A stretch of DNA of 64,000 bases. Source: a virus. Shown here piece by piece: positions 1 to 64,000 of this stretch. Numbering within the stretch: position 1 is the stretch's first letter; the number at the start of each line of letters is the position of its first letter. Under the pieces are notes generated by a model. The model ran no database searches, had not been told where the DNA came from, and saw only the letters and a program-made list of their open reading frames with translations. The stretch is taken from IMG/VR virus record IMGVR_UViG_3300028840_004184, positions 96,001 to 160,000 of that record. The stretch is one strand, 5' to 3'. The translations under genes were made by a program, and so were the position numbers.

Positions 1-248
1 GGAAGCTTAAGGCTATAGAAATAGGGCTATCTAATCCACAAAGGGTAACTATAGCTAATATGCCTGAGCCTAAATATTTTGCTGTTTGTGCTTGTGCGAT
101 AAGACATAAGCGTCATAGAAAAAGTCGTAGACATGCTTACTTTTGTCGAAAGTGTGGCGAAGAATTAAGGTGGAAAGAAAAATAAAATTTCTTCCTTGAC
201 TCTGATTGAAGATCAAGATATAATTAGGTAAATCGAAACTAAGAACTT

Positions 249-1232
249 TTGTTAAAAGGAGTAATGCTGATGGAATCAACTTTGTGGCGTGATGAAGGCA
301 AGGACGTTAGTCACCTTACTACTCTTGATGAGGTAATCGAGGCGGCTGGTCTTGATTTCCCGATGGTTCTTTGTCAGGTTAAGACTATGCTGCCTGACGG
401 TAACGAGAGGCTGGAAGAGAATCAGTTCAACGTGGTCCGTTCCGATACGAACGTGACCCTCACCAGGAAGACTGTCGCCGGGTCTTATGGTCTTCTCCAG
501 AATAAAAATCTCCTGGACATAGCTAGGCAGTTGATGGAGCAGGGATGTACTCCCGATGCTGCTGGTGTCATCGAAGATGGCCGTCGTGTTTTCTGTGTCC
601 TTAATTTTCCCGAAGATGAAAGTACTGTCACTGATGTCGGATCTTTAGGTGGTCAGGCTGAGGATATCATTCTTCCTCGTATCGGCATCTTTGCCGCAAA
701 TGATGGTTCGGGCAGTGTGGTTGCCAAGCTTATGTCGCTTCGTATGTGGTGTAACAACATGTACCAGGCTGCTATCGGGCAGAAGGGATATACTATCCAT
801 ATGAAGCATAGCAAGAATGTTCATGACAGACTTGCGGAAGCTACGAACGTTCTCAAGAACATGAGAGAAGAATGGATTCGGAGAATTGATTTTTACAAGG
901 CTCTTCGTAGCAAGCCATTGCCTTTCGACCAGGCCCAGATGGCGGCTCGCCGTATCCTCAAAATAGATACCGAGAAGCCTTATGATGAACTTCCTACTAA
1001 AAGCCGTAATCGCATTGAAGCTTTGCTTGGTGAATTCAATAACCCCGAGAGAGGGGCTTTCGGCAAGACTGCTTTTGACATGTTTAATGCGGTAACAGCC
1101 TATAATACTCACACTGTCAATACTAAGAAGTCTCGACTCGACTATGCGGCCCTTGGTGATGGTGCTAAGAGGGAAGACCGTGCTATGCGGATATTGGCCG
1201 AGATGATCGGATACGATCTAAAAGAGGAGTAG
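249..1232 (+). CDS. DUF932-family phage/plasmid protein (TIGR03299-like)
   Basis: Y-x-x-L-Q-N, G-x-I-E-D-G-R-R-V-F, A-N-D-G-S-G, R-M-W-C-N-N, M-K-H-S-K-N and T-A-F-D-M-F-N-A-V-T-A-Y motifs; probable start is ATG at about 270 after an AGGAG RBS. Confidence 0.8.
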   Translation: MLKGVMLMESTLWRDEGKDVSHLTTLDEVIEAAGLDFPMVLCQVKTMLPDGNERLEENQFNVVRSDTNVTLTRKTVAGSYGLLQNKNLLDIARQLMEQGCTPDAAGVIEDGRRVFCVLNFPEDESTVTDVGSLGGQAEDIILPRIGIFAANDGSGSVVAKLMSLRMWCNNMYQAAIGQKGYTIHMKHSKNVHDRLAEATNVLKNMREEWIRRIDFYKALRSKPLPFDQAQMAARRILKIDTEKPYDELPTKSRNRIEALLGEFNNPERGAFGKTAFDMFNAVTAYNTHTVNTKKSRLDYAALGDGAKREDRAMRILAEMIGYDLKEE

Positions 1233-1340
1233 TAAACCCCTTTTACAGTGAATAAGTGTGCAGCCCCTACACGGATAGTCCGGTAAGAGTCCGGTTAAAT
1301 CGGGGATTCATCGAGCAGAGCTATCCTTTATATTTCTATT

Positions 1341-2643
1341 ATGGAGAGGATCATGGAATTGATCAGTAAGGTCGGGCATTATTACTGGAGAGATAATGAG
1401 GATCGTATTGTTATCAGTGACGAATCAGCAGATGGTGTTGATGAGATTGGAAAACCCGAAAACACTGATGATGGCATCTTGTATCTTGATGAAGAGGGGT
1501 TGAGGAACATCGATTTGAAGAAAGCCAGGAGTAGTTTTCGTCAGTCTACTTATTACCTGTTGCCTATTATCACTACAAATGGAGAGAAAAGATGGACCCC
1601 GGCAGAGACAAATGAATTTTATTTTGCTTTGGGGTTGGCACTTGGAGTTAAACAGTAGTTAAAAAATAGCCGGTATGTGTCAGATGGAAAACTCTCAATG
1701 GTCCAATAGAATGCTCGCCGGTTTATTTAAACTCAGTTGCCGTTAGGCTAAAAAAGGACTAATAACAAATGAGTACTAATAAAAATATTAAGCGTCTTCC
1801 TATCGAGTGGCAAGCGATAGATGAAATAGTTGTTATAGATGCTGATGGATGGCGTTGTGATAATAAATCTTGGGACGATCCGATTACTCGTTTTGAATGG
1901 GATAAACGCAAATCTCAGTCTACTATTCGACCTAAAAAGAAGATTAAGGGGATGACTGTCCGACGTGGTGATACAATCGAAAGTGAATTTGGTAGGGGTT
2001 TAATTGTTGCCATTACTAAACAGTGGGTTATCCACGAGATTCGTGGTGGGGAAGAAGAGGTTGCTTTATATCGTGCAAGAGATTCTTTTTGGATACCTGC
2101 TGAGCCCGTGGGCGAAGATGTACTTGATGTAGAGATGGAGATCGATTAATGGACAAGGACCAACGAATTGCTTACATTAATGCTATGGTTGTATGTGCTC
2201 AAATCGAAGCTATGGGCATGCAAGCCGAAAATAAATATCGAGAAGAATGTGGTAAACAGATAGCTTACGATGAAAAGTCTTTCATGGACGTGATAAATAA
2301 GTATGGTATTCATCACAATGCCGTAATAGAATATTTGAGGGATTATTAAATGACACGAAAGCAAATCTTGACGCGAAGCGTCAAATATTTTCTTTGGAGA
2401 TGGTTCATTTGTCCCTGGAGAGTATACCATCATTTAAGAAGATGGCCAAATAAGTCAGCGGCTATTAGATATGTTCGTGAAAACACAGGATGGCCCCTGC
2501 TGAAATGCAGAGATTATGTCTATAGTAAATTTGGGCGGCATGTGTGGCATGAGAATCTTCATTGTATGTATTACAAAATAGGACCGATCAAATTGTGGCA
2601 ATATCCACGCCTGGCTAGACTAAGATTAAGGAACCCAAAATGA
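1341..2643 (+). CDS. Four small hypothetical phage ORFs (1341-1658, 1769-2149, 2149-2349, 2350-2643)
   Basis: Co-directional, mostly abutting ORFs; no recognisable motif. Confidence 0.6.
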
Positions 2644-3041
2644 TTCGTATTAGTGAATATCCTATTCATAATATATTAAGTAATGTTGTTATTGCTCAAA
2701 GAGGTAAGAAAACAAGAAAGAAAGACAAGAGATATTTGGAATGGAATGAACATAAGGTCAGAATGGATTCGTTACGCCTCAAAACATTTGCGAATTATGG
2801 CACACAGTGTGTGAAGTGTGGAATCAAAGGTAGGTTTTTTGCTCTTGAGAAACATCACATAAATGCGAGTCGTGATGTTGCACATTTTAATCTTTATGCT
2901 TTTGATGATAGGGGTCACGAAGTATTAATGACAAGGGATCACGTTATCCCAAAATCTAGGGGGGGAAGAAATTTTCTTGGTAATATGCAACCGATGTGCT
3001 GTAAATGTAATAATGAAAAAGGTGATCGAATTGGAGATTAA
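2640..3041 (+). CDS. HNH endonuclease
   Basis: CVKCG...TRDHVIPKSRGG.N...N.QPMCCKCNNEKG. Confidence 0.9.
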   Translation: MIRISEYPIHNILSNVVIAQRGKKTRKKDKRYLEWNEHKVRMDSLRLKTFANYGTQCVKCGIKGRFFALEKHHINASRDVAHFNLYAFDDRGHEVLMTRDHVIPKSRGGRNFLGNMQPMCCKCNNEKGDRIGD

Positions 3042-3043
3042 AA

Positions 3044-3442
3044 ATGAATTTTAGAATAACCAGAAACAAAAGAAGTCGAAAAATGGCTACGGTAGGCAGC
3101 TTGGTCCGTGTAGGAGGAGTAGTTGTGATTGCTCTTCTAATTATTGGGGCGATTACATCTGCTTACTGGTCTCACGACACCGTAGTTGTGACCGTAAAGG
3201 ACAAGGAGAGGGTTAATAGTGGCGATTCTTCATACTATCTGGTGTTTACCGAAAACGAGGTATTCAAAAACAAAGACTCTCTCCTCTATATGAAATTTAA
3301 TTCGTCTGATTTATATGGCGAATTGGATAAGGGAGAGACTTATGAATTCGATGTGTATTGGTTTCGTATACCATTTCTCTCAATGTACCGTAACGTTGTG
3401 GATGCCCGGTTATGCGGCTTTAATAAGAAAGGTGAAGAGTAA
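3044..3442 (+). CDS. Membrane-anchored phage protein (DUF1523-like)
   Basis: N-terminal TM helix, then V-K-D-K-E-R...Y-L-V-F-T...F-K-N-K-D-S...K-F-N-S-S-D...R-I-P-F-L-S-M-Y-R-N. Confidence 0.6.
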   Translation: MNFRITRNKRSRKMATVGSLVRVGGVVVIALLIIGAITSAYWSHDTVVVTVKDKERVNSGDSSYYLVFTENEVFKNKDSLLYMKFNSSDLYGELDKGETYEFDVYWFRIPFLSMYRNVVDARLCGFNKKGEE

Positions 3443-3733
3443 ATGAACATCACAACTGCTGATATCCTCGGAGTTCTTGAGGGTGTTTCGGGTATAAAAA
3501 AGTATGAAGTTGCTTTTATCCTAAAGTGGGATAGTGATATTGAACTTTTATTTAATGTCGAAGCTACAAATAAAGATAAAGCAGTTCAGGCAGGTCGCCA
3601 GAGGCTTATCGCCATGAATCAAAGGGAGCGGAAAAAGAAGGAAGACGGTGGTCCTCTTATTGATCTAAATATCTGGAAGAAACATCCTCGGGTGACCGAG
3701 ATTGTTGAGAGTGGTCGAAGAATAGGTAAATAA
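3443..3733 (+). CDS. Hypothetical protein
   Basis: Abuts the previous gene. Confidence 0.55.
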   Translation: MNITTADILGVLEGVSGIKKYEVAFILKWDSDIELLFNVEATNKDKAVQAGRQRLIAMNQRERKKKEDGGPLIDLNIWKKHPRVTEIVESGRRIGK

Positions 3734-3766
3734 ATCGGCGTTTCACGCCGATGGAACAGTAGGAAC

Positions 3767-4056
3767 GAAAAGAGAATTTGTGTTAGTGTGTTGGTTAATC
3801 ACACTGCGGGTAAAAAGCCTCGCTCGTAAAAACCCGGAAAAGTTAATAGCGAATCCCGGTCAGCTTTGTCTTGAGGCAAACTGCTAAATTGATGACCCCA
3901 TACCTGAGGCTCAGGTGAGGTAAAATTATTGAGGTTTTTTTGGTGCTTGTCATTTTTGTCCTAGTAGAAGGTCAATGATCGTAAAGATCAACCGGATAGG
4001 ATAAGAATCACCAAAGAACCATAAGTGGTGAGAATCCACACACAAGTTTTCTTTTT
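3767..4056 (+). ncRNA. Putative ~290-nt structured RNA with a tRNA-like frame
   Basis: 3768-3783 pairs with 4040-4055; D-arm-like TAGTGTG-TTGGTTAAT-CACACTG; T-arm-like GTGG-TGAGAAT-CCAC; several internal hairpins; no long ORF. Confidence 0.6.
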
Positions 4057-4077
4057 TTAATTATTATTAGCTTTGGA

Positions 4078-4323
4078 GTGAAACTACAAATGTACCACGA
4101 AGTTAAAATATCTCTCCAGTGGTTTTTGGATCAAGAGATCACCGGTCAGGCTGCGACGGTTAAAGATATGTTGGTGGATGAAGCGATGAAGAGAATGTCC
4201 AATGAGAATGTCCCTATTTCTGAGTATGACTTGGGCAAGCCTGTTATAATATGTAGGGATGGGTATCTTGTGATCCATTTTTATCCGCATAGGGGAGAGG
4301 ACAATGAAGTGCCCCAGGTATGA
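4078..4323 (+). CDS. Hypothetical protein
   Basis: GTG start; overlaps the start of the next gene. Confidence 0.5.
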   Translation: MKLQMYHEVKISLQWFLDQEITGQAATVKDMLVDEAMKRMSNENVPISEYDLGKPVIICRDGYLVIHFYPHRGEDNEVPQV

Positions 4324-4759
4324 TAGAGAGATGACTATGTTGCTTACGTCTTCGTCTTGCGACGTGTGTGATGCCAAGAGTGATCCGGATGGGAAGGAAA
4401 AACCATCTTCGTGTAATAGCAATATAGGGTATAAGGTCACTGATGCTGCTCTTTTTAAAACTGGGTCTGATGGAAAGGGATCTGTAAAAAGTCTTGTTCC
4501 AGGATTTCAATTCAGGACAAACTGTGTCAAACAACCATCTATTCACGACCCTTACCGTATCGAAGATTATGCTGTGGCTGCTTCTGGTAGATTTGCTGAC
4601 GTGGAAATAAAAATTCTAAGCTTTGGTTTTGATGGTTACGGGAAGAGAATAGATTCTTATTATGCTATTTATCTTCCTGTGGATTGTGACTGGAAGAAAT
4701 TTGGTGAAATGTTATCCCGTGTTCGACAGAGACGAAAGGACAAAACTAATGGCCCTTAA
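4304..4759 (+). CDS. LLTS zinc-ribbon-tag family protein 1 (degenerate first CxxC)
   Basis: MKCPRYDREMTMLLTSSSCDVCD. Confidence 0.65.
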   Translation: MKCPRYDREMTMLLTSSSCDVCDAKSDPDGKEKPSSCNSNIGYKVTDAALFKTGSDGKGSVKSLVPGFQFRTNCVKQPSIHDPYRIEDYAVAASGRFADVEIKILSFGFDGYGKRIDSYYAIYLPVDCDWKKFGEMLSRVRQRRKDKTNGP

Positions 4760-5316
4760 AGTTTGTACACAAGACGGAAGTTTCGAAATCAACGGACCCA
4801 TTTTGATTTCTTTAAAAGATGGTCACCAGGTTAGACTGTATGAATCGTCACATGGTGGTATAGCGGTATCAAATAACACTGTACATCCTGTACAAGAAGT
4901 AAAAGATGGCACCGTTGTTTTTGGTCGTAAAGATAACGATAGGGTTCGTAAAAGCCATCTTTGTGTGAAGAGATGGGACAGGGTGGCGAAGTACTAGGAG
5001 TATAGTATGTTAAAATTGGAGTATAACAACAAATGATAAACTTAATCGAAGGTAGAATTATAGAAAGGTTTGCTCACATAATCAAATGGCATACCATTAT
5101 TATGTCTGGTGCTTATAAAGATAATAAGTATTGTTTAAAGACAGCATCGGATAGTGAAAGAGCCCGGCTATCCAACGCGGTGGGGATCATGAATAACCAC
5201 GTAACCCGACTCGGCGAGATAGTAGAAAGATTACCGACGGAGTAGTCTCAAGAAGTATGTCCGGGTTGTAGTAAACTAGTAAGAGATTGCACCGGACAGT
5301 TTCCCATGTGTAATAG

Positions 5317-5544
5317 GTGATAAAAGTGCAGTTCACAGTCAGAGAGATTGTTCCCGACATGGATTACATCGCATACTGCGATAGGGTCCCAGGAATTCAA
5401 ACCAAAGGCAGAAGCGTAGCCGATGCTATTGGTAACTTTGTGATTGAAATGAATAATCGGAAAATAGGTACGGTAAAAATTGTTATTAAAGCCGCACCCA
5501 TTGGGTCGGCTTTAAGGGCTCTTAAGGATAAAAACAGTGGCTAA
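5317..5544 (+). CDS. HicB-like antitoxin-fold protein
   Basis: YIAYCDRVPGIQTKGRSVADAIGN matches the HicB YxAxxPxLPGxxTxGxTxEEAxxN pattern. Confidence 0.6.
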   Translation: MIKVQFTVREIVPDMDYIAYCDRVPGIQTKGRSVADAIGNFVIEMNNRKIGTVKIVIKAAPIGSALRALKDKNSG

Positions 5545-6487
5545 TACATGCAAAACTTTTTGTCGTCGGTTACATACTGAGGGTATGAAAACTGTTCGCA
5601 AGCATGTATCCAGTATTGATATCAAGGCGGCATGGGCATTTAAGAGTATAAGCGGTACCATGGAGTTTCATGGCCCTAATAAATTTTACTGGCATAATCA
5701 GTCTTGTTGTAAGTGGTATATGAAATATAAAGGATGGATGAAATACCTTGATTACATTGGCGTCAATATAGATGAGGAAAAACATAATGATTAAAGGATA
5801 CTGTAAAACACATTATGACATAGGAGATAATTCTATGCCGTGGCCGACTACGTTTGCTTCTGTCCCACGAAAAGGCGAATTGATAGCTAGTCCATTCAGC
5901 ATAGCATATGCGAGAGTGCTTAATGTTATGCATGCTACTGAAGATAAAGAACCAGTAATTATTGTGTTTATTGAAGTAATAGATCATATAAACTCATGAA
6001 AGGAATACTTGATATGGATAACGACATTAATCAAAGAATCGAAGACGCAAAGACAAGGGCTAAGAATCAGTTTACTAAGGTAAGAAGCCATCTTAGTGAA
6101 CTTGAGAGTTTCGTAGATAACGCCGAACCTATCGTGGAAGACCGGGTAGCGGAAGCCTGCGATATAGCCAGAGAACGGATAGATGGTGTCGAAGAAGCCA
6201 TTAATGATTTTTTCAGCGAGATTACGGAAATGAGGAACATGGAGGATTAATGCTCAATCGCCGCAGGGCTTATATTAAGGATCAATGAAATGAACTGGGG
6301 TGATTTTTTATACAACACACCTAAGGGTTTTTATTTTGTGTGGCCCTATTCTTCTCTTAAGAAGCATAAAACATTTTTTGATTATCCTTATCACAAAAGG
6401 ATACAGATAGTCTGTGATTACCTTGATGAACAAATAAGACTTGTTAATCGGTATGGCTGGGATTACGATCATAATAAACGGAGATAA
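5537..6487 (+). CDS. Four small hypothetical ORFs (5537-5794, ~5787-5999, 5996-6250 coiled-coil, 6290-6487)
   Basis: Overlapping or closely spaced co-directional ORFs. Confidence 0.55.
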
Positions 6488-6489
6488 TA

Positions 6490-7848
6490 ATGGCAACATA
6501 TGAATTAACCGTGTCAACAAATCATTATCGTGATTGGGGTGTTAAGGAAGGAGTGAGTGAACTTTTCCAAAACGCGATGGATGGAGACACAAGGGGTAAT
6601 ATTATGTCCTATAAATATATCCCCAAATCTAATACTTTAAGAGTTCATAACCAGGGGGCTTTTCTTAATATTTCTACTTTGCTTCTTGGAGAAGGAGACA
6701 AGGCGGATGACTCCAGCCAAATAGGTGGATTCGGTGTGGGTTATAAGCTGGCTGCCATAGCTCTGCTCCGTATGGGTAAAGAGTTTGTTATTTTTAATCG
6801 GTGTCATCCTGATGGTCCTCAGCAGTGGAAAGGTTTTATCAAACATTCTAAGAAATATGATAGACCTACTGTTAACTTTAGGGTCACTAATATTAATCCA
6901 AGTCGCGACCTTGATAAATTGACGTTTAAGATCAAGGGTATTACTCCAGTAGAATGGGAAGAATGCAGAAAGAGGTTTTTGAATTCTGGAACTTATGGAG
7001 ATTATACCGCCTTTGATACACCGAAGGGACAGATACTTGATGGGGAAAAAGTTAAGGGATGTATTTTTGTAGGTGTGTCTGAGGACAAAGCTATTTTTGT
7101 CCAGAAAAATGATAGACTTCATTATGGTTATAATTTTAAACCTGGTGAAATCCAACTAAACCAGGAAAGAAATATGGCCCAGAGTTGGTCATTAGAATTT
7201 GGTACCAGCAGCATATGGAATCATTTGGGTAAGGACGATAAGCATTTACTAGCTATCGAAAATATGCTTGGTCAAGATGCTCTTGATGTATGCAGACTCA
7301 ACGAAACATGGTGTGGTAGTGATGATTTGGTGAGCAAGCTATCAAATAGATTTCGTTCGAAACATGGTGATAACGCTCATCCTGTTACAGACTCAGCTAA
7401 TACTACTGCATTGGGCTTTTCAAATATAATTGGTGTTCCAACCAGCCCTCTTTATACTAAAGTCTTAGAGCGTGATATCGGCAACGTAGATGATCGTGTT
7501 AAAAATGAACAAGAGTCTGTAAGAGGAACGGTTCCTTATGCAGCCCTGGATAAAGACGAACAACATGTATTTGATACCGCGATTTCCTTGATAACAAAGG
7601 AAGTTGGCAACATAGTAGATGTCAGTATTGTGACTTTTAATGGAGATAAAACAGAAGGGTTGTTTGTGGACGGGATCATTCTGGTTGCCAGGAAGGTTTT
7701 AAAAGATATGGGCAGAGCCCTAAAAGTGCTTATCCATGAACATGCACATTCTGCTGGTTATGACGGAGAGGCTGATTTTTGCGAAGCAGAAAGATCTTTA
7801 TGGGCTAAGGTATTCGTGAGGTTATATAACAAACATGTCACGAGATAA
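6490..7848 (+). CDS. GHKL (HATPase_c) ATPase fused to a C-terminal HExxH metallopeptidase-like domain
   Basis: ELFQNAMD (N box), NQG, GEGDK, IGGFGVGYK (G boxes); LIHEHAH near the C-terminus. Confidence 0.75.
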   Translation: MATYELTVSTNHYRDWGVKEGVSELFQNAMDGDTRGNIMSYKYIPKSNTLRVHNQGAFLNISTLLLGEGDKADDSSQIGGFGVGYKLAAIALLRMGKEFVIFNRCHPDGPQQWKGFIKHSKKYDRPTVNFRVTNINPSRDLDKLTFKIKGITPVEWEECRKRFLNSGTYGDYTAFDTPKGQILDGEKVKGCIFVGVSEDKAIFVQKNDRLHYGYNFKPGEIQLNQERNMAQSWSLEFGTSSIWNHLGKDDKHLLAIENMLGQDALDVCRLNETWCGSDDLVSKLSNRFRSKHGDNAHPVTDSANTTALGFSNIIGVPTSPLYTKVLERDIGNVDDRVKNEQESVRGTVPYAALDKDEQHVFDTAISLITKEVGNIVDVSIVTFNGDKTEGLFVDGIILVARKVLKDMGRALKVLIHEHAHSAGYDGEADFCEAERSLWAKVFVRLYNKHVTR

Positions 7849-8137
7849 AGAAAGCTTAGTTTTTCTTGATGGCAAATGGTGGAGTAATAGCGTGTACTAT
7901 GCTATTAAGGAGGGATGGAGTCGTACAAGGGTCGTAAATGCCGCCATACGGGCTGGAGAAGAGGTAGACATACCTGAGACCATTAGACAAACAAAAGACG
8001 ATCCTCGGGTATATTTGGTGCTCCAAAGTGGCGAAGTGTTCAGGGGCGGATATGATAAATATGGAGAGATCAGTTTTTCAAGATTCAATCCAATAGAATA
8101 TGCCTGTATGGGTATCTTGCCCGGACTACAACTTTAG
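7835..8137 (+). CDS. Hypothetical protein
   Basis: Overlaps the upstream stop. Confidence 0.5.
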   Translation: MSRDKESLVFLDGKWWSNSVYYAIKEGWSRTRVVNAAIRAGEEVDIPETIRQTKDDPRVYLVLQSGEVFRGGYDKYGEISFSRFNPIEYACMGILPGLQL

Positions 8138-8149
8138 GATAGTATAATT

Positions 8150-8629
8150 ATGATATGTTCTAAGTGCGGATCGAAAATGAAGCTTTTATTAACTTCATCT
8201 TATTGTGATTGTGAAGATACGGCTATCGCCAAAAATAATATCAACGATAAAAAGGCGGGACGATTCAATGAAATGATTGGAGGGGTTAATTTCTTTTATG
8301 AGGATGGATCACCACCCGTTGAATATATAGGTCGTCCATTTTCAATGACATGTCGGCAACCAGACGATCATGGTCAATATACTTACAAGTGGTTTTTTAG
8401 TATAAATAGTATACGTACTATTGTGAATTTTTTATCCAGTGTTTATTATGACCATAATGATAAAGACAAAATAATAGCTGACCATATTTGTTTTGAGTGT
8501 GATAAAAAAAGAACCGGAAGCTTCGTACATATTTATCATAAGGATTATAGTGATGAGCGGTGGATGTTTACAGAAAGAGAAATTGGGCTTATCGTAGGTT
8601 TTTGGCATAAGTTTTTATCCAGTAGTTGA
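8150..8629 (+). CDS. LLTS zinc-ribbon-tag family protein 2
   Basis: MICSKCGSKMKLLLTSSYCDC; body resembles 24895-25368. Confidence 0.7.
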   Translation: MICSKCGSKMKLLLTSSYCDCEDTAIAKNNINDKKAGRFNEMIGGVNFFYEDGSPPVEYIGRPFSMTCRQPDDHGQYTYKWFFSINSIRTIVNFLSSVYYDHNDKDKIIADHICFECDKKRTGSFVHIYHKDYSDERWMFTEREIGLIVGFWHKFLSSS

Positions 8630-8718
8630 TTATAAGTCAATGTACATAGATCCTATAAGGTACATGTATTTCTATACATCCAATCATACATTTTAACGAT
8701 GTATATACATTTTTCTGC

Positions 8719-8747
8719 TTGACTTTATACATCCTTCGGAGTAGAAT
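8719..8747 (+). promoter_or_regulatory. sigma70-type promoter
   Basis: TTGACT-N17-TAGAAT. Confidence 0.75.
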
Positions 8748-8774
8748 ATAAGAAGAAAGGAACAAAGTAGTAAT

Positions 8775-9834
8775 ATGAGCGATTTAAGAAAGAAAATTAT
8801 CGATACTACGGCAAGATTAGTGTCTTTTGCCCGAGATGACTTTCCCTTACATGAACTTGAGCGGAAAGTTTTCTTAAGAGTTATAGAGCAGATCGATAAT
8901 AACTTTGTTAACATGACGACAGACATTATGCGATATGTAGAGAGGGCTATCGATGAAATTGTCCGGAGTGGCATGGACAAAATTTTTATCGTTCATAATG
9001 GCGTAACCCCTGCTACTAGGTATGTTAAGGACATACTTGGTAAGTTCAGTTTGTCATGGACATCAAGTCGAGAAGACGCTATGTTGTTTAACAGGGAGGA
9101 AGCAGGGGCGGTGTTGGCTTTGGCGGAAAGGCAGTTTAGCTGCCCCTGTTTTGTAAGGATAGATCGTCATGAATAATGAAGAAAAGACTAAAAAAAATCC
9201 ATGTGCAAATGGTTGCATATGCGGCAGTTACAATGCTGTTCGGAATTTTATAGCAAATAGTTCAGATGGTACCAAATATACGGAAGCGTTATTGAGGAGA
9301 TTGTCCAAGTTTAGCGTCAGGGATGATTTGCATGAAGGGATTGTGGAGTTTGTCAAAGCATTATCTCAGGACCTCGAAGACATATACAAAGACGCAAAAG
9401 GTCCTAAGACTTGTTGTGTTAAGGAGGTAAAGGAATCCCGTATCCCATATGCTAATAGTCATTTCATGAAGCCCTATAGTCATCCCGGCCCGGATGGGTG
9501 GGATAACCATAATGAGCGGGTAGATACTCCCGAACGTATTATTAGTCTATTAAGGAGGGTAAGACAAGACAGTCGTCATATTTCTGTTGTTAGTGATGAA
9601 GAAATTGCCTGGGCTATCGGCAAGGTAAGAGGAATGAGCGACTACAGAATACCTCCTCATCTTTACCAGATGTTAGCTGATCTTAAATATTTCATAGACC
9701 TGCCTTTACATAAGTTTTATAGGAGGCGGTGGCCGTTTACAACGGTAAAATTTGTGGTTAAAATACTGGACAATCTTTCGCGGAGGACAGGCGAGATCGT
9801 AGAATCTGCAAGAACCTATCTGCCTAAATCATAA
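8775..9834 (+). CDS. Two hypothetical ORFs (8775-9176, 9169-9834)
   Basis: Directly downstream of the promoter; overlapping. Confidence 0.6.
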
Positions 9835-9947
9835 ACAGTTATGCTCCATAAACAGATCCCGGAAGTCGGTTAAAACTATCGAAACAAAATCGAGTAATAT
9901 GTGTAAATTGGTTTTTATGTGTTGCTCGAAAAAATATATAAAGCAGC

Positions 9948-9976
9948 TTGACTTTCCCGGTGTTATGGAGTATATT
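9948..9976 (+). promoter_or_regulatory. sigma70-type promoter
   Basis: TTGACT-N17-TATATT. Confidence 0.7.
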
Positions 9977-9981
9977 AAATA

Positions 9982-10226
9982 TGAAGCGATCGCTTCAAAG
10001 ACGAGATCTAAAGCCTCACGATCAGTTTTCGTGGCTTCCTAACAACAGAAAGAAGAAAAGGGCTAACCTTGCCAAATGGGCGAGTTGAGTCATGGCCAGA
10101 CTTGGGAGATCTCAGTCTTGTTTTTCTTAGTAAGAGAACGGCGGTCAATGCCTGGTATCCAGAAGACCGACTACGTAGTAGGCATCGGCGTATCTGATTA
10201 TCTGCCTCTTGGCCGCCTATTTTTTT
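9982..10226 (+). ncRNA. Putative structured RNA or long leader
   Basis: Starts at the predicted TSS; stems 9998-10009/10107-10119 and 10140-10148/10209-10217, inner hairpins, then a U-tract. Confidence 0.45.
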
Positions 10227-10245
10227 CTTAAGGAGCCTAAAATAA

Positions 10246-10515
10246 ATGTATGCTCTAACATCACATTATAAAAGAGGTTATCATGACTGCGTTGATTTTC
10301 TTGCAGTTTGGGGTCGTAAACCTACCCCTAAACAAGTCAAGAAAGTCTTGTGTGATAAGAACATTACACAGTTTTATGCTGCATATGAAGAGATACCCAT
10401 GGCTCCGTATCAAGTATTGTGTTCGAAAAATGAGGTTAAGATTGGTACAGCAGTTACTTATAGACTAAAGTCTTTTGCCAAAGGAAAGCGTATCAGACTG
10501 GATACAAGTAAGTGA
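10246..10515 (+). CDS. Hypothetical protein
   Basis: AAGGAG RBS. Confidence 0.6.
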   Translation: MYALTSHYKRGYHDCVDFLAVWGRKPTPKQVKKVLCDKNITQFYAAYEEIPMAPYQVLCSKNEVKIGTAVTYRLKSFAKGKRIRLDTSK

Positions 10516-10860
10516 TCGGAGTATATAGACATGACGTTTCTTGAATGGCTTGGTGAAAAACAGAATCAGGATTTTGTTTTACTGTTGGCAGTTTTGTTTT
10601 TTGTGTTTGCGGGTCCTCTCATGGTCGTTATTCGGAAGAACAAAAATGACCTGGATGACGAGTAAGTAACTTCTTATATAGCCGCAAGTAAGCGAGATCC
10701 TATATAGGACCCCGGCCATCATACTTCCTCCTGGCTCCGTAACCTGAATAGAGCCCACCTGCCAAAATGGCAGATCCCAGGCCAGAATGGCACCTGAGCC
10801 AAATCTGCACACTGCGGATTATACTATTATCATAGTCCCTCACATAGAAAAAAAGTCAAG
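10507..10860. repeat. Iterated module 1: three AGTAAG-N8/9-TATATAG copies plus (T)GCCA-N3-TGGCA palindromes
   Basis: Copies at 10507, 10661 and 10687; TGCCAAAATGGCA and GCCAGAATGGCA follow. Confidence 0.7.
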
Positions 10861-10966
10861 TGGAAAATAAAAAAAACTTAATTGAGTTTTTTGTTTGACT
10901 ATTTCCTTCTATGATTTATACTCTTAATGACGAGAAAAATAAGGTTAAACTTAAGGAGTATAAGTT

Positions 10967-11185
10967 ATGTTGCCTGTTACAGTTACAAATCTCGGTACTG
11001 GAAAGACTTTGACTTTTGTTGGAATATCACCGAAAAAGGCTGTTGTTTGTGCTTATGAACAATCAAGGGGTAATTTTAATACGTGGACCTATGATGAAAA
11101 CAAGGCGATTGTTTCAACTAGTGGTGCTACAGTATCTTGCGGTGATTTTTGCAGTATCATTGATAGGAGCAAGATGAAATCATGA
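10967..11185 (+). CDS. Hypothetical early protein
   Basis: Promoter plus AAGGAG RBS. Confidence 0.65.
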   Translation: MLPVTVTNLGTGKTLTFVGISPKKAVVCAYEQSRGNFNTWTYDENKAIVSTSGATVSCGDFCSIIDRSKMKS

Positions 11186-11523
11186 ATCCTAATTTAGAAG
11201 GTATTATCGGTTTTATTCCAATAAAAGATATTAAGCGTATTTTAACCAGTTATAATGTAGTATTTTATGATGATGATTTAAATTGGCAATTAAGGGCATT
11301 ATTGTTAGAGAAAATCAAAGACGGCACAATTCCCGATAGTGCTATCCATAATTTTCTTTGATTTATTCTTGACTATTGTTTTCTATCTAGTATACTCTTA
11401 ATAACAAAGACAAGGATAAGTTTTTTCAGGAGTTTAGATTATGAAACAATGGTACGCCATAGAATATTATGATAAATCTGTTTGGGAAAAAATAGCTAGA
11501 CAATCTATGGAGCAAAAAGGGGC

Positions 11524-12366
11524 TTGTGTCGGTTCATGGGGGGTATCGTAACAATGAATGCATCTGTTTTTAAAACAAGCCATTACAAACAATTCATTAA
11601 TGGTAAACGTCCTAAAAAATGGTCTCCTACCATAAGTATCAATTATGGGAACGAAAAAACTAGACCACGTAAACGTGGCGGGTTTAAGGGAGAATCCCTT
11701 GATATTTGGTCAACCGATGTAACTAAAGGATGTGACAATGGTTGTGTCGAATGCTATGCTGCAAAAATGTCGGCTATGGCTATGCGTAACTTTGGTTGTG
11801 TCAAAACCGTTAAGCTTATTGGTAAACCTAAGGGGAATCCTTTTATATGGACGGCGGGACAAGGGGATATACCTAAGTGTATTATCGATAGCAAGATAGG
11901 GGTTATCGTAACGGTTGATCCTATGCGGGAAAAATCCTTTGTCGATAATTCTATCAAGGCTGTATTGTCGGTACCACCTAGGCAAGTTTTGATCGGTTTT
12001 CGGGTATATCCTAAAAATATGGTCTCAATAGCTAGATGCTTGAAGCTTGCAAAGTATTTTCGAGCAAAGGGTTACAAGGGCATCTTTCATATGATTGTCC
12101 GGATAAACTCTTTAGAAATGGCTAGCAGGCTTGATTCTATCATATGCCCTAAAGGAAAAGTCAACCGTAAAATCTTCTATGAAGATAACAAAATTCCCGG
12201 TCTAGGCCTAGCTTGTGGGTCAAAGGGTAACGGCACTTGTGCCGATTGCATGTTTTGTTTTAACTATCATAATGCTACGCATAGGGTTGGAACATCTAGC
12301 GATCCTCTAAGATACCCTAAACATCTTGTGTCGGAATTCAAAAGAGTTGGATGGATAAAGTCTTAG
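11524..12366 (+). CDS. Radical-SAM-like Fe-S protein
   Basis: KGCDNGCVECYA (CxxxCxxC) and a second Cys cluster C-x7-CADCMFC; likely start ATG at about 11554. Confidence 0.55.
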   Translation: MCRFMGGIVTMNASVFKTSHYKQFINGKRPKKWSPTISINYGNEKTRPRKRGGFKGESLDIWSTDVTKGCDNGCVECYAAKMSAMAMRNFGCVKTVKLIGKPKGNPFIWTAGQGDIPKCIIDSKIGVIVTVDPMREKSFVDNSIKAVLSVPPRQVLIGFRVYPKNMVSIARCLKLAKYFRAKGYKGIFHMIVRINSLEMASRLDSIICPKGKVNRKIFYEDNKIPGLGLACGSKGNGTCADCMFCFNYHNATHRVGTSSDPLRYPKHLVSEFKRVGWIKS

Positions 12367-12635
12367 ACGCCGACGGGCTAATAATAAGGAAAAATAACCA
12401 TGATGGAAATTATAAAAATCCTTTGTTTGTTTATAGCAATTTTGTTTACTATATCATGTTTGTTTCGTGCCCATGCTAAGAATGATATTGCATTCCATAA
12501 CATGGTTATGATGAGTATAGGATGGACGGGATTTATTTATTTGCAATTTATTTACAAATAATGATTTTTGATTTGACTATCCGAATATGTTGAATATACT
12601 TTTATAACTAAGTCACATTTAAGGAGTTACGAAGC

Positions 12636-13049
12636 ATGGAATTGATCAATACTCCAGCCGATCAAATCTTTGAAACGGTTGCCGATTATGAAAAGGCAAA
12701 AGGTAATTTCAAAACCCTGAAAAGTGATATTGAAGTCTTTGAAAAGGCTTTGATTGAACAGGCGGGTGAAGGAAAAAGAGACTTTGTTTTTCCTGATGGA
12801 ATTCTCGTTATCCCCGAAAAAGAAAGGTCTGGAGATAGCCCAGCATACAAGGCTATGTTTGAAGCTATTAAGGAGCGTATAAACGACGGCTCTATATGGA
12901 CGGATAGCAAAGACGACGTAAGGCTATGGCTTGAAAATCTTTGGAATGATAAAAGAGGAAACAAGTATAAAAGCCGGAAACCCAAGATAAAAAAGGAAAT
13001 CGCATCTAAGAGCAAAAGAAAAGCCAAGAAAATGGCATCTGCGAGTTAA
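12636..13049 (+). CDS. Hypothetical early protein with basic C-terminus
   Basis: Own promoter, RBS and terminator. Confidence 0.7.
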   Translation: MELINTPADQIFETVADYEKAKGNFKTLKSDIEVFEKALIEQAGEGKRDFVFPDGILVIPEKERSGDSPAYKAMFEAIKERINDGSIWTDSKDDVRLWLENLWNDKRGNKYKSRKPKIKKEIASKSKRKAKKMASAS

Positions 13050-13106
13050 ATAGATCTCCTCTAACCTCCTTGTCATCGCCGGTTTACATCGGGTAGACCG
13101 GTCAAG

Positions 13107-13140
13107 AGACCGGGCGAAAGCCCGGTCTCATTTTTTATTT
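13107..13140 (+). terminator. Intrinsic terminator
   Basis: GAGACCGGGC-GAAA-GCCCGGTCTC followed by ATTTTTT. Confidence 0.85.
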
Positions 13141-13224
13141 AAAAACAAGCTTGACGTTTCCGTTTCATGGGATATAATATACATAACAAGGCAATAAAAG
13201 GTTAGTTATTAAGGAGTTAAGGAT

Positions 13225-14903
13225 ATGTCAAGAGATAATGTCTATGGTTTCTGGGCGGGAAATCTTAAGCTTGATAATAGCAATTCTGGTAAATCTTTGG
13301 TTGTTTCCGACGGAAAAAACAATTCTATAAGGGTTATCAGAACACAACAGGGTTTGTTAATTGACAATCTTCAAGGTATAGTCAAGGGCTCAAAGGCGGT
13401 CATAGACTCTATGGAATTTCTTAGGGCTAAGCCTGTTACGGAGCAAAAGAAAGCGGGATTAAGGATTGACATCAAACTATTAGAGAAACAAGCCAATCAA
13501 ATTGGTATAATGCATCAAGAGATGAAAAACGGTCTTTCTGAAAATGATGATGATATGCTTGAAGGGTTATTAAACTTTGTAACTAGTGCTCTATTCCAGC
13601 TTAAGGAAAATGGGGCTGTAACCCTTATTGTAGCTGATTAAGGAGAAAAAGAAAAATGAGATATAAAACGTCTAATACAAAAGAAGCTAAGTATGTCCGA
13701 CGACATAACGTCTATCGGTGTATTTGTGGCCGAAAAAAGATTATGCCTTTCAGAACAAAGGTTTTTGAAATGATATGGTGTCCTAGGTGTAAAAAGAAGA
13801 CTCTTCATGAAACGCCATAAAAATCAATGGTACAAGGTATTATGGAGAAGAATACATCGGAATATCCGTATTATATACCTTAAAATAAACAAAAAAAGAT
13901 ACAATGAACTACTTAAAGAAAGACGGGGAATCGCTTGCAAGGTTATCTTAACCCATAAGGAGGAAAAAGAGTTAAGGAGGATTAATATTTTGTTAGGTAA
14001 TGGCCCCTTATACATATTTTCAAAAAAGGAAATACAGGATGCGTTGCGAAAGATGTAAACGACATATAGAGAATGATAAGAATAGGGAAAAAGAAAGAAT
14101 CTGGTCAAACATAGCTGAATTGACAAACGTGTTAATGTGTCAAGCGGCGTCAATACCTACTTCTTATGGAGAGAAGAGTTATAAAGAAGTTAAGGACCTT
14201 ATTTATCAACAGATTAAGGATATTGTACTAAGAAATGATCAAGAGACTTTGAAGCATTGTTTTAAGGAAGAAGTATAATATGCTAATCCCACAACTGATT
14301 ATAAAAATAAGCCTTGCGGAGTTATCAATAGGTAAAAATGATTCTTTTGATGGGCAATACGAAACAGCGAGAGTTTTAGAGGCTTTTGCAGAAAAAATAA
14401 GGAAAGAAGGTATACCCGAAGTTTTAGCAGATATAAAAGATAATAAAGATGGAAGAACCGTAGGCTTTGCATATCTTCATTGTTAAATGTATTAGGTTAT
14501 GGAGTAAAGAATTGTGAAAACTTTTAACATAGATACAAAACTATTATCTAGACAATTAAACCTAATAGGACAATTAATCAATACCCTACCAGATGATCAT
14601 TTCAAGGAAAGGGATACGGAATTGTTATCTGGTATCCTCGATATGTTTTGTTCTATTGAAGCAAGCATTATGCGGGATAATGGGGTTATGCTTGTTGAAC
14701 ATAAGGAATTAACAGAAAAGCAAGGGGTTACGGAGCAAGAAAAAACATATTTCATAAAAATACAACAAGAACTAGTATACACAAACAAAGAAACAAATAA
14801 TAAAAAAGAAGCAATAGAACATGCAAGGCGAGATATGATCGAAAGGTTACAAAGGGGGGAAATGGACAATTCTATTTTCCACATCATTGAAGTATCATCG
14901 TAA
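13225..14903 (+). CDS. Cluster of small hypothetical ORFs (13225-13641, 13807-14058, ~14039-14278, 14280-14486, 14514-14903)
   Basis: Co-directional ORFs after a promoter; 13225 and 14514 share an IDxKLLxxQ...L-x-G-x-L motif. Confidence 0.6.
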
Positions 14904-15083
14904 CAGGGGAAACAACGGGATTCGGTAGTTTTAAACTAGGTTCATTGTCAACATTATATAAGCCCCTTGTAAATGTACATTAATCCTCGAAGCAAGCGGG
15001 ATTTTAACGAAAGGTATCGATAATGCGTGATTAATTCTGAAAAACTGATTTGACTTTTCTTAAGGGCAGGGTATAATAAAAGC

Positions 15084-15250
15084 AGAGAAGAGTAGTAGTG
15101 AGTAGCTTAACTGGGGGACGCGTACCTGACTTACTATAACAAAAGTTAAGCCTTCTCTTTAACTGGGTGATGACGAAAGTCAATATTTCCGGACTCATGA
15201 TAGTTTGCCGGAAAAGCCCCTCATGGAAATTGCATGGGGGGGACACCCTA
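15084..15250 (+). ncRNA. Putative structured RNA: H-type pseudoknot plus four-way junction
   Basis: Crossing stems 15096-15103/15129-15136 and 15105-15112/15144-15151, closed by 15084-15090/15152-15158; GGGTG/CACCC encloses three hairpins; begins at the TSS of the 15050 promoter. Confidence 0.55.
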
Positions 15251-15277
15251 TTTATTTTTAGGTTAAGGAGTTAGGGA

Positions 15278-15475
15278 TTGACTAATTTTAAGCTTAAACT
15301 TAAACGCGTATTCGCGGGAAGGTATATAACTCATAGTCGCGATTTTATCATTAACAAAGATAAAGACGGGTTGTGGAAAGTCATACCTACGAAAAGCCCG
15401 TTGATGCATATCCTAGAGGCCGAGACCTTAGGTTTAGTCCGGGCTTATTATGAACAGCATGGAACATTTTACTAG
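15278..15475 (+). CDS. Hypothetical protein
   Basis: AAGGAG RBS, TTG start. Confidence 0.5.
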   Translation: MTNFKLKLKRVFAGRYITHSRDFIINKDKDGLWKVIPTKSPLMHILEAETLGLVRAYYEQHGTFY

Positions 15476-15484
15476 GAGGTTTTA

Positions 15485-15928
15485 ATGGGCTGGAGTTTTT
15501 GTTTTGCACACACAAAAAGAAAGATGCTTATTGAAGACTTGTGTCGTAACTGGTCTTATACGGGTTATAGAGGGACCCTCTTAACGATTAGAGTAATAGC
15601 CCATTGTTATCGCGGAAATCCCGGTAACGGGATATTATGGAGCGTACAGGAGCGATATAATGAGAAGACGGGGGAAATCGAAGATAGGATGATCCGTTGT
15701 GATAAGATGCATTATAGTCGTTTCGATGGATGTTGGGGCTATAAGCCTATGTGTGAAAGGGAAGGTCCCTATTATTATTCGTGTCCTCAAAGGTATTTAG
15801 ATATGACTCCTAAGGAAATTAATCCAGGATTTAATCCATCATGGAGAAATACGGTTGAAGGACTCCATAACATGAAGAAAACAACCAGAAGTTTAAAAAA
15901 ACTAAATAAAAGGATTGCGGTGTCATAA
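15485..15928 (+). CDS. DUF6927-like protein
   Basis: MGW...WGYKPMCEREGPYYYSCP..YLD...WR pattern. Confidence 0.6.
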   Translation: MGWSFCFAHTKRKMLIEDLCRNWSYTGYRGTLLTIRVIAHCYRGNPGNGILWSVQERYNEKTGEIEDRMIRCDKMHYSRFDGCWGYKPMCEREGPYYYSCPQRYLDMTPKEINPGFNPSWRNTVEGLHNMKKTTRSLKKLNKRIAVS

Positions 15929-15949
15929 CTCCATTGTTTTCCTCCAATT

Positions 15950-15980
15950 AGGGCCGGAATTTTTCCGGCCCTTTTTTATT
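15950..15980 (+). terminator. Intrinsic terminator
   Basis: AGGGCCGGAA-TTT-TTCCGGCCCT followed by a T-run. Confidence 0.85.
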
Positions 15981-16057
15981 AAAATGTTTGACAATGGGCA
16001 AAGCCCATGATATACTCTTAATAGTTAAGAAAAACTAAGCTTTAAGGAGCTAAAATC

Positions 16058-16542
16058 ATGGCAAGGACCATCACACTAAAGTATAGTGGTCGCTGTAAAG
16101 ATTGCGGTGCTTTTCTTCCAGCCGGTTCACGGGCTAAGTATTATGGACGTGGACGTATCTATGGGATCGGTTGCCATAGTAAGAAAAACAAAACTGCTTA
16201 TGAACAAGGTGATAGATCCCCCGGAGCGATAGCAAGTCATTTTGATCGTACAGGAGTATATAGCTATGATGGGCGGAAAATAGGCTCTACTTGTGGGTGT
16301 GAGGATTATCCTTGTTGCGGTCATTAACTCTTAAGGAGCATATAATGATTTTCAAAAATATCATCCATGCAAATTTAGGCATTATACTTGCAAGGGAATC
16401 TAAGAAGGCGAGAGGGGAAAGGCATTACTGCCCAGATTGCGGGAAGGAACTAATCATTGATGATGGGGTAGCTTATTGTCTTATGGAGGAGGGTGGTTGT
16501 GGATATTCGTTTGACCCTAATTATAAAAGGAATATAGGATAA
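16058..16542 (+). CDS. Two small Cys-rich (Zn-binding) ORFs (16058-16327, ~16345-16542)
   Basis: KYSGRCKDCG...CEDYPCCG; CPDCG...C...CGY. Confidence 0.6.
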
Positions 16543-16707
16543 TGACTCTTAAGAAAACGCTTGAAGAGAAAAGGGAAGCTTTAGCAAAACGGGATATGGA
16601 AATATTAGATGGTGAATCTTTGTTCCATATTTTCTTGCATGGATGTACCGGATATAATAATATGTCTGATGAAGAGGTAGAAGAATTGTATCTGATGTTT
16701 TTCAGCG

Positions 16708-16890
16708 AGTAAGTGAAAACCGTATATAGGTTAAGAGTAAGTGATTTCTGTATATAGAGGGATCGGCAAGTAAGTATCTCTTGTATATAGAGACGTAGGA
16801 AAACGCCCCCATGCCATATCGGCAGACCGGTACCGTCATTCTGGCAGTGTGCAGAATTGGCACATGTCACCCTATGGTAACATAGGGGAT
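16708..16890. repeat. Iterated module 2: three AGTAAG-N9-TATATAG copies plus palindromes
   Basis: Copies at 16708, 16736 and 16769; TGCC-N5-GGCA and ATGTCACC-N4-GGTAACAT follow. Confidence 0.75.
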
Positions 16891-17196
16891 TCCGATCAAG
16901 TGTATCATATTTAATGAGACAATCAAGGAAAAAATAAAATTTTTTCGGCGGGGTGATTTGGTGTGAACAAAATTCTACACCGTCCTGCTATCTTCCCGGC
17001 TCTTTATTCCGGAGTTTCAAGTTTATTTATACTGGTAACTTTTCTTATCCAGTCTTTTGTTTTGTTATCTCTATTATACTATATATCGACATACAATCAA
17101 GTAAAATTAAGATTAAATTTTCATTTGACTACATATTTTTATCGACTATAATAATGGAAACGAAACAACAGGATAGAATCATAAGGAGTTAATAGT

Positions 17197-18120
17197 ATGA
17201 AAAAAACAAAGCTAAGCTTAACCGAAAAGAAGATAGCAGAAATGCTAACTGAAAATACAGGGACTCATTTTTTAGATTCCGGCGGGGCATATGGTCGAAA
17301 CTGGGAAAGAAACCAGGGAAGGAATTTCAAAGCTGAAAATGAAACATCTTTTCGGGCTAGCAACGGCTATCTTGAAATAACGCATAATCTTTTTCACTGG
17401 TTATCGGAACGGTTGGAATATTCTCCGGAATGGCAAAGAAGATTTTCTAGGTTTGCTAATAGAGAAGAGGAACAAAATAATTCTTGGTTTGAAACGGTTG
17501 ATAATTTCCTAGGATACTTAAGAGAAAAGGGGCATGAACTAGGCGGGATATATGGGGAAGGTGAGCCCCTAACCGTTAATACTTATAACGGGGAAGATTT
17601 GCTTTCACAAACAATTCAATATACTTATTTTACTTATAATGATTCGGAAGTAGTTATTGCTCTTTTCATTCATGGCGGTTGTGATGTTAGGGGGGGATAT
17701 ACAGCACCTAAATTTTTCACTGAAAATGGCAATTATTCCGAACTAGCTATATTAAATAATGCCGATGCTAGAATATACTGTCAAAACAAAAACGATCGTC
17801 ATTCATGGTATACTGATGATGGTTGTCATTTTTACGGGGATAATCAGGAACCGGATATAAACGGCTTTAGAAATAGCATGGAATTCATTGATTTTACTGA
17901 TGATGAAAATGATTATCCTTTTTCTATTGACAAGAATGAAAAGGGGGATATAATTAATGTATTCCATGAGGGGAAAATTATTGATTCACCTTTGAAATCA
18001 TTCAAGGGTATTCCTTTTAATGAGGTACCGATAGAAGAAAAACTAATTTTGCCTTTCGACGGGGAAACGGGAAAGGCTTTTTGTCCTATATGCGGGGAAG
18101 AATTGCTAGCCCATAGTTAA
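17197..18120 (+). CDS. Conserved hypothetical phage protein with C-terminal Zn ribbon
   Basis: LTENTGTHFLDSGGAYGRNWERNQ, NTYNGE..LSQ, HGGCDVRGGYT, CPICG. Confidence 0.7.
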   Translation: MKKTKLSLTEKKIAEMLTENTGTHFLDSGGAYGRNWERNQGRNFKAENETSFRASNGYLEITHNLFHWLSERLEYSPEWQRRFSRFANREEEQNNSWFETVDNFLGYLREKGHELGGIYGEGEPLTVNTYNGEDLLSQTIQYTYFTYNDSEVVIALFIHGGCDVRGGYTAPKFFTENGNYSELAILNNADARIYCQNKNDRHSWYTDDGCHFYGDNQEPDINGFRNSMEFIDFTDDENDYPFSIDKNEKGDIINVFHEGKIIDSPLKSFKGIPFNEVPIEEKLILPFDGETGKAFCPICGEELLAHS

Positions 18121-18172
18121 GTCTCAATTGCCGACGGGCTTAATAGGGGGGATTTTAAAAGGAAACGATAAA

Positions 18173-18643
18173 ATGAGCAATGAAGTTTTAGAAACAAGGG
18201 TAAAAGGGGTAAATAATGCTCATAAATACGGAAATGAACTATATCGTATTTTAGTAAAGGTTTTTAAGCCTTTCATAGGTCAAAAGGTTATCAAGAAAAC
18301 AGGGGGATTAATTCAGAAGGTACAAAGGGCTATTGATTCTCTTAATTTACCTTGTAGTGTACCTATACAAGTTTATAGAAATTCATTTAGTGATTATTCC
18401 CTTTCATATGTTGTTAAAACTTGTGAAACATTAAATCAAAGGGCCTATTATTATGAAGTAAGTATCTATATCGGGAACATAGAAAACGGAATCTTAAAAG
18501 ATATTGATTATCCTTTTCCTAATTTTAAAACAGATTATAAAGCGGAAACAATTAGAGAAAACAGGAAAATATATAAGGAACTGCAAGAAAAAGCGGATAA
18601 AGCAAAAAGCAATTTATTTCCTTTTGATACGTATGATAGATAG
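18173..18643 (+). CDS. Hypothetical protein
   Basis: Likely start MSNEV after AAGGA. Confidence 0.6.
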   Translation: MSNEVLETRVKGVNNAHKYGNELYRILVKVFKPFIGQKVIKKTGGLIQKVQRAIDSLNLPCSVPIQVYRNSFSDYSLSYVVKTCETLNQRAYYYEVSIYIGNIENGILKDIDYPFPNFKTDYKAETIRENRKIYKELQEKADKAKSNLFPFDTYDR

Positions 18644-18701
18644 CATGTCTAAATCTTAGTTTTTGATTTGACTTTTCTTTTCGCGGGGATATACTTAGAT
18701 A

Positions 18702-18911
18702 ATGCCGACATATGATTATCAATGTAAAAACTGTGGAAACACATTAGAGAAATTTCAAGGCATAACCGATAAGCCCCTTAAGAGGTGTCCTAGGTGCCGG
18801 AAAATGGCTCTTAAGCGAAAAATAGGACCGGGAAGTGGTTTTATATTCAGGGGGGAGCCGTTTTCAGCCAGTACTGAATATCTAGCAAAAAACAAGGATA
18901 AAAACAAATGA
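18702..18911 (+). CDS. FmdB-family (CxxC_CxxC_SSSS) zinc-ribbon protein
   Basis: MPTYDYQCKNCG...CPRC...GSGFIFRG; appears leaderless (ATG 6 nt after the -10 box). Confidence 0.85.
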   Translation: MPTYDYQCKNCGNTLEKFQGITDKPLKRCPRCRKMALKRKIGPGSGFIFRGEPFSASTEYLAKNKDKNK

Positions 18912-20038
18912 GCAAAGAAAAGGAAACGTATCCTCTAGCTGATTATCATTCAATGGCAAATCGGGCCATTAGAACCGGCGATTTTAGAAAGCCTAAAAAA
19001 GGGGAGTGGTTTCTTAGTGGGGCGATACCAGAGGCATATAAAGCCCCTAATGATTTGTCTGTTGCATATTATATCATGAGACCCGTCAAGGCTAAAACTA
19101 AAACCGTATGGATTATTAAAGAATATTATTAATCTGTTGACAAAAAGAAAATCGGGGATATAATTAAATCAACAGGAACAAACCGCCGTTTACTTTTTCA
19201 GTTAAAGAGCAGGGGGTAACAAATGACAAATACAAAGACTCTTAAGGCAGTGATTCAAAAAGAATTCCCGGAATTGACTGATCAATATTTTGATGCTCAT
19301 GAATCAGATCTTTATGTTCAATGGGTGCCGGGATTAAGGCATTTTTTGCGGCATAACTTAGGCTTGCCAAGTATTCAAACATTTATGGATGATATAGACG
19401 GCTTAGCATGGCTTGACATTGCTTTTATGAATGATAATTTCTGGGATAGATTTAACTATCTGTAAAATAAACCCCTTCTTTTCCTGTTGCTATAGGCGGG
19501 GGGATTTATCCCCCTGCCTAGGCTCTTAAGAGGAAACAATATGGATAAATATAATATTCAATGGAAAAATCGAATAATCAATAATCAACCTGGTATATCA
19601 TTAAAAGAAACTGGGTATTATTTTATTGATCATTATGGGTGTTGGCATAAAGTTAAGGTTATTGCTATAACCGATAGCAAAACAGCAAAAAATAAAATAG
19701 ATGATGAATTTTATATGATAGGGGAATATCCGGAAAATTATTAATTTTTCGTTGACAATATAAAACAACAGGGTATAATTGAGTATCGTAACAAAAGGAA
19801 GTTTTTTTAGGGGTCAAAAATTATGAGTACAATCGGAAAAGTCATCATGGGTGCCGGTCGGGAAAAATCGTATACTTCCCCCACCTCCCCCCTCGTTTAT
19901 CTCCGTCACGAGGTTGATTTGAACGGGGATTTTATGGAAGAATGGAAAAAGCTCGACGATACCACCAAAGAATGGTATCGAGCCGCCGCTCTGGCGGAAA
20001 TGGAAGCAAATAATATTCCTGTCCAGGGTAAAAAGTAA
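18908..20038 (+). CDS. Small hypothetical ORFs (18908-19132, 19223-19465, 19541-19744, 19823-20038)
   Basis: Each follows a promoter or RBS. Confidence 0.6.
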
Positions 20039-20079
20039 AATTGTTGTAGTGGATTGTAAGCCCCACTAATTTCATGGAT

Positions 20080-20119
20080 AAGCCCCGTTGTGGATCGGCC
20101 ACGGCGGGGTTTTTTTATT
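20080..20119 (+). terminator. Intrinsic terminator
   Basis: GCCCCGTTGTGG-ATCGG-CCACGGCGGGGT followed by a T-run. Confidence 0.8.
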
Positions 20120-20149
20120 GCTATCTGGGGACCGGGGTAAAGCCCTGCG

Positions 20150-20390
20150 AGTAAGCGGTTTTAAGTTATATCGCGAGTAAGTAGTTTCCCTCTATAGGTG
20201 GCAAGTAAGCGGTTGTCCTATATAGGCACCCTGCCGGGGGGGTGTTACCGAGTGGTAACGTTACCGAATGGTGACGCTCAATGTTACCAAAATGTGACTT
20301 GTAGTCAAATGGCGACATGTTACCGAAAAGTAACATAGGCAGATTTTAGGTATATGTTAGCATTATACAATACAAAAGAAAAATCGTCAA
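20150..20390. repeat. Iterated module 3: three AGTAAG...T(A/C)TATAG copies, GTTACC-N4-GGTAAC-type palindromes and a leftward promoter
   Basis: Copies at 20150 (degenerate), 20176 and 20204; GTTACCGAGTGGTAAC, GTTACCGAATGGTGAC, GTTACCGAAAAGTAAC; - strand TTGACG-N17-TATAAT at about 20390-20362. Confidence 0.75.
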
Positions 20391-20494
20391 TATGAATTTT
20401 TTTTTATTAAGTTATTGACTATATTATTCCGACAATATATAATAGTATTATGTTTTTTTGTTATTTGACAAATCATCTTTTAAGGAAAAGCATT

Positions 20495-23060
20495 ATGGCG
20501 AAAAAAGGAAAGGCTAGCAACAAAACGGAAATGCTTTGCAATGAATGTAACCATACTTTCAAACGTGTTATAGGTAAAAATACGTTTGAGGTTAGATGCC
20601 CTAAATGTAAAGGGTATGATACGGAACCAAGCGGTTACATATTGGTTGTGAATCCTTTACGTACCAACACAAGAGGATAACATGGAAAAGACTAAACTCA
20701 TTTTGTTACAAGAGGATATATCCTCTAGGTTAAGGCTCTTAAAAAGGTTTAACGGAAATCCTGATAGAATCAAAGAGTTATCCGAAAAAAACAAAGCCTT
20801 ATCGGATCAAATCAAACGTAAAGCCTAGCAACACAAAAATTTAGCCCCTAAAAAAATTTTTAGGGGCTAAATTATTTTATCCTTCATTTTACCCGTTTAT
20901 CGGTCGATAATATATATTAGTCAAGGAAAATTAACAAAAGGGGTTAAAAATGAAACACTTAATCGATAAAGCAAAACTTTACAGTACTATCCCGGTTATC
21001 GCAATAGTTATTTATATTTTTGCGAGAATAGCAATAACCCTTAGTACTGTAACCCGATAAAGGGGTTATCATAAATGATGATTATCGAAGCTAAAATGCT
21101 AGTCTTGTCTAGCATTTTAGACGAAAACGTTTATCAGACTAGTGTTATATCATCATTAATTAATGATGAAACGCATATTAAACTTTTAGATATTTTTGAA
21201 AAACTACAAGATACATATGGATTAGAAAAATCCATTAACTTTTTCCGTAAATATAGGGGAGAAAAGCCTTTAGATTTTTAAGGGGTTAAAATGGCGAAAA
21301 TTCCGGATATGTCAAAATGGCCTAGTTTTCACGTTCCTATGAATCATCATAAAACTAGTGGAATAAAACCTTTAACCCCTAGACAAGAAAAACTTTTGCA
21401 ACTAGTTAGAATGTACCGAAAAGCAAAATCTAAAAACGTTAAATCAAGAATATTAGACAAGATACATCAGATTGAATTAAACCCCTTAAGAGATTAAGGG
21501 GCTTTTGTCATTATTGATTGAACATTGACAAATGATTTTCCTAATAAGGGGCTTTGTATGCTCAAAAATGACCGAAAAAGACGATTCAGGCGAAAAGCCT
21601 TCAATACCCTTATCAAGCTTAAGAATAGGCTTAAAGGGGTTATCAGGGGCTTTTGTGAAGGTTTATTTGATCAAGATGAAAGGGGTTATTTCATCAAATA
21701 AGGGGTTTCAAAAATGGGAATAGTTATGAAAACATTTTGTACATCTAACAAAAAATCATTTCTTGGAAGAATAGAAAGATTATCCCTTGAACTAGAAAAC
21801 CATTTCAAGAGGATAACCGTTATTCCAGATAAAAAGACTAGGATCAAGAAAAGGGATGAAATCAATTTTTTGACGGATTTTCTATATCGGGATATGAAAT
21901 ATAATCCTCTTGAAAATCACTAGCGAAAACTGTACCAAACAAATAGAAAACCCGGATTTATCCGGGTTTTTTATTTTTTATATTGTTAATTATTGGTATA
22001 CCTTTTGCTATGCCCTAATCTATACCCTAAAATCTGGGATTCGTTTTGATACATGATTTTGATACGTTATTAGAGCCCCATATTTAGCCCCTATCGCATA
22101 TTAACACCTAGGACGTATCTTAACCCTATTTTCTGGAGAATTCAATTTATACCTAATAAACCCCTAACAAAAAAAGAAAATAAATTTATTTTGTTTTTGA
22201 TTTTTTATTTAGGTTAGGTATACTTAATAGACGATATAAAGGAATGAAGGGAAAAAGAAAATGAATAGATTATCAGATGAAATTATTTTACGTGATAATG
22301 ATCATTTTGAAGGGGAAATAATAAGGTATCCGATTGATTTCATGTTTGAAAACTTTGGACCTTATGAAACCCTTGACGGAAAAACGGTACCGATACAACA
22401 ATATCGTTTTTATATGAATGTAGGTTGTACCGGTAACAAATGGCAAGCTTGCTATATTTGGGATATTAACTCTAGGCAATGGACATTAGGGGCTAATTAG
22501 ACAATCGATAGGAATAGGGGAGAATAGGGTTATAAAAGGAACTAGAAAGCCTTTGAATCCTGATAATTTCTAAGATCCTATTCCTAGTTTTTTATAAAAG
22601 GGGTTTTTGTGTTACGTCCTATCGAAGCAAAATTATTGATTCTCTATTGTATTATGTCTTTCGATGTTTTGCCTAATTTTACATCAAATCATTTTACTTT
22701 AGTCAATAATAGATTTGCCTTATTGGAATCGGAATATAATAAACCGGTTGATGATTATCACACCGATAGATTAATCGATAAATATGCTGCCTATTATGAA
22801 TATCCCGATTTGTTTGAAATAGGGGTAGAATACGATAGATTCGGGAATAGATGGTATACAGGAAAAGAGGATAAATAATGGTATACTTTAGAGAATTGAA
22901 AGGCGAAAAGCCTATTGAATATGATAATCAAAGATGGTTATATGTTCATGATATTAAAGAAGGAAAAAACACATATTTGCATCTAAACTGCGATTGTCAA
23001 GTTGATGAAGAGGGATATTGTCTTTTATGCGGTTGTCCTAGTCCAATAGTGATTAAATAA
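20495..23060 (+). CDS. Small AT-rich hypothetical ORFs (20495-20680 Zn ribbon, 21075-21281, 21291-21497, 21714-21923, 22261-22500, 22609-22878, 22878-23060)
   Basis: AAGG(G/A)G-type RBSs; 21075 and 22609 share an IEAK-x-L-x-L N-terminus. Confidence 0.55.
21947..21975 (+). terminator. Intrinsic terminator
   Basis: AAAACCCGGA-TTTA-TCCGGGTTTT followed by T-rich sequence. Confidence 0.8.
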
Positions 23061-23090
23061 AAAATACTCCTTTTCCCATTTCCTGATTTT

Positions 23091-23123
23091 AGCCCCTGGA
23101 TTAAATCCAGGGGCTTTTTTTAT
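23091..23123 (+). terminator. Intrinsic terminator ending the + strand block
   Basis: AGCCCCTGGA-TTAAA-TCCAGGGGCT followed by a T-run. Confidence 0.85.
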
Positions 23124-23198
23124 TGTCTAGTCATATCCTAATAATACCCTAGCAAAAAGCATACCAAACCACTAATAAAATTAAATTTATTTTTTGTC

Positions 23199-23460
23199 TT
23201 GACGTATTCCAATGCGTCAAGATGTTACCATATGGTAACGGTCATTTTGACATGTCAACCTGCCAGCTTGGCAGGGTACCCGGTTTTTTAATTTCCTGCC
23301 ATTTTGACACTGCCATTTTGGCAGCCGGGGGGGCCATCTATCAACGCCCCGCCTCGGCGTGAGCCGAGTTGCTCACCCAAGTTGTCAAAAATCGATGACC
23401 CCCCGGTTCAAAAAAGTTGCTCACCTAAGGGGGACACCCCCTTAAAACCCCCGGCTTCTT
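23199..23460. repeat. Palindrome cluster and G/C-run region where the two transcription blocks converge
   Basis: TTGACG-N10-CGTCAA, GTTACCATATGGTAAC, TTGACATGTCAA, CTGCCAGCTTGGCAG, CTGCCATTTTGGCAG, CCGGGGGGG, direct repeat AGTTGCTCACC x2. Confidence 0.65.
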
Positions 23461-23470
23461 AACTACACAT

Positions 23471-24898
23471 TCATGTATTTTGTGCAGACTCACAATAGCA
23501 TGGTCTGTGTGCTATATCTGCAATATCACCACACCTCATATGTAATGCTTTAATTTCTTCGTATATCGAATCCAGTATAGCAAGTATATCACCAGCAGGG
23601 ACGTTCTCACTTTTATGGTTGTTTAACCATACTGCCCAGCAGTGTACACAGTTTGTTTTTCGTAACGGCTTCCTGACACCTTTATATTTGGTGTGTTTAG
23701 GGCATTCCATTATTATTTCCTTTCAGTTAACCTATCCCAAATGATATAATTTGTTTCAAAACCCCCGGCTTGGGTGTGGTTTTGTAACAATGGGAAGCTT
23801 TATCCCACTTATACCACGTTTCATATTCTGGAAGCGGGGGGAGGGCGTATGTCCCTTCGGGGACTTTTTCAACAACAGCGAAGCTATAATATCCACCATC
23901 ATTGATATCAAGATCATTTCGTATAACCATTTTTTCGGCTATACTCTTTTCAGAATACCAGCCAACCAACCTGCTGCGTTTGATGGGATAACTACCATCA
24001 CTCAATTCGATCATGGTGATCGTGTAGATATATTTAGTGGTCATATTTAAGACTTTCTCTTCTCTGATGGCATCGCTGTGCGTTCGTGACCCAATTGCCC
24101 ACTTCCTTTCTTTTGTTAAGGAGTAATATCGGTATCACCGGTATATTCCTTATACGCATCATCAATTTGTTGCTTAGTAATACCCTTATCACATGATTCA
24201 CATCTGATAAAAACAAGCTGTTGTTTTTCAAAAGCCTGGATATTAATTATCGGTATAGGTTGATTACAATGTGGACAATATAAAGTTGATAAATTAGAAT
24301 CGTCACGGACCATTATAAATGAAGCCTTTCTGTTTCACCGCTCATAAAACCATCTCTTCTAAAAGCACCCTTCTACTGGTTGCATAAAAAAGAAACTATT
24401 AAACCAATCTACAACATCCAAGGCCCTTATAAGCCTATCTTCGAAAATCATACTTGTCTTTTAAGCCACCCAATACATCTACGACACTCGACCCAACTAT
24501 ACACAATATCATAAGCACACCATTGGTATACTGCCCTTTTAGACATATGAGTACCACAAGCGGGTTTACCATCTTGTACGATGTGAACCTTCCCGCCATT
24601 CCTGCCCGGAATACCAAAGTATCCTGTTTCGTAATTACCTTTGTCTTTCAAAATATATATCCAAAGTATAAGTCAATACACCATATGGAATCTTAGTTCC
24701 ATTTACCTTATGAAAACCGTCTACCTTAGACGTGTCTCTCCATCTACTATTTATAAAGTGATTCAAATATTTATCGTTATCACCCAACGTGTCTTTTATA
24801 GCCCTCCATGCCAATTGGTCCCAATCTAGTTGGGTGAGAACCCCATAATTTTCAGGATGCTTCCGGTATTTTTTCAGTACTATGGTTATTTTTTTCAT
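23471..24898 (-). CDS. Small hypothetical ORFs (23471-23710, 23727-24044, 24116-24313, 24448-24651, 24635-24898)
   Basis: Co-directional; several carry CxxC pairs. Confidence 0.55.
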
Positions 24899-25368
24899 CT
24901 AAGTTGTCCATTGATCATTTTTTCCCAAAACTCATGAATAACTTTTAGTTCACTCTTTGTGAATCTTATTTCAGCGGTAGAACTCGTTTTTGTAAACACG
25001 GCTCCCCATTGAGGGGCTGCTTTGCTATTTATTATACACAACCCATCTTGACTATAGTTACTATCCCAGACTGGTACCTGAATAGCATTGTTATGATCAA
25101 AAAAGAGCCATCTTTGTTTTACTATCTTTTCAATATCACTTCTACGAAAGAACCATTCTATTGTACTATTTAACACACTAACCCTGAAAAACGTATTTTC
25201 CGAACGATACGAAAAGAGAACACCATTTACATCGATGACGGTATTAGATGCGGAAGATATTTTATCATTAGAAGAACATTTTTCACAGACACAACTTGTC
25301 AGCAAGGGAATCATTTTATTTCCGCAAACTGGACATATCTTTTCACATTTAGTTCGCCTTGTTACCAC
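24895..25368 (-). CDS. LLTS zinc-ribbon-tag family protein 3
   Basis: ICPVCGNKMIPLLTSCVCEKC; GTG start at 25368 after AAGGAG. Confidence 0.7.
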   Translation of the reverse strand: MVTRRTKCEKICPVCGNKMIPLLTSCVCEKCSSNDKISSASNTVIDVNGVLFSYRSENTFFRVSVLNSTIEWFFRRSDIEKIVKQRWLFFDHNNAIQVPVWDSNYSQDGLCIINSKAAPQWGAVFTKTSSTAEIRFTKSELKVIHEFWEKMINGQLR

Positions 25369-25641
25369 GGAACACTCCTTAACAAAAAAATATAGCGGCA
25401 AAACAGATCACGCGGGGGTTCCAAAGGGGGTATCCCCCTTTTTAGTCGTTTGGATCTACCTCACTGACGCCCTCGCCCTTTACCTGATCTTTAATCCTCT
25501 CTACGAGAATATACCACCAGTCTTTTTGGCTTCTATCAGACAAGCTGTTTATAAATTTAAAACCCGCCTCCTCTATAGAATCATTTTCATAAGGACACAA
25601 AAAGCCTGCTTTGTGGCGAAGCCTATCTTTTTTCTTCTTTT

Positions 25642-26517
25642 TCAATTGGTTGTTCCATTTCCATCGAATAAAGTAAAAGGAGTTTCCTTACACTGAAAGC
25701 CAGATGCCCCCTTATGTCCGCCACCGCCGTGCTTTTTGGCGATATCCCCAACATTTACATCACCCTTCGTAGAATACATGGTCACAACCCAGTGTTTGCC
25801 ATTCTTGTTATAATAAACCATCATTGCATCATGTTTGTCGGGATCATACACAGAGTCGAACAACTTGGACCCAGGCATACAGGCGTTCGCCGCTATGAAA
25901 CGAAGGCCCTCAAATTCGAACTCATAACACAGTGGACCACACAAGAATTCGTTTTGTTTATTAACATACTTTTGAATTGTACGACCTTCACTGACAATAT
26001 CCATAACAAGCGTATAAGAAGGCAGCATTTTGTTACCATCAAACAATATATGCCACAAACGATCGTCATCTTCCGGATTCGTGTCTCGTTGCTTGATGCC
26101 ATACTGAAACGGCAGTACGTCCATGTCTTTATGATCCCAAACGTCATACCTACCCAACAGAAAGACAGAGCGAGGCATTACTTGGTTAGGGAACAGATAT
26201 TGCCACGTAAGTTCACATGCCGCGAATTTCGTATCACGTATACCGGCTATAGCAATTTCGAATGCATTGACGCCGTTTATAGCTGTTTCGTGATGATCAA
26301 TCCAAACCAAGTCACAATGATTAAACAATGTGATCATATCTTCGTGTGGCTGCAAGGAAAAATCGACCATAAAGACAATTTCGCCTTCTGTAATAGAATC
26401 CCACGGAAATTCTTCTCCGTAATCCATGCCGATCATTTCGCATTCTGGATATTTATGTTTGACAATTGCACCAGCACAGTGGCCGTCAAGGTCTGTTGAA
26501 TGATAAAAACATTTCAT
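25642..26517 (-). CDS. DHH/DHHA1 phosphoesterase
   Basis: HSTDLDG, MVDFS, WIDHHET, GGGGHKGASG. Confidence 0.92.
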   Translation of the reverse strand: MKCFYHSTDLDGHCAGAIVKHKYPECEMIGMDYGEEFPWDSITEGEIVFMVDFSLQPHEDMITLFNHCDLVWIDHHETAINGVNAFEIAIAGIRDTKFAACELTWQYLFPNQVMPRSVFLLGRYDVWDHKDMDVLPFQYGIKQRDTNPEDDDRLWHILFDGNKMLPSYTLVMDIVSEGRTIQKYVNKQNEFLCGPLCYEFEFEGLRFIAANACMPGSKLFDSVYDPDKHDAMMVYYNKNGKHWVVTMYSTKGDVNVGDIAKKHGGGGHKGASGFQCKETPFTLFDGNGTTN

Positions 26518-26536
26518 TGCTCAGTCGCCGCAAGGC

Positions 26537-26974
26537 TTAGTTGCAGCCTCCATTTTCTAACACAATTTTTCTTATAAAATTACCTATACGTTTAACGCCA
26601 TTGTTTTTAATAACTATAGAGTCTTTAAAAAGACGAACCCCTACGTCTGGCATCACTATCTTGCTAGCAATCGTTAATTTGCCAAACAGTATGGTAAAAT
26701 ATATCTCTCCAACACGCAATTTAGATGATGAAACTTCACTTAATAAAAAATCAGCTATTCTTGTTGCTTCTTTTTTAGAAAAATATACCCCTCTGGTATT
26801 TAGCATATCACATGACAATACCAATACATAATCTTCATGATCAGAATGTGACCATCGAGCATCATCAGTTATAATAGTTTTATCTGATGAGGTTGCTTTT
26901 TTATCGCATTCTTTGGAACAGTAAAACGAAGTTAGTAACAAAAGCATGTCTGCTCCGCATACAGGGCATTTCAT
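26537..26974 (-). CDS. LLTS zinc-ribbon-tag family protein 4
   Basis: MKCPVCGADMLLLLTSFYCSKEC. Confidence 0.7.
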   Translation of the reverse strand: MKCPVCGADMLLLLTSFYCSKECDKKATSSDKTIITDDARWSHSDHEDYVLVLSCDMLNTRGVYFSKKEATRIADFLLSEVSSSKLRVGEIYFTILFGKLTIASKIVMPDVGVRLFKDSIVIKNNGVKRIGNFIRKIVLENGGCN

Positions 26975-27706
26975 TTATTTTTTCCTCAGGGAGATAAGGA
27001 AATCATAGATTTCCTTTATGTCTTGCATCGCGAATGTATAAAAACTGTTTCTTTTTTTGCGACCGAAAGCATCTGGGGCTGTATATTTTACCTCAAGACT
27101 GGCTTCGGATTTATGGTGTTTCGAGACTGGACGATAATTAAAAGAGACATTTTTATATCCACATTGGCTTAGAAGAGTCCATTTATATAACTTTTCGTTA
27201 GAAAGAATATATTCCAGGTTTTCGGCTAGTACATGTGTATGGTTTTCACCGAATTCTAAAATATCCCTTAAGTCATGTCTAGAAATAGAAAGTTGACCAT
27301 CTCCGTATCTGAAACACACTTCGTTGTGTAGTATCAGTCGTTTATAGTTATGTGTACGACATTCTTGTTGTATAACATTTTTGTTGTCCGTTGGTGATGG
27401 CTCGACCAGGACTTCACTACGGCAGCTCATTTGATGATGACAAGCCGTGCAATTTAATAGACAATAGTCAAGACTACTCCAATTATTTTGTGAGCATAAC
27501 GAATTGTTTCTGTATAGAATGTCTTCGATGGCTGCTTTACGAGTTTCGATGGACTGATTCCATAAATGTCTTGCTAATGGTTCATCAACGGCTTTTGGCC
27601 CCTTGATACCACACTCACTACAGGTATAATTATTATGAAAACCCATTTCACGATTTAAAACGGCCAACCCACCACATAAACATTTGTCAAGGAAAGTCGC
27701 ATCCAT
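26975..27706 (-). CDS. Protein with N-terminal Lar (restriction alleviation)-like Zn domain
   Basis: CLCGG...CSECGIKGP...ARHLWN. Confidence 0.5.
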   Translation of the reverse strand: MDATFLDKCLCGGLAVLNREMGFHNNYTCSECGIKGPKAVDEPLARHLWNQSIETRKAAIEDILYRNNSLCSQNNWSSLDYCLLNCTACHHQMSCRSEVLVEPSPTDNKNVIQQECRTHNYKRLILHNEVCFRYGDGQLSISRHDLRDILEFGENHTHVLAENLEYILSNEKLYKWTLLSQCGYKNVSFNYRPVSKHHKSEASLEVKYTAPDAFGRKKRNSFYTFAMQDIKEIYDFLISLRKK

Positions 27707-28228
27707 TAGAATCCATCTCCTATTTTAAAACCACGGATATAATTATCGTCGTCGCCACATGGGTTATAGTCAGGATTGGGCTCTACTGGTCCATGTATAT
27801 GTTTTTTAATATGTATAGGGAAACATGGGATGATACAAATCCATATGTCTGTTGATATATGTCGTCTATGTTTTGGTGTCGCTCCTGGATGTGTTTGTCC
27901 AGTATAGTTATATGTTTTTTTCCAGTATACACCAATCCACATATCCCGTAGATTAAATTCCCATTTTACGCTTGTATTTTTCATGATTTTCCTTAAGTGC
28001 TTTATATGCTGGGTCATTAGTGTCAGCTTTGCCTAATGCCGACAGGATGTTAAGTTTTAGTACTTCTGGTATTCCTCGCCAATAACATATGTTGCCGCAA
28101 CCATCCTGACACTTAATATATTCTTCGCCATCCTCACCCTTGGAGAAGAACAAGGCATAATGCTTGCAAAAGGGACACTTTACTTTATCACCATGATCTG
28201 GTTTTAACATTATAGAAACCTTTTCCAT
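27706..28228 (-). CDS. Two hypothetical ORFs (27706-~27984, 27953-28228)
   Basis: RDMWIGVYW...CIIPCFPI; CPFC...CQDGCG. Confidence 0.5.
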
Positions 28229-28692
28229 ATATCGTGTTCGTTGTCAAGCTTGCTTTTAGTTCGCCGACCACGGATATTGTTGATAAGTTTGAATTCATTT
28301 GTTATACGATTTATCATAAGGCTATGTTTGCCTTTCATAAAAGCTTCTGATAGACCAGGCGGATCGGGCGGACACGACATCCAATTATTTATTCTTTCTT
28401 TTGTAGAATAACATATGGTCCATTCCGAGGTATCACTATTATTTATCATACCAAGCGGGAGGCCGTCTATATTAACAGATTTGGCATGTATAATAGAATA
28501 ACATTCGCCTATGTATTCCCAGTCTGAATCTTTTAATTCTATGCCATATGGCCTTTGTTGATACTGTGTTTTGAATATATTTCTATCCACATCGGGGGTT
28601 TTTGAGGGGGTCCCCTTAATGCATCCCTTGGGGCAATATGTCGAAGTCAGCAGCATTTCTAGCTCAGAACCACATACACTACACTTTTCCAT
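28210..28692 (-). CDS. LLTS zinc-ribbon-tag family protein 5
   Basis: MEKCSVCGSELEMLLTSTYCPKGC. Confidence 0.7.
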   Translation of the reverse strand: MEKCSVCGSELEMLLTSTYCPKGCIKGTPSKTPDVDRNIFKTQYQQRPYGIELKDSDWEYIGECYSIIHAKSVNIDGLPLGMINNSDTSEWTICYSTKERINNWMSCPPDPPGLSEAFMKGKHSLMINRITNEFKLINNIRGRRTKSKLDNEHDIWKRFL

Positions 28693-28877
28693 TGAAGTCT
28701 CCGAATATATTACTAAACATACCAGAAGTCATCATCGCTGCTTGAACTTTACGTATAAGGTCTTCAAGCCTTGCCCTGTGTGTAGGATCTCGTGTCACAC
28801 TAAATTCGATGCTAAGCTTCTCGTTAAACGTTTTTAATGTTTGTCTGATGTTCATATGGCTCCATAATGAAAAAAAT

Positions 28878-28976
28878 AGCGGAGATTGATGCATCTATAA
28901 CGGTGCTCTCTGCCATCAAGTGGCAGCAGCATTCCCGGCTTAATAGGCAATAGAAGGAAGATGCAATATAGCCGCT
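28878..28976 (-). ncRNA. Scaffold RNA copy A (Y-RNA-analogue candidate), followed by a U-tract
   Basis: AGCG GCUAU AUUGCA UCUUCCUUCUA-[53 nt]-UAGA UGCAUC AAUCUC CGCU AUUUUUUU. Confidence 0.75.
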
Positions 28977-28985
28977 CATATTAAC

Positions 28986-29041
28986 AGAGGTAATTATAAC
29001 ACCTAAATTTATCTTTAGAAGGAAGATGTTATATAGCCTCT
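28986..29041 (-). ncRNA. Scaffold RNA copy B
   Basis: AGAG GCUAU AUAACA UCUUCCUUCUA-[10 nt]-UAGG UGUUAU AAUUAC CUCU; a TATAAT -10 box lies just upstream (29052-29047). Confidence 0.75.
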
Positions 29042-29073
29042 TTTTTATTATATAAAGTAGCCTTTATATTTCA

Positions 29074-29147
29074 GGTCGGTCGGGGACAAGATTCGATACT
29101 TGTCATATCGGGGATCAGCCGCAGTTTATCTTAACCTACCCGCCGAG
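29074..29147 (-). ncRNA. Degenerate tRNA-like RNA (GAU loop)
   Basis: UCGGCGGG/CCCG-A-CCGA acceptor, GGUU/AACU D-arm, CGG-CUGAUCC-CCG arm, GACAAG-UAUCGAAU-CUUGUC T-arm. Confidence 0.6.
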
Positions 29148-29170
29148 TTTGTTTGTTATCAAGGATCATC

Positions 29171-31333
29171 TTACAAAAACTCTCCCATAATAACATCATC
29201 ATCAAAATGAGTTACTACACGAGCACCTTCTTTAAGAGGCAGGGAGTTCACGTCGTCAACGACAGTAAATATGGTGTCGGCTTCTTCGATACTGACGAGT
29301 TCGCCGCGAGCCTCTACGTGTAAATTGAATAGATCGAAGAGAGTGGGTTTTACACAGATGAAGTTAGACATAGCTTTGCCCATGGCGATCATGCCTCTCT
29401 GGTTACTCTCGACGTTGTTCCCGCTCCACGAAGGTCTTTTCTTAAGAGCAAGATCGGTCCAAATCACCTTATTATTTTTAAGGTCTATAATCATAGGAAT
29501 ACAGATGCGAGTATTGGCGGTTAGATCGATTTTGTTTTCTACCGTCTTGGGCTCGTAAATTTCTCCGGAGCCAGGTTCTTCTCTGCTCATCCAACCCATA
29601 AAACATTCAGGGACCTTACAGAATGGCTGACCGCTATATGAAAGTACCGACCATACGATGTAACGAACACCATATCGTCTAGCGGACTCGATATCTATAT
29701 CAATGAATTCGCTTGCTCCATTGGGAGCATTAGTAATATCTCCGCTATGACATGCTTTATAAGCGTTTGACCTTATGCGTGTATATGATATATGCTCCTT
29801 ATAATTCCAGTCGTCGTCGTATAGAACAGCGGACGAATCAATATCAACGCGATTACTAGCGGATATGTTTTTCCAATGGATAAAGCTGCGTAAGGTTTTC
29901 ATATTTTCCGGCATATCCACCTGTGATCCACGAGTAATGGTCCGGAATGCACCGCTTGCCGACCTCTGAGAAAATGGAACGAGGTAGCTAGCAAGCCTTT
30001 CGTCGATATGTACGTTACCTAGACTACCCCTTTCCTTAAATATTGTACATAGTGCTTTATCGCACACTGTTACTACTCTTTGACAAATATCATCATCAAT
30101 CTCGGGCAGATGATTATCCATACTAAAGGCTTTAGCTATTGTTCTTTTGGGGAAAAACACCCTTGTATTATGCTCAAGGCTATTCCTGCCGCGAAAATGA
30201 GCCATAACCTGTAGCAACACCGGGACGGAGACCTTGCTGGCTACGGCAGCAAATCGAGCAATTATATTGCCGGGCCTCGCGGTCATTCTCATTAAATGAT
30301 CGAGTCTACGGGCGAATTCTCCCGGCCTCTGCTTAAGGAGATCGGCCGCCACGCGGGTTTCCCCTTGTGACAGGGCTGTTTCGACCTTACCATTAAAAGT
30401 CTTGATTTTCCTATGATTGTTACGGAGATTCCAGAAAGCACTATAAGCCTTTTCAAAACGCCCTTTATAATCACCAGGATGTAATTTTTCACCAAGACGA
30501 ATCCATTTCATGGTGTAACGCTTCATGTCTTCTTCAAGAAGCCCACACGCATGCTCTAATAGACCAAGTAGTAGTTTTCTTTCTGAGCGATTGAAATTAC
30601 GATAATTGGTGTTGGTAGCAAGACTTATATCACCATCTGACATGGATGTTGCCAGCCTCAAAACGTCGGTAGCTGTTTTGAAATAAGGTTTTAGAAACGT
30701 TATAGCGGCATCGTCAACCTGAATATTTTCAAGAACACACTTTGAAACCAGGGCTACGTTTTCTTTAAGAGGAATGGCATCAGGCAATAGTCGTTCAAGA
30801 TCATTTTTGTAGTATTCGACGTACCACATTACGTCAGTCTTATCGGTTTCCGACAGAGAAGTTTTTGAGTTGATTAGATTTTGTCCTATCTCCACAAACT
30901 CTTTTTCTGTACCTAGACCAATACCCTTGGGCTTGTGTGTTTCTAAAGACGGAAATCTTTCTTTGACTTCATATTCTGGAATCCATTCGCCGAAAGTCAG
31001 ATAGTGAAAAATGGCATTAATGTAAAGTTCAGCTTCAACCATTTCCATTACTTGCTGGGGGAAATTGGGATACATGGGTTTGTGACGAACGTTGGCACCC
31101 ACCATCTTTTTAAGGTTTGCGGCTATGTTCACGTAAAAAGTTTTAGCCTGATCGATGGATAATGTCCTTAGGGCGTTAACTAGATCTTTTGAGAAAGTAA
31201 AACCAAGGTTTTCGATATTACGCATCATAGTTGCGATGTACTGATCGGGAAGACAGTTGCTTTTGAACATTCTACTGGTTCCAGTGGGAATAAACACCTT
31301 TAGTTTTCTTCTCAGATAAATTTCGTTTCTCAT
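29171..31333 (-). CDS. ROT/TROVE-like helical-repeat protein with C-terminal TerD domain (Prok-RING_4/SCO0854-type architecture without the RING)
   Basis: PMYPNFPQQV, KTATDVLRLA..MSDGD..L, WIRLGEKLHPG, RPGEFARRLDHL; TerD motifs RVDIDSS and HSGDITNAPNGASEFIDIDI. Confidence 0.8.
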   Translation of the reverse strand: MRNEIYLRRKLKVFIPTGTSRMFKSNCLPDQYIATMMRNIENLGFTFSKDLVNALRTLSIDQAKTFYVNIAANLKKMVGANVRHKPMYPNFPQQVMEMVEAELYINAIFHYLTFGEWIPEYEVKERFPSLETHKPKGIGLGTEKEFVEIGQNLINSKTSLSETDKTDVMWYVEYYKNDLERLLPDAIPLKENVALVSKCVLENIQVDDAAITFLKPYFKTATDVLRLATSMSDGDISLATNTNYRNFNRSERKLLLGLLEHACGLLEEDMKRYTMKWIRLGEKLHPGDYKGRFEKAYSAFWNLRNNHRKIKTFNGKVETALSQGETRVAADLLKQRPGEFARRLDHLMRMTARPGNIIARFAAVASKVSVPVLLQVMAHFRGRNSLEHNTRVFFPKRTIAKAFSMDNHLPEIDDDICQRVVTVCDKALCTIFKERGSLGNVHIDERLASYLVPFSQRSASGAFRTITRGSQVDMPENMKTLRSFIHWKNISASNRVDIDSSAVLYDDDWNYKEHISYTRIRSNAYKACHSGDITNAPNGASEFIDIDIESARRYGVRYIVWSVLSYSGQPFCKVPECFMGWMSREEPGSGEIYEPKTVENKIDLTANTRICIPMIIDLKNNKVIWTDLALKKRPSWSGNNVESNQRGMIAMGKAMSNFICVKPTLFDLFNLHVEARGELVSIEEADTIFTVVDDVNSLPLKEGARVVTHFDDDVIMGEFL

Positions 31334-31360
31334 CTTAGTTCGTCCTTATAATAAATAAAA

Positions 31361-31443
31361 AAGGAAATTGACGCCTCTAATAAGGTAGCTCCCAAAGCTA
31401 CTGGCGAATCGCCAGTGATAGAAGGAAGAAGCGTCGTGGCCTT
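31361..31443 (-). ncRNA. Scaffold RNA copy C
   Basis: AAG GCCAC GACGCU UCUUCCUUCUA-[39 nt, two hairpins]-UAGA GGCGUC AAUUUC CUU. Confidence 0.75.
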
Positions 31444-31458
31444 AAAATTTTTAAAGCA

Positions 31459-31527
31459 GCAGGAAATTTTCCTATCTAATAACAATATAATGAATAGTTT
31501 TTAGAAGGAAGATAAGATGTAGTCTGC
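31459..31527 (-). ncRNA. Scaffold RNA copy D
   Basis: GCAG ACUAC AUCUUA UCUUCCUUCUA-[23 nt]-UAGA UAGGAA AAUUUC CUGC. Confidence 0.75.
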
Positions 31528-31535
31528 TTGTTTTT

Positions 31536-31563
31536 ATTATATACAATTTTCCAAGAAAGTCAA
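31536..31563 (-). promoter_or_regulatory. sigma70 promoter driving RNA copies D and C and the TROVE-like-TerD gene
   Basis: TTGACT-N16-TATAAT; predicted TSS at about 31530, immediately before copy D. Confidence 0.8.
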
Positions 31564-31581
31564 GTAAAAAATCTAGAAATA

Positions 31582-32312
31582 TTATGAAGTAGTTACTGGT
31601 ATAATACCTCCGACCATCATTTGAGCCTTACAGGTAGTACACTTAACTTTACATGTGAATTTAAGACCTTTGGTTACATCATAGTCGCTTGGGTTTACTT
31701 TGTCATTCCACCATCCAGCAGCTTCTTCATCAGGCAGAGTTTGGCTACCGCCGTGATTACCTAGTTCTCCATCAGCGGTTCGATCATCATTGAAAATACA
31801 TGTCCAGTCGCCTTCACCGTCTTTGGCGTCAGGGTCCCATGCGAAAATTTTCCAGTAATATATCCATTTTGGATTGTCACATAGTTGGACGCAATTAAAG
31901 CTGGCCGTCCATACAAAACCCTCTCCGTATACCAGAGGATTAGGATCTAGTATCATCTCTTTTCTATTCCACGCACACATTTTAACTTGTGGGTTCGGAT
32001 TATAGTCCATAATCGTTGTTTCCTTTCTATCGACAGGATAGTTGTGCAAACAAAGTATTATGTGTTCTCTTTGCACATCTTGCCTGATTCGATCATTTTG
32101 AATATCTCACACGCCATATCTTCGGCGTCACCGATGGTAACATGGCTTGGTAAATAGGTCCATAGCAACTCATTAATGGTTTTTTTCAGTTCTGTGGTAT
32201 CTGGTTTATCGAGTGCTCTTTTAACAACGCTTCTATGTATTTTGGGACATTTACATGGTTTTGTACCACATACACAACAAGAGTGATCTCCGTCGAATCG
32301 TTTATCCATATG
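31582..32312 (-). CDS. Two hypothetical ORFs (31582-~32010, 32058-~32312)
   Basis: Co-directional ORFs; starts uncertain. Confidence 0.5.
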
Positions 32313-33591
32313 TACGCCCCTCTCTATATATTTTGAATGCATCAACTCTTCTCTGGAAGAGGGCACCGCCGAGATTAGGTCCTTCTTCGTACCCCTCTTC
32401 AATAAGTTGTTTGCCCGTAATGGTAGCCTCTATTTCAAAAGCTTTGTCGATGATATCTTCTGCATAATCTAGCCATATCAAAATATCTAAATACTGTGCT
32501 CCTTCGCGATATATAGAGTCCAAGGAGGATAGATGCATCAGGCTTTTTATGAATTTTTTATTATTCAAAATCCACCTGAGTAACTTCCCTGGACGCATTT
32601 CCTGGATGGTTTTGATACGCATATGATGTTTTGCACAGAAAACACCGAAGTTCCTAAATTCGTTAGGTATTTTGAGCCTATCACAAAAATCATTAACGGG
32701 CTTTTCGCCCATTTTGCCATGACCATGGTGAGCGGGATGTATTTCTTTGGGAGTACATCCTTTTCCAAAGTCATGCACCAAGGCTCCAAATCTCATCAAA
32801 GGTGTATCACTAAAAGTTAAAATATTCATAGTATGGTTAAATGCCGTACCATCATGTTTATCGAAAACATTTAGGGCAGCTACTTCTTTAAAGTGAACAT
32901 CTAGAACATCGATACTCTTAAGTACTTCGAAAAAACGCCTTGGGTTAGGTGTCTTCAATACCTTTTCAAATTCAATCCAAACCCGTTCCGGAGTTAAGGT
33001 CTCAAGCTGTTTCTTCATATTATGCATTAATACAAGAGTATGCATATCAATGTCAAATCCAAGCTGAGCCGCAAATCTGGCGGTTCTGTAAACACGGAGC
33101 GGATCTTCCTCGAAAGCTTCCGTGGTATGTCTCAAAATTCTGGACTCAATGTCCTTTTCACCACCAAAAGGGTCAACTACGGCAGACACATCATCCGGGA
33201 TACAACATTTTTGCATATGAATCGCTATGGCGTTCATGGTCAGATCTCGTCTGGCTAAATCATCATGAATAGTGACATCTTTGCCTGTAAAAAATGTAAA
33301 TCCTTTGTAGCCTACACCGTCTTTTTTCTCCTTACGAGCCATGGCTACTTCACATTTTTTGCCACCAATTTCTACAAGAAATACAGGAAAGTCATCACCG
33401 ACTACCTTTTCAAAGGGCATGTCTGTAATATCAATACCCGTAACAACATAGTCCTCATCATTAGAGTTTATACCTAAAAAAGAGTCGCGTACCGCTCCTC
33501 CAACCAACCAAAGATGACCACCTAGCGAATCTATGAAGTTGGCGAATTCTGTTGTGTGTTCAAAGGTTTTTGTTTTCTTTTTTTTCATCAA
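32302..33591 (-). CDS. cca: CCA-adding tRNA nucleotidyltransferase with HD domain
   Basis: VGGAVRD, DEDYVV, DLARRDLTMNAIA, EDPLRVYRTARFAA, ERVWIE, LVHDFGK. Confidence 0.95.
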   Translation of the reverse strand: MMKKKKTKTFEHTTEFANFIDSLGGHLWLVGGAVRDSFLGINSNDEDYVVTGIDITDMPFEKVVGDDFPVFLVEIGGKKCEVAMARKEKKDGVGYKGFTFFTGKDVTIHDDLARRDLTMNAIAIHMQKCCIPDDVSAVVDPFGGEKDIESRILRHTTEAFEEDPLRVYRTARFAAQLGFDIDMHTLVLMHNMKKQLETLTPERVWIEFEKVLKTPNPRRFFEVLKSIDVLDVHFKEVAALNVFDKHDGTAFNHTMNILTFSDTPLMRFGALVHDFGKGCTPKEIHPAHHGHGKMGEKPVNDFCDRLKIPNEFRNFGVFCAKHHMRIKTIQEMRPGKLLRWILNNKKFIKSLMHLSSLDSIYREGAQYLDILIWLDYAEDIIDKAFEIEATITGKQLIEEGYEEGPNLGGALFQRRVDAFKIYREGRTYG

Positions 33592-34057
33592 AGTACCCCA
33601 TACGAACGGTATTTTTTATATTCTCTTCTTGATATTGGTTGCCAGGACAACAGTGTTACTGGTATATCCTTAGTCGGGTCTTCTTCTCTTTTCTCCATGA
33701 TTCTCTTAAAGGCCATAAACCAGTCTATTGGATGCTGATTTATGACTTTACAGCTTAATTTAGGGCCACTACGATAACTTATAAAATAGTATTTCAATTT
33801 TCCTCAGCCTCCTTTTCTATAGCGTTTATAATGGCTTGACGAATATCTGTAGTGCCACCAGGTTTACTGGTTTCATGCAATCTCCATCCATGCCCAGTAG
33901 ACGAACGTCTACAAATTATTTTACCGGTATATTCTCTCATTTTACTTTGCAGCCAGTCTAGTAGCTCTGTGTCCGAATATTGAGATAGAGAATTTGTTTC
34001 TGGTATAGATATTTTTAAATTTGGTTTTGGAAGCCCATTATTCATTATGGCGTGCTC

Positions 34058-34663
34058 CTATTCTATTTCTAGTGCCTGTTTTATTGGCCATTTTAGTTGA
34101 TTAATTCTGGCTTTAACCTTGTTGTAATCTAGACAAAGACTTTCACACCATTCCTTGAGGCATTTGGTGACATTATCGATAGTAATCATTTTGCTAGTAC
34201 GCCTATTGCGTGCTTGTGTTTTACGTGTGGTCCATCGACAGTTTTTCTTGTTATAATTGCCATTATTGTTAATCCTGTCAAGTGTTAGCCCACTTGGACA
34301 CTCCCCCATGTCTGACAGAAAATTTTCAAATTTTAACCATGTTTTACAAACCGTGATACCGCGAGAACCATAGTGTTTATAAGCTCTATTATGAGGATTG
34401 TTGCAACGCTGAATCATACTGGCCCACGAGCGATATGTTGTTGTATTTTCATAACCATGTTTTATATTGGGTTTTACTTGTTTATTCCAACATCCGCAGC
34501 TTTTAGTATTACCACTACGAAGGTTATACCCAAGTACTATTGGTCGATTACCGCATTTGCACCGACACAATCAACGCAACTTACCACGACTACAATTAGT
34601 TACACGACCTAAGACGATCAGATAATGAAACTTTTGTCCGGTTAAGTCAACCAATTTACCCAT
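34058..34663 (-). pseudogene. HNH homing endonuclease with an in-frame TGA at codon 31
   Basis: ATG 34663 MGKLVDLTGQKF...KLR*LCRCKCGN; the paralogue at 42681 has W there; LTLDRINNNGNY...NCRW. Confidence 0.8.
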
Positions 34664-34718
34664 AATTATCTCTTATATTATGACATATATTCAGAAAATG
34701 TCAAGTAAATTTTATTTA

Positions 34719-35039
34719 TTATTCTACGATTTCCTTATCCCCGTTTACCCAACCCTCCTGATAATCAATATCATCAGAATCTCTCACTCGCACAGCCTTG
34801 GCCGCAACGTCTGTCCAATCCATATTGTTTTCTGCCCAATCTTCGATATCACATGAATATTGTTCAAAAAATGGCCATGTATCTTCTTCAAGCGAACGAC
34901 CTATATCGTTGTCAAATTCATGCTTGTAGTAATCCGCCCTATGTTTTGCTATTACGGAGACGGGAATATCCCATTTCGATCCGTCAGACATAGTAACTCG
35001 TAGCTTAGCTTTTCTTATGTTCATTTGGATTTGGCTCAC
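34719..35039 (-). CDS. Conserved hypothetical phage protein
   Basis: MSDGSKWDIPV..IA...DWAENNMDW.DV...DYQEGWVNG. Confidence 0.65.
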   Translation of the reverse strand: MSQIQMNIRKAKLRVTMSDGSKWDIPVSVIAKHRADYYKHEFDNDIGRSLEEDTWPFFEQYSCDIEDWAENNMDWTDVAAKAVRVRDSDDIDYQEGWVNGDKEIVE

Positions 35040-35916
35040 AATAAAACATATTTTCGTATTCTTGAAGTATTCGTTGTTCTGTTTGTTCGATTAATTTTTT
35101 TATCATATCTTTGTCTATTATTTTATTATGCTCTAAGCATGTAGTAACCCCTGGTGGTGGCCAGAAGAATTTTTCTTCGGACCAATTAATGGCTTTAAAA
35201 TCTTCTTTATCTATTTTTTCTGATTCTTTTACGGGTGTAAGGAGATCTTTTATCTCTGGTGTTAAAAAGCCTTTGTTGTCAAGTATTTGTTTGCACTCCT
35301 CGGCAAAAATAACGTGAAGCTGAGATATAAAAGAGTTAATCGATATCATGCCCTTTTGCAAAGCTTCTTTAAGAGACTCTTTTTTTCTTTCATCCCACGT
35401 TTTGTGACATGGCCACTCATGTGTCTGTTTCCAGTTTCTGCGGTCATGTAGCCGACCCCATTCCGCGATAGCTTCTTTTTCAGTTGGCATAGCTCCTGCA
35501 TGTATACCACAATTATAACACCCTACACGGACTCTGTGTTTTAAATGCATTAAATATACACTGTCTCTGCCACTACACCCCCAACACCGCTTATAGGGTT
35601 CAGGAAGTTCATATTGATGAATAGATGTTTTTGATCCAACACCCCATTTCCGATCAAGTGTAGCCTCAAGGCTGGGATTTTTTAAATGAGTGTCACCTTT
35701 CAATATTGTTTCTTTAGTTTCAGCATCTACAACTTCAAAAGACCACTTACTTATCGCATCAAAGGTTTCTTTCATTGCTTGTTGATAACCAGGCTCCTCA
35801 CAAAAACCGGGGGTTTCCAAGGGGGTGTCCACCTTGTTGCAATTGTTAGGACACACTCCCCCCGAAGTCAAAAGATCAATAAGTTCTGCCCCACATATAT
35901 CACACTTAGTATGCAT
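35005..35916 (-). CDS. LLTS zinc-ribbon-tag family protein 6, with an internal Lar-like domain
   Basis: KCDICGAELIDLLTSGGVCPNNC; CWGC...CYNCG...EKEAIAEW. Confidence 0.7.
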   Translation of the reverse strand: MHTKCDICGAELIDLLTSGGVCPNNCNKVDTPLETPGFCEEPGYQQAMKETFDAISKWSFEVVDAETKETILKGDTHLKNPSLEATLDRKWGVGSKTSIHQYELPEPYKRCWGCSGRDSVYLMHLKHRVRVGCYNCGIHAGAMPTEKEAIAEWGRLHDRRNWKQTHEWPCHKTWDERKKESLKEALQKGMISINSFISQLHVIFAEECKQILDNKGFLTPEIKDLLTPVKESEKIDKEDFKAINWSEEKFFWPPPGVTTCLEHNKIIDKDMIKKLIEQTEQRILQEYENMFYCEPNPNEHKKS

Positions 35917-36634
35917 CTTTATCTCCGAACACGAACTCTATTCTATATTGATCAAAATAGTCACTCTCCTTTTCTCTTTTTCCATAAAGGATCATTTTTT
36001 CAAAGCCACTATGTTCATCATGTGTAAGCCCCAGCATTATGGCCAAAATATCTGAGTCGGTTATTTTAACATCGCAAGTATCAAATGTACAAGTCACAAG
36101 TGTACCATTAGACATTCTATCACCAACCTCGATGGTTACGTCAAGTCGTTCGTTGGTTTTATGCATTATGGACTCAGCCTCACCTAACATAAATTGTTCC
36201 TCAAGATCATGTGTGCCATGCATATTGATAGAATCTATCGGACCAAGTTCTTCCCAGCCTTGTTCTTGTTGTAATAATTTATTCCAATGTCGTTTGGCTT
36301 TCCTAATACTAGAAAACCCCTTGGTGGCTAATTTAGTTTTACAATCACATGACACACATGTTATAGTGGAAAATGAATATACTTCCTTGTTGTCGATTTT
36401 TGTGACATGTAAATCCGGAAAAGACCCACATTCACAACGCCATAATCCTATATTCATAACATCTAGTGGGCTGCCATCATTGCGTTCTAGCTCAAAACTT
36501 GACTCACACGAAACATTGTTTTGGTCTTCGTGTACAAAATCAGCACCGCTTTGATCCTGCTGATGACAATCCGCAGGACATACCCATGATGTAATAAGTT
36601 GAATCATTTCTTCACCACACTTGGGGCATTTCAT
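35906..36634 (-). CDS. LLTS zinc-ribbon-tag family protein 7, with an internal Lar-like domain
   Basis: MKCPKCGEEMIQLITSWVCPADC; CECG...CVSC...AKRHWN. Confidence 0.7.
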   Translation of the reverse strand: MKCPKCGEEMIQLITSWVCPADCHQQDQSGADFVHEDQNNVSCESSFELERNDGSPLDVMNIGLWRCECGSFPDLHVTKIDNKEVYSFSTITCVSCDCKTKLATKGFSSIRKAKRHWNKLLQQEQGWEELGPIDSINMHGTHDLEEQFMLGEAESIMHKTNERLDVTIEVGDRMSNGTLVTCTFDTCDVKITDSDILAIMLGLTHDEHSGFEKMILYGKREKESDYFDQYRIEFVFGDKDAY

Positions 36635-37413
36635 TTACTTTGTTCCTTTATTTTATCGGCCAAAAGTTTTATTGTTGGTAAATTATAAAACCCATCATCA
36701 AAAGAGCTTAATGCTCTTTTTATTTGTTCAATGGTATATTTCTTTTTCTTTGCCTTAGGCGGCTTTCCACCACATTTATATTTCCACGCCACAGTATCAA
36801 AAATAGGCGGATATAGTATCGCAAATTCCTTAAGTAAAGGCAGCATCAAATTACGGATATCTGGATGGGCACCCTTAGAACACCGAAGATTAAACACATG
36901 GTTCCATTCACGGAAATTGGCTGACATAACAATTTCTGTTTTAAGATCATTGGGTAGTATACCCCTAGCTTGCTGTGGCGATAAACCTATCAAAACGAGT
37001 TGTAAATACCTTTCTTCATCTTGTTCTATGGCATCCATCCACAGTTTACGACATTCTTCTGAATACTCACTCCATGTACTTGGTCGTACAAATGTTAATT
37101 GATTATCAAATTTATCATTTGAATAATTACAGTATCTAGTACTTTCTTGGGAATAGGCAGCAATGCGATGCCGAACAAGTTCGTGGGTTACGCCACGGTT
37201 AGTGATAAATCGGACAGATGCATCCGAGTGCTCTATGACAGATAAATGACCACGGCCCATAATGCGACTCAAAAATTCGTCCGACTGTTCGGGCGAAACG
37301 TCCATCATATTTTCTGTTTTATAGCATGTCCTGGCCGCTCTTTCGATCCGCTTTAGTGCGATCTCCGGTTCCGGCTTCCATTCCCATCCGTAATATTGCT
37401 TTACTATTTTCAT
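36631..37413 (-). CDS. thyX: FAD-dependent thymidylate synthase
   Basis: GHLSVIEH, THELVRHRIAAYSQESTRY, ARGILP, LRCSKGAHPDIR. Confidence 0.96.
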   Translation of the reverse strand: MKIVKQYYGWEWKPEPEIALKRIERAARTCYKTENMMDVSPEQSDEFLSRIMGRGHLSVIEHSDASVRFITNRGVTHELVRHRIAAYSQESTRYCNYSNDKFDNQLTFVRPSTWSEYSEECRKLWMDAIEQDEERYLQLVLIGLSPQQARGILPNDLKTEIVMSANFREWNHVFNLRCSKGAHPDIRNLMLPLLKEFAILYPPIFDTVAWKYKCGGKPPKAKKKKYTIEQIKRALSSFDDGFYNLPTIKLLADKIKEQSK

Positions 37414-37671
37414 TCTGGGTCTTCCTGATCGGAAGGAGGAGGAACACTACCGACTTCCTGAGAAAGATGTACGTGAATAGGATCATCGATACTAATATCT
37501 ACCTTTTCATTGTGACCTAGGTCTCTGTCGGCAGGAGTTTTGAAGAAAATTTGTAGACCAGTAACCCTAGTCTTGCCCGTAATTACTCTTTTAAGACGCA
37601 AATATTCTACTATATCATTCTCGTCCAGTGTTATAACGTCTTTTTTGATTTGTACATATTCAGTTTTTACT

Positions 37672-37941
37672 TTAACTTTTTTCTTGTCTGTCATTTTCCT
37701 TTTCCTTTCCTAAAAGTTCTGTCGGTATACAAAATGCCTCTATTATTTCTTTTTCTATGCGTGTACGAATATTTATTAAATCGTCCCATTCAGGGACGAC
37801 AGCAAATTCTATAAACTCTATGGATTGAAGATTTTTGAACGTACAAGATATTGAGGAAATCATTTTATCACATTCCTTTGGGCATACCCACGAAGTCAAT
37901 AATGGAACCATTTTAGACCCGCATATCTCACATTTGTTCAT
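37672..37941 (-). CDS. LLTS zinc-ribbon-tag family protein 8
   Basis: MNKCEICGSKMVPLLTSWVCPKEC; GGAGA RBS before ATG 37941. Confidence 0.7.
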   Translation of the reverse strand: MNKCEICGSKMVPLLTSWVCPKECDKMISSISCTFKNLQSIEFIEFAVVPEWDDLINIRTRIEKEIIEAFCIPTELLGKEKENDRQEKS

Positions 37942-38932
37942 CGTAACTATCATCTCCGACATGTGGTAGGTTACCATAGAACATTTCAGTTATGTTTGCT
38001 GCGGTAGCCAATATAAAGCGTCTTATTGGTATTAATTCTGGATGAGCAACCAAAAAAGACAATAATTGACCCATTTGTCCTGTGGTTAATTTTAATTCTT
38101 GATTATTCTCAACAATTTTTGGGTCTTTATCCTTACAGTCCTCTGCCCACACATTCATAGCGTTCCATATTAAACTAGCCGCAACATACATGCTTGTTTT
38201 CACAGACATTGCTTCGGCAAAGGCATGTTTTTTAAGATGTTCGTTATATGCCTTTAATTGATTTTTTTCTTTTTCACTTAACGGCTGTAAAAGATATGGA
38301 AATTCATTGTATACATCAGCGTCATCATTTATTTCCATCAGCCTTCTCCTTTGATTCAAAGCCAGTACACTCCTCTAACCATACCGGATCGAAATTCCAT
38401 GGATGATTAAACCACCCTCGTTCAATGCCATGCGGATTACCTTTAACATATATATCTGCGTCGGTGCTATCAGCCTGTATGGGCGATATACGACCGACAC
38501 CAGCAAATATACCAAGAATTTGACCTAGTGGATCATCCATCGCGGATGCAAAATCCGGATGTTTACAGCATGAATGAGCATTACCAGCCAGCCCACCACG
38601 AAATTTACATTCGTAGCAATTCGGTTTGTTTTTGTTCATCTTCTTCTTAACCCAAAAATACTATGCTGGGACGACCTCTTGTTTCTTCTGATAGTGATGT
38701 TTCTGCGACTATGTTTGCCATAACTAGCTCTCGAACGGGTCATCCTATTCATTTTGTACTTTAGAAAATATTCGCTTCTGCATCTTGAGTACCGTTTATG
38801 TATTAGGCTACGATGCCCCTTACATACTACGACAACACGAACATTTGTCTGTCTGCTGCTACGACTTTGGGCCATTACTGGTACGGCTATTAGTGATAAA
38901 AATAAAATTACGATAAATACTTTTAGTTTCAT
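37928..38932 (-). CDS. Hypothetical ORFs (37928-~38338, 38325-38639 Cys-rich, 38636-38932 with signal peptide)
   Basis: Overlapping co-directional ORFs; HGIERGWFNHPWNFDPVW; MKLKVFIVILFLSLIAVPVMA. Confidence 0.6.
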
Positions 38933-40302
38933 TATCTCGCTCCTCTGGGGAAGGCCACGAATCCTGCTTCATCAGCACCCATATCTACGGTCCCCTGATA
39001 TATACGGGACTCTTGATCAATATCTTTAGCCGCTATATAACTTGCATTATTATTACCGATATTAATAACTGGTGATGACCTAAGACCAATATGATAATCA
39101 TCATTGTAATAATGCATGAAAATAGGGTCTATATTTACATTTCCACTTCCCCATGTAAGGGTGCTTCCTGTTTGTACCGTACAAGATCCAGTTCCTCCAT
39201 CAACATCCGTATAGCTTATGGTTATAGAGGAGTGGAAGAAAAACCCATCACCAACAAGCATCTCGTCTGCTGCTGGGACCGCACATACATTACCCCATAA
39301 AATCCCGTTAACTACTTCGGCGGCAATACCATAAAATGTCATACCTGCACCAAAACCTCCCCAAACAGCAGAACTGTAATTATCCGCGATTGTATTATTG
39401 ACAAATACTGTGTCAGTTGTATAAGTCAGCGTGGGGCCATAAACCATTACACCGGCACCGAAGCCATAATAATCCAGCGTGTTTTTACAAATCATATTGT
39501 TTTGAAAAACATTAGTTGTATTTGGGAAAGCGAATAACGCGAGTCCACCACCCTCTATATGTGCCGTGTTCTCGAAGATGCGATTATCGCGGCATGTAAT
39601 CTCCGAGCATCCTTCGAAACATAACCCTCCTCCGCTGCCGTTCGCAAATGTGGTGAAACCGTAGACATAATTATCTTCGATCCAGTTACGGAGCACAACA
39701 GCTTTACTACAATATTCTACACAAACCCCACCACCCTTAACATAACAAGTGTTATTATAGATGGTATTATTAATAATTTTAGCCGTCCCAGTGAATAGTA
39801 CCTGCCAATCGTCTGCTGGGCCGACATAAATTCCTCCGCCAAAGCTATGATGCTGGTCCCCGGCTAAATTATTGCCGTGTATTACATTGTTACGGAGAAT
39901 AGGGGACGAATTTTTACAGTAGATACCGCCACCTACATATAGATAAACAACAGGTAAACCACCCATATTAAACTGAGTACCAGTCCCGTTAGTTATAGTG
40001 AAACCATCCAGGATAGACGTATTTGTTTCACCGTTATCAAACGTTACTACCGAGCCACTTTGGTTACCATCAATAATACAATTGTATGGACTACCGAGGT
40101 GTTCAACCTTGATAGCTTTACCAAGAAAATTAATATTTTCTGTGTAAGTACCATCAGATACACGAACAGTATCACCGTTTGATGCTGCGTTGATAGCTGC
40201 TTGGATTGTTGAATATCCGGATGGTACGTAAAGAATACTACCGCTGGCCGTGGAAAATAATCCTAATAATAGTCCGATGACTAAGATAATTACATTACGC
40301 AT
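38932..40302 (-). CDS. Secreted right-handed parallel beta-helix (pectin-lyase-fold) protein
   Basis: Signal peptide; YSTIQAAINAA..GDTV.V..GTYTENI; repeated GGGIY/GGG..N turns; C-terminal DID...R...VDMGADE. Confidence 0.85.
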   Translation of the reverse strand: MRNVIILVIGLLLGLFSTASGSILYVPSGYSTIQAAINAASNGDTVRVSDGTYTENINFLGKAIKVEHLGSPYNCIIDGNQSGSVVTFDNGETNTSILDGFTITNGTGTQFNMGGLPVVYLYVGGGIYCKNSSPILRNNVIHGNNLAGDQHHSFGGGIYVGPADDWQVLFTGTAKIINNTIYNNTCYVKGGGVCVEYCSKAVVLRNWIEDNYVYGFTTFANGSGGGLCFEGCSEITCRDNRIFENTAHIEGGGLALFAFPNTTNVFQNNMICKNTLDYYGFGAGVMVYGPTLTYTTDTVFVNNTIADNYSSAVWGGFGAGMTFYGIAAEVVNGILWGNVCAVPAADEMLVGDGFFFHSSITISYTDVDGGTGSCTVQTGSTLTWGSGNVNIDPIFMHYYNDDYHIGLRSSPVINIGNNNASYIAAKDIDQESRIYQGTVDMGADEAGFVAFPRGAR

Positions 40303-40328
40303 AATTGTTTACTCCTTTTAAAAAATTA

Positions 40329-41475
40329 TTAGCCCCATCTGTAGCCACAGCTATTACAAGTGTGGCCATGTCCATCTAGTGTTCGGGTTACATTTGAACT
40401 ATTGCATACGGGGCACCAGATGTTGTTTGACCAAAATTCTGCAATATCATTTGGATCGTCTGTTTGAAATTCAAATGGATTATCTATCATATCAATACCT
40501 TGCTGTAAACATTTTTTGCATAGTGTTATGTCAGTTAATCTGATTGATATCTTCAGACATTTGCCCATGAATAGGCAATTTGCACAATTACCACTTTCCT
40601 CTACTTCGAACAAGTCAACCACTCCCCTTTAGGTCCATAATCTATTTCTCACTTTTATAAGCCTACACATCATTTCTTCTTCTTTTGCCACTAATTTATC
40701 TTCCATTATCTGAACCGCACGACATAAGTTACTAAATGTTTGGTTAGTGTCCGTCTTTCTGTGCCGTTGATAATATCCATCGGGCATTTTAACCATCTCA
40801 TATGGGATGTGTTTTCCCATATCATCATATATATCATCTATCTCTTGTTGAAATTTTGGATAATCATCTTTCCACCAACGATATATTTTATGAATTTCAA
40901 TAGCATCGTCCACTTGTGTTCTGAATATTCTTTTAGCTATTTCGTTTTCTTGTTTTTCTGCCTCGTTGCGTAATTCAGCTACTTTCCCATCAAGGATCAT
41001 ATGGACATCCCATGGTTCTTGGTATTCAACATAATGACATAAGATTTCCATCATTCCGTGTAACATGCGTTCATGGTCTTCATGCATTTTCCATTTACTT
41101 AATCTACGTAATGGAATCATGAAGTGTTTATACTTAAACCTACATCTCAGGCGATAAGGGATATCACCTATCAGCCGAAAGATTCTCATGATTTTATTGA
41201 TCATTTTTTCACCCCTATTCATATGAGGGTTCGTGTATCGGTCCAGCAAACAATCCACCGAAGCCTTCGCTTCGTCCAATATCTTGACAGTGAAAAAATC
41301 TAATCTTGGGACACTCCATAACAACAAAACAGGCGAGGGTGCCACGGCCATCCCTGATTTTCTTAACCCGGATAATCGCATAGTCCCTCGGGTTCATGTC
41401 AGTGTCCGTCCTGCGATAAAAGTACAGTCCGGGCCTCTTAGGAAGATCTTTGGTCCATTTATACATCGTTTTCAC
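40329..41475 (-). CDS. Hypothetical ORFs (40329-40622, 40629-~41204, 41215-41475)
   Basis: Co-directional ORFs; first has CxxC pairs. Confidence 0.55.
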
Positions 41476-42226
41476 CTATAGCTACTTTTTCCAACAATTC
41501 TTCGGCAAATATCATGAATGTATTGAAGTCATACGCTTCTTCGGAACGCTGTTTTAGCTCTTCAACTACCACAGTCAAATAGCTGATATCTATGCCTCTC
41601 AATTGATTGGCTAAGGCGTCAAAATTGTACAGCGGTAGACTATGTACCTTAAGAGCCATCTTGACTATTTCCATTGCCGAAATTCTGTACCCACGCTCGA
41701 TATACTTCCTAACGCGGAACAGTGAGGCGATAGGGAATTCAGACTTAGTGTTATAAACCAACCTCTTTGACGCCAAATGATGCATGAAATCTTTATGAAA
41801 CCAAAACTGATCCTGTTTGATGCCATACATAGCCATGCAAACCGTGAAATCGAAATTATCAAATACGTGAGACGAAAAACACGCCTCTGCCAGGTCGGGT
41901 TTTAAGAAGCGGTCCATAATGATGACTTGTAGAACGCACTTGTCCCATTTGTACGTAACTGCTGTATCCGTATGGGTTAATTCTACTACCCTTTCATGGT
42001 CCTTACCCTTGGTTAAGATATAAAGCTGAACATCTTTCAGAAATTGGTCCCGATGTTCTCGTAGCTGAAAATATACGTCCAGATCTTTAATCCGGCTACG
42101 GCTAAAAGCGGCGGTTATAGCACCGCCAGCGATGCACGCACAGTTTTTGCTTAAGAGCCTCCATAGCTCATCAGGGACATATTGTCTAATAATATATTTT
42201 TCTCTTTGATATTCCATTATTCGCAT
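41459..42226 (-). CDS. Pol-beta-superfamily nucleotidyltransferase-like protein
   Basis: IAGGAI...IKDLDVYF, FDFTVC, RVRKYIERGY. Confidence 0.75.
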   Translation of the reverse strand: MRIMEYQREKYIIRQYVPDELWRLLSKNCACIAGGAITAAFSRSRIKDLDVYFQLREHRDQFLKDVQLYILTKGKDHERVVELTHTDTAVTYKWDKCVLQVIIMDRFLKPDLAEACFSSHVFDNFDFTVCMAMYGIKQDQFWFHKDFMHHLASKRLVYNTKSEFPIASLFRVRKYIERGYRISAMEIVKMALKVHSLPLYNFDALANQLRGIDISYLTVVVEELKQRSEEAYDFNTFMIFAEELLEKVAIGENDV

Positions 42227-42678
42227 TCCACTGTATCTACGCCCTGCTCATTAGTATATGGTTGCCCGGTGGCTTTAAATTCTTGTTTGCTGCCATTAAA
42301 TACAGGTTTTCCGTTATATTCGAACATACGAAAAGTATCTCCAGTCTGTAACTGAAGCATCGAGTCGAGCCGTTCCCATGTGTCGTCAGGTCGTTTTCTT
42401 TCGATTATTCGAGTATTTTTACTTGGATCGGACTGGACGCCGTCTTCTGTTAAAATTTCGACTTCTGCCTGCGGCAGGTTGTCCTTAATAGCCTTTGTGA
42501 CGATCTCCATGACTTTTTCTTCAAAAGCCTCGGGTTCCATATTTATATCAAGGCCATATGGACCAACGAGGTTAGTAGCTCGCTCAGAGAGATCTGGCGG
42601 CAAAGGTACACCATGTTTGCTCGTATAATGGAATAAGCCACGTATAATTTTGATTGCTTCAGCTAATGATACATCCAT
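42217..42678 (-). CDS. Hypothetical protein
   Basis: Overlaps or abuts its neighbours. Confidence 0.55.
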   Translation of the reverse strand: MDVSLAEAIKIIRGLFHYTSKHGVPLPPDLSERATNLVGPYGLDINMEPEAFEEKVMEIVTKAIKDNLPQAEVEILTEDGVQSDPSKNTRIIERKRPDDTWERLDSMLQLQTGDTFRMFEYNGKPVFNGSKQEFKATGQPYTNEQGVDTVECE

Positions 42679-42680
42679 GT

Positions 42681-43280
42681 CTATTTCTCCAATTCAAACG
42701 TTTCTTGAATAGAACATCCGCGTCTTAATCGTCCATACACTGTTTGACGATTTAAGCCAAATATATCGCACCATTCTGTGATACATTTTGTTTGGTTATT
42801 AATTGTAATCATTCTATTTCTACGATAATTAGTGTTTTGTTGTTGTCGTGTAGCCCATCTACAATTTTCTTTACAATAATCTCCATTGTTATCGATTCGG
42901 TCGAGAGTTAAACCGTCTGGTTTTTCTCCCATATCTTTAAGAAAGTTTTCAAATTTTAGCCATGCTTTGCAGATACAGATGCCGCGACCACCATAGTTTT
43001 TATATGATTTATGATTAGAATTTGTACAACGCTGAATCATTTCTTTCCATATATTATGTATATCTGTGTTGGTATAGCCATGTTTATAGATATTTTCTTT
43101 ATTTAGACATCCGCAACTTTTTGTGTGGCCACTTTTAAGATTATCACTTTGTACGGTCGTATAATTACCGCATTTACATCTACATAGCCACATTGCGTGT
43201 TTTTTAGTATTATTATTAATACGCTTTATAACTGTTAGTCGATAAAATGTTTTATCAATTAAATCTACTATTCTGGGCAT
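42681..43280 (-). CDS. HNH homing endonuclease
   Basis: WLCRCKCGN, KSCGC, YGGRGI, LTLDRIDNNGDYCKENCRWAT. Confidence 0.9.
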   Translation of the reverse strand: MPRIVDLIDKTFYRLTVIKRINNNTKKHAMWLCRCKCGNYTTVQSDNLKSGHTKSCGCLNKENIYKHGYTNTDIHNIWKEMIQRCTNSNHKSYKNYGGRGICICKAWLKFENFLKDMGEKPDGLTLDRIDNNGDYCKENCRWATRQQQNTNYRRNRMITINNQTKCITEWCDIFGLNRQTVYGRLRRGCSIQETFELEK

Positions 43281-43289
43281 ATATTTTAC

Positions 43290-43652
43290 CTATCTATTAT
43301 CCCCATCACCATGTAATTGGTTTCGTTTCATCCTACTCATTAGTTTCGTTATGTTTGTTTCTGCGACATCACTTAATTTTATATCAAAGTGAGCAGATAG
43401 TCTACTATGATACCATAGAATATCACCAAGTTCTTTTTTGACCGATTCTTTAAATTCAGGAGTTACTTTTCCTTGATTGTCTCGAAATAGTTTCTTGATT
43501 TTTTCAAGAAGTTCTCCTGTTTCTCCACCAAGGCCGAGAACATAATATAACCATCCGACAGGCTTTAATGAGTCTTGTGCTGCTGTTCCGAGATCTGTCA
43601 GAGCAGCTTTTTCTTGATATTCATTGAATCCCATGTCTTCCATAATATACAA
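43290..43652 (-). CDS. mazG: MazG-like nucleotide pyrophosphohydrolase
   Basis: LGLGGETGE..EKIKK, KELGDILWY, N..KL.SR..R..LHGDGDNR. Confidence 0.9.
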   Translation of the reverse strand: MYIMEDMGFNEYQEKAALTDLGTAAQDSLKPVGWLYYVLGLGGETGELLEKIKKLFRDNQGKVTPEFKESVKKELGDILWYHSRLSAHFDIKLSDVAETNITKLMSRMKRNQLHGDGDNR

Positions 43653-43699
43653 CTCTCCTTTTGTACGATGAATTTGTTGTACGATAATTTTATCGTATA

Positions 43700-44494
43700 T
43701 TAACTCCTGATGATTTGTTTGTGGATTCTGTTCGGCGAAGATATAATCCCCTGAATGAGATTATCATGTAGATCACCGACAGGTAATGTATCATCAATAC
43801 GAATTCTTCTACGAAGCACTTCTACCTTTTCTTGAGTCTTGGGATTAAAACCTTCCTTGGGTTTTAGCATCCAGTAGGCCCCGGTGCCGTTTCTTTTCCA
43901 GCTTTCAAGTTCGTCGAAATTGACGTTATTTCGTAGAAGCATATTTTTCTTCTCTGCAACACCTGTACCATTCATCCATGATGCCGCTTTTCTGCGTGAC
44001 ATATTTTCAAGGCTTACAAGAGTCCAGAATGCAGCAGAGTTCAACGCATTTCTTTGGGCATCCGCCATACGCCATCTGAAATAATCTTTCACGTCTGCGA
44101 CGTGAGGTAATAGTACAATTCGGCAATCGAATACGAGCGGAGAGCCAGCTATCATTGTCATATGAGCACTTGCTTCTCCGGCAAGGACAGAGATCCATTT
44201 ACGAATTTTGCGGTCGAATGAATCGTCATACGGATCGATCAACAATGAAATCTCATCGCTTTGTGTATACCCGTACAAAATATTGAATCCACGATTGTTC
44301 ATCAGATATCCCAACGTAGTTGTCATAGCTACGTGAAAATTGTCATCAAACGGTTTAGTATAACCAGATTTTTCAAGCAGCTTGGTGAAACCACGACCAT
44401 CCAACCTCGCGATAGCATACGTACCTGGTATAACTGATGGATCATCCGCCTTTTCAAAAGCACGCATTCTTGCGTCGAATTCTTTGAACTTCAT
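43700..44494 (-). CDS. thg1: tRNA(His) guanylyltransferase / Thg1-like 3'-5' polymerase
   Basis: ARLDGRGF, YTQSDEISL, FDCR, YFRWRMADAQRN. Confidence 0.93.
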   Translation of the reverse strand: MKFKEFDARMRAFEKADDPSVIPGTYAIARLDGRGFTKLLEKSGYTKPFDDNFHVAMTTTLGYLMNNRGFNILYGYTQSDEISLLIDPYDDSFDRKIRKWISVLAGEASAHMTMIAGSPLVFDCRIVLLPHVADVKDYFRWRMADAQRNALNSAAFWTLVSLENMSRRKAASWMNGTGVAEKKNMLLRNNVNFDELESWKRNGTGAYWMLKPKEGFNPKTQEKVEVLRRRIRIDDTLPVGDLHDNLIQGIISSPNRIHKQIIRS

Positions 44495-44509
44495 TTCATC
44501 TTCCTTTTT

Positions 44510-45423
44510 TTAATGCATATAAGGTTCTTTAAATACCTTTTCGTACATTTCCATAGCGTAAATATTTCCAAGCTTCATAGCTAAGAAACAAAAGATGCTA
44601 CGCTTAAAAAGCGTCACCGCCTCGTCTACATAATTCAATCCCATTTGATTGGCAAGGACATGAGTGCAACGCATATAATGTTTTTCCCAACCTATTTGAT
44701 CAGCAAAAGCTTTTTCGTTGTCGTAGAATACTTGTGACACTTTGCGAAGCTCAGCATAACGCTTATAGCCAAACTTGCGTTCGGCAGGCGACATACCATA
44801 CCAGTCCGCGAAGAAACCGTCCGCAGGCGTTTTTTCTCTATAGTCATATATGCCATGGCTTGCCAGTATATCTACGACTACATTGATAAACCAGTCATCA
44901 TTTGCTATCCATGTTATTTCAACATATGGCTCAAAAAACCACCATATGTGCTTAATGCCCCATCTTGGATCTTCAGAAGCATCCATGATATCTTTTATAA
45001 TGGGGTAATACTTCCTACAGTCCCGAAATCCATCGGGGTAATCGATGTCTTCTCCTCCAAATTCGACGCGATAATTATTGCATACATCTTTGTCTTCTTT
45101 GGAATCCCATGTCATAGTTAGTGATCCTTACAATCTTTCTTTTTATTTTTCTTTTTGGGCTTTAATTCTTTAACGATTCTCTCAGCAGCCTGATCGGCCT
45201 CGAACTTACCTGCCTGTACTTCAAACGGGCTATAATCTTCGATAGTTATTTCTTCGCCACGAGACTTTTTTGCTTCACGCCACTGGCTATAACAAACGCC
45301 AGCCCTTTGCTTTTGCTTAGGGAATTCTTTTTTCATGGAATCATTTCCCATACAGCGAGATATAAATTTTTGTTTTGTTTCCTTTCCTTTTGGGCTAGGT
45401 ATAGGCATTTTGTCTACCTCCAT
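44510..45423 (-). CDS. Two hypothetical ORFs (44510-45115, 45118-45423)
   Basis: Second carries MPIP.P...E....FISRCM...EFP...QRAGVCYSQW. Confidence 0.6.
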
Positions 45424-45896
45424 CCTTCTGGGTCTATGAAAATTATTGGCTTATCTTTTTCTCTGGCATATTTAATTGTAGAACCTGTGCCGCTTTTCCA
45501 GTCACCACCAAACACCGCAACCAATATTTGACATTTATCCACCATAAACCTATCTCTAATATGCATTTTTTCTGGAGAATATCCGCCTTCAGAAACGTAC
45601 ACTGGTGTAACTATTTTGTCACGTAAGATATCATGATATTTACTTTGTTGATAATGTGGCCACTTAGATTCTTGGCCCTTAAAAGGTATAGCTGCTATAA
45701 GACTTACTCTATATTTGATGGCTTTTTCTGCCCACAATGTATCGCTGCCTAATGCCATACCACTAATCATTTCTGTTGGTTTAAGCAATAATATAATTTC
45801 TTCCATTTTCTGCAAAACGTAATTGCTATATGGTCCTCTGTGACCCCATTCGTTGCCAAGTCTATTCGGTCTATGTCCAGTTATCGCTACTCTCAT
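45414..45896 (-). CDS. SLOG-superfamily (YspA/DUF1273-like) protein
   Basis: AITGHRP, ISGMALGSD, IPFKGQESKW, RDRFMVD, SGTGST. Confidence 0.88.
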   Translation of the reverse strand: MRVAITGHRPNRLGNEWGHRGPYSNYVLQKMEEIILLLKPTEMISGMALGSDTLWAEKAIKYRVSLIAAIPFKGQESKWPHYQQSKYHDILRDKIVTPVYVSEGGYSPEKMHIRDRFMVDKCQILVAVFGGDWKSGTGSTIKYAREKDKPIIFIDPEGWR

Positions 45897-46279
45897 TATT
45901 TCTCTTTCTCCGGAGCCGGGGCCTGCATACTATTCAACCTCGCTGTTTCAAACTCTATGCATCTTGCAAGGATTTCCAGTGCATTTTGAGGATCGTCCCT
46001 GTGTAGAAGAAGACTGATGATTTGACCATATTGATATATATGTAAATCATACATTGCATGAATTGCTTCATCTCCTGTGACACCAGATTCTTCTATACCA
46101 TCTCTTGCTCGCTGATCCCACCAGTCCACATAAGACTGTATCCCACCCATTAATGCTTTTATGGCAACAGAAAGACTAACATTAGATTCATTAATTATAT
46201 TTTGAAACTTGGTAACTAGATTTCTAGCCTGCTCTATTTCTTCATCTGTTGCTTGTTGAAATAAATCATTAGTATTCAT
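45896..46279 (-). CDS. Hypothetical protein
   Basis: Coupled to the SLOG gene. Confidence 0.55.
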   Translation of the reverse strand: MNTNDLFQQATDEEIEQARNLVTKFQNIINESNVSLSVAIKALMGGIQSYVDWWDQRARDGIEESGVTGDEAIHAMYDLHIYQYGQIISLLLHRDDPQNALEILARCIEFETARLNSMQAPAPEKEK

Positions 46280-46300
46280 ACCGTATCAGCCCAATAAGCT

Positions 46301-48610
46301 TCATCCTTTTAGTACTGCTAGTGTTCTTAATTTAACCACAGGTTCTACTAGATCTTTTTGTGCCTCCATAACTTCATCGATATTTTTATATGCCTGTGGT
46401 GCTTCACTTAAGTCATATCTTGTGCCAGGCAATGTAGCACTTCTTTTTATTCTTCCTCTGCTTCTTTTAAAGCCGTCCCATACAATACCATCCATTGCTG
46501 TATCACATTCCTCTTTACTGAATGTGGCTGATGCCTGGGTTCTACTCATAGTTCTCCCTGCTCCGTGAGAACATGATTTAAAAGACTGTTCGTTACCAAG
46601 TCCCTTAACAATATAAGAAAAACTTCCCATTGCACCAGGAATTATACCAAATTGTCCTAGTTTGGCAGAAGTAGCACCTTTACGGTGAATCCAAAGATTT
46701 TTACCAAAGTGATTTTCTATGGTTGCATAGTTATGATGTATGTTTACTTCCATACCAAATTTAACATCGTTGAATATTTCAGCTATACTTGTTTTGACAA
46801 CTTGCATCATACGCGTTCTGTTTTCCTCAGCATAAGCCAATGCAAAATTCATATCATAAATATAGTGAACACCCCAAACACTATCCGTCGGTAAAAAAGC
46901 TAAGTCGTTACATGGTAAAACAGAATGCCATTGTTTGTTTAATTCTTTTGCAGTATCATTCCAGTGCTTAGCTATTTGATAACCTAGATTCCTCGACCCA
47001 GAATGCAACATAATCCACACAAACCCATCATCACCTGCCTGTATTTCAATAAAATGATTACCACCACCCAGTGTGCCAAGGTTCCGTTTTGCTAATTCCC
47101 ACATTTTTTCATTATACCATCCGCCCATTATCGGTGGTGCTTCTGGGGTCTGGCTATAGCCATGCGATTTTTTGAATGTGTCCATACCTGTCCATTCTTG
47201 TGGATGAGCATGAGCATGACCTTCTCCCATAGGAACACGCAATTTAATTTTATTAATAATTTCACGCAATTGTTGTTTTTTAATAGATGTTAATGTGGTT
47301 CTGACTGCACACATGCCGCAACCTATGTCTACTCCAACGGCATTTGGAATTACAGCATTGTGACAAGCGATCACACCACCTATAGGCATGCCGTATCCTT
47401 GATGACAGTTCCCGGTGACAAAAGTTAAACCATTTTGCCTTGCTATAAAAAAACCAGAATCACATGATAAACATACTACGTTATCACTATAGTCTATTTG
47501 GTTTTTAACCAATATGCTGTTATGAATACCATTGCCGGATTCTATGACATTATTTTTATCAATAGATGATAAATAATGCATCTTGATATTTTGATATCCT
47601 TCGCTTAATCTAGTATTGTCGTTAGCAATACCAGTATGTATAGCTATCAGTGATGATATAAAATTAACATCACTTGTTCTTTTCGAATTATATCTTTTAG
47701 CACCGGTTTTTTGATAGTTAAGCCAGTCACCGTCCACCTTTAATATTTCTTCTAATAATATTGTAGCTTGATTATCCGATAGGCTTGTGATAAAATCTAC
47801 CGGATATTCTTTATTTACACCAATATACTCAATGATTTTTGCACTATATTTAGTGTGTATTTCTATAGATGTTTGTTGATTATCTATTCTTATGTTATAT
47901 GTATAACCTAATGATGTTAATAATTGTATTATCCTATTTATCTTACGTTCCTTTGTTAAACCAAACCTAATAATAATACTGCTGAAGGTTCCATCTGGTT
48001 TTTTATTATTTTTCTTTAGATTGCCATCACCCACAACCCAGGCGATTAGACATAATAGTTCATACTGTATATCAAGATAAGGCTTGTTTGTGTCTGTTTT
48101 ACTTTTTTTAATACCATTGCCACTCCATATATAATGTGATATAAATGTTTTGTCTGGTATATCTAATACTCTAGTATCATAGTGTTTGCCATTATATGGC
48201 TTATATGTCATTCTATGATTTTCTGTAACAACAATATTCTTATCTAGAAACGTAGATATAAATTCAAATACTTTTTCGTCTTTTCTTAGCGGACGATTGA
48301 TAATAGCTGTTGGGTGCATAAAATATATCTTACCATCATCTGGGTCATAGTTAGCTACCTTGTCGTCATATGACAATTCACTGATTAATTTAAAACCACA
48401 AGATGTTAAAACTTCTGTATTATTAGATAAACAATCTGCCATTAATGCAACATGATTTCTAATCACCGGATGATGTGCTAAATTCTTAGCCTGCTCAAGT
48501 GCTCCATCTTCCAAATCTTTACACCATGACTTGATATTTATATTGCTATTTTTACCACCATCTATGAAACGCATTGATACTTTTTCCCATTGAAGCATCG
48601 GTGCGGCCAT
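46301..48610 (-). CDS. rtcB: RNA 2',3'-cyclic phosphate/3'-phosphate ligase RtcB, intein-containing
   Basis: MAD|CHQGYGMPIGG, VGVDIGCG, GTLGGGNHFIE, HSGSR, HRKGAT, SCSHGAGR, EAPQAYK. Confidence 0.96.
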   Translation of the reverse strand: MAAPMLQWEKVSMRFIDGGKNSNINIKSWCKDLEDGALEQAKNLAHHPVIRNHVALMADCLSNNTEVLTSCGFKLISELSYDDKVANYDPDDGKIYFMHPTAIINRPLRKDEKVFEFISTFLDKNIVVTENHRMTYKPYNGKHYDTRVLDIPDKTFISHYIWSGNGIKKSKTDTNKPYLDIQYELLCLIAWVVGDGNLKKNNKKPDGTFSSIIIRFGLTKERKINRIIQLLTSLGYTYNIRIDNQQTSIEIHTKYSAKIIEYIGVNKEYPVDFITSLSDNQATILLEEILKVDGDWLNYQKTGAKRYNSKRTSDVNFISSLIAIHTGIANDNTRLSEGYQNIKMHYLSSIDKNNVIESGNGIHNSILVKNQIDYSDNVVCLSCDSGFFIARQNGLTFVTGNCHQGYGMPIGGVIACHNAVIPNAVGVDIGCGMCAVRTTLTSIKKQQLREIINKIKLRVPMGEGHAHAHPQEWTGMDTFKKSHGYSQTPEAPPIMGGWYNEKMWELAKRNLGTLGGGNHFIEIQAGDDGFVWIMLHSGSRNLGYQIAKHWNDTAKELNKQWHSVLPCNDLAFLPTDSVWGVHYIYDMNFALAYAEENRTRMMQVVKTSIAEIFNDVKFGMEVNIHHNYATIENHFGKNLWIHRKGATSAKLGQFGIIPGAMGSFSYIVKGLGNEQSFKSCSHGAGRTMSRTQASATFSKEECDTAMDGIVWDGFKRSRGRIKRSATLPGTRYDLSEAPQAYKNIDEVMEAQKDLVEPVVKLRTLAVLKG
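47408..48433 (-). mobile_element. 342-aa intein with LAGLIDADG homing endonuclease in RtcB
   Basis: Block A CLSNNTEVLT, block B VTENH, LIAWVVGDG and ILKVDGD, C-terminal VTGN followed by Cys +1. Confidence 0.92.
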
Positions 48611-48634
48611 AACGACCGCACCGATTTAGTTATA

Positions 48635-48979
48635 CTACACTTCTCTTGAAGGAGCAGGCGGAGGTGGAGGAGGTGGATTGAATCCTGGTCCTGGTTGTCC
48701 GACAGGTACAACTGGTGTCCCAGGAGGAGGTGAAAAGATAGCTCCTTTGTCCTGCATCTCCTTGACAAACCTCGCGTGTTCTTGCTGCTTGCTTTTCCCG
48801 TTGTCGGCAATTCCCTGGCCGAGAATTTGTACACCAAACAAACCGGCGGTAGTCGGGATTAACATCATTAATGCTTCAGGCTTTGGAAAAAATACGCCGA
48901 AAAGCAAATATTCAATGATAATTAGCCCCACACCGATAGCAGCCGACTGAAACTTTTTACTTCCAAACAAATCTGACAT
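48635..48979 (-). CDS. Holin-like two-TM protein with a proline-rich tail
   Basis: SKKF start, two hydrophobic helices, ILGQGIAD, PPPPPPP tail. Confidence 0.5.
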   Translation of the reverse strand: MSDLFGSKKFQSAAIGVGLIIIEYLLFGVFFPKPEALMMLIPTTAGLFGVQILGQGIADNGKSKQQEHARFVKEMQDKGAIFSPPPGTPVVPVGQPGPGFNPPPPPPPAPSREV

Positions 48980-49241
48980 CTTTCTTACTCTCCTTAACGA
49001 AAAAAATTAGTCGCCATTTCCATTTCTCGGATCACGCAACGGCACATAACGCACAGGTCTAGTAATTTCCCAGTATGCATCACAGGGACCGTCTTCTATC
49101 TGCCTTTTTTCCCAGACACGATAAACGTCATAGGCCGCCTTTTCCGAGGAAAACAACAGCGGTCCATTCATTGGGTCGAATATTACCCAGATCTCTCGCG
49201 GGATACGCATGTCTTTTTGTGCTCTTTTTCCTTTCTTCATA

Positions 49242-50045
49242 CTACCTTTCTCCAAATTGATAAATAAACTGACGGAATATTTTATTAAGCTGTTTTGTTT
49301 GAGTTTTAAGATCTGGTTTGCCTGAGTGTATAGTTTTGAAATCTATTTTATCAAGACGAGCCATTTCATTATCGATAAAAGCGTGTATATTATTTATCCT
49401 ACGCCCTATAGATAATTCCTTTCCATTACGTTTATTCTCTACAAGTTGATCAATCGACTTACGGAGCCCGGCAGGCAAATCTATAGCATCCACCAAAGTT
49501 TCGAAATCGACAGGTACAGTATTTGTACGATTATTTTCTATCCATTTACATGCAAGCATTGGGCGAAGGACATAAAAATATTTCTTAGTCCATACCTCGT
49601 CGCCTTTAAGATATTCCCGGTAGTTGCCCTTTCCCATATTAAAGTAATGATAAATGCATGATACCGGCGAGTAAAACTCAGGTAGTATTTGCTTAAGAGC
49701 CGCTGATAGATCCCACAAGCCTGGTCCCACTTTGTCAATATACACTATCGGTGAGTGGAGCCATTCTAAAAGAGGAGGATTAGATTTTCGAAATAATCGG
49801 AGTGCTTTGCTAAGTTCCCAACCAGCAAAATCTAGTGGTTCTTCCATTCGCTCAATAACGTCTTTTTTTTGTCGATCGATATCGATATACCATGATTCGT
49901 CATGAGCATATATGAATCTCACGTCATAATCACTGTCTTTGGACTGGAAGCCCCAGGCACGCGAACCAGCTTCGCACGCAAACAAAATGCGGACACCTTT
50001 TTCTTGCTCTGTCTTTTTGAGCATATCCAAAATTTTATCACGCAA
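49242..50045 (-). CDS. Nuc-transf (YcgL/RlaP-like) nucleotidyltransferase
   Basis: ACEAGSRAWGFQSKDSDYDVRFIY, GWELSKAL.L..KSNP.LLEWL.SP, KKYFYVLRP. Confidence 0.9.
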   Translation of the reverse strand: MRDKILDMLKKTEQEKGVRILFACEAGSRAWGFQSKDSDYDVRFIYAHDESWYIDIDRQKKDVIERMEEPLDFAGWELSKALRLFRKSNPPLLEWLHSPIVYIDKVGPGLWDLSAALKQILPEFYSPVSCIYHYFNMGKGNYREYLKGDEVWTKKYFYVLRPMLACKWIENNRTNTVPVDFETLVDAIDLPAGLRKSIDQLVENKRNGKELSIGRRINNIHAFIDNEMARLDKIDFKTIHSGKPDLKTQTKQLNKIFRQFIYQFGER

Positions 50046-50129
50046 TTCACTAGTTCCTTAAATAATTGGTATATGAAATCATTCTATCATATCAAAATTA
50101 GAATGTCAAGCTGTTTTTGAAATAATTTT

Positions 50130-50206
50130 TGGCACGGGGAGCAGGATTCGAACCTGCATTATTCAGCTTCAAAAGCTGATAGGTTAGCCAATTACCTCAT
50201 CCCCGC
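50130..50206 (-). tRNA. tRNA-Gln(UUG)
   Basis: Cloverleaf; anticodon arm TCAGC-TTTTGAA-GCTGA; TTCGAAT T-loop; CCA encoded. Confidence 0.9.
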
Positions 50207-50605
50207 TTTATCCATTTGCGTATTGTGTTGCTACTTACGCCATATTTGGTTGCTGTTTTTTCATAATTGGTTGCTTTGATTTCTTCTGTCAATACCTCGA
50301 TCGATGGTCTTTGTGTCTTTCTTCTTGATTTATCAAAGCATGTTTTACATAATCCTGTTAATCAGTATTTCATTTAATGGTCTTGGTTTACCTATTTTTT
50401 CAGTACGTTTTTTATTAGCCCTTTTTCTAAGTTCAGAGATGTCTATGTTGTCGTAATTGACCCTATTTATAAAAGTGCGGAAATTTCCACCCTTATTTAA
50501 TAGGCCAAAATGTTTCAAAACATCACTTATAGTATCAGAGACAGATATAATTTCAATAAGGCGATCTCTTGGTATCTTCCATATGATACTTCTTCGTTTA
50601 CGCAT
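50199..50605 (-). pseudogene. Internally deleted HNH endonuclease remnant in the tRNA cluster
   Basis: Typical N-terminus (50345-50605) plus an out-of-frame C-terminal GLCKTC...KYGVSSNTIRKW HTH; no HNH core. Confidence 0.6.
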
Positions 50606-50676
50606 ACATAACCCTTTTATTATGAAGCAAAAAAAATTATACTGTGCAGTAGAATTCTACTGAGCAGTGGAATAAT

Positions 50677-50750
50677 TGGTGGGCGGAGAAGGAATCGAAC
50701 CTCCGTGGGTAGGTCTTCAGCCTACAGCCTTACCACTAGGCTATCCGCCC
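50677..50750 (-). tRNA. tRNA-Phe(GAA)
   Basis: GTAGG-CTGAAGA-CCTAC; ACCA end. Confidence 0.9.
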
Positions 50751-50752
50751 AT

Positions 50753-50828
50753 TGGTGGACCGTGTAGGACTTGAACCTACCACCTACCGCTTAAAAGGCG
50801 GTTGCTCTACCTGATGAGCTAACGGTCC
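50753..50828 (-). tRNA. tRNA-Lys(UUU)
   Basis: ACCGC-CTTTTAA-GCGGT; ACCA end. Confidence 0.93.
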
Positions 50829-50883
50829 AGGTAGTTAAATTTTCGCCTATATTTCTTCATTATGTAGCCTCTTTTTTGAGTTT

Positions 50884-50957
50884 TGGAGGCTCTGGGAGGA
50901 ATCAAACCTCCGTACAGCGGTTAACAGCCGCACGCTAAGTCACTCAGCTACAGAGCC
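50884..50957 (-). tRNA. tRNA with Asn anticodon (GUU) and atypical, Cys-like body
   Basis: GCGG-CTGTTAA-CCGC; G1-C72; U73; TCCA end. Confidence 0.8.
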
Positions 50958-50964
50958 TTGTGTT

Positions 50965-51041
50965 TGGTAGCCCCACCAGGACTCTAACCTGGAACTTACG
51001 GTTTAGAAGACCGTTACTCTATACGGTTGAGTTATGGGGCT
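50965..51041 (-). tRNA. tRNA-Arg(UCU)
   Basis: ACGGT-CTTCTAA-ACCGT; ACCA end. Confidence 0.9.
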
Positions 51042-51047
51042 TTAGAA

Positions 51048-51497
51048 TTATTTTTTCGGAAAAACAGCACATATACCATCTAGATGATCTATCTCGTGCT
51101 GAATTATTCTAGCAATGTTTTTGTCATCGAACCAGGCAGTATGACATTCAAAGTTTTGATCATAGTATTTAACACTAACTTTGGGATATCTTTTAACAAA
51201 AGAATGTGTGCCTGGTAAACTTAGGCACCCCTCATGAGACCTAAAAGTGTTGCCGTCTCTGTCAATGATCTCTGGATTAATCAGAACTAATTCGCTCTTT
51301 CTCTTTGGTGGTCTTGGATTTATAACGCACAGCCTTACTAACCACCCCACTTGTGGTGCAGCCAAACCGACTCCACCATAGGCGTAAGTTAAATTAAATA
51401 TTTGTCGAATTTTTTCTTCCAGATTCGTAACCTGGTTTTTCTCAAGTAGTTCTGCTTTTTTGAAGAGGTCTTGATGCGGATAAAGTAAAATTTGCAT
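51048..51497 (-). CDS. def: Peptide deformylase
   Basis: GVGLAAPQVG, EGCLS, QHEIDHLDG. Confidence 0.96.
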   Translation of the reverse strand: MQILLYPHQDLFKKAELLEKNQVTNLEEKIRQIFNLTYAYGGVGLAAPQVGWLVRLCVINPRPPKRKSELVLINPEIIDRDGNTFRSHEGCLSLPGTHSFVKRYPKVSVKYYDQNFECHTAWFDDKNIARIIQHEIDHLDGICAVFPKK

Positions 51498-51630
51498 ATT
51501 TGTGTCCTTTTCAGTTATATCAGCTAAAATGATTTATTTGAACATTATTTTTTTTAAAAAAATTTTATGCTATAAAATTATGCTGATCCTATGCTTGTGT
51601 GTACCATTTAATACGTAAAATATTTTTTAC

Positions 51631-51896
51631 TTGACTTTTGGGTATTTTCTGGTATCACTATAATAGCCGCCGTGAGGCGGCCTAGGCTTAGCCATCGGCC
51701 AAGCCGTTAAGTCTAGATGTGCTCTTAACAAAAACTTCTCCATAACCTAAAAATATAGGGGGTAAAAAGAGCACATCAAAGTCTAGAAACCTAATCTAGG
51801 TTTATCAACTATTATATCAAAGATTTTCCAAAAGTCAACAAAAAAAGTGAAATAATTTTATAAATTACTTGACTTTACGTATTATTATGATATAAT
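51631..51896. promoter_or_regulatory. Divergent promoter region between the - and + blocks
   Basis: - strand TTGACT-N16-TATAAT (51838-51811); + strand TTGACT-N16-TATAAT (51869-51896). Confidence 0.7.
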
Positions 51897-52027
51897 ACTA
51901 TTGTTGACAGAGGGAAAGAACATATCGTTGATACACACATCTTAAATCTTCGTTTTATAATTCTGTCTTTTATTTTTAGTGTATATTTAATTTGGATATA
52001 TACATTTTTATTTTTTGAGGTAGGATT

Positions 52028-52522
52028 ATGTCTGAGCAAAATGAACCTAGGTATAAGGTTATAATGATTCCTGAAGATAATGTCACGCAGATGTCGGAAA
52101 CAAAGTTCGAACCTGGCAAGGGCGAAACTTTGGTTTTTGTTAAAATAGTGGCCATGAATCAGCCGTGTATTAAAAGCAGGAACCATGATATCCCGAGTGC
52201 TTTCGCTGATAAGGGGCATTTGGTATTTGGCGAGGTTGATGAGGTTCGTAGATTTTTGGTTGATATGCTAAATGAGACAATGGATCAGGCGAAGAAAGAT
52301 GCCGAACTAAATCCATAAGGAGGAAGGATGGAGCCTAATAGGAGTTACGCACAACCTAGTCCGGAGGCAAAAGAGTTTGATAATGTCGAGGACAGATCAA
52401 ATGCTTCCGAAGCAGACACGAAGAAAAGGCGTGCTAAGGCCATGGCCGATCACGAAGTCCAGGTTAACGATGAGGACCGTAAGCCGTTGATTACTTCGCG
52501 TGATGAGGTGGAGGACGGGTAA
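52028..52522 (+). CDS. Two hypothetical ORFs (52028-52318, 52328-52522)
   Basis: GAGG/AGGAGG RBSs. Confidence 0.6.
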
Positions 52523-53143
52523 TTGGTTAACGGTAGTGGTATTGCTGCCTGGCGTAGTAGTGAAGGTTTGTATAGTCAGACTAGTGGTGTTATAGATAAT
52601 ATTATACATCATTATCTTATTATACAAAGAATAACAATTCCAGACATGGATGCTGAGGATATTGCACAAGAAATACGATTTAAGTGTATACAAGCCCTTC
52701 TATCACCCAAGTTTGACCCAGATAAAGTTGGGACATCTCCGTATAGTTTTTTACATCGTGTTATTCATAATCATGTTTATAATCTCAAGAGGGGTGTATG
52801 GACTGTAAACAACCCACCGTGTGTCAGGTGTGAGTATTGGGATAAAGATGTTAGAAAATGCTTGGCACAAGTTAATCATTGTGATAAAATGTTAGCTTAT
52901 CAAGATGATATGCAGAAGAAGGCCGCGTTACGCACTCCTGTTGGGTTTGAGAAGGATTATGTGGAAAATCAAGCCTTCGAGGTTAGTTCTATAGATGACT
53001 ATATTCTAGATGACCATGTTATTAGTAGATTGCCCGAGAATCTACGCAGCTTTTATATTGATTTAAAAAAGGGGCTTGATATACCTCATCTTATACGTAA
53101 AGAATTGCGTCGTCGTATTATGAGAATTATTAAGGAGGATTAA
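52523..53143 (+). CDS. Phage sigma70-like factor (region 2) with a Cys-rich insert
   Basis: DAEDIAQEI...AL...KFDPDK...YSFLHRVIHNHVYNLKR; CVRC...C...C. Confidence 0.65.
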   Translation: MVNGSGIAAWRSSEGLYSQTSGVIDNIIHHYLIIQRITIPDMDAEDIAQEIRFKCIQALLSPKFDPDKVGTSPYSFLHRVIHNHVYNLKRGVWTVNNPPCVRCEYWDKDVRKCLAQVNHCDKMLAYQDDMQKKAALRTPVGFEKDYVENQAFEVSSIDDYILDDHVISRLPENLRSFYIDLKKGLDIPHLIRKELRRRIMRIIKED

Positions 53144-53296
53144 TAGTGTGTCTTGTGTATGAGGTTTTTGATTGTGGTCAGGGGGTACACTATAGTTTGA
53201 TGGATGGTCGTTGTATTGAAGCTAGTCAGGACGTTGACACTTCTTATATCTATCACTGTTCTTGTAGTGAGTGTGAGATTTTGAGAGAGGAGATGC

Positions 53297-54121
53297 GTGA
53301 ACAAAGTGGCATCGAAGAGATTTGATCCAGAAAGAATCAGAGAGCTTTTTAATGAAGGCTTTGATGATAAAAGAATAGCATTACAACTTGGTCATAATGC
53401 TGTTAATGCCTGGCGAACGGTGCAGAGAATACGTATCAAAAATGGCTGGACTAGGAAGCGTGGTGTTAAAAAGAAGCCGTCGAATCCAGTTGATAATAGC
53501 TCATCTCCTGTGAATCAAAACATTAAAAAAACTGCTATCGCTGATTTTAGTCGCATGAATCCCGATGAGCGAGTTGATTTTTTACGTGAGCGTTTTAAAA
53601 AGAGTGCTAGATTCAGTCGTTTTTCTAAGACGATGAGTGAGGACGAAATGGAGGTGTTTCAGGAGGAATACTTTAATATTATACGTGATATAGATGATGT
53701 TAGTCTGACAGAAGAGCAGGCCTTGTTTTTTGCAATATATGATTTGATATTAGCTATGCGTGCTCAGGTTCGTCGTCAGGAAGAGGAAGATATATTAGAC
53801 AGGTGTAGAAGCGGCGAAATACCTCAGGTTGATCTACGCTATATTGTTACTATTGATGATAGGTGGGATAAGGAGTATAATAGTCATATTAAGTCTTATA
53901 AGGAATTTATTGATAATCTTAAGTTGTCGCGTAAACAGCGTTTGGATAAACAGAAAAAAACGAAGAAAACAATTTTAGATTTTGTTGTAGAATTGGCTGA
54001 TCACGACAACCAGACTTCTGTAGCAGAAACTATTAGACAATTGGAAAAAGAAAGCGATGCTGAGTTGTCACGTCTAGTGGAGAACGATCTGTTATTGGGG
54101 TATTTTGAGGGAGCTAAGTAG
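53297..54121 (+). CDS. HTH-containing helical protein, possibly the small terminase subunit
   Basis: N-terminal HTH (DKRIALQLG); upstream of the packaging genes. Confidence 0.4.
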   Translation: MNKVASKRFDPERIRELFNEGFDDKRIALQLGHNAVNAWRTVQRIRIKNGWTRKRGVKKKPSNPVDNSSSPVNQNIKKTAIADFSRMNPDERVDFLRERFKKSARFSRFSKTMSEDEMEVFQEEYFNIIRDIDDVSLTEEQALFFAIYDLILAMRAQVRRQEEEDILDRCRSGEIPQVDLRYIVTIDDRWDKEYNSHIKSYKEFIDNLKLSRKQRLDKQKKTKKTILDFVVELADHDNQTSVAETIRQLEKESDAELSRLVENDLLLGYFEGAK

Positions 54122-54124
54122 ATT

Positions 54125-54910
54125 ATGGTTTGGACAAGTAATTATGTAGTATTAGATACTGAGACCACTGGTCTTTCTAAAAATCCGCTTGCTGAGGTTA
54201 TTGAAGTTGGTGTGATCGCCTTAGATAGAAATGGTTTGTCTGAGATAGGTAGATTCCAGTCTCTTATTAAACCAGCAAATATTGATTTAAATAAACCGTT
54301 ACCGGATTGGTCTAAGAAGGCTTTTGAGAAGCATCAGATATCTGTTGAAGAATTGATGGTTGCACCATCTCCCGAAGATGTGTGTCATAAGATTATTGGT
54401 TTGTTGAAAAAATTAAGCAAGCCTATTCTGGTTGGACAGAATATCGATTTTGATGTTCGTATGCTAAGAAGACTTTTTAGGTCCTGTGATGAGGATTTTG
54501 ATGAATACTTTTTTAGCCCTATAATAGATTTGTATTCTATTTCTTACATGTTTTGGCGTGACGATGCTGATATGCCTAATGTACAACTTGGCACGGTTGC
54601 TGAAAAACTAAAGATTAAGCCGGGTGAGGCACATCGTGCGTTAGGGGACTGTGAGACATCTGTGCCTGTATTTAAGAAGTTTATGGATTTTATTGGTCAG
54701 TATGCTGGTGTTATTTCTGATGTAAAAATAAAAGACCCCAAGCGGATGACTGGGAAGTATGCTTGTCCTATGTGTGGTTATGGTCTATCATTGCGGACGG
54801 CCAAGAGGGGCGTTAATAAGAATAATAAATTTTATGGATGTAAGGGATTTCCTTCATGTCGTTTTACGTGTCAGTTGAATGAGATTGAGCAATACGAGAG
54901 GAATGAATAA
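54125..54910 (+). CDS. DEDDh 3'-5' exonuclease (DnaQ-like) with a topoisomerase-type C4 zinc ribbon
   Basis: LDTETTGL, GQNIDFD, HRALGD; CPMCG...FYGCKGFPSC. Confidence 0.9.
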   Translation: MVWTSNYVVLDTETTGLSKNPLAEVIEVGVIALDRNGLSEIGRFQSLIKPANIDLNKPLPDWSKKAFEKHQISVEELMVAPSPEDVCHKIIGLLKKLSKPILVGQNIDFDVRMLRRLFRSCDEDFDEYFFSPIIDLYSISYMFWRDDADMPNVQLGTVAEKLKIKPGEAHRALGDCETSVPVFKKFMDFIGQYAGVISDVKIKDPKRMTGKYACPMCGYGLSLRTAKRGVNKNNKFYGCKGFPSCRFTCQLNEIEQYERNE

Positions 54911-55806
54911 TGAAGATTGCTGTATTGGCTGCTTTTCATAGCCTAGATAAAGGATGGTCGTGCCCGTTGTCATTAATTAATCAGCTTGAATCTATGGGAC
55001 ATCAGGTGATTATGTTCAATCTTTATCAGCTTAATAATGAGAATGTTGGTGTCAGTTATACCGACAATGGCTTGAAGAAATTTTTAGATCAGCAAAATGA
55101 TTTTGATTTATTCTTGCATATGGATTATGGTATGTTTTATAGTCCCCTTTTAAAAGATGTTAAGATTCCTTCTATAGGTGAAATGGGTGATGATCCTCAG
55201 GCATTTTCACGTAATTTGCCTAAAGCGAATTTTTTCGATTTAGTTTTTTCGCCTGACAAACGCTGTGTTCAACAGTATAAAAATCATGGGATCAAAGCTG
55301 TGTGGCTTACGCATTGGGCCGATCCGTCTATTCATATGCCTATTTCTGATATAGTCCCCGACAAATTTGTTGTTACTACTTGTGAGACCGGCAGGGGGAA
55401 CGGCATGATAAATATAATGCGTCAGCAACTTGGTGGTGATATTTGGCTAGATGATAGATATTATTACGCGTTTGAACATACAAAATTTATGCATCGTGGA
55501 CATGTTGTTTTTCAAAAAAGTCAATGGGGTGAGATCACACGCAGGCCGTTTGAGGCCGCAGCGTGTAGAAAAATGGTTATGCTTGATGAACTAGAGGCTG
55601 ATACTGGCATTAAAAACATATTCAGGGATGGTGTAGACGCGGTATATTATCATAGCTGGGAAGATGCTGTTGATAAAATCAATTATTATAAAAGCAGACT
55701 AGATGAAGTAGCAGATATAGCAAAAAGTGGGTACGAAAGGGTGATTAGCGGACATACCGTCGAGCACCGTGCTAATCGTATTCTTGATTTAGTGGAGACA
55801 TTATAA
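54910..55806 (+). CDS. GT-B glycosyltransferase (CgeB/Glyco_trans_1_2-like)
   Basis: GDDPQ, HWADP..H.P, RRPFEAAAC, IAKSGYERV...HT..HR. Confidence 0.8.
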   Translation: MKIAVLAAFHSLDKGWSCPLSLINQLESMGHQVIMFNLYQLNNENVGVSYTDNGLKKFLDQQNDFDLFLHMDYGMFYSPLLKDVKIPSIGEMGDDPQAFSRNLPKANFFDLVFSPDKRCVQQYKNHGIKAVWLTHWADPSIHMPISDIVPDKFVVTTCETGRGNGMINIMRQQLGGDIWLDDRYYYAFEHTKFMHRGHVVFQKSQWGEITRRPFEAAACRKMVMLDELEADTGIKNIFRDGVDAVYYHSWEDAVDKINYYKSRLDEVADIAKSGYERVISGHTVEHRANRILDLVETL

Positions 55807-56604
55807 ATGACCTTGCCCAGGATACCTGACGGACAAGCAATTGACAGGAACAAACAGGTTTATAGAGATATCATCGATCCATATTGTGAGCCTGGTCTTA
55901 TTTCTATTATGTTTCTGGGGTGTGGTAGACATAATGTGACACGGATATCACTTGATAAACTTTTGTTGTCGTTGAGAAAATATGATGGTCCGACTGAATG
56001 GGTTTTTCTAGAGCAGGGATGGGATATTGATAATGATGGTGCCACTAAGAATCTGACGTTATTTAAGAATATCAGTTCTTTGTTAGATAGGTCTATTATT
56101 TTGTGTCCAAATAGGAATTATGGTATTAATGTAGCTATTAATCAAATGAATAGTGTGGCGAGAGGACAATATTCTTTATTGATCGAAAATGATTGGATGT
56201 GTCATCAAACTACGTCAAAATGGTTATATGATAGTAAGCAAATTTTAGATGAGTATCTTAATATCGGTGTTGTCCAGCTTCGTGCCATAAATGATCCTAA
56301 CGATAACTACGGTGTGGGAAAAGTCATGTTTAATCCTTTTTCTATACCTATGTGCGAGCATGTTGCCGAACTTGTCGTTTCTTGTGGTACAAAATTTTTA
56401 TTAGCTAATCATAAGTTTGCTGGTATTAATAACAACCCTAGTTTAATTCGTAAAGAAGTTCATCTTGAGCTTGGTTTTATGCGTGAGCCCGAACTGTGGT
56501 CTGACCTTAGGCATGGTGAGACTGATAGAGAAAAGAAGTATATGCAAACAAATTGGAAAACAGCACATTTGATAGATGATGTTTTTTTTCACTACAAACC
56601 GTAG
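55807..56604 (+). CDS. GT-A (family 2-like) glycosyltransferase
   Basis: NYGINVAIN...ARGQYSLLIENDW. Confidence 0.7.
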   Translation: MTLPRIPDGQAIDRNKQVYRDIIDPYCEPGLISIMFLGCGRHNVTRISLDKLLLSLRKYDGPTEWVFLEQGWDIDNDGATKNLTLFKNISSLLDRSIILCPNRNYGINVAINQMNSVARGQYSLLIENDWMCHQTTSKWLYDSKQILDEYLNIGVVQLRAINDPNDNYGVGKVMFNPFSIPMCEHVAELVVSCGTKFLLANHKFAGINNNPSLIRKEVHLELGFMREPELWSDLRHGETDREKKYMQTNWKTAHLIDDVFFHYKP

Positions 56605-56611
56605 GTATTAT

Positions 56612-57094
56612 ATGGGTAGCAAGAAGGAAAGAGAATTCACTGTAGCTGTTGACACCAGGGAAAAAATTCCATTATGGGATGTAGATGATAAAAAATTTTT
56701 CATAGTACACCAGAAGGTAGATGCTGGTGATTATGCGTTTGCTGATGATGAAATAAAGCACCTTATAACTATTGAACGCAAGAAAAGCTTTAATGAGTTA
56801 TATGCTAATTTTACACGACACCGTGAACGTTTTTACAATGAAATTAACAGGATGAAAAAGTATAAGAGGCGTTTCATTGTTATCGAACAAAATGCTTCTG
56901 ATGCACTTAATCCTTTTTCATATAGAACGACCGCAAGTAAACGCAGAGCTGCTATTGCTATTGTTTTGTCGTCAATTATTAATTTGATGCTTCTGCATGA
57001 TGTACATGTTGTGTTTGCTGGTGATAGTGCCAAGTCTATTATTAGGCAGCTTTTTGTTAAGACATATGAATATTATAAAAAAAATAAGTTATAG
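56612..57094 (+). CDS. ERCC4-domain nuclease
   Basis: VDTREK, GDY, IERKKS...F..EI.RM; likely start MGSKK. Confidence 0.85.
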   Translation: MGSKKEREFTVAVDTREKIPLWDVDDKKFFIVHQKVDAGDYAFADDEIKHLITIERKKSFNELYANFTRHRERFYNEINRMKKYKRRFIVIEQNASDALNPFSYRTTASKRRAAIAIVLSSIINLMLLHDVHVVFAGDSAKSIIRQLFVKTYEYYKKNKL

Positions 57095-57105
57095 GAGGCG
57101 AAGCC

Positions 57106-57345
57106 TTGGACGGTGAGGAACTGAGGAGTAGATTGCGTCGTATAAAAACTGTTATCATCGAAGCTGACAGACGTGCCGACGAAGCGGTTAAAGCTAGAGA
57201 CGATGCATTTTCTGAGTTGCTGTCGCGATTGAATCAAAAACATGATGAAGCTGTTAGAATAGTCCAAATAGCTCGTTACGAGGCTGTTTTTAAAAGTTTA
57301 TTAAAGAATGAGAACGAAGAGAATGAAGAGGAGTTCGGTGGGTAG
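57106..57345 (+). CDS. Hypothetical coiled-coil protein
   Basis: AGGAGG RBS, TTG start. Confidence 0.55.
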   Translation: MDGEELRSRLRRIKTVIIEADRRADEAVKARDDAFSELLSRLNQKHDEAVRIVQIARYEAVFKSLLKNENEENEEEFGG

Positions 57346-57347
57346 AT

Positions 57348-59315
57348 ATGCCAGCTATTTGCACCGATGAGGTTTTAGATGTTTTTGATTCGGAAAGCAC
57401 GCCCGTACATGCCATGGTACGAATGGGGCAATTTTCGTGGACATGGTTGATCTCCCAGATATACCGTAATCAGAGGGGCAAACCTCTCCGGTTGCTACCC
57501 TTTCAGTCTGTGATGTTTGATATTCTATGGAATAAGAAATTTCCTATGATTATGGCATCTCGTGGCGGTGGGAAGACTTTTTTGCTTGGATTATATGCCT
57601 TAACCCGTGCTATTTTTTGTCCTGGTAGTAAAATTATTATTGTTGGTGCTGGCCTTAGGCAGTCTGCTAAAGTATTTTCTTATGTCCAGGATTTGTACAA
57701 TCAGAGCCCCATTATACAAGAGGCATTGCATCATTTCGGTGGGCCGAGAATTGTTACTACCGGGCCGTATATTAAGGTTGGGGAGTTATCTAGTATTATA
57801 GCGTTGCCTATCGGCGATGGGGAAAAAATTAGAGGTCAAAGAGCTACTCATATATTGTGTGATGAGTTTGGATCGATCCCGGAAGCGATTTATGAAACTG
57901 TTATCAGTCCTTTTGCATCTGTACATGCTGATCCAGAAGAAAGGGTTATGGTTGAGAATTTCTGCTCAAGAGTAGGGGGGCTAGGTGCTGATGATGCATT
58001 GCTGGATAAAATACGCGAGATACAGGGCTATGGAAACCAGATAGTTATTTCAGGTACTGCAACATATGAGTTTAATCATTTTTATCGAAATTATATGTCA
58101 TATAAGATGATTGCAGATTCGCACGGAGATCCCGAGCTTATTCGAAAAGCTATGGAGTATAGACGTAGAACAGATATGCATTCTAATGTTGGGGAAATAG
58201 ATCCAGAGACCATCAAAATCTTATCAAAGGGATGGAAGAACTATGCTATTCTTCAGATGCCTTATCAACATATTCCCGCTGGATTTTTAGATAATGAAAT
58301 TATTGCTAAGGACAAGGCGACATTTTCATCTGTAAGGTTCGGCATGGAGTACGAATGTAAATTTGCTAAAGATTCTGATGGCTTCATTAAGAGGTCCTCT
58401 ATTTTTGATGCCACACCTCAGGACGAGGCTGCTTTCGATATAGAGCTATATGGAGAAGATGGCTTTGATTATGTTATGGGTCTTGACCCAGGTAGACATA
58501 ATGATAATTTTGGCCTTGTTGTATTGAAGCTTATACCAGGTGGTTCTAAATTAGTATATGCGGACGCGTGGCACGGAAAGGCCTCTCCTCAGACTGGGCG
58601 GAAGATACGCCAGATTATGAACCGCTTCAATATAGTCAGAATAGCAATGGATAAGGGTGGTGGCGGTGACTACGTGTCTGATATTTTAGCGTTGCGGGAG
58701 CTATGCGAGGAGGGCGAGCTACCTATTTTTCTTGTTAGGGAGCAAATAGAGAACAAAGCGATGCTTGGTGAAGAGGGGTATCATATTCTTGAGTTGGTTA
58801 GTTGGCAGGGTTGGATTTCTCAGGCTGCTCATAGTATTAGTGGTGATATTCAGCATAATCGTTTGTTGTTTCCCACATATCCTGATATTGAGCGTATTTA
58901 TGCCAAGTATGCTACCCATGTATTGAGGCATAGGCGAGCAATGTCTGATGAGGAAAAAATTGAAGTTGATATAATGGTTTTTGGGAAGGATAATGAGGAT
59001 TTTGAAAAGGTCCAGCTTGGTGTGTGGGACAACGTAGAGGCCACGGTGGATGAAACATGTGCGATCCAGTTAATGGTTACTCCTGGTGGCGTTGAGAAGT
59101 TTGAGTTGCCTCCTTTAGCTGAGCAGCCAGATGGTATGGATATACGTAGGCGTGATAGATGGTCGGCTCTTGTGTTAGCGGCTTATGCAGCAAGGGTTTA
59201 TAGAAACCAAGAGCGAACCAATAAGCCTTTGCCGCCCGGAGGATCTCCCAGTTCTATTTTGTCTGGTAAGAAACGATATAGAAAGGTGAGGAGAAAAGGA
59301 AGTGTTATGTACTAG
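57348..59315 (+). CDS. terL: Terminase large subunit
   Basis: LLPFQ, Walker A SRGGGKT, IRGQRA..ILCDEF Walker B, nuclease MGLDP...D and RRDRWSA. Confidence 0.92.
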   Translation: MPAICTDEVLDVFDSESTPVHAMVRMGQFSWTWLISQIYRNQRGKPLRLLPFQSVMFDILWNKKFPMIMASRGGGKTFLLGLYALTRAIFCPGSKIIIVGAGLRQSAKVFSYVQDLYNQSPIIQEALHHFGGPRIVTTGPYIKVGELSSIIALPIGDGEKIRGQRATHILCDEFGSIPEAIYETVISPFASVHADPEERVMVENFCSRVGGLGADDALLDKIREIQGYGNQIVISGTATYEFNHFYRNYMSYKMIADSHGDPELIRKAMEYRRRTDMHSNVGEIDPETIKILSKGWKNYAILQMPYQHIPAGFLDNEIIAKDKATFSSVRFGMEYECKFAKDSDGFIKRSSIFDATPQDEAAFDIELYGEDGFDYVMGLDPGRHNDNFGLVVLKLIPGGSKLVYADAWHGKASPQTGRKIRQIMNRFNIVRIAMDKGGGGDYVSDILALRELCEEGELPIFLVREQIENKAMLGEEGYHILELVSWQGWISQAAHSISGDIQHNRLLFPTYPDIERIYAKYATHVLRHRRAMSDEEKIEVDIMVFGKDNEDFEKVQLGVWDNVEATVDETCAIQLMVTPGGVEKFELPPLAEQPDGMDIRRRDRWSALVLAAYAARVYRNQERTNKPLPPGGSPSSILSGKKRYRKVRRKGSVMY

Positions 59316-59378
59316 TTTAGTGTATATCCTTGAGTAGATAGCATATAAGCATTTCTTGGCGAAAGGATTAAAATAATA

Positions 59379-61796
59379 ATGAAGAAAAAAGGTGCTAAGG
59401 AATCGAATAGACGTAAAAAGAAGTCTACAGCCGTGATTGTGGAAAATGAGCCTTCTAAGGCTATTAAGTCTAGGAATACGTCTGCAAAACGAAGTTCTAA
59501 GACACAATATAAGTATCCGTCTGCCGATGCAATTATGCGTGTTAACGCACGTCTTATGGGGGTTGCCACTGGTTCTTATGAGCCCGGTCAGATAGGTGAC
59601 GCTGTTGAGAGACGTATTATCGAGAAGTATAATACTGTTTTAGGCGAAGATCCTTTGTCTTCGAATGAGAAGTCACGGGGTGAACAAATACAGATTTTGA
59701 AAAGACTTGCCACTAGTGACAAAATGAATCATGCCATTATGTCGCAATGTCATATAGCTTATTTGAGTTATGGTATTGTCCGTGTTGTTGTCGATTTGTA
59801 TGCCGATTTTGCCACTGAGGGTCTTGAGATTTTACACCCAAATAAAAGTGTAGAGAATTTTTATAGAGCTTGGGCAACAAAAGTACATCTTAAAGAGCGT
59901 GTCAATAGATTCTTTACCGACCTGTTCGTGTCTGCTAACGTTTTTATTCACAAGATTCGTGCTAAGATTAATCCAGAAGAGGAGCGTAGTATGAGGCGTG
60001 CTCAGGCGAATAATGTTGAATTACTTGATGCAAATACGCTGCTTATACGTGGTGGTGGCAATAGTATAGATGTGTGTGTGTCGCCCAATTTGGTGTTGGA
60101 TAGTGAGCTTACTCCGTTTTTTAAGTTATGTGATGTAGCTGATAAACAGATAAAAAATGGTAATGCAATATGTTCTATTGCTGAGTCACCGGATGTTACT
60201 ATTGATGTAAATAAGAGGAAAATTCCATGGGAATATATTTCTCTTCCTCCCGTTAATATAGAGAGTCGAGATAGAAATTTTGCTAATCGTGGTAGATGGG
60301 TGCTTGTGCTTAATAAAGACGACGTTAGTTCTGTTTCTAATTTTTTACGCATGGTATATGACCCTCATAATAAAAAAACCAAGATTAAGCTACCCCCATC
60401 ATTATCGGGTAAGCTTGCGAAATATGAAGGTAAATCAAGATATTATAAGGCCGAGGTGTCATTACCGCCTGATGATGTTTATGTTGTCCAGGATAAGAAG
60501 TTTGATAATTGGACTTGGGCTATCCCATTTGTTTTTCCTTCATTACGCTGTTTACGTTTTAAGGATAATCTGAGAAACATGGAGAAAAAGTTTTGTAATA
60601 GTGTTATTAATTCTATTACGCTTTGGGAGCTTGGAGATCCTGAGAATGGTATATTTCCGGAGGATGAGCATTTTGAAAGACTTGCTGATATGTTGCAGCA
60701 GCCTGGTCAAGCTATGAATTTGATATGGCCAGCCCCAATCAAAGGTAGTGTTATCGAGCCGAGGTCCTCGAATGCTCTTGATCCTCGTAAACATGAATCG
60801 ATTGATAGAGACACTCTTGTATCTCTTGGCATTCCTGATGTTTTGATTGGTGGCAAGGGCAGTAATTTTTCCAACTCTTTTATTTCTGTAGCTACTACTC
60901 TTAAGAAACTTGAGGTTGCTCGTGATCGGATAGAAGCATGGCTTATGAATGAGCTTAAAGAGATTGCTGAAGCAATGGGGTTTCGTAAGCTTCCTAGGAT
61001 TAAGTGGGGCAAAAGTAGCTTGCGTGATAAGAAATGGGAGCAGCAGTTTAAACTTCAATTATTCGATCGTGGCGTTTTGTCTGCCGAAGCGTTACTCAAG
61101 GAGGCTGATGAGCACCTTGATACCGAGGTACAGAGGCAGAAAAATGAGAAAAATATCGCCGATTCTACCGGCGTTGGTGTTCTTGATAAACACACTCCTT
61201 ATTATCGTCCAGCCGATTTGGTCAAGGTTGGTATTATGCCTCCTGGTTGGAAGCCAGAGCGTAACATGTTAGATATTAAGGAGCAAGAAGCCGAGGTTGA
61301 TATTAAGATAGACAAGAAAAGAAATGATACACTTAATCCAGAAGGTGGTGATGACAAGAAGCCCACTAAACCAGAAGGAAGACCGCCGGGCAAGCAAGAC
61401 ACTCAAAAAAGAAAGAAAAAGGAACCTGTCCCTCGTGGAAATAATGTAGCTGCTTTTATCAAATTTGATTCGCTTAAGGAGCAGGGAGCCAAGTTATTGG
61501 ATACGGTCGGCTCTATGCTAAAGACCAAGGGGAAGCGGGGGCCTGTGTCTGAGAAATTACTTTACTCTGTCGTAAGTAATTTAACTGCTGGTTGCTCGAA
61601 GACAGATATCACAAAGACTATCAAAAGTCTTAAGAGCATAAAAAATAATAAGATAAATGCGTCGGTTAATAAACCTTATGAGTTTTTAGTTAATTATTAT
61701 AGGGTGAAGTCTATTGACAATAAATTATCTAAAGACCAAAAACGAGATATATTTATTTATGCTTGGGCGGTAGCAAATATGATTAATCTGTTGTAA
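59379..61796 (+). CDS. Portal protein
   Basis: Follows terL; GIVRVVVDLYADFA.EG, LGIPDVLIGG.GSNFSN; long charged C-terminal tail. Confidence 0.8.
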   Translation: MKKKGAKESNRRKKKSTAVIVENEPSKAIKSRNTSAKRSSKTQYKYPSADAIMRVNARLMGVATGSYEPGQIGDAVERRIIEKYNTVLGEDPLSSNEKSRGEQIQILKRLATSDKMNHAIMSQCHIAYLSYGIVRVVVDLYADFATEGLEILHPNKSVENFYRAWATKVHLKERVNRFFTDLFVSANVFIHKIRAKINPEEERSMRRAQANNVELLDANTLLIRGGGNSIDVCVSPNLVLDSELTPFFKLCDVADKQIKNGNAICSIAESPDVTIDVNKRKIPWEYISLPPVNIESRDRNFANRGRWVLVLNKDDVSSVSNFLRMVYDPHNKKTKIKLPPSLSGKLAKYEGKSRYYKAEVSLPPDDVYVVQDKKFDNWTWAIPFVFPSLRCLRFKDNLRNMEKKFCNSVINSITLWELGDPENGIFPEDEHFERLADMLQQPGQAMNLIWPAPIKGSVIEPRSSNALDPRKHESIDRDTLVSLGIPDVLIGGKGSNFSNSFISVATTLKKLEVARDRIEAWLMNELKEIAEAMGFRKLPRIKWGKSSLRDKKWEQQFKLQLFDRGVLSAEALLKEADEHLDTEVQRQKNEKNIADSTGVGVLDKHTPYYRPADLVKVGIMPPGWKPERNMLDIKEQEAEVDIKIDKKRNDTLNPEGGDDKKPTKPEGRPPGKQDTQKRKKKEPVPRGNNVAAFIKFDSLKEQGAKLLDTVGSMLKTKGKRGPVSEKLLYSVVSNLTAGCSKTDITKTIKSLKSIKNNKINASVNKPYEFLVNYYRVKSIDNKLSKDQKRDIFIYAWAVANMINLL

Positions 61797-61869
61797 AATC
61801 ATGTGTTGTTAGTGTATAATGTTATAGCATATTATTTTTGTACATATTTTTGACCTATAAAGAAGGCAG

Positions 61870-62616
61870 GTGATATATGTGGCTAATGCAGCTAAAGAAG
61901 GTCAAACTGATCCTAAAGCAAAGGTTAGGAATCGTGGCAAAGTAATTTTTCCCGCCAGTTCTAATAAGGTCAAAGACAGCAAGGACCATTTCCCAATCAA
62001 CGATGCAAATCAGGCACGTAACGCACTTTCTCGTGTATCTCAGTATACTTCAGTTCCGAAATGGTATAGTGGGACTCTTAATGAGTTGCAGAAGGTGGTC
62101 TGTAGTGCCGTTAAGAATGCATATTCTGATATCGAGGTTAGTATGAAGAAAAAATCTAAGTCTTTTCGTCTCATGGATTATGAGGAATATCAAAATCTGA
62201 TTAAGAGTGAGTTTTTTATCATGGTCACATCTCCAGATCCGGAGGATGGACATACACATATTGTCTGGGTAGATAAAAAGGGTAATGGTATGACATCGCC
62301 TTATCCAGAAGAAGAAAGTTATTCTAGACATCAGCACGTTATCGTTGGCAAAGATGTTGTACCGTTCACTAACGGATACAGCGTTTCGTTTCATTCTGGA
62401 TTGCAAGACGCAACAGAGGCTGATTTGAAGGACTCTCTTTCTTGTGGTAGGCGTCGTGACAATAATGATGGGTGTCGTGAGGCGGCAGCAGGTCTAGTTG
62501 GTAGGGGTATTCCTGATACTCAAGAGCAGGAAGCCGATGAGCGTATCAGTGGTTATCGCAGGAGTTTAGACAAGATAATTCGTGATAGGCTTAAAAATAA
62601 AAAGAAAAAGAAGTAG
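61870..62616 (+). CDS. Putative head-associated protein
   Basis: KDHFPIND..QARNALSR and GHTH/HQH motifs; sits between portal and protease. Confidence 0.5.
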   Translation: MIYVANAAKEGQTDPKAKVRNRGKVIFPASSNKVKDSKDHFPINDANQARNALSRVSQYTSVPKWYSGTLNELQKVVCSAVKNAYSDIEVSMKKKSKSFRLMDYEEYQNLIKSEFFIMVTSPDPEDGHTHIVWVDKKGNGMTSPYPEEESYSRHQHVIVGKDVVPFTNGYSVSFHSGLQDATEADLKDSLSCGRRRDNNDGCREAAAGLVGRGIPDTQEQEADERISGYRRSLDKIIRDRLKNKKKKK

Positions 62617-62625
62617 GTGATGTGA

Positions 62626-63138
62626 ATGGCCTCTCCATTGAACCCGAATTTTGTGAATAGAGTGAATTTGATTGCCGTTGGTCAATCACATAATGCCGCT
62701 TTGTATACCGATGGTAGAGCTTTGTCAAGTGGTATTGCTGGTGGTCTTGCTCCTGATGGTGCTCCAGCTAGATCTAAGGTTAATCAAACTTTTACTGGTC
62801 CTGAATTACCAGAGAGATCCGAGGTATATTCTTTGCCTGGTTCTGGTTCGTTTAACCCGGAGGTGTAATAATTTATGGCTAGATGTACTAAGTGTGGGGC
62901 TGTTCTTTATACAACTGAGCGTGGTAATATTACTATGGACACCGAGTCTAGGTGTGGGTTTAAACACAAAAGTTGTGATAAAGCTATCGGTGTTAAGAAG
63001 TTAACAAAGGATATTGTTCCTGTTGTGACGCCGAAAAAGAAAAAAGTTTTTCCTCGTTCATCAGGTGGTGTTGGTGAAACTAGGTCTTCTAAGTTGGATA
63101 ATGAGAACAAAAATAATGATATAGAAAAAGAAACTTAG
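62626..63138 (+). CDS. Two small hypothetical ORFs (62626-62868, 62875-63138)
   Basis: AGGT/GGAGG RBSs, located in the head operon. Confidence 0.55.
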
Positions 63139-63164
63139 TGTATTAAACACTTTGGAGGTAGAGT

Positions 63165-64000
63165 GTGAGTGACAAGAAACCCTTTAAGACATATGCTTTA
63201 GCTAAGGCTACCTTATTTGAACCTAATGATAAGGCCATAGCTAAGACTAATGCTGCTCTTAAGCAAATTGGCGGGGAAAAAACCAAGAATCTTCTTCCAC
63301 AAACTGATCTTTTATATGTCAAATCCGTTCTTGTTACTGCTGGAATGAATGCTAATGATGATGTTTTTTTTGTAGACGAACTATGGGATGCTCGTTACTC
63401 ACCTATATTAAAGCCACTTGATTGGCTTCATAACGAACAAGAGATTATTGGCGTTATGTATAATGTTTCTGCTCGCGATATAAATGATGGAGCGGGTATT
63501 GATTTAGAACTTGAGCATTATGATAAGCCTTTCGAAATTATATCAGAGGGTGTTGTTTATAAACTTTTGTTCGCCGATCGTGCTAACGAGATTGTTAGGG
63601 GAACCAAGGCTGGTGACTTGTTTGTTAGCATGGAGTGCTGGTTTGATAATTATGATTATGTTGTGTTTAATAATGGTAATATAGAGCGTATTATTAAACG
63701 CAGTGGTGATACATCGTTTTTAGATGCATCACTTAAGGCTTTCGGGGGCAGCGGCTTTTTTGATGATCCCGATAGCGATGGTTTCAAACGTATTGGAAGA
63801 GGGTTACGCAATTTAACCTTTGGTGGTTGTGGATTTGTACCGCGTCCTGCTAATAAGAGATCTGTTATTGAGGTAGTGGGTGATACGGAAGAACCTCATG
63901 AGAATAAGGTGATTGAAAGTGACGCAGAACAGAATTTGGTGTGTGCTGATAGTAATAAGGAGGATGTAATGACCAACGAAAAAGATCTGGTTAAAGCGTC
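63165..64000 (+). CDS. Probable prohead protease/scaffold (3' end outside the window; absent from the ORF track)
   Basis: GGAGG then GTG; reads DLLYVKSVLVTAGMNANDDVF...KPLDWLH...IIG...FVSMECWF...FGGCGFV.RPAN. Confidence 0.7.
   Translation, partial: MSDKKPFKTYALAKATLFEPNDKAIAKTNAALKQIGGEKTKNLLPQTDLLYVKSVLVTAGMNANDDVFFVDELWDARYSPILKPLDWLHNEQEIIGVMYNVSARDINDGAGIDLELEHYDKPFEIISEGVVYKLLFADRANEIVRGTKAGDLFVSMECWFDNYDYVVFNNGNIERIIKRSGDTSFLDASLKAFGGSGFFDDPDSDGFKRIGRGLRNLTFGGCGFVPRPANKRSVIEVVGDTEEPHENKVIESDAEQNLVCADSNKEDVMTNEKDLVKA

Follow-up and report, generated by a model that had tools for sequence, protein, structure and literature searches.

In polymorphic toxins, T6SS effectors (PAAR, MIX, Rhs) and phage receptor-binding proteins, a constant N-terminal module is followed by a variable C-terminus, and the receptor of this handle is known and co-encoded. 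Another constant element is the T4 capsid-targeting sequence described by Mullaney and Black, a short unfolded peptide that is carried by late head-associated proteins and cleaved by the prohead protease. Bacillus phage G contains a lineage-specific expansion of a zinc ribbon, in about 35 copies, for which Iyer et al. (2021, PMC7824862) suggested a function either as transcription factors or in structural DNA binding. The complete 170,410-bp genome of an uncultured phage analysed here, of which the window (a 64,000-nucleotide stretch) is a part, resembles phage G in being that of a large phage with many small zinc-ribbon proteins. However, in phage G the repeated unit is the whole small protein, whereas in the present phage constancy is limited to an N-terminal module of 25 residues, which precedes unrelated bodies; its copies are dispersed and old, and each of them is conserved in other phages. 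When two tagged queries were compared by tblastn with 50,697 phage records (E<=10), a search of limited sensitivity for such short queries, phage G gave no match and the tag was matched only in MW202816.1.

The tag is a ~25-residue predicted zinc-binding mini-domain located at the start of 11 small non-structural proteins. In a six-frame regex scan, the strict pattern C-x2-C-G-x2-[ML]-x2-L-[LI]-T-S-x(1-4)-C-x(1-4)-C was observed in 7 ORFs of the window, versus 0.0 expected and a maximum of 0 in 50 shuffles, while the 3’ half-motif [LIM][LI]TS-x(1-4)-C-x(1-4)-C was observed in all 8 tagged ORFs, versus 0.34 expected. The eight ORFs of the original prediction are thus all present with N-termini as it described, a count that is correct for the window but not for the whole genome, which has 11 copies, 3 of them beyond the window. 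Ten of the 11 have four Cys; in ORF 4304, the first CxxC is indeed degenerate, as had been noticed, with C-P-R-Y-D where C-x2-C-G is expected, i.e. three Cys plus Y/D.

On the + strand of the window, gene 4304..4759 encodes 151 aa with an ORFan body; downstream of its degenerate first knuckle, LLTS-x3-C-x2-C is found at 4340-4369, and the tag HMM scores 51.5 bits. Also on the + strand, gene 8150..8629 (159 aa, P0008; tag at 8156-8212) carries a body termed here the 8150 family. The same body is found on the - strand in gene 24895..25368 (157 aa, P0005; tag at 25276-25335; E 7e-5 to 8150), the start of which is most likely the GTG at 25368, with AAGGAG six bases upstream and a 9-residue lead ahead of the tag. 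The family has 5 members (P0008, P0005, P0028, P0069 and P0079), including tagged homologues in other phages. A third protein of the window had been thought to share this body more weakly, but the product of gene 26537..26974 (- strand, 145 aa; tag at 26906-26968) is not a detectable member (E 1.2 to the 8150-family HMM) and its body is an ORFan; this gene abuts a 243-aa ORF at 26975-27706 and adjoins a DHH phosphoesterase gene at 25642-26517. The other tagged genes of the window, all on the - strand, are 28210..28692 (160 aa, P0004; tag at 28621-28683), with an ORFan body without Pfam or PHROG match; 35005..35916 (303 aa, P0007; tag at 35839-35904), with the linker NKVDTPLETPG, a second, Lar-like Zn domain (HMM 88 bits) and a C-terminal region; 35906..36634 (242 aa, P0001; tag at 36566-36628), with a disordered linker, a Lar-like Zn domain and a C-terminal domain, which overlaps the ThyX gene (36631-37413) by 4 nt; and 37672..37941 (89 aa, P0003; tag at 37870-37932), with a short tail, a protein recorded in identical form on a 21.7-kb contig. 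Beyond the window, tagged copies are located at genome positions 84276-85055 (+ strand, g84276; second Lar-like Zn domain), 74940-75320 (- strand) and 73766-74737 (- strand, g73766), the last being a divergent “LLVN” copy with a candidate NTase body.

The Lar-like Zn domain had been assigned to two proteins; its presence was confirmed, but in three (35005, 35906 and g84276). The likeness to Lar resides in the body and not in the tag, and consists of W-x-C-x-C-G ... C-x(2-4)-C ... A-x3-W-N-x-L-L; however, all three proteins remain below the threshold of the Pfam Lar_restr_allev model (PF14354) and are not matched by it. The sole match to PF14354 in the genome is an untagged 91-aa ORF at 27953-28228 (19.2 bits vs a cut-off of 28.6). 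In the Atlas, a Lar cluster could be aligned with residues 62-127 of ORF 35906 (TM 0.68, Lar side). The g73766 body (P0012) matches phrog_1614 at E 2.3e-4 and its tagged relative P0063 at 2.5e-13, with no match in Pfam. The recognisable bodies are few: a putative Pol-beta-type nucleotidyltransferase, the Lar-like second Zn domain and DUF2158. Within this phage, BLAST relates two pairs of bodies only, the remaining ones being unrelated, as originally stated. Across the family, more than 100 unrelated small bodies follow the tag, the 145 bodies compared forming 126 unrelated groups (BLAST components). Many “bodies” amount to short tails (10th percentile of body size, 37 aa), so that the ribbon may do the work itself instead of serving as an address. 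No untagged paralogues of the bodies were found in this phage or its relatives, and word-indexed homologue searches of the bodies returned the same small family only.

The tag is not confined to this genome. A profile search with the tag, as had been proposed, yielded 339 matches at E<=0.001 among 1.84 billion proteins, placing the tag on hundreds of other small metagenomic proteins. Nearly all of these are small, with the tag at residues 1-30; the first Cys is residue 3 in 82/125 regex-matched tags, and the core is LLTS or LFTS in 85/125. For three members on record, the start had been called at the internal Met10 and the true start missed, and gene calls of this kind can be corrected using the tag family. 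Foreign tagged copies are found in phage contexts (TerL/portal, PolA, a baseplate-like gene, a complete myovirus), in DNA spanning 36-68% GC; the tag occurs once per locus in 11/11 other tag-bearing loci scanned, most foreign matches being on short contigs. Orthologues in both tag and body recur across phages, i.e. the NTase proteins P0012/P0063 (74% tag identity), the 8150 family and the Lar-type family. No tag was found, even with a broader HMM, in the nearest TerL relatives, the contigs of 137 kb and 113 kb (40-47% identity), and when IMG/VR was scanned with subtype patterns or full-length members, one true locus and one chance match were returned. Neither of two subtype DNA patterns had a credible match in 596 Gb of cellular genomes (one chance-like match and zero).

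In agreement with the initial impression that the motif is not a named family, no entry covering the tag was found in Pfam, PHROG or PDB. Window members have no Pfam match above threshold; over 148 tag-family members, the best model is Zn_ribbon_6 (3/148, best E 2.5e-4) and no curated model reaches threshold. PHROG returned body-specific profiles only, of one or two members each, none covering the tag. DUF7567 was rejected as the tag family, being matched by ORF 35005 alone and below threshold. The tag is an undescribed family, so far apparently restricted to uncultured phages, and the descriptive part of our interpretation, i.e. a new family of separable zinc-ribbon modules, is very likely to be correct.

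The tag is predicted to fold as an autonomous classical zinc ribbon, with two Cys knuckles joined by a β-hairpin, in a model of moderate confidence. In the AF2 model of P0001 (35906), residues 9-12 and 17-18 form strands with L13-S16 in between, at a tag pLDDT of only 63-79, and the M-x2-L-[LF]-T-S core is thereby placed at the end and turn of the predicted hairpin. Residues 26-57 have a pLDDT below 50, bearing out the polar linker proposed between tag and body, and residues 61-130 one of 72-84; for the 8150 family, the pLDDT is 43. Structural look-alikes of the tag in the Atlas are all zinc ribbons, TM-scores being little informative at 28 residues, and a BFVD fold search with the 35906 model returned no match at E<=0.001. 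As a separable module, the tag is placed at the very N-terminus in nearly all cases, and a polar flexible linker connects it to the variable body. Over 151 aligned tags, three Cys columns are conserved at 100% and one at 96%; the other conserved columns include M10 (88%), L13 (98%), L/F14 (92%), T15 (72%) and S16 (93%), and five hydrophobic positions are conserved within the 25 residues. Past the last Cys, the tag continues with D, then K/P/R, then variable columns. Q-L-[LF]-T-S was also considered as a β-clamp-binding motif and rejected by inspection: Gln is present in only 27%, the key fifth-position Phe is absent and the segment lies inside the folded ribbon.

The most likely role of the tag is that of a putative shared docking or self-association handle. 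In so small a domain, the five conserved hydrophobics and the hairpin Thr-Ser could not be buried and would make up a single conserved face. This face would be the shared binding handle, tethering each variable body to the same target, probably not a protein encoded by the phage but either a host factor (a hub protein or nucleic acid) conserved among distant bacteria or, through self-association, the tag itself. Taken broadly, this putative mechanism has close to an even chance. Against it, the folding requirements of so small a domain (knuckle Pro/Gly, hydrophobic mini-core, turn Thr-Ser) can account for each conserved non-Cys residue. The tag could be a folding nucleus only, i.e. a cheap zinc-stabilised cap for folding or proteolysis resistance, with no common partner and with conservation reflecting fold constraints. 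Every conserved position fits a structural role in a zinc ribbon, partner-gene co-occurrence was not found, many bodies are too short for independent folding and the Atlas matches have a generic zinc-ribbon look. However, Met10, Leu13 and Ser16 are 88-98% conserved across phages of 36-68% GC that otherwise share nothing, while in generic zinc-ribbon families little besides the Cys is usually conserved. Moreover, since a flexible linker separates the two, the tag is unlikely to stabilise the body directly, and we regard a pure folding cap as rather doubtful.

A handle may also bind to itself, with the ribbons di- or oligomerising via the hydrophobic hairpin face: single-copy phages would contain homodimers, and the 11 tagged proteins of this phage could form mixed assemblies. 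No separate partner would be needed, which agrees with the lack of a co-conserved gene and with the tag functioning in hosts that differ widely in GC. Five conserved hydrophobics within 25 residues are consistent with such a face, as is the N-terminal placement with a flexible linker, an arrangement typical of oligomerisation handles. Self-association is nevertheless unlikely in our estimation: the tags of this phage are as far apart mutually as they are from foreign tags, which could weaken hetero-association.

Tag identity is 43% between copies of this phage and 44% between these and foreign copies. Being as divergent from each other as from foreign tags, the copies result from an old accumulation, and a recent in-genome burst is ruled out. 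Synonymous codon positions are scrambled among copies; the tag is therefore conserved at the protein level, and a recent DNA duplication or recombination cassette is likewise ruled out. Together, these results uphold the original conclusion that the copies are not a tandem duplication. All 11 tag genes are located at 73.7-134 kb of the genome, between structural blocks that occupy about 0-70 kb and 149-170 kb. Several are translationally coupled to ThyX and other nucleotide/RNA enzymes, their neighbours including ThyX, a CCA-adding enzyme and DHH. Among foreign copies, that of locus L027 lies between PolA exonuclease and polymerase ORFs, that of MW202816.1 in a replication module and one between TerL and portal. 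Proximity to DNA polymerase genes, observed for L027, the L020 lineage and MW202816.1, does not hold generally: the phrog_17 matches of this phage are not adjacent to its tag genes, and TerL and portal flank one of the foreign copies.

Many zinc ribbons bind nucleic acids, and the location of tag genes within replication and nucleotide/RNA-metabolism modules (here, in L027 and in MW202816.1), together with a nucleotidyltransferase as one body type, is compatible with tagged proteins being specific transcription factors or DNA/RNA-directed effectors. However, such a context is expected for any early or middle gene, and the TerL-portal copy does not share it. The tag is not basic but near-neutral (mean net charge +0.3), giving no support for nucleic-acid binding, and the two tagged queries had no tblastn match in phage G. 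This explanation is improbable. Capsid or virion targeting, in the manner of the T4 internal-protein sequence, is disfavoured more strongly still and appears very remote. It would fit the constant N-terminal location with variable cargo and the copy between TerL and portal, but none of the 11 genes is located in the structural blocks, several being coupled to metabolic genes instead; co-occurrence of a head protein with the tag was not detected, and the residues following the tag vary, a conserved prohead-protease site (L/I-x-E or similar) being absent from the aligned tags. The location of all 11 genes in the non-structural 73-134 kb region likewise speaks against the capsid, portal, protease and TROVE-TerD, originally put forward as partners. 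Besides the tag proteins, no protein common to this phage and the tag-bearing loci was detected by BLAST, and a co-conserved receptor encoded by the phage is therefore unlikely.

Our best overall explanation, a new zinc-ribbon family serving as separable N-terminal module and binding handle, is in our judgement evenly balanced. A stronger version, in which the LLTS ribbon is a true addressing domain that would direct small phage effectors, in a varying set, either to a single host hub that is conserved (e.g. RNA polymerase, the ribosome, the replisome or a protease) or into assemblies of different tags, is tentative and less likely than not. If true, the phage would possess an 11-member effector toolkit run through a single docking site, a general and so far undescribed way to organise host takeover. 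A docking or self-association handle would provide one experimental entry point to a class of phage ORFans and a compact 25-residue zinc-dependent tethering tag; a mere folding cap would explain the stability of very short, fast-evolving phage proteins. In each case, the module is new, sharply conserved, found as far as searched only in uncultured phages, and carried by more than 100 unrelated mini-proteins.

The tag shares with classical zinc ribbons, such as Zn_ribbon_6 (PF07191), Zn_Ribbon_YjdM (PF08274), Zn_ribbon_TFIIS (PF01096) and the DUF2089 ribbon (PF22747), two Cys knuckles (CPxCG and CPxxC/CDxC) around a β-hairpin, which in the tag is predicted, but is set apart as a separate family by its own M-x2-L-[LF]-T-S core, its 12-13-residue spacing, its N-terminal position and its apparently phage-only range. 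As with the T4 capsid-targeting sequence, phage proteins that are otherwise unrelated have a constant N-terminal element in common; unlike that short cleaved peptide, the tag is a predicted folded Cys4 domain, encoded in non-structural genes and without a conserved cleavage site. Finally, as in polymorphic toxins, T6SS effectors and receptor-binding proteins, one conserved N-terminal handle is combined with many exchangeable C-terminal parts, whereas here no partner co-occurs with the tag and the bodies are tiny ORFans rather than recognisable toxins or receptor binders.

Translation of the window confirmed that the eight ORFs at 4304, 8150, 24895, 26537, 28210, 35005, 35906 and 37672 all begin with the ~25-residue tag, as the original prediction had stated, and that the first knuckle of ORF 4304 is degenerate, its second Cys being absent. 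A strict tag pattern, C-x2-C-G-x2-[ML]-x2-[LI][LI]-T-S-x(1-4)-C-x(1-4)-C, gave seven matches in a six-frame regex search of the window, compared to a mean of 0.0 (maximum 0) in 50 shuffles. Using the 3’ half of the motif, all eight tagged ORFs in the window were recovered by regex, with 0.34 matches expected. The virus record of which the window is part is complete (170,410 bp, direct terminal repeats), and regex and HMM searches of the whole genome brought the number of tag copies to 11. The three outside the window are g84276 (genome 84276-85055, +, 259 aa), a gene of ~124 aa at genome 74940-75320 (-) with an apparent TTG start, the database call of which begins at an internal Met10, and a 323-aa gene at genome 73766-74737 (-) with a divergent tag in which LLVN replaces LLTS. 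The latter two (loci L019 and L002, genome 73766-75320, -) share a strand, are separated by ~200 bp and precede the window by ~21-22 kb. The internal Met10 is conserved and is taken as the start by gene callers in three members, 26537-26974 (-), genome 74940-75320 (-) and the tagged protein P0011; these starts read MIQLLTS... or MLLLLTS..., and the first zinc knuckle is thereby cut off.

Once the tags were removed, BLASTP linked only two pairs of bodies, 8150 to 24895 at E 7e-5 and 35906 to g84276 at E 1e-12. Thus, the shared repeat body that had been proposed for 8150, 24895 and, more weakly, 26537 holds for the first two, while 26537 has no detectable membership (E 1.2). The 8150/24895 body family recurs with the same tag in the foreign proteins P0028, P0069 and P0079. 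The Lar-like Zn domain that had been ascribed to two proteins is present and does resemble Lar, but has three carriers, 35005, 35906 and g84276. In these it forms a second Zn domain, W-x-C-x-C-G ... A-x3-W-N-x-L-L, to which an Atlas Lar cluster aligns with a TM of 0.68 on the Lar side and which falls below the Pfam Lar threshold. The sole Pfam Lar match in the genome is an untagged 91-aa ORF at 27953-28228 (-), at 19.2 bits vs a cut-off of 28.6; this ORF overlaps the end of the tagged gene 28210-28692. The 323-aa copy weakly matches a nucleotidyltransferase family (phrog_1614, E 2.3e-4) that its tagged foreign relative, P0063, also matches (E 2.5e-13). The remaining bodies are ORFans in Pfam and PHROGs. 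In the exhaustive tag-profile search described below, the bodies of 145 matches separated into 126 BLAST components (median body 94 aa, 10th percentile 37 aa).

An AF2 model of ORF 35906, computed with four homologues, has a mean pLDDT of 58.6. Its tag (10-residue blocks at 79 and 63) contains strands at residues 9-12 and 17-18, separated by L13-S16. Confidence drops below 50 over residues 26-57 and reaches 72-84 in the Lar-like domain. This prediction supports a ribbon followed by a flexible linker and then a separate body. A BFVD fold search with the model returned nothing significant, and the 8150 family gave no usable model (pLDDT 43).

The HMM search that the original prediction had called for showed that the tag is not confined to this genome. 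A word-indexed tag-profile search retrieved the phage’s own proteins, one 257-aa relative and one 21.7-kb contig, on which one member recurs in identical form and another is called from Met10. When 1.84 billion representative proteins were searched exhaustively with HMMER, 339 matched at E<=0.001. In 149 of the 150 matches listed (median length 120 aa), the tag falls in the first 20-40 residues; the exception is a Cys-rich protein of 5,494 aa, which we took as unrelated. Among these listed matches, 125 tags were matched by regex, with the first Cys at residue 3 in 82 and a core of LLTS in 46 and LFTS in 39. The column profile is M-K-C-P-x-C-G-x-E-M-x-x-L-[LF]-T-S-x-[YV]-C-[PD]-x-[DE]-C-D-K, with M10, L13 and S16 conserved at 88%, 98% and 93%, respectively. 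The mean net charge is +0.3, and binding of nucleic acid by the tag, which this neutral charge does not support, appears to us improbable.

We then asked whether the family has a name. Over 148 tag members, no Pfam family claimed the tag, the best being Zn_ribbon_6 in three members (E 2.5e-4); PHROG matches were body-specific, none claiming the tag, and among PDB sequences only the generic KCPxCG knuckle was matched. These searches bear out the earlier view that the motif is not a named family. Look-alikes of the tag among predicted structures are generic zinc ribbons (YjdM, TFIIS/RPB9 and the topoisomerase C-terminal repeat), and a literature search found no paper on the family. The fold class is known; the family itself is absent from Pfam, PHROGs and PDB and appears to be undescribed.

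Only one of 50,697 deposited phage records carries the tag: MW202816.1, a complete 48.5-kb uncultured myovirus, in which a 97-aa “Zn-ribbon protein” is encoded in the replication/recombination module. When metagenomes were scanned for the YCPNDCD subtype, 11 loci of 36-68% GC emerged, with one copy each. The only protein seen with a C-terminal ribbon, instead of an N-terminal one, is of ~150 aa (L025:9623-10078, +). Neighbouring genes identify the loci as phage: the tag gene is flanked by TerL and portal in L028, by PolA exonuclease and polymerase ORFs in L027, and, in the syntenic lineage L020/L024/L029/L031, by a weak polymerase-C-terminus match and an HD-phosphohydrolase-like gene. The ORFs directly flanking the tag gene in L027 (9228-11691, +), a metagenomic phage contig of 64% GC, match consecutive parts of the PolA-type DNA polymerase profile phrog_17 (positions 663-808 and 820-1232); the polymerase appears to be broken in two where exonuclease meets polymerase, and the tag gene fills the gap. 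Of two subtype DNA patterns run against bacterial and archaeal genomes (596 Gb), one gave a single chance-like match and the other none; scans of IMG/VR gave one true locus. As far as these scans show, the family appears to be limited to rare uncultured phages, and nothing points to its presence in prophages. The tag is missing from the closest relatives of this phage by TerL (contigs of 137 and 113 kb; 40-47% identity).

Leu, Ser, Thr and Cys codons vary freely between tag copies, indicating that selection on the protein, and not recent DNA duplication, accounts for the conservation. Mean tag identity is 43% own-own, 44% own-foreign and 47% foreign-foreign, and for several own members the tag is best matched by a foreign protein that shares the body (74% for the nucleotidyltransferase pair, for example). 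The 11 copies have thus built up as old tag+body genes, each conserved in its own right. The tags of g84276 and 35005 are 68% identical and are both followed by an NKVDTPL linker; this pair is the sole sign of newer exchange.

All 11 tagged genes fall within 73.7-134 kb of the genome, whereas tail, baseplate and fibre-sized ORFs occupy ~0-70 kb, and TerL, portal and the remaining large + strand ORFs 149-170 kb. Those in the window form dense same-strand runs in which stops and starts overlap, and their neighbours include a DHH phosphoesterase (25642-26517), a TROVE-TerD gene (29171-31333), a CCA-adding enzyme (32302-33591) and ThyX (36631-37413). This packing and these enzymes point to non-virion, early or middle expression, a timing read from position only. 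Gene position and the absence of a conserved cleavage site both oppose the capsid targeting suggested in the original prediction, and delivery of the bodies into the virion is very improbable. Also in the window, the C-terminal half of a 769-aa ORF (46301-48610, -) matches RtcB RNA ligase (phrog_1075, E 8e-111), and weak PhoH-like and ThyX-like matches fall in its N-terminal half; the ORF may be a fusion or an RtcB with a large N-terminal extension.

Together, these results show the tag to be a strongly conserved, separable and apparently phage-restricted predicted zinc-ribbon module on hypervariable bodies. The conserved hydrophobic and Thr-Ser face of its hairpin could provide a binding surface. 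BLAST comparison of this phage with other tag-bearing genomes, including 40 kb of the complete myovirus, showed the tags to be shared, along with one other clear match: a 160-aa ORF at 45414-45896 (-) and L022:8396-8938 (+) (31% identity, E 2e-24), the latter ~650 bp downstream of the L022 tag gene. ORF 45414-45896 was rejected as a tag partner because it is also present in tag-less relatives. With virtually no shared protein besides the tags, a phage-encoded receptor is unlikely, and the target would be either a component that distant bacteria have in common or the tag itself, unless there is no target at all. The first of these, docking to part of the host, is a possibility we put forward tentatively; a role as a folding cap with no target is somewhat more doubtful, self-association of tags is unlikely, and some other function takes up what probability remains. 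A dedicated addressing system is a putative idea only.

The nearest published parallel to this family is in Bacillus phage G, where a zinc ribbon has expanded to roughly 35 copies (PMC7824862). The two sets differ in that the repeated unit of phage G is a whole small protein, whereas here it is a module carried on varied bodies.
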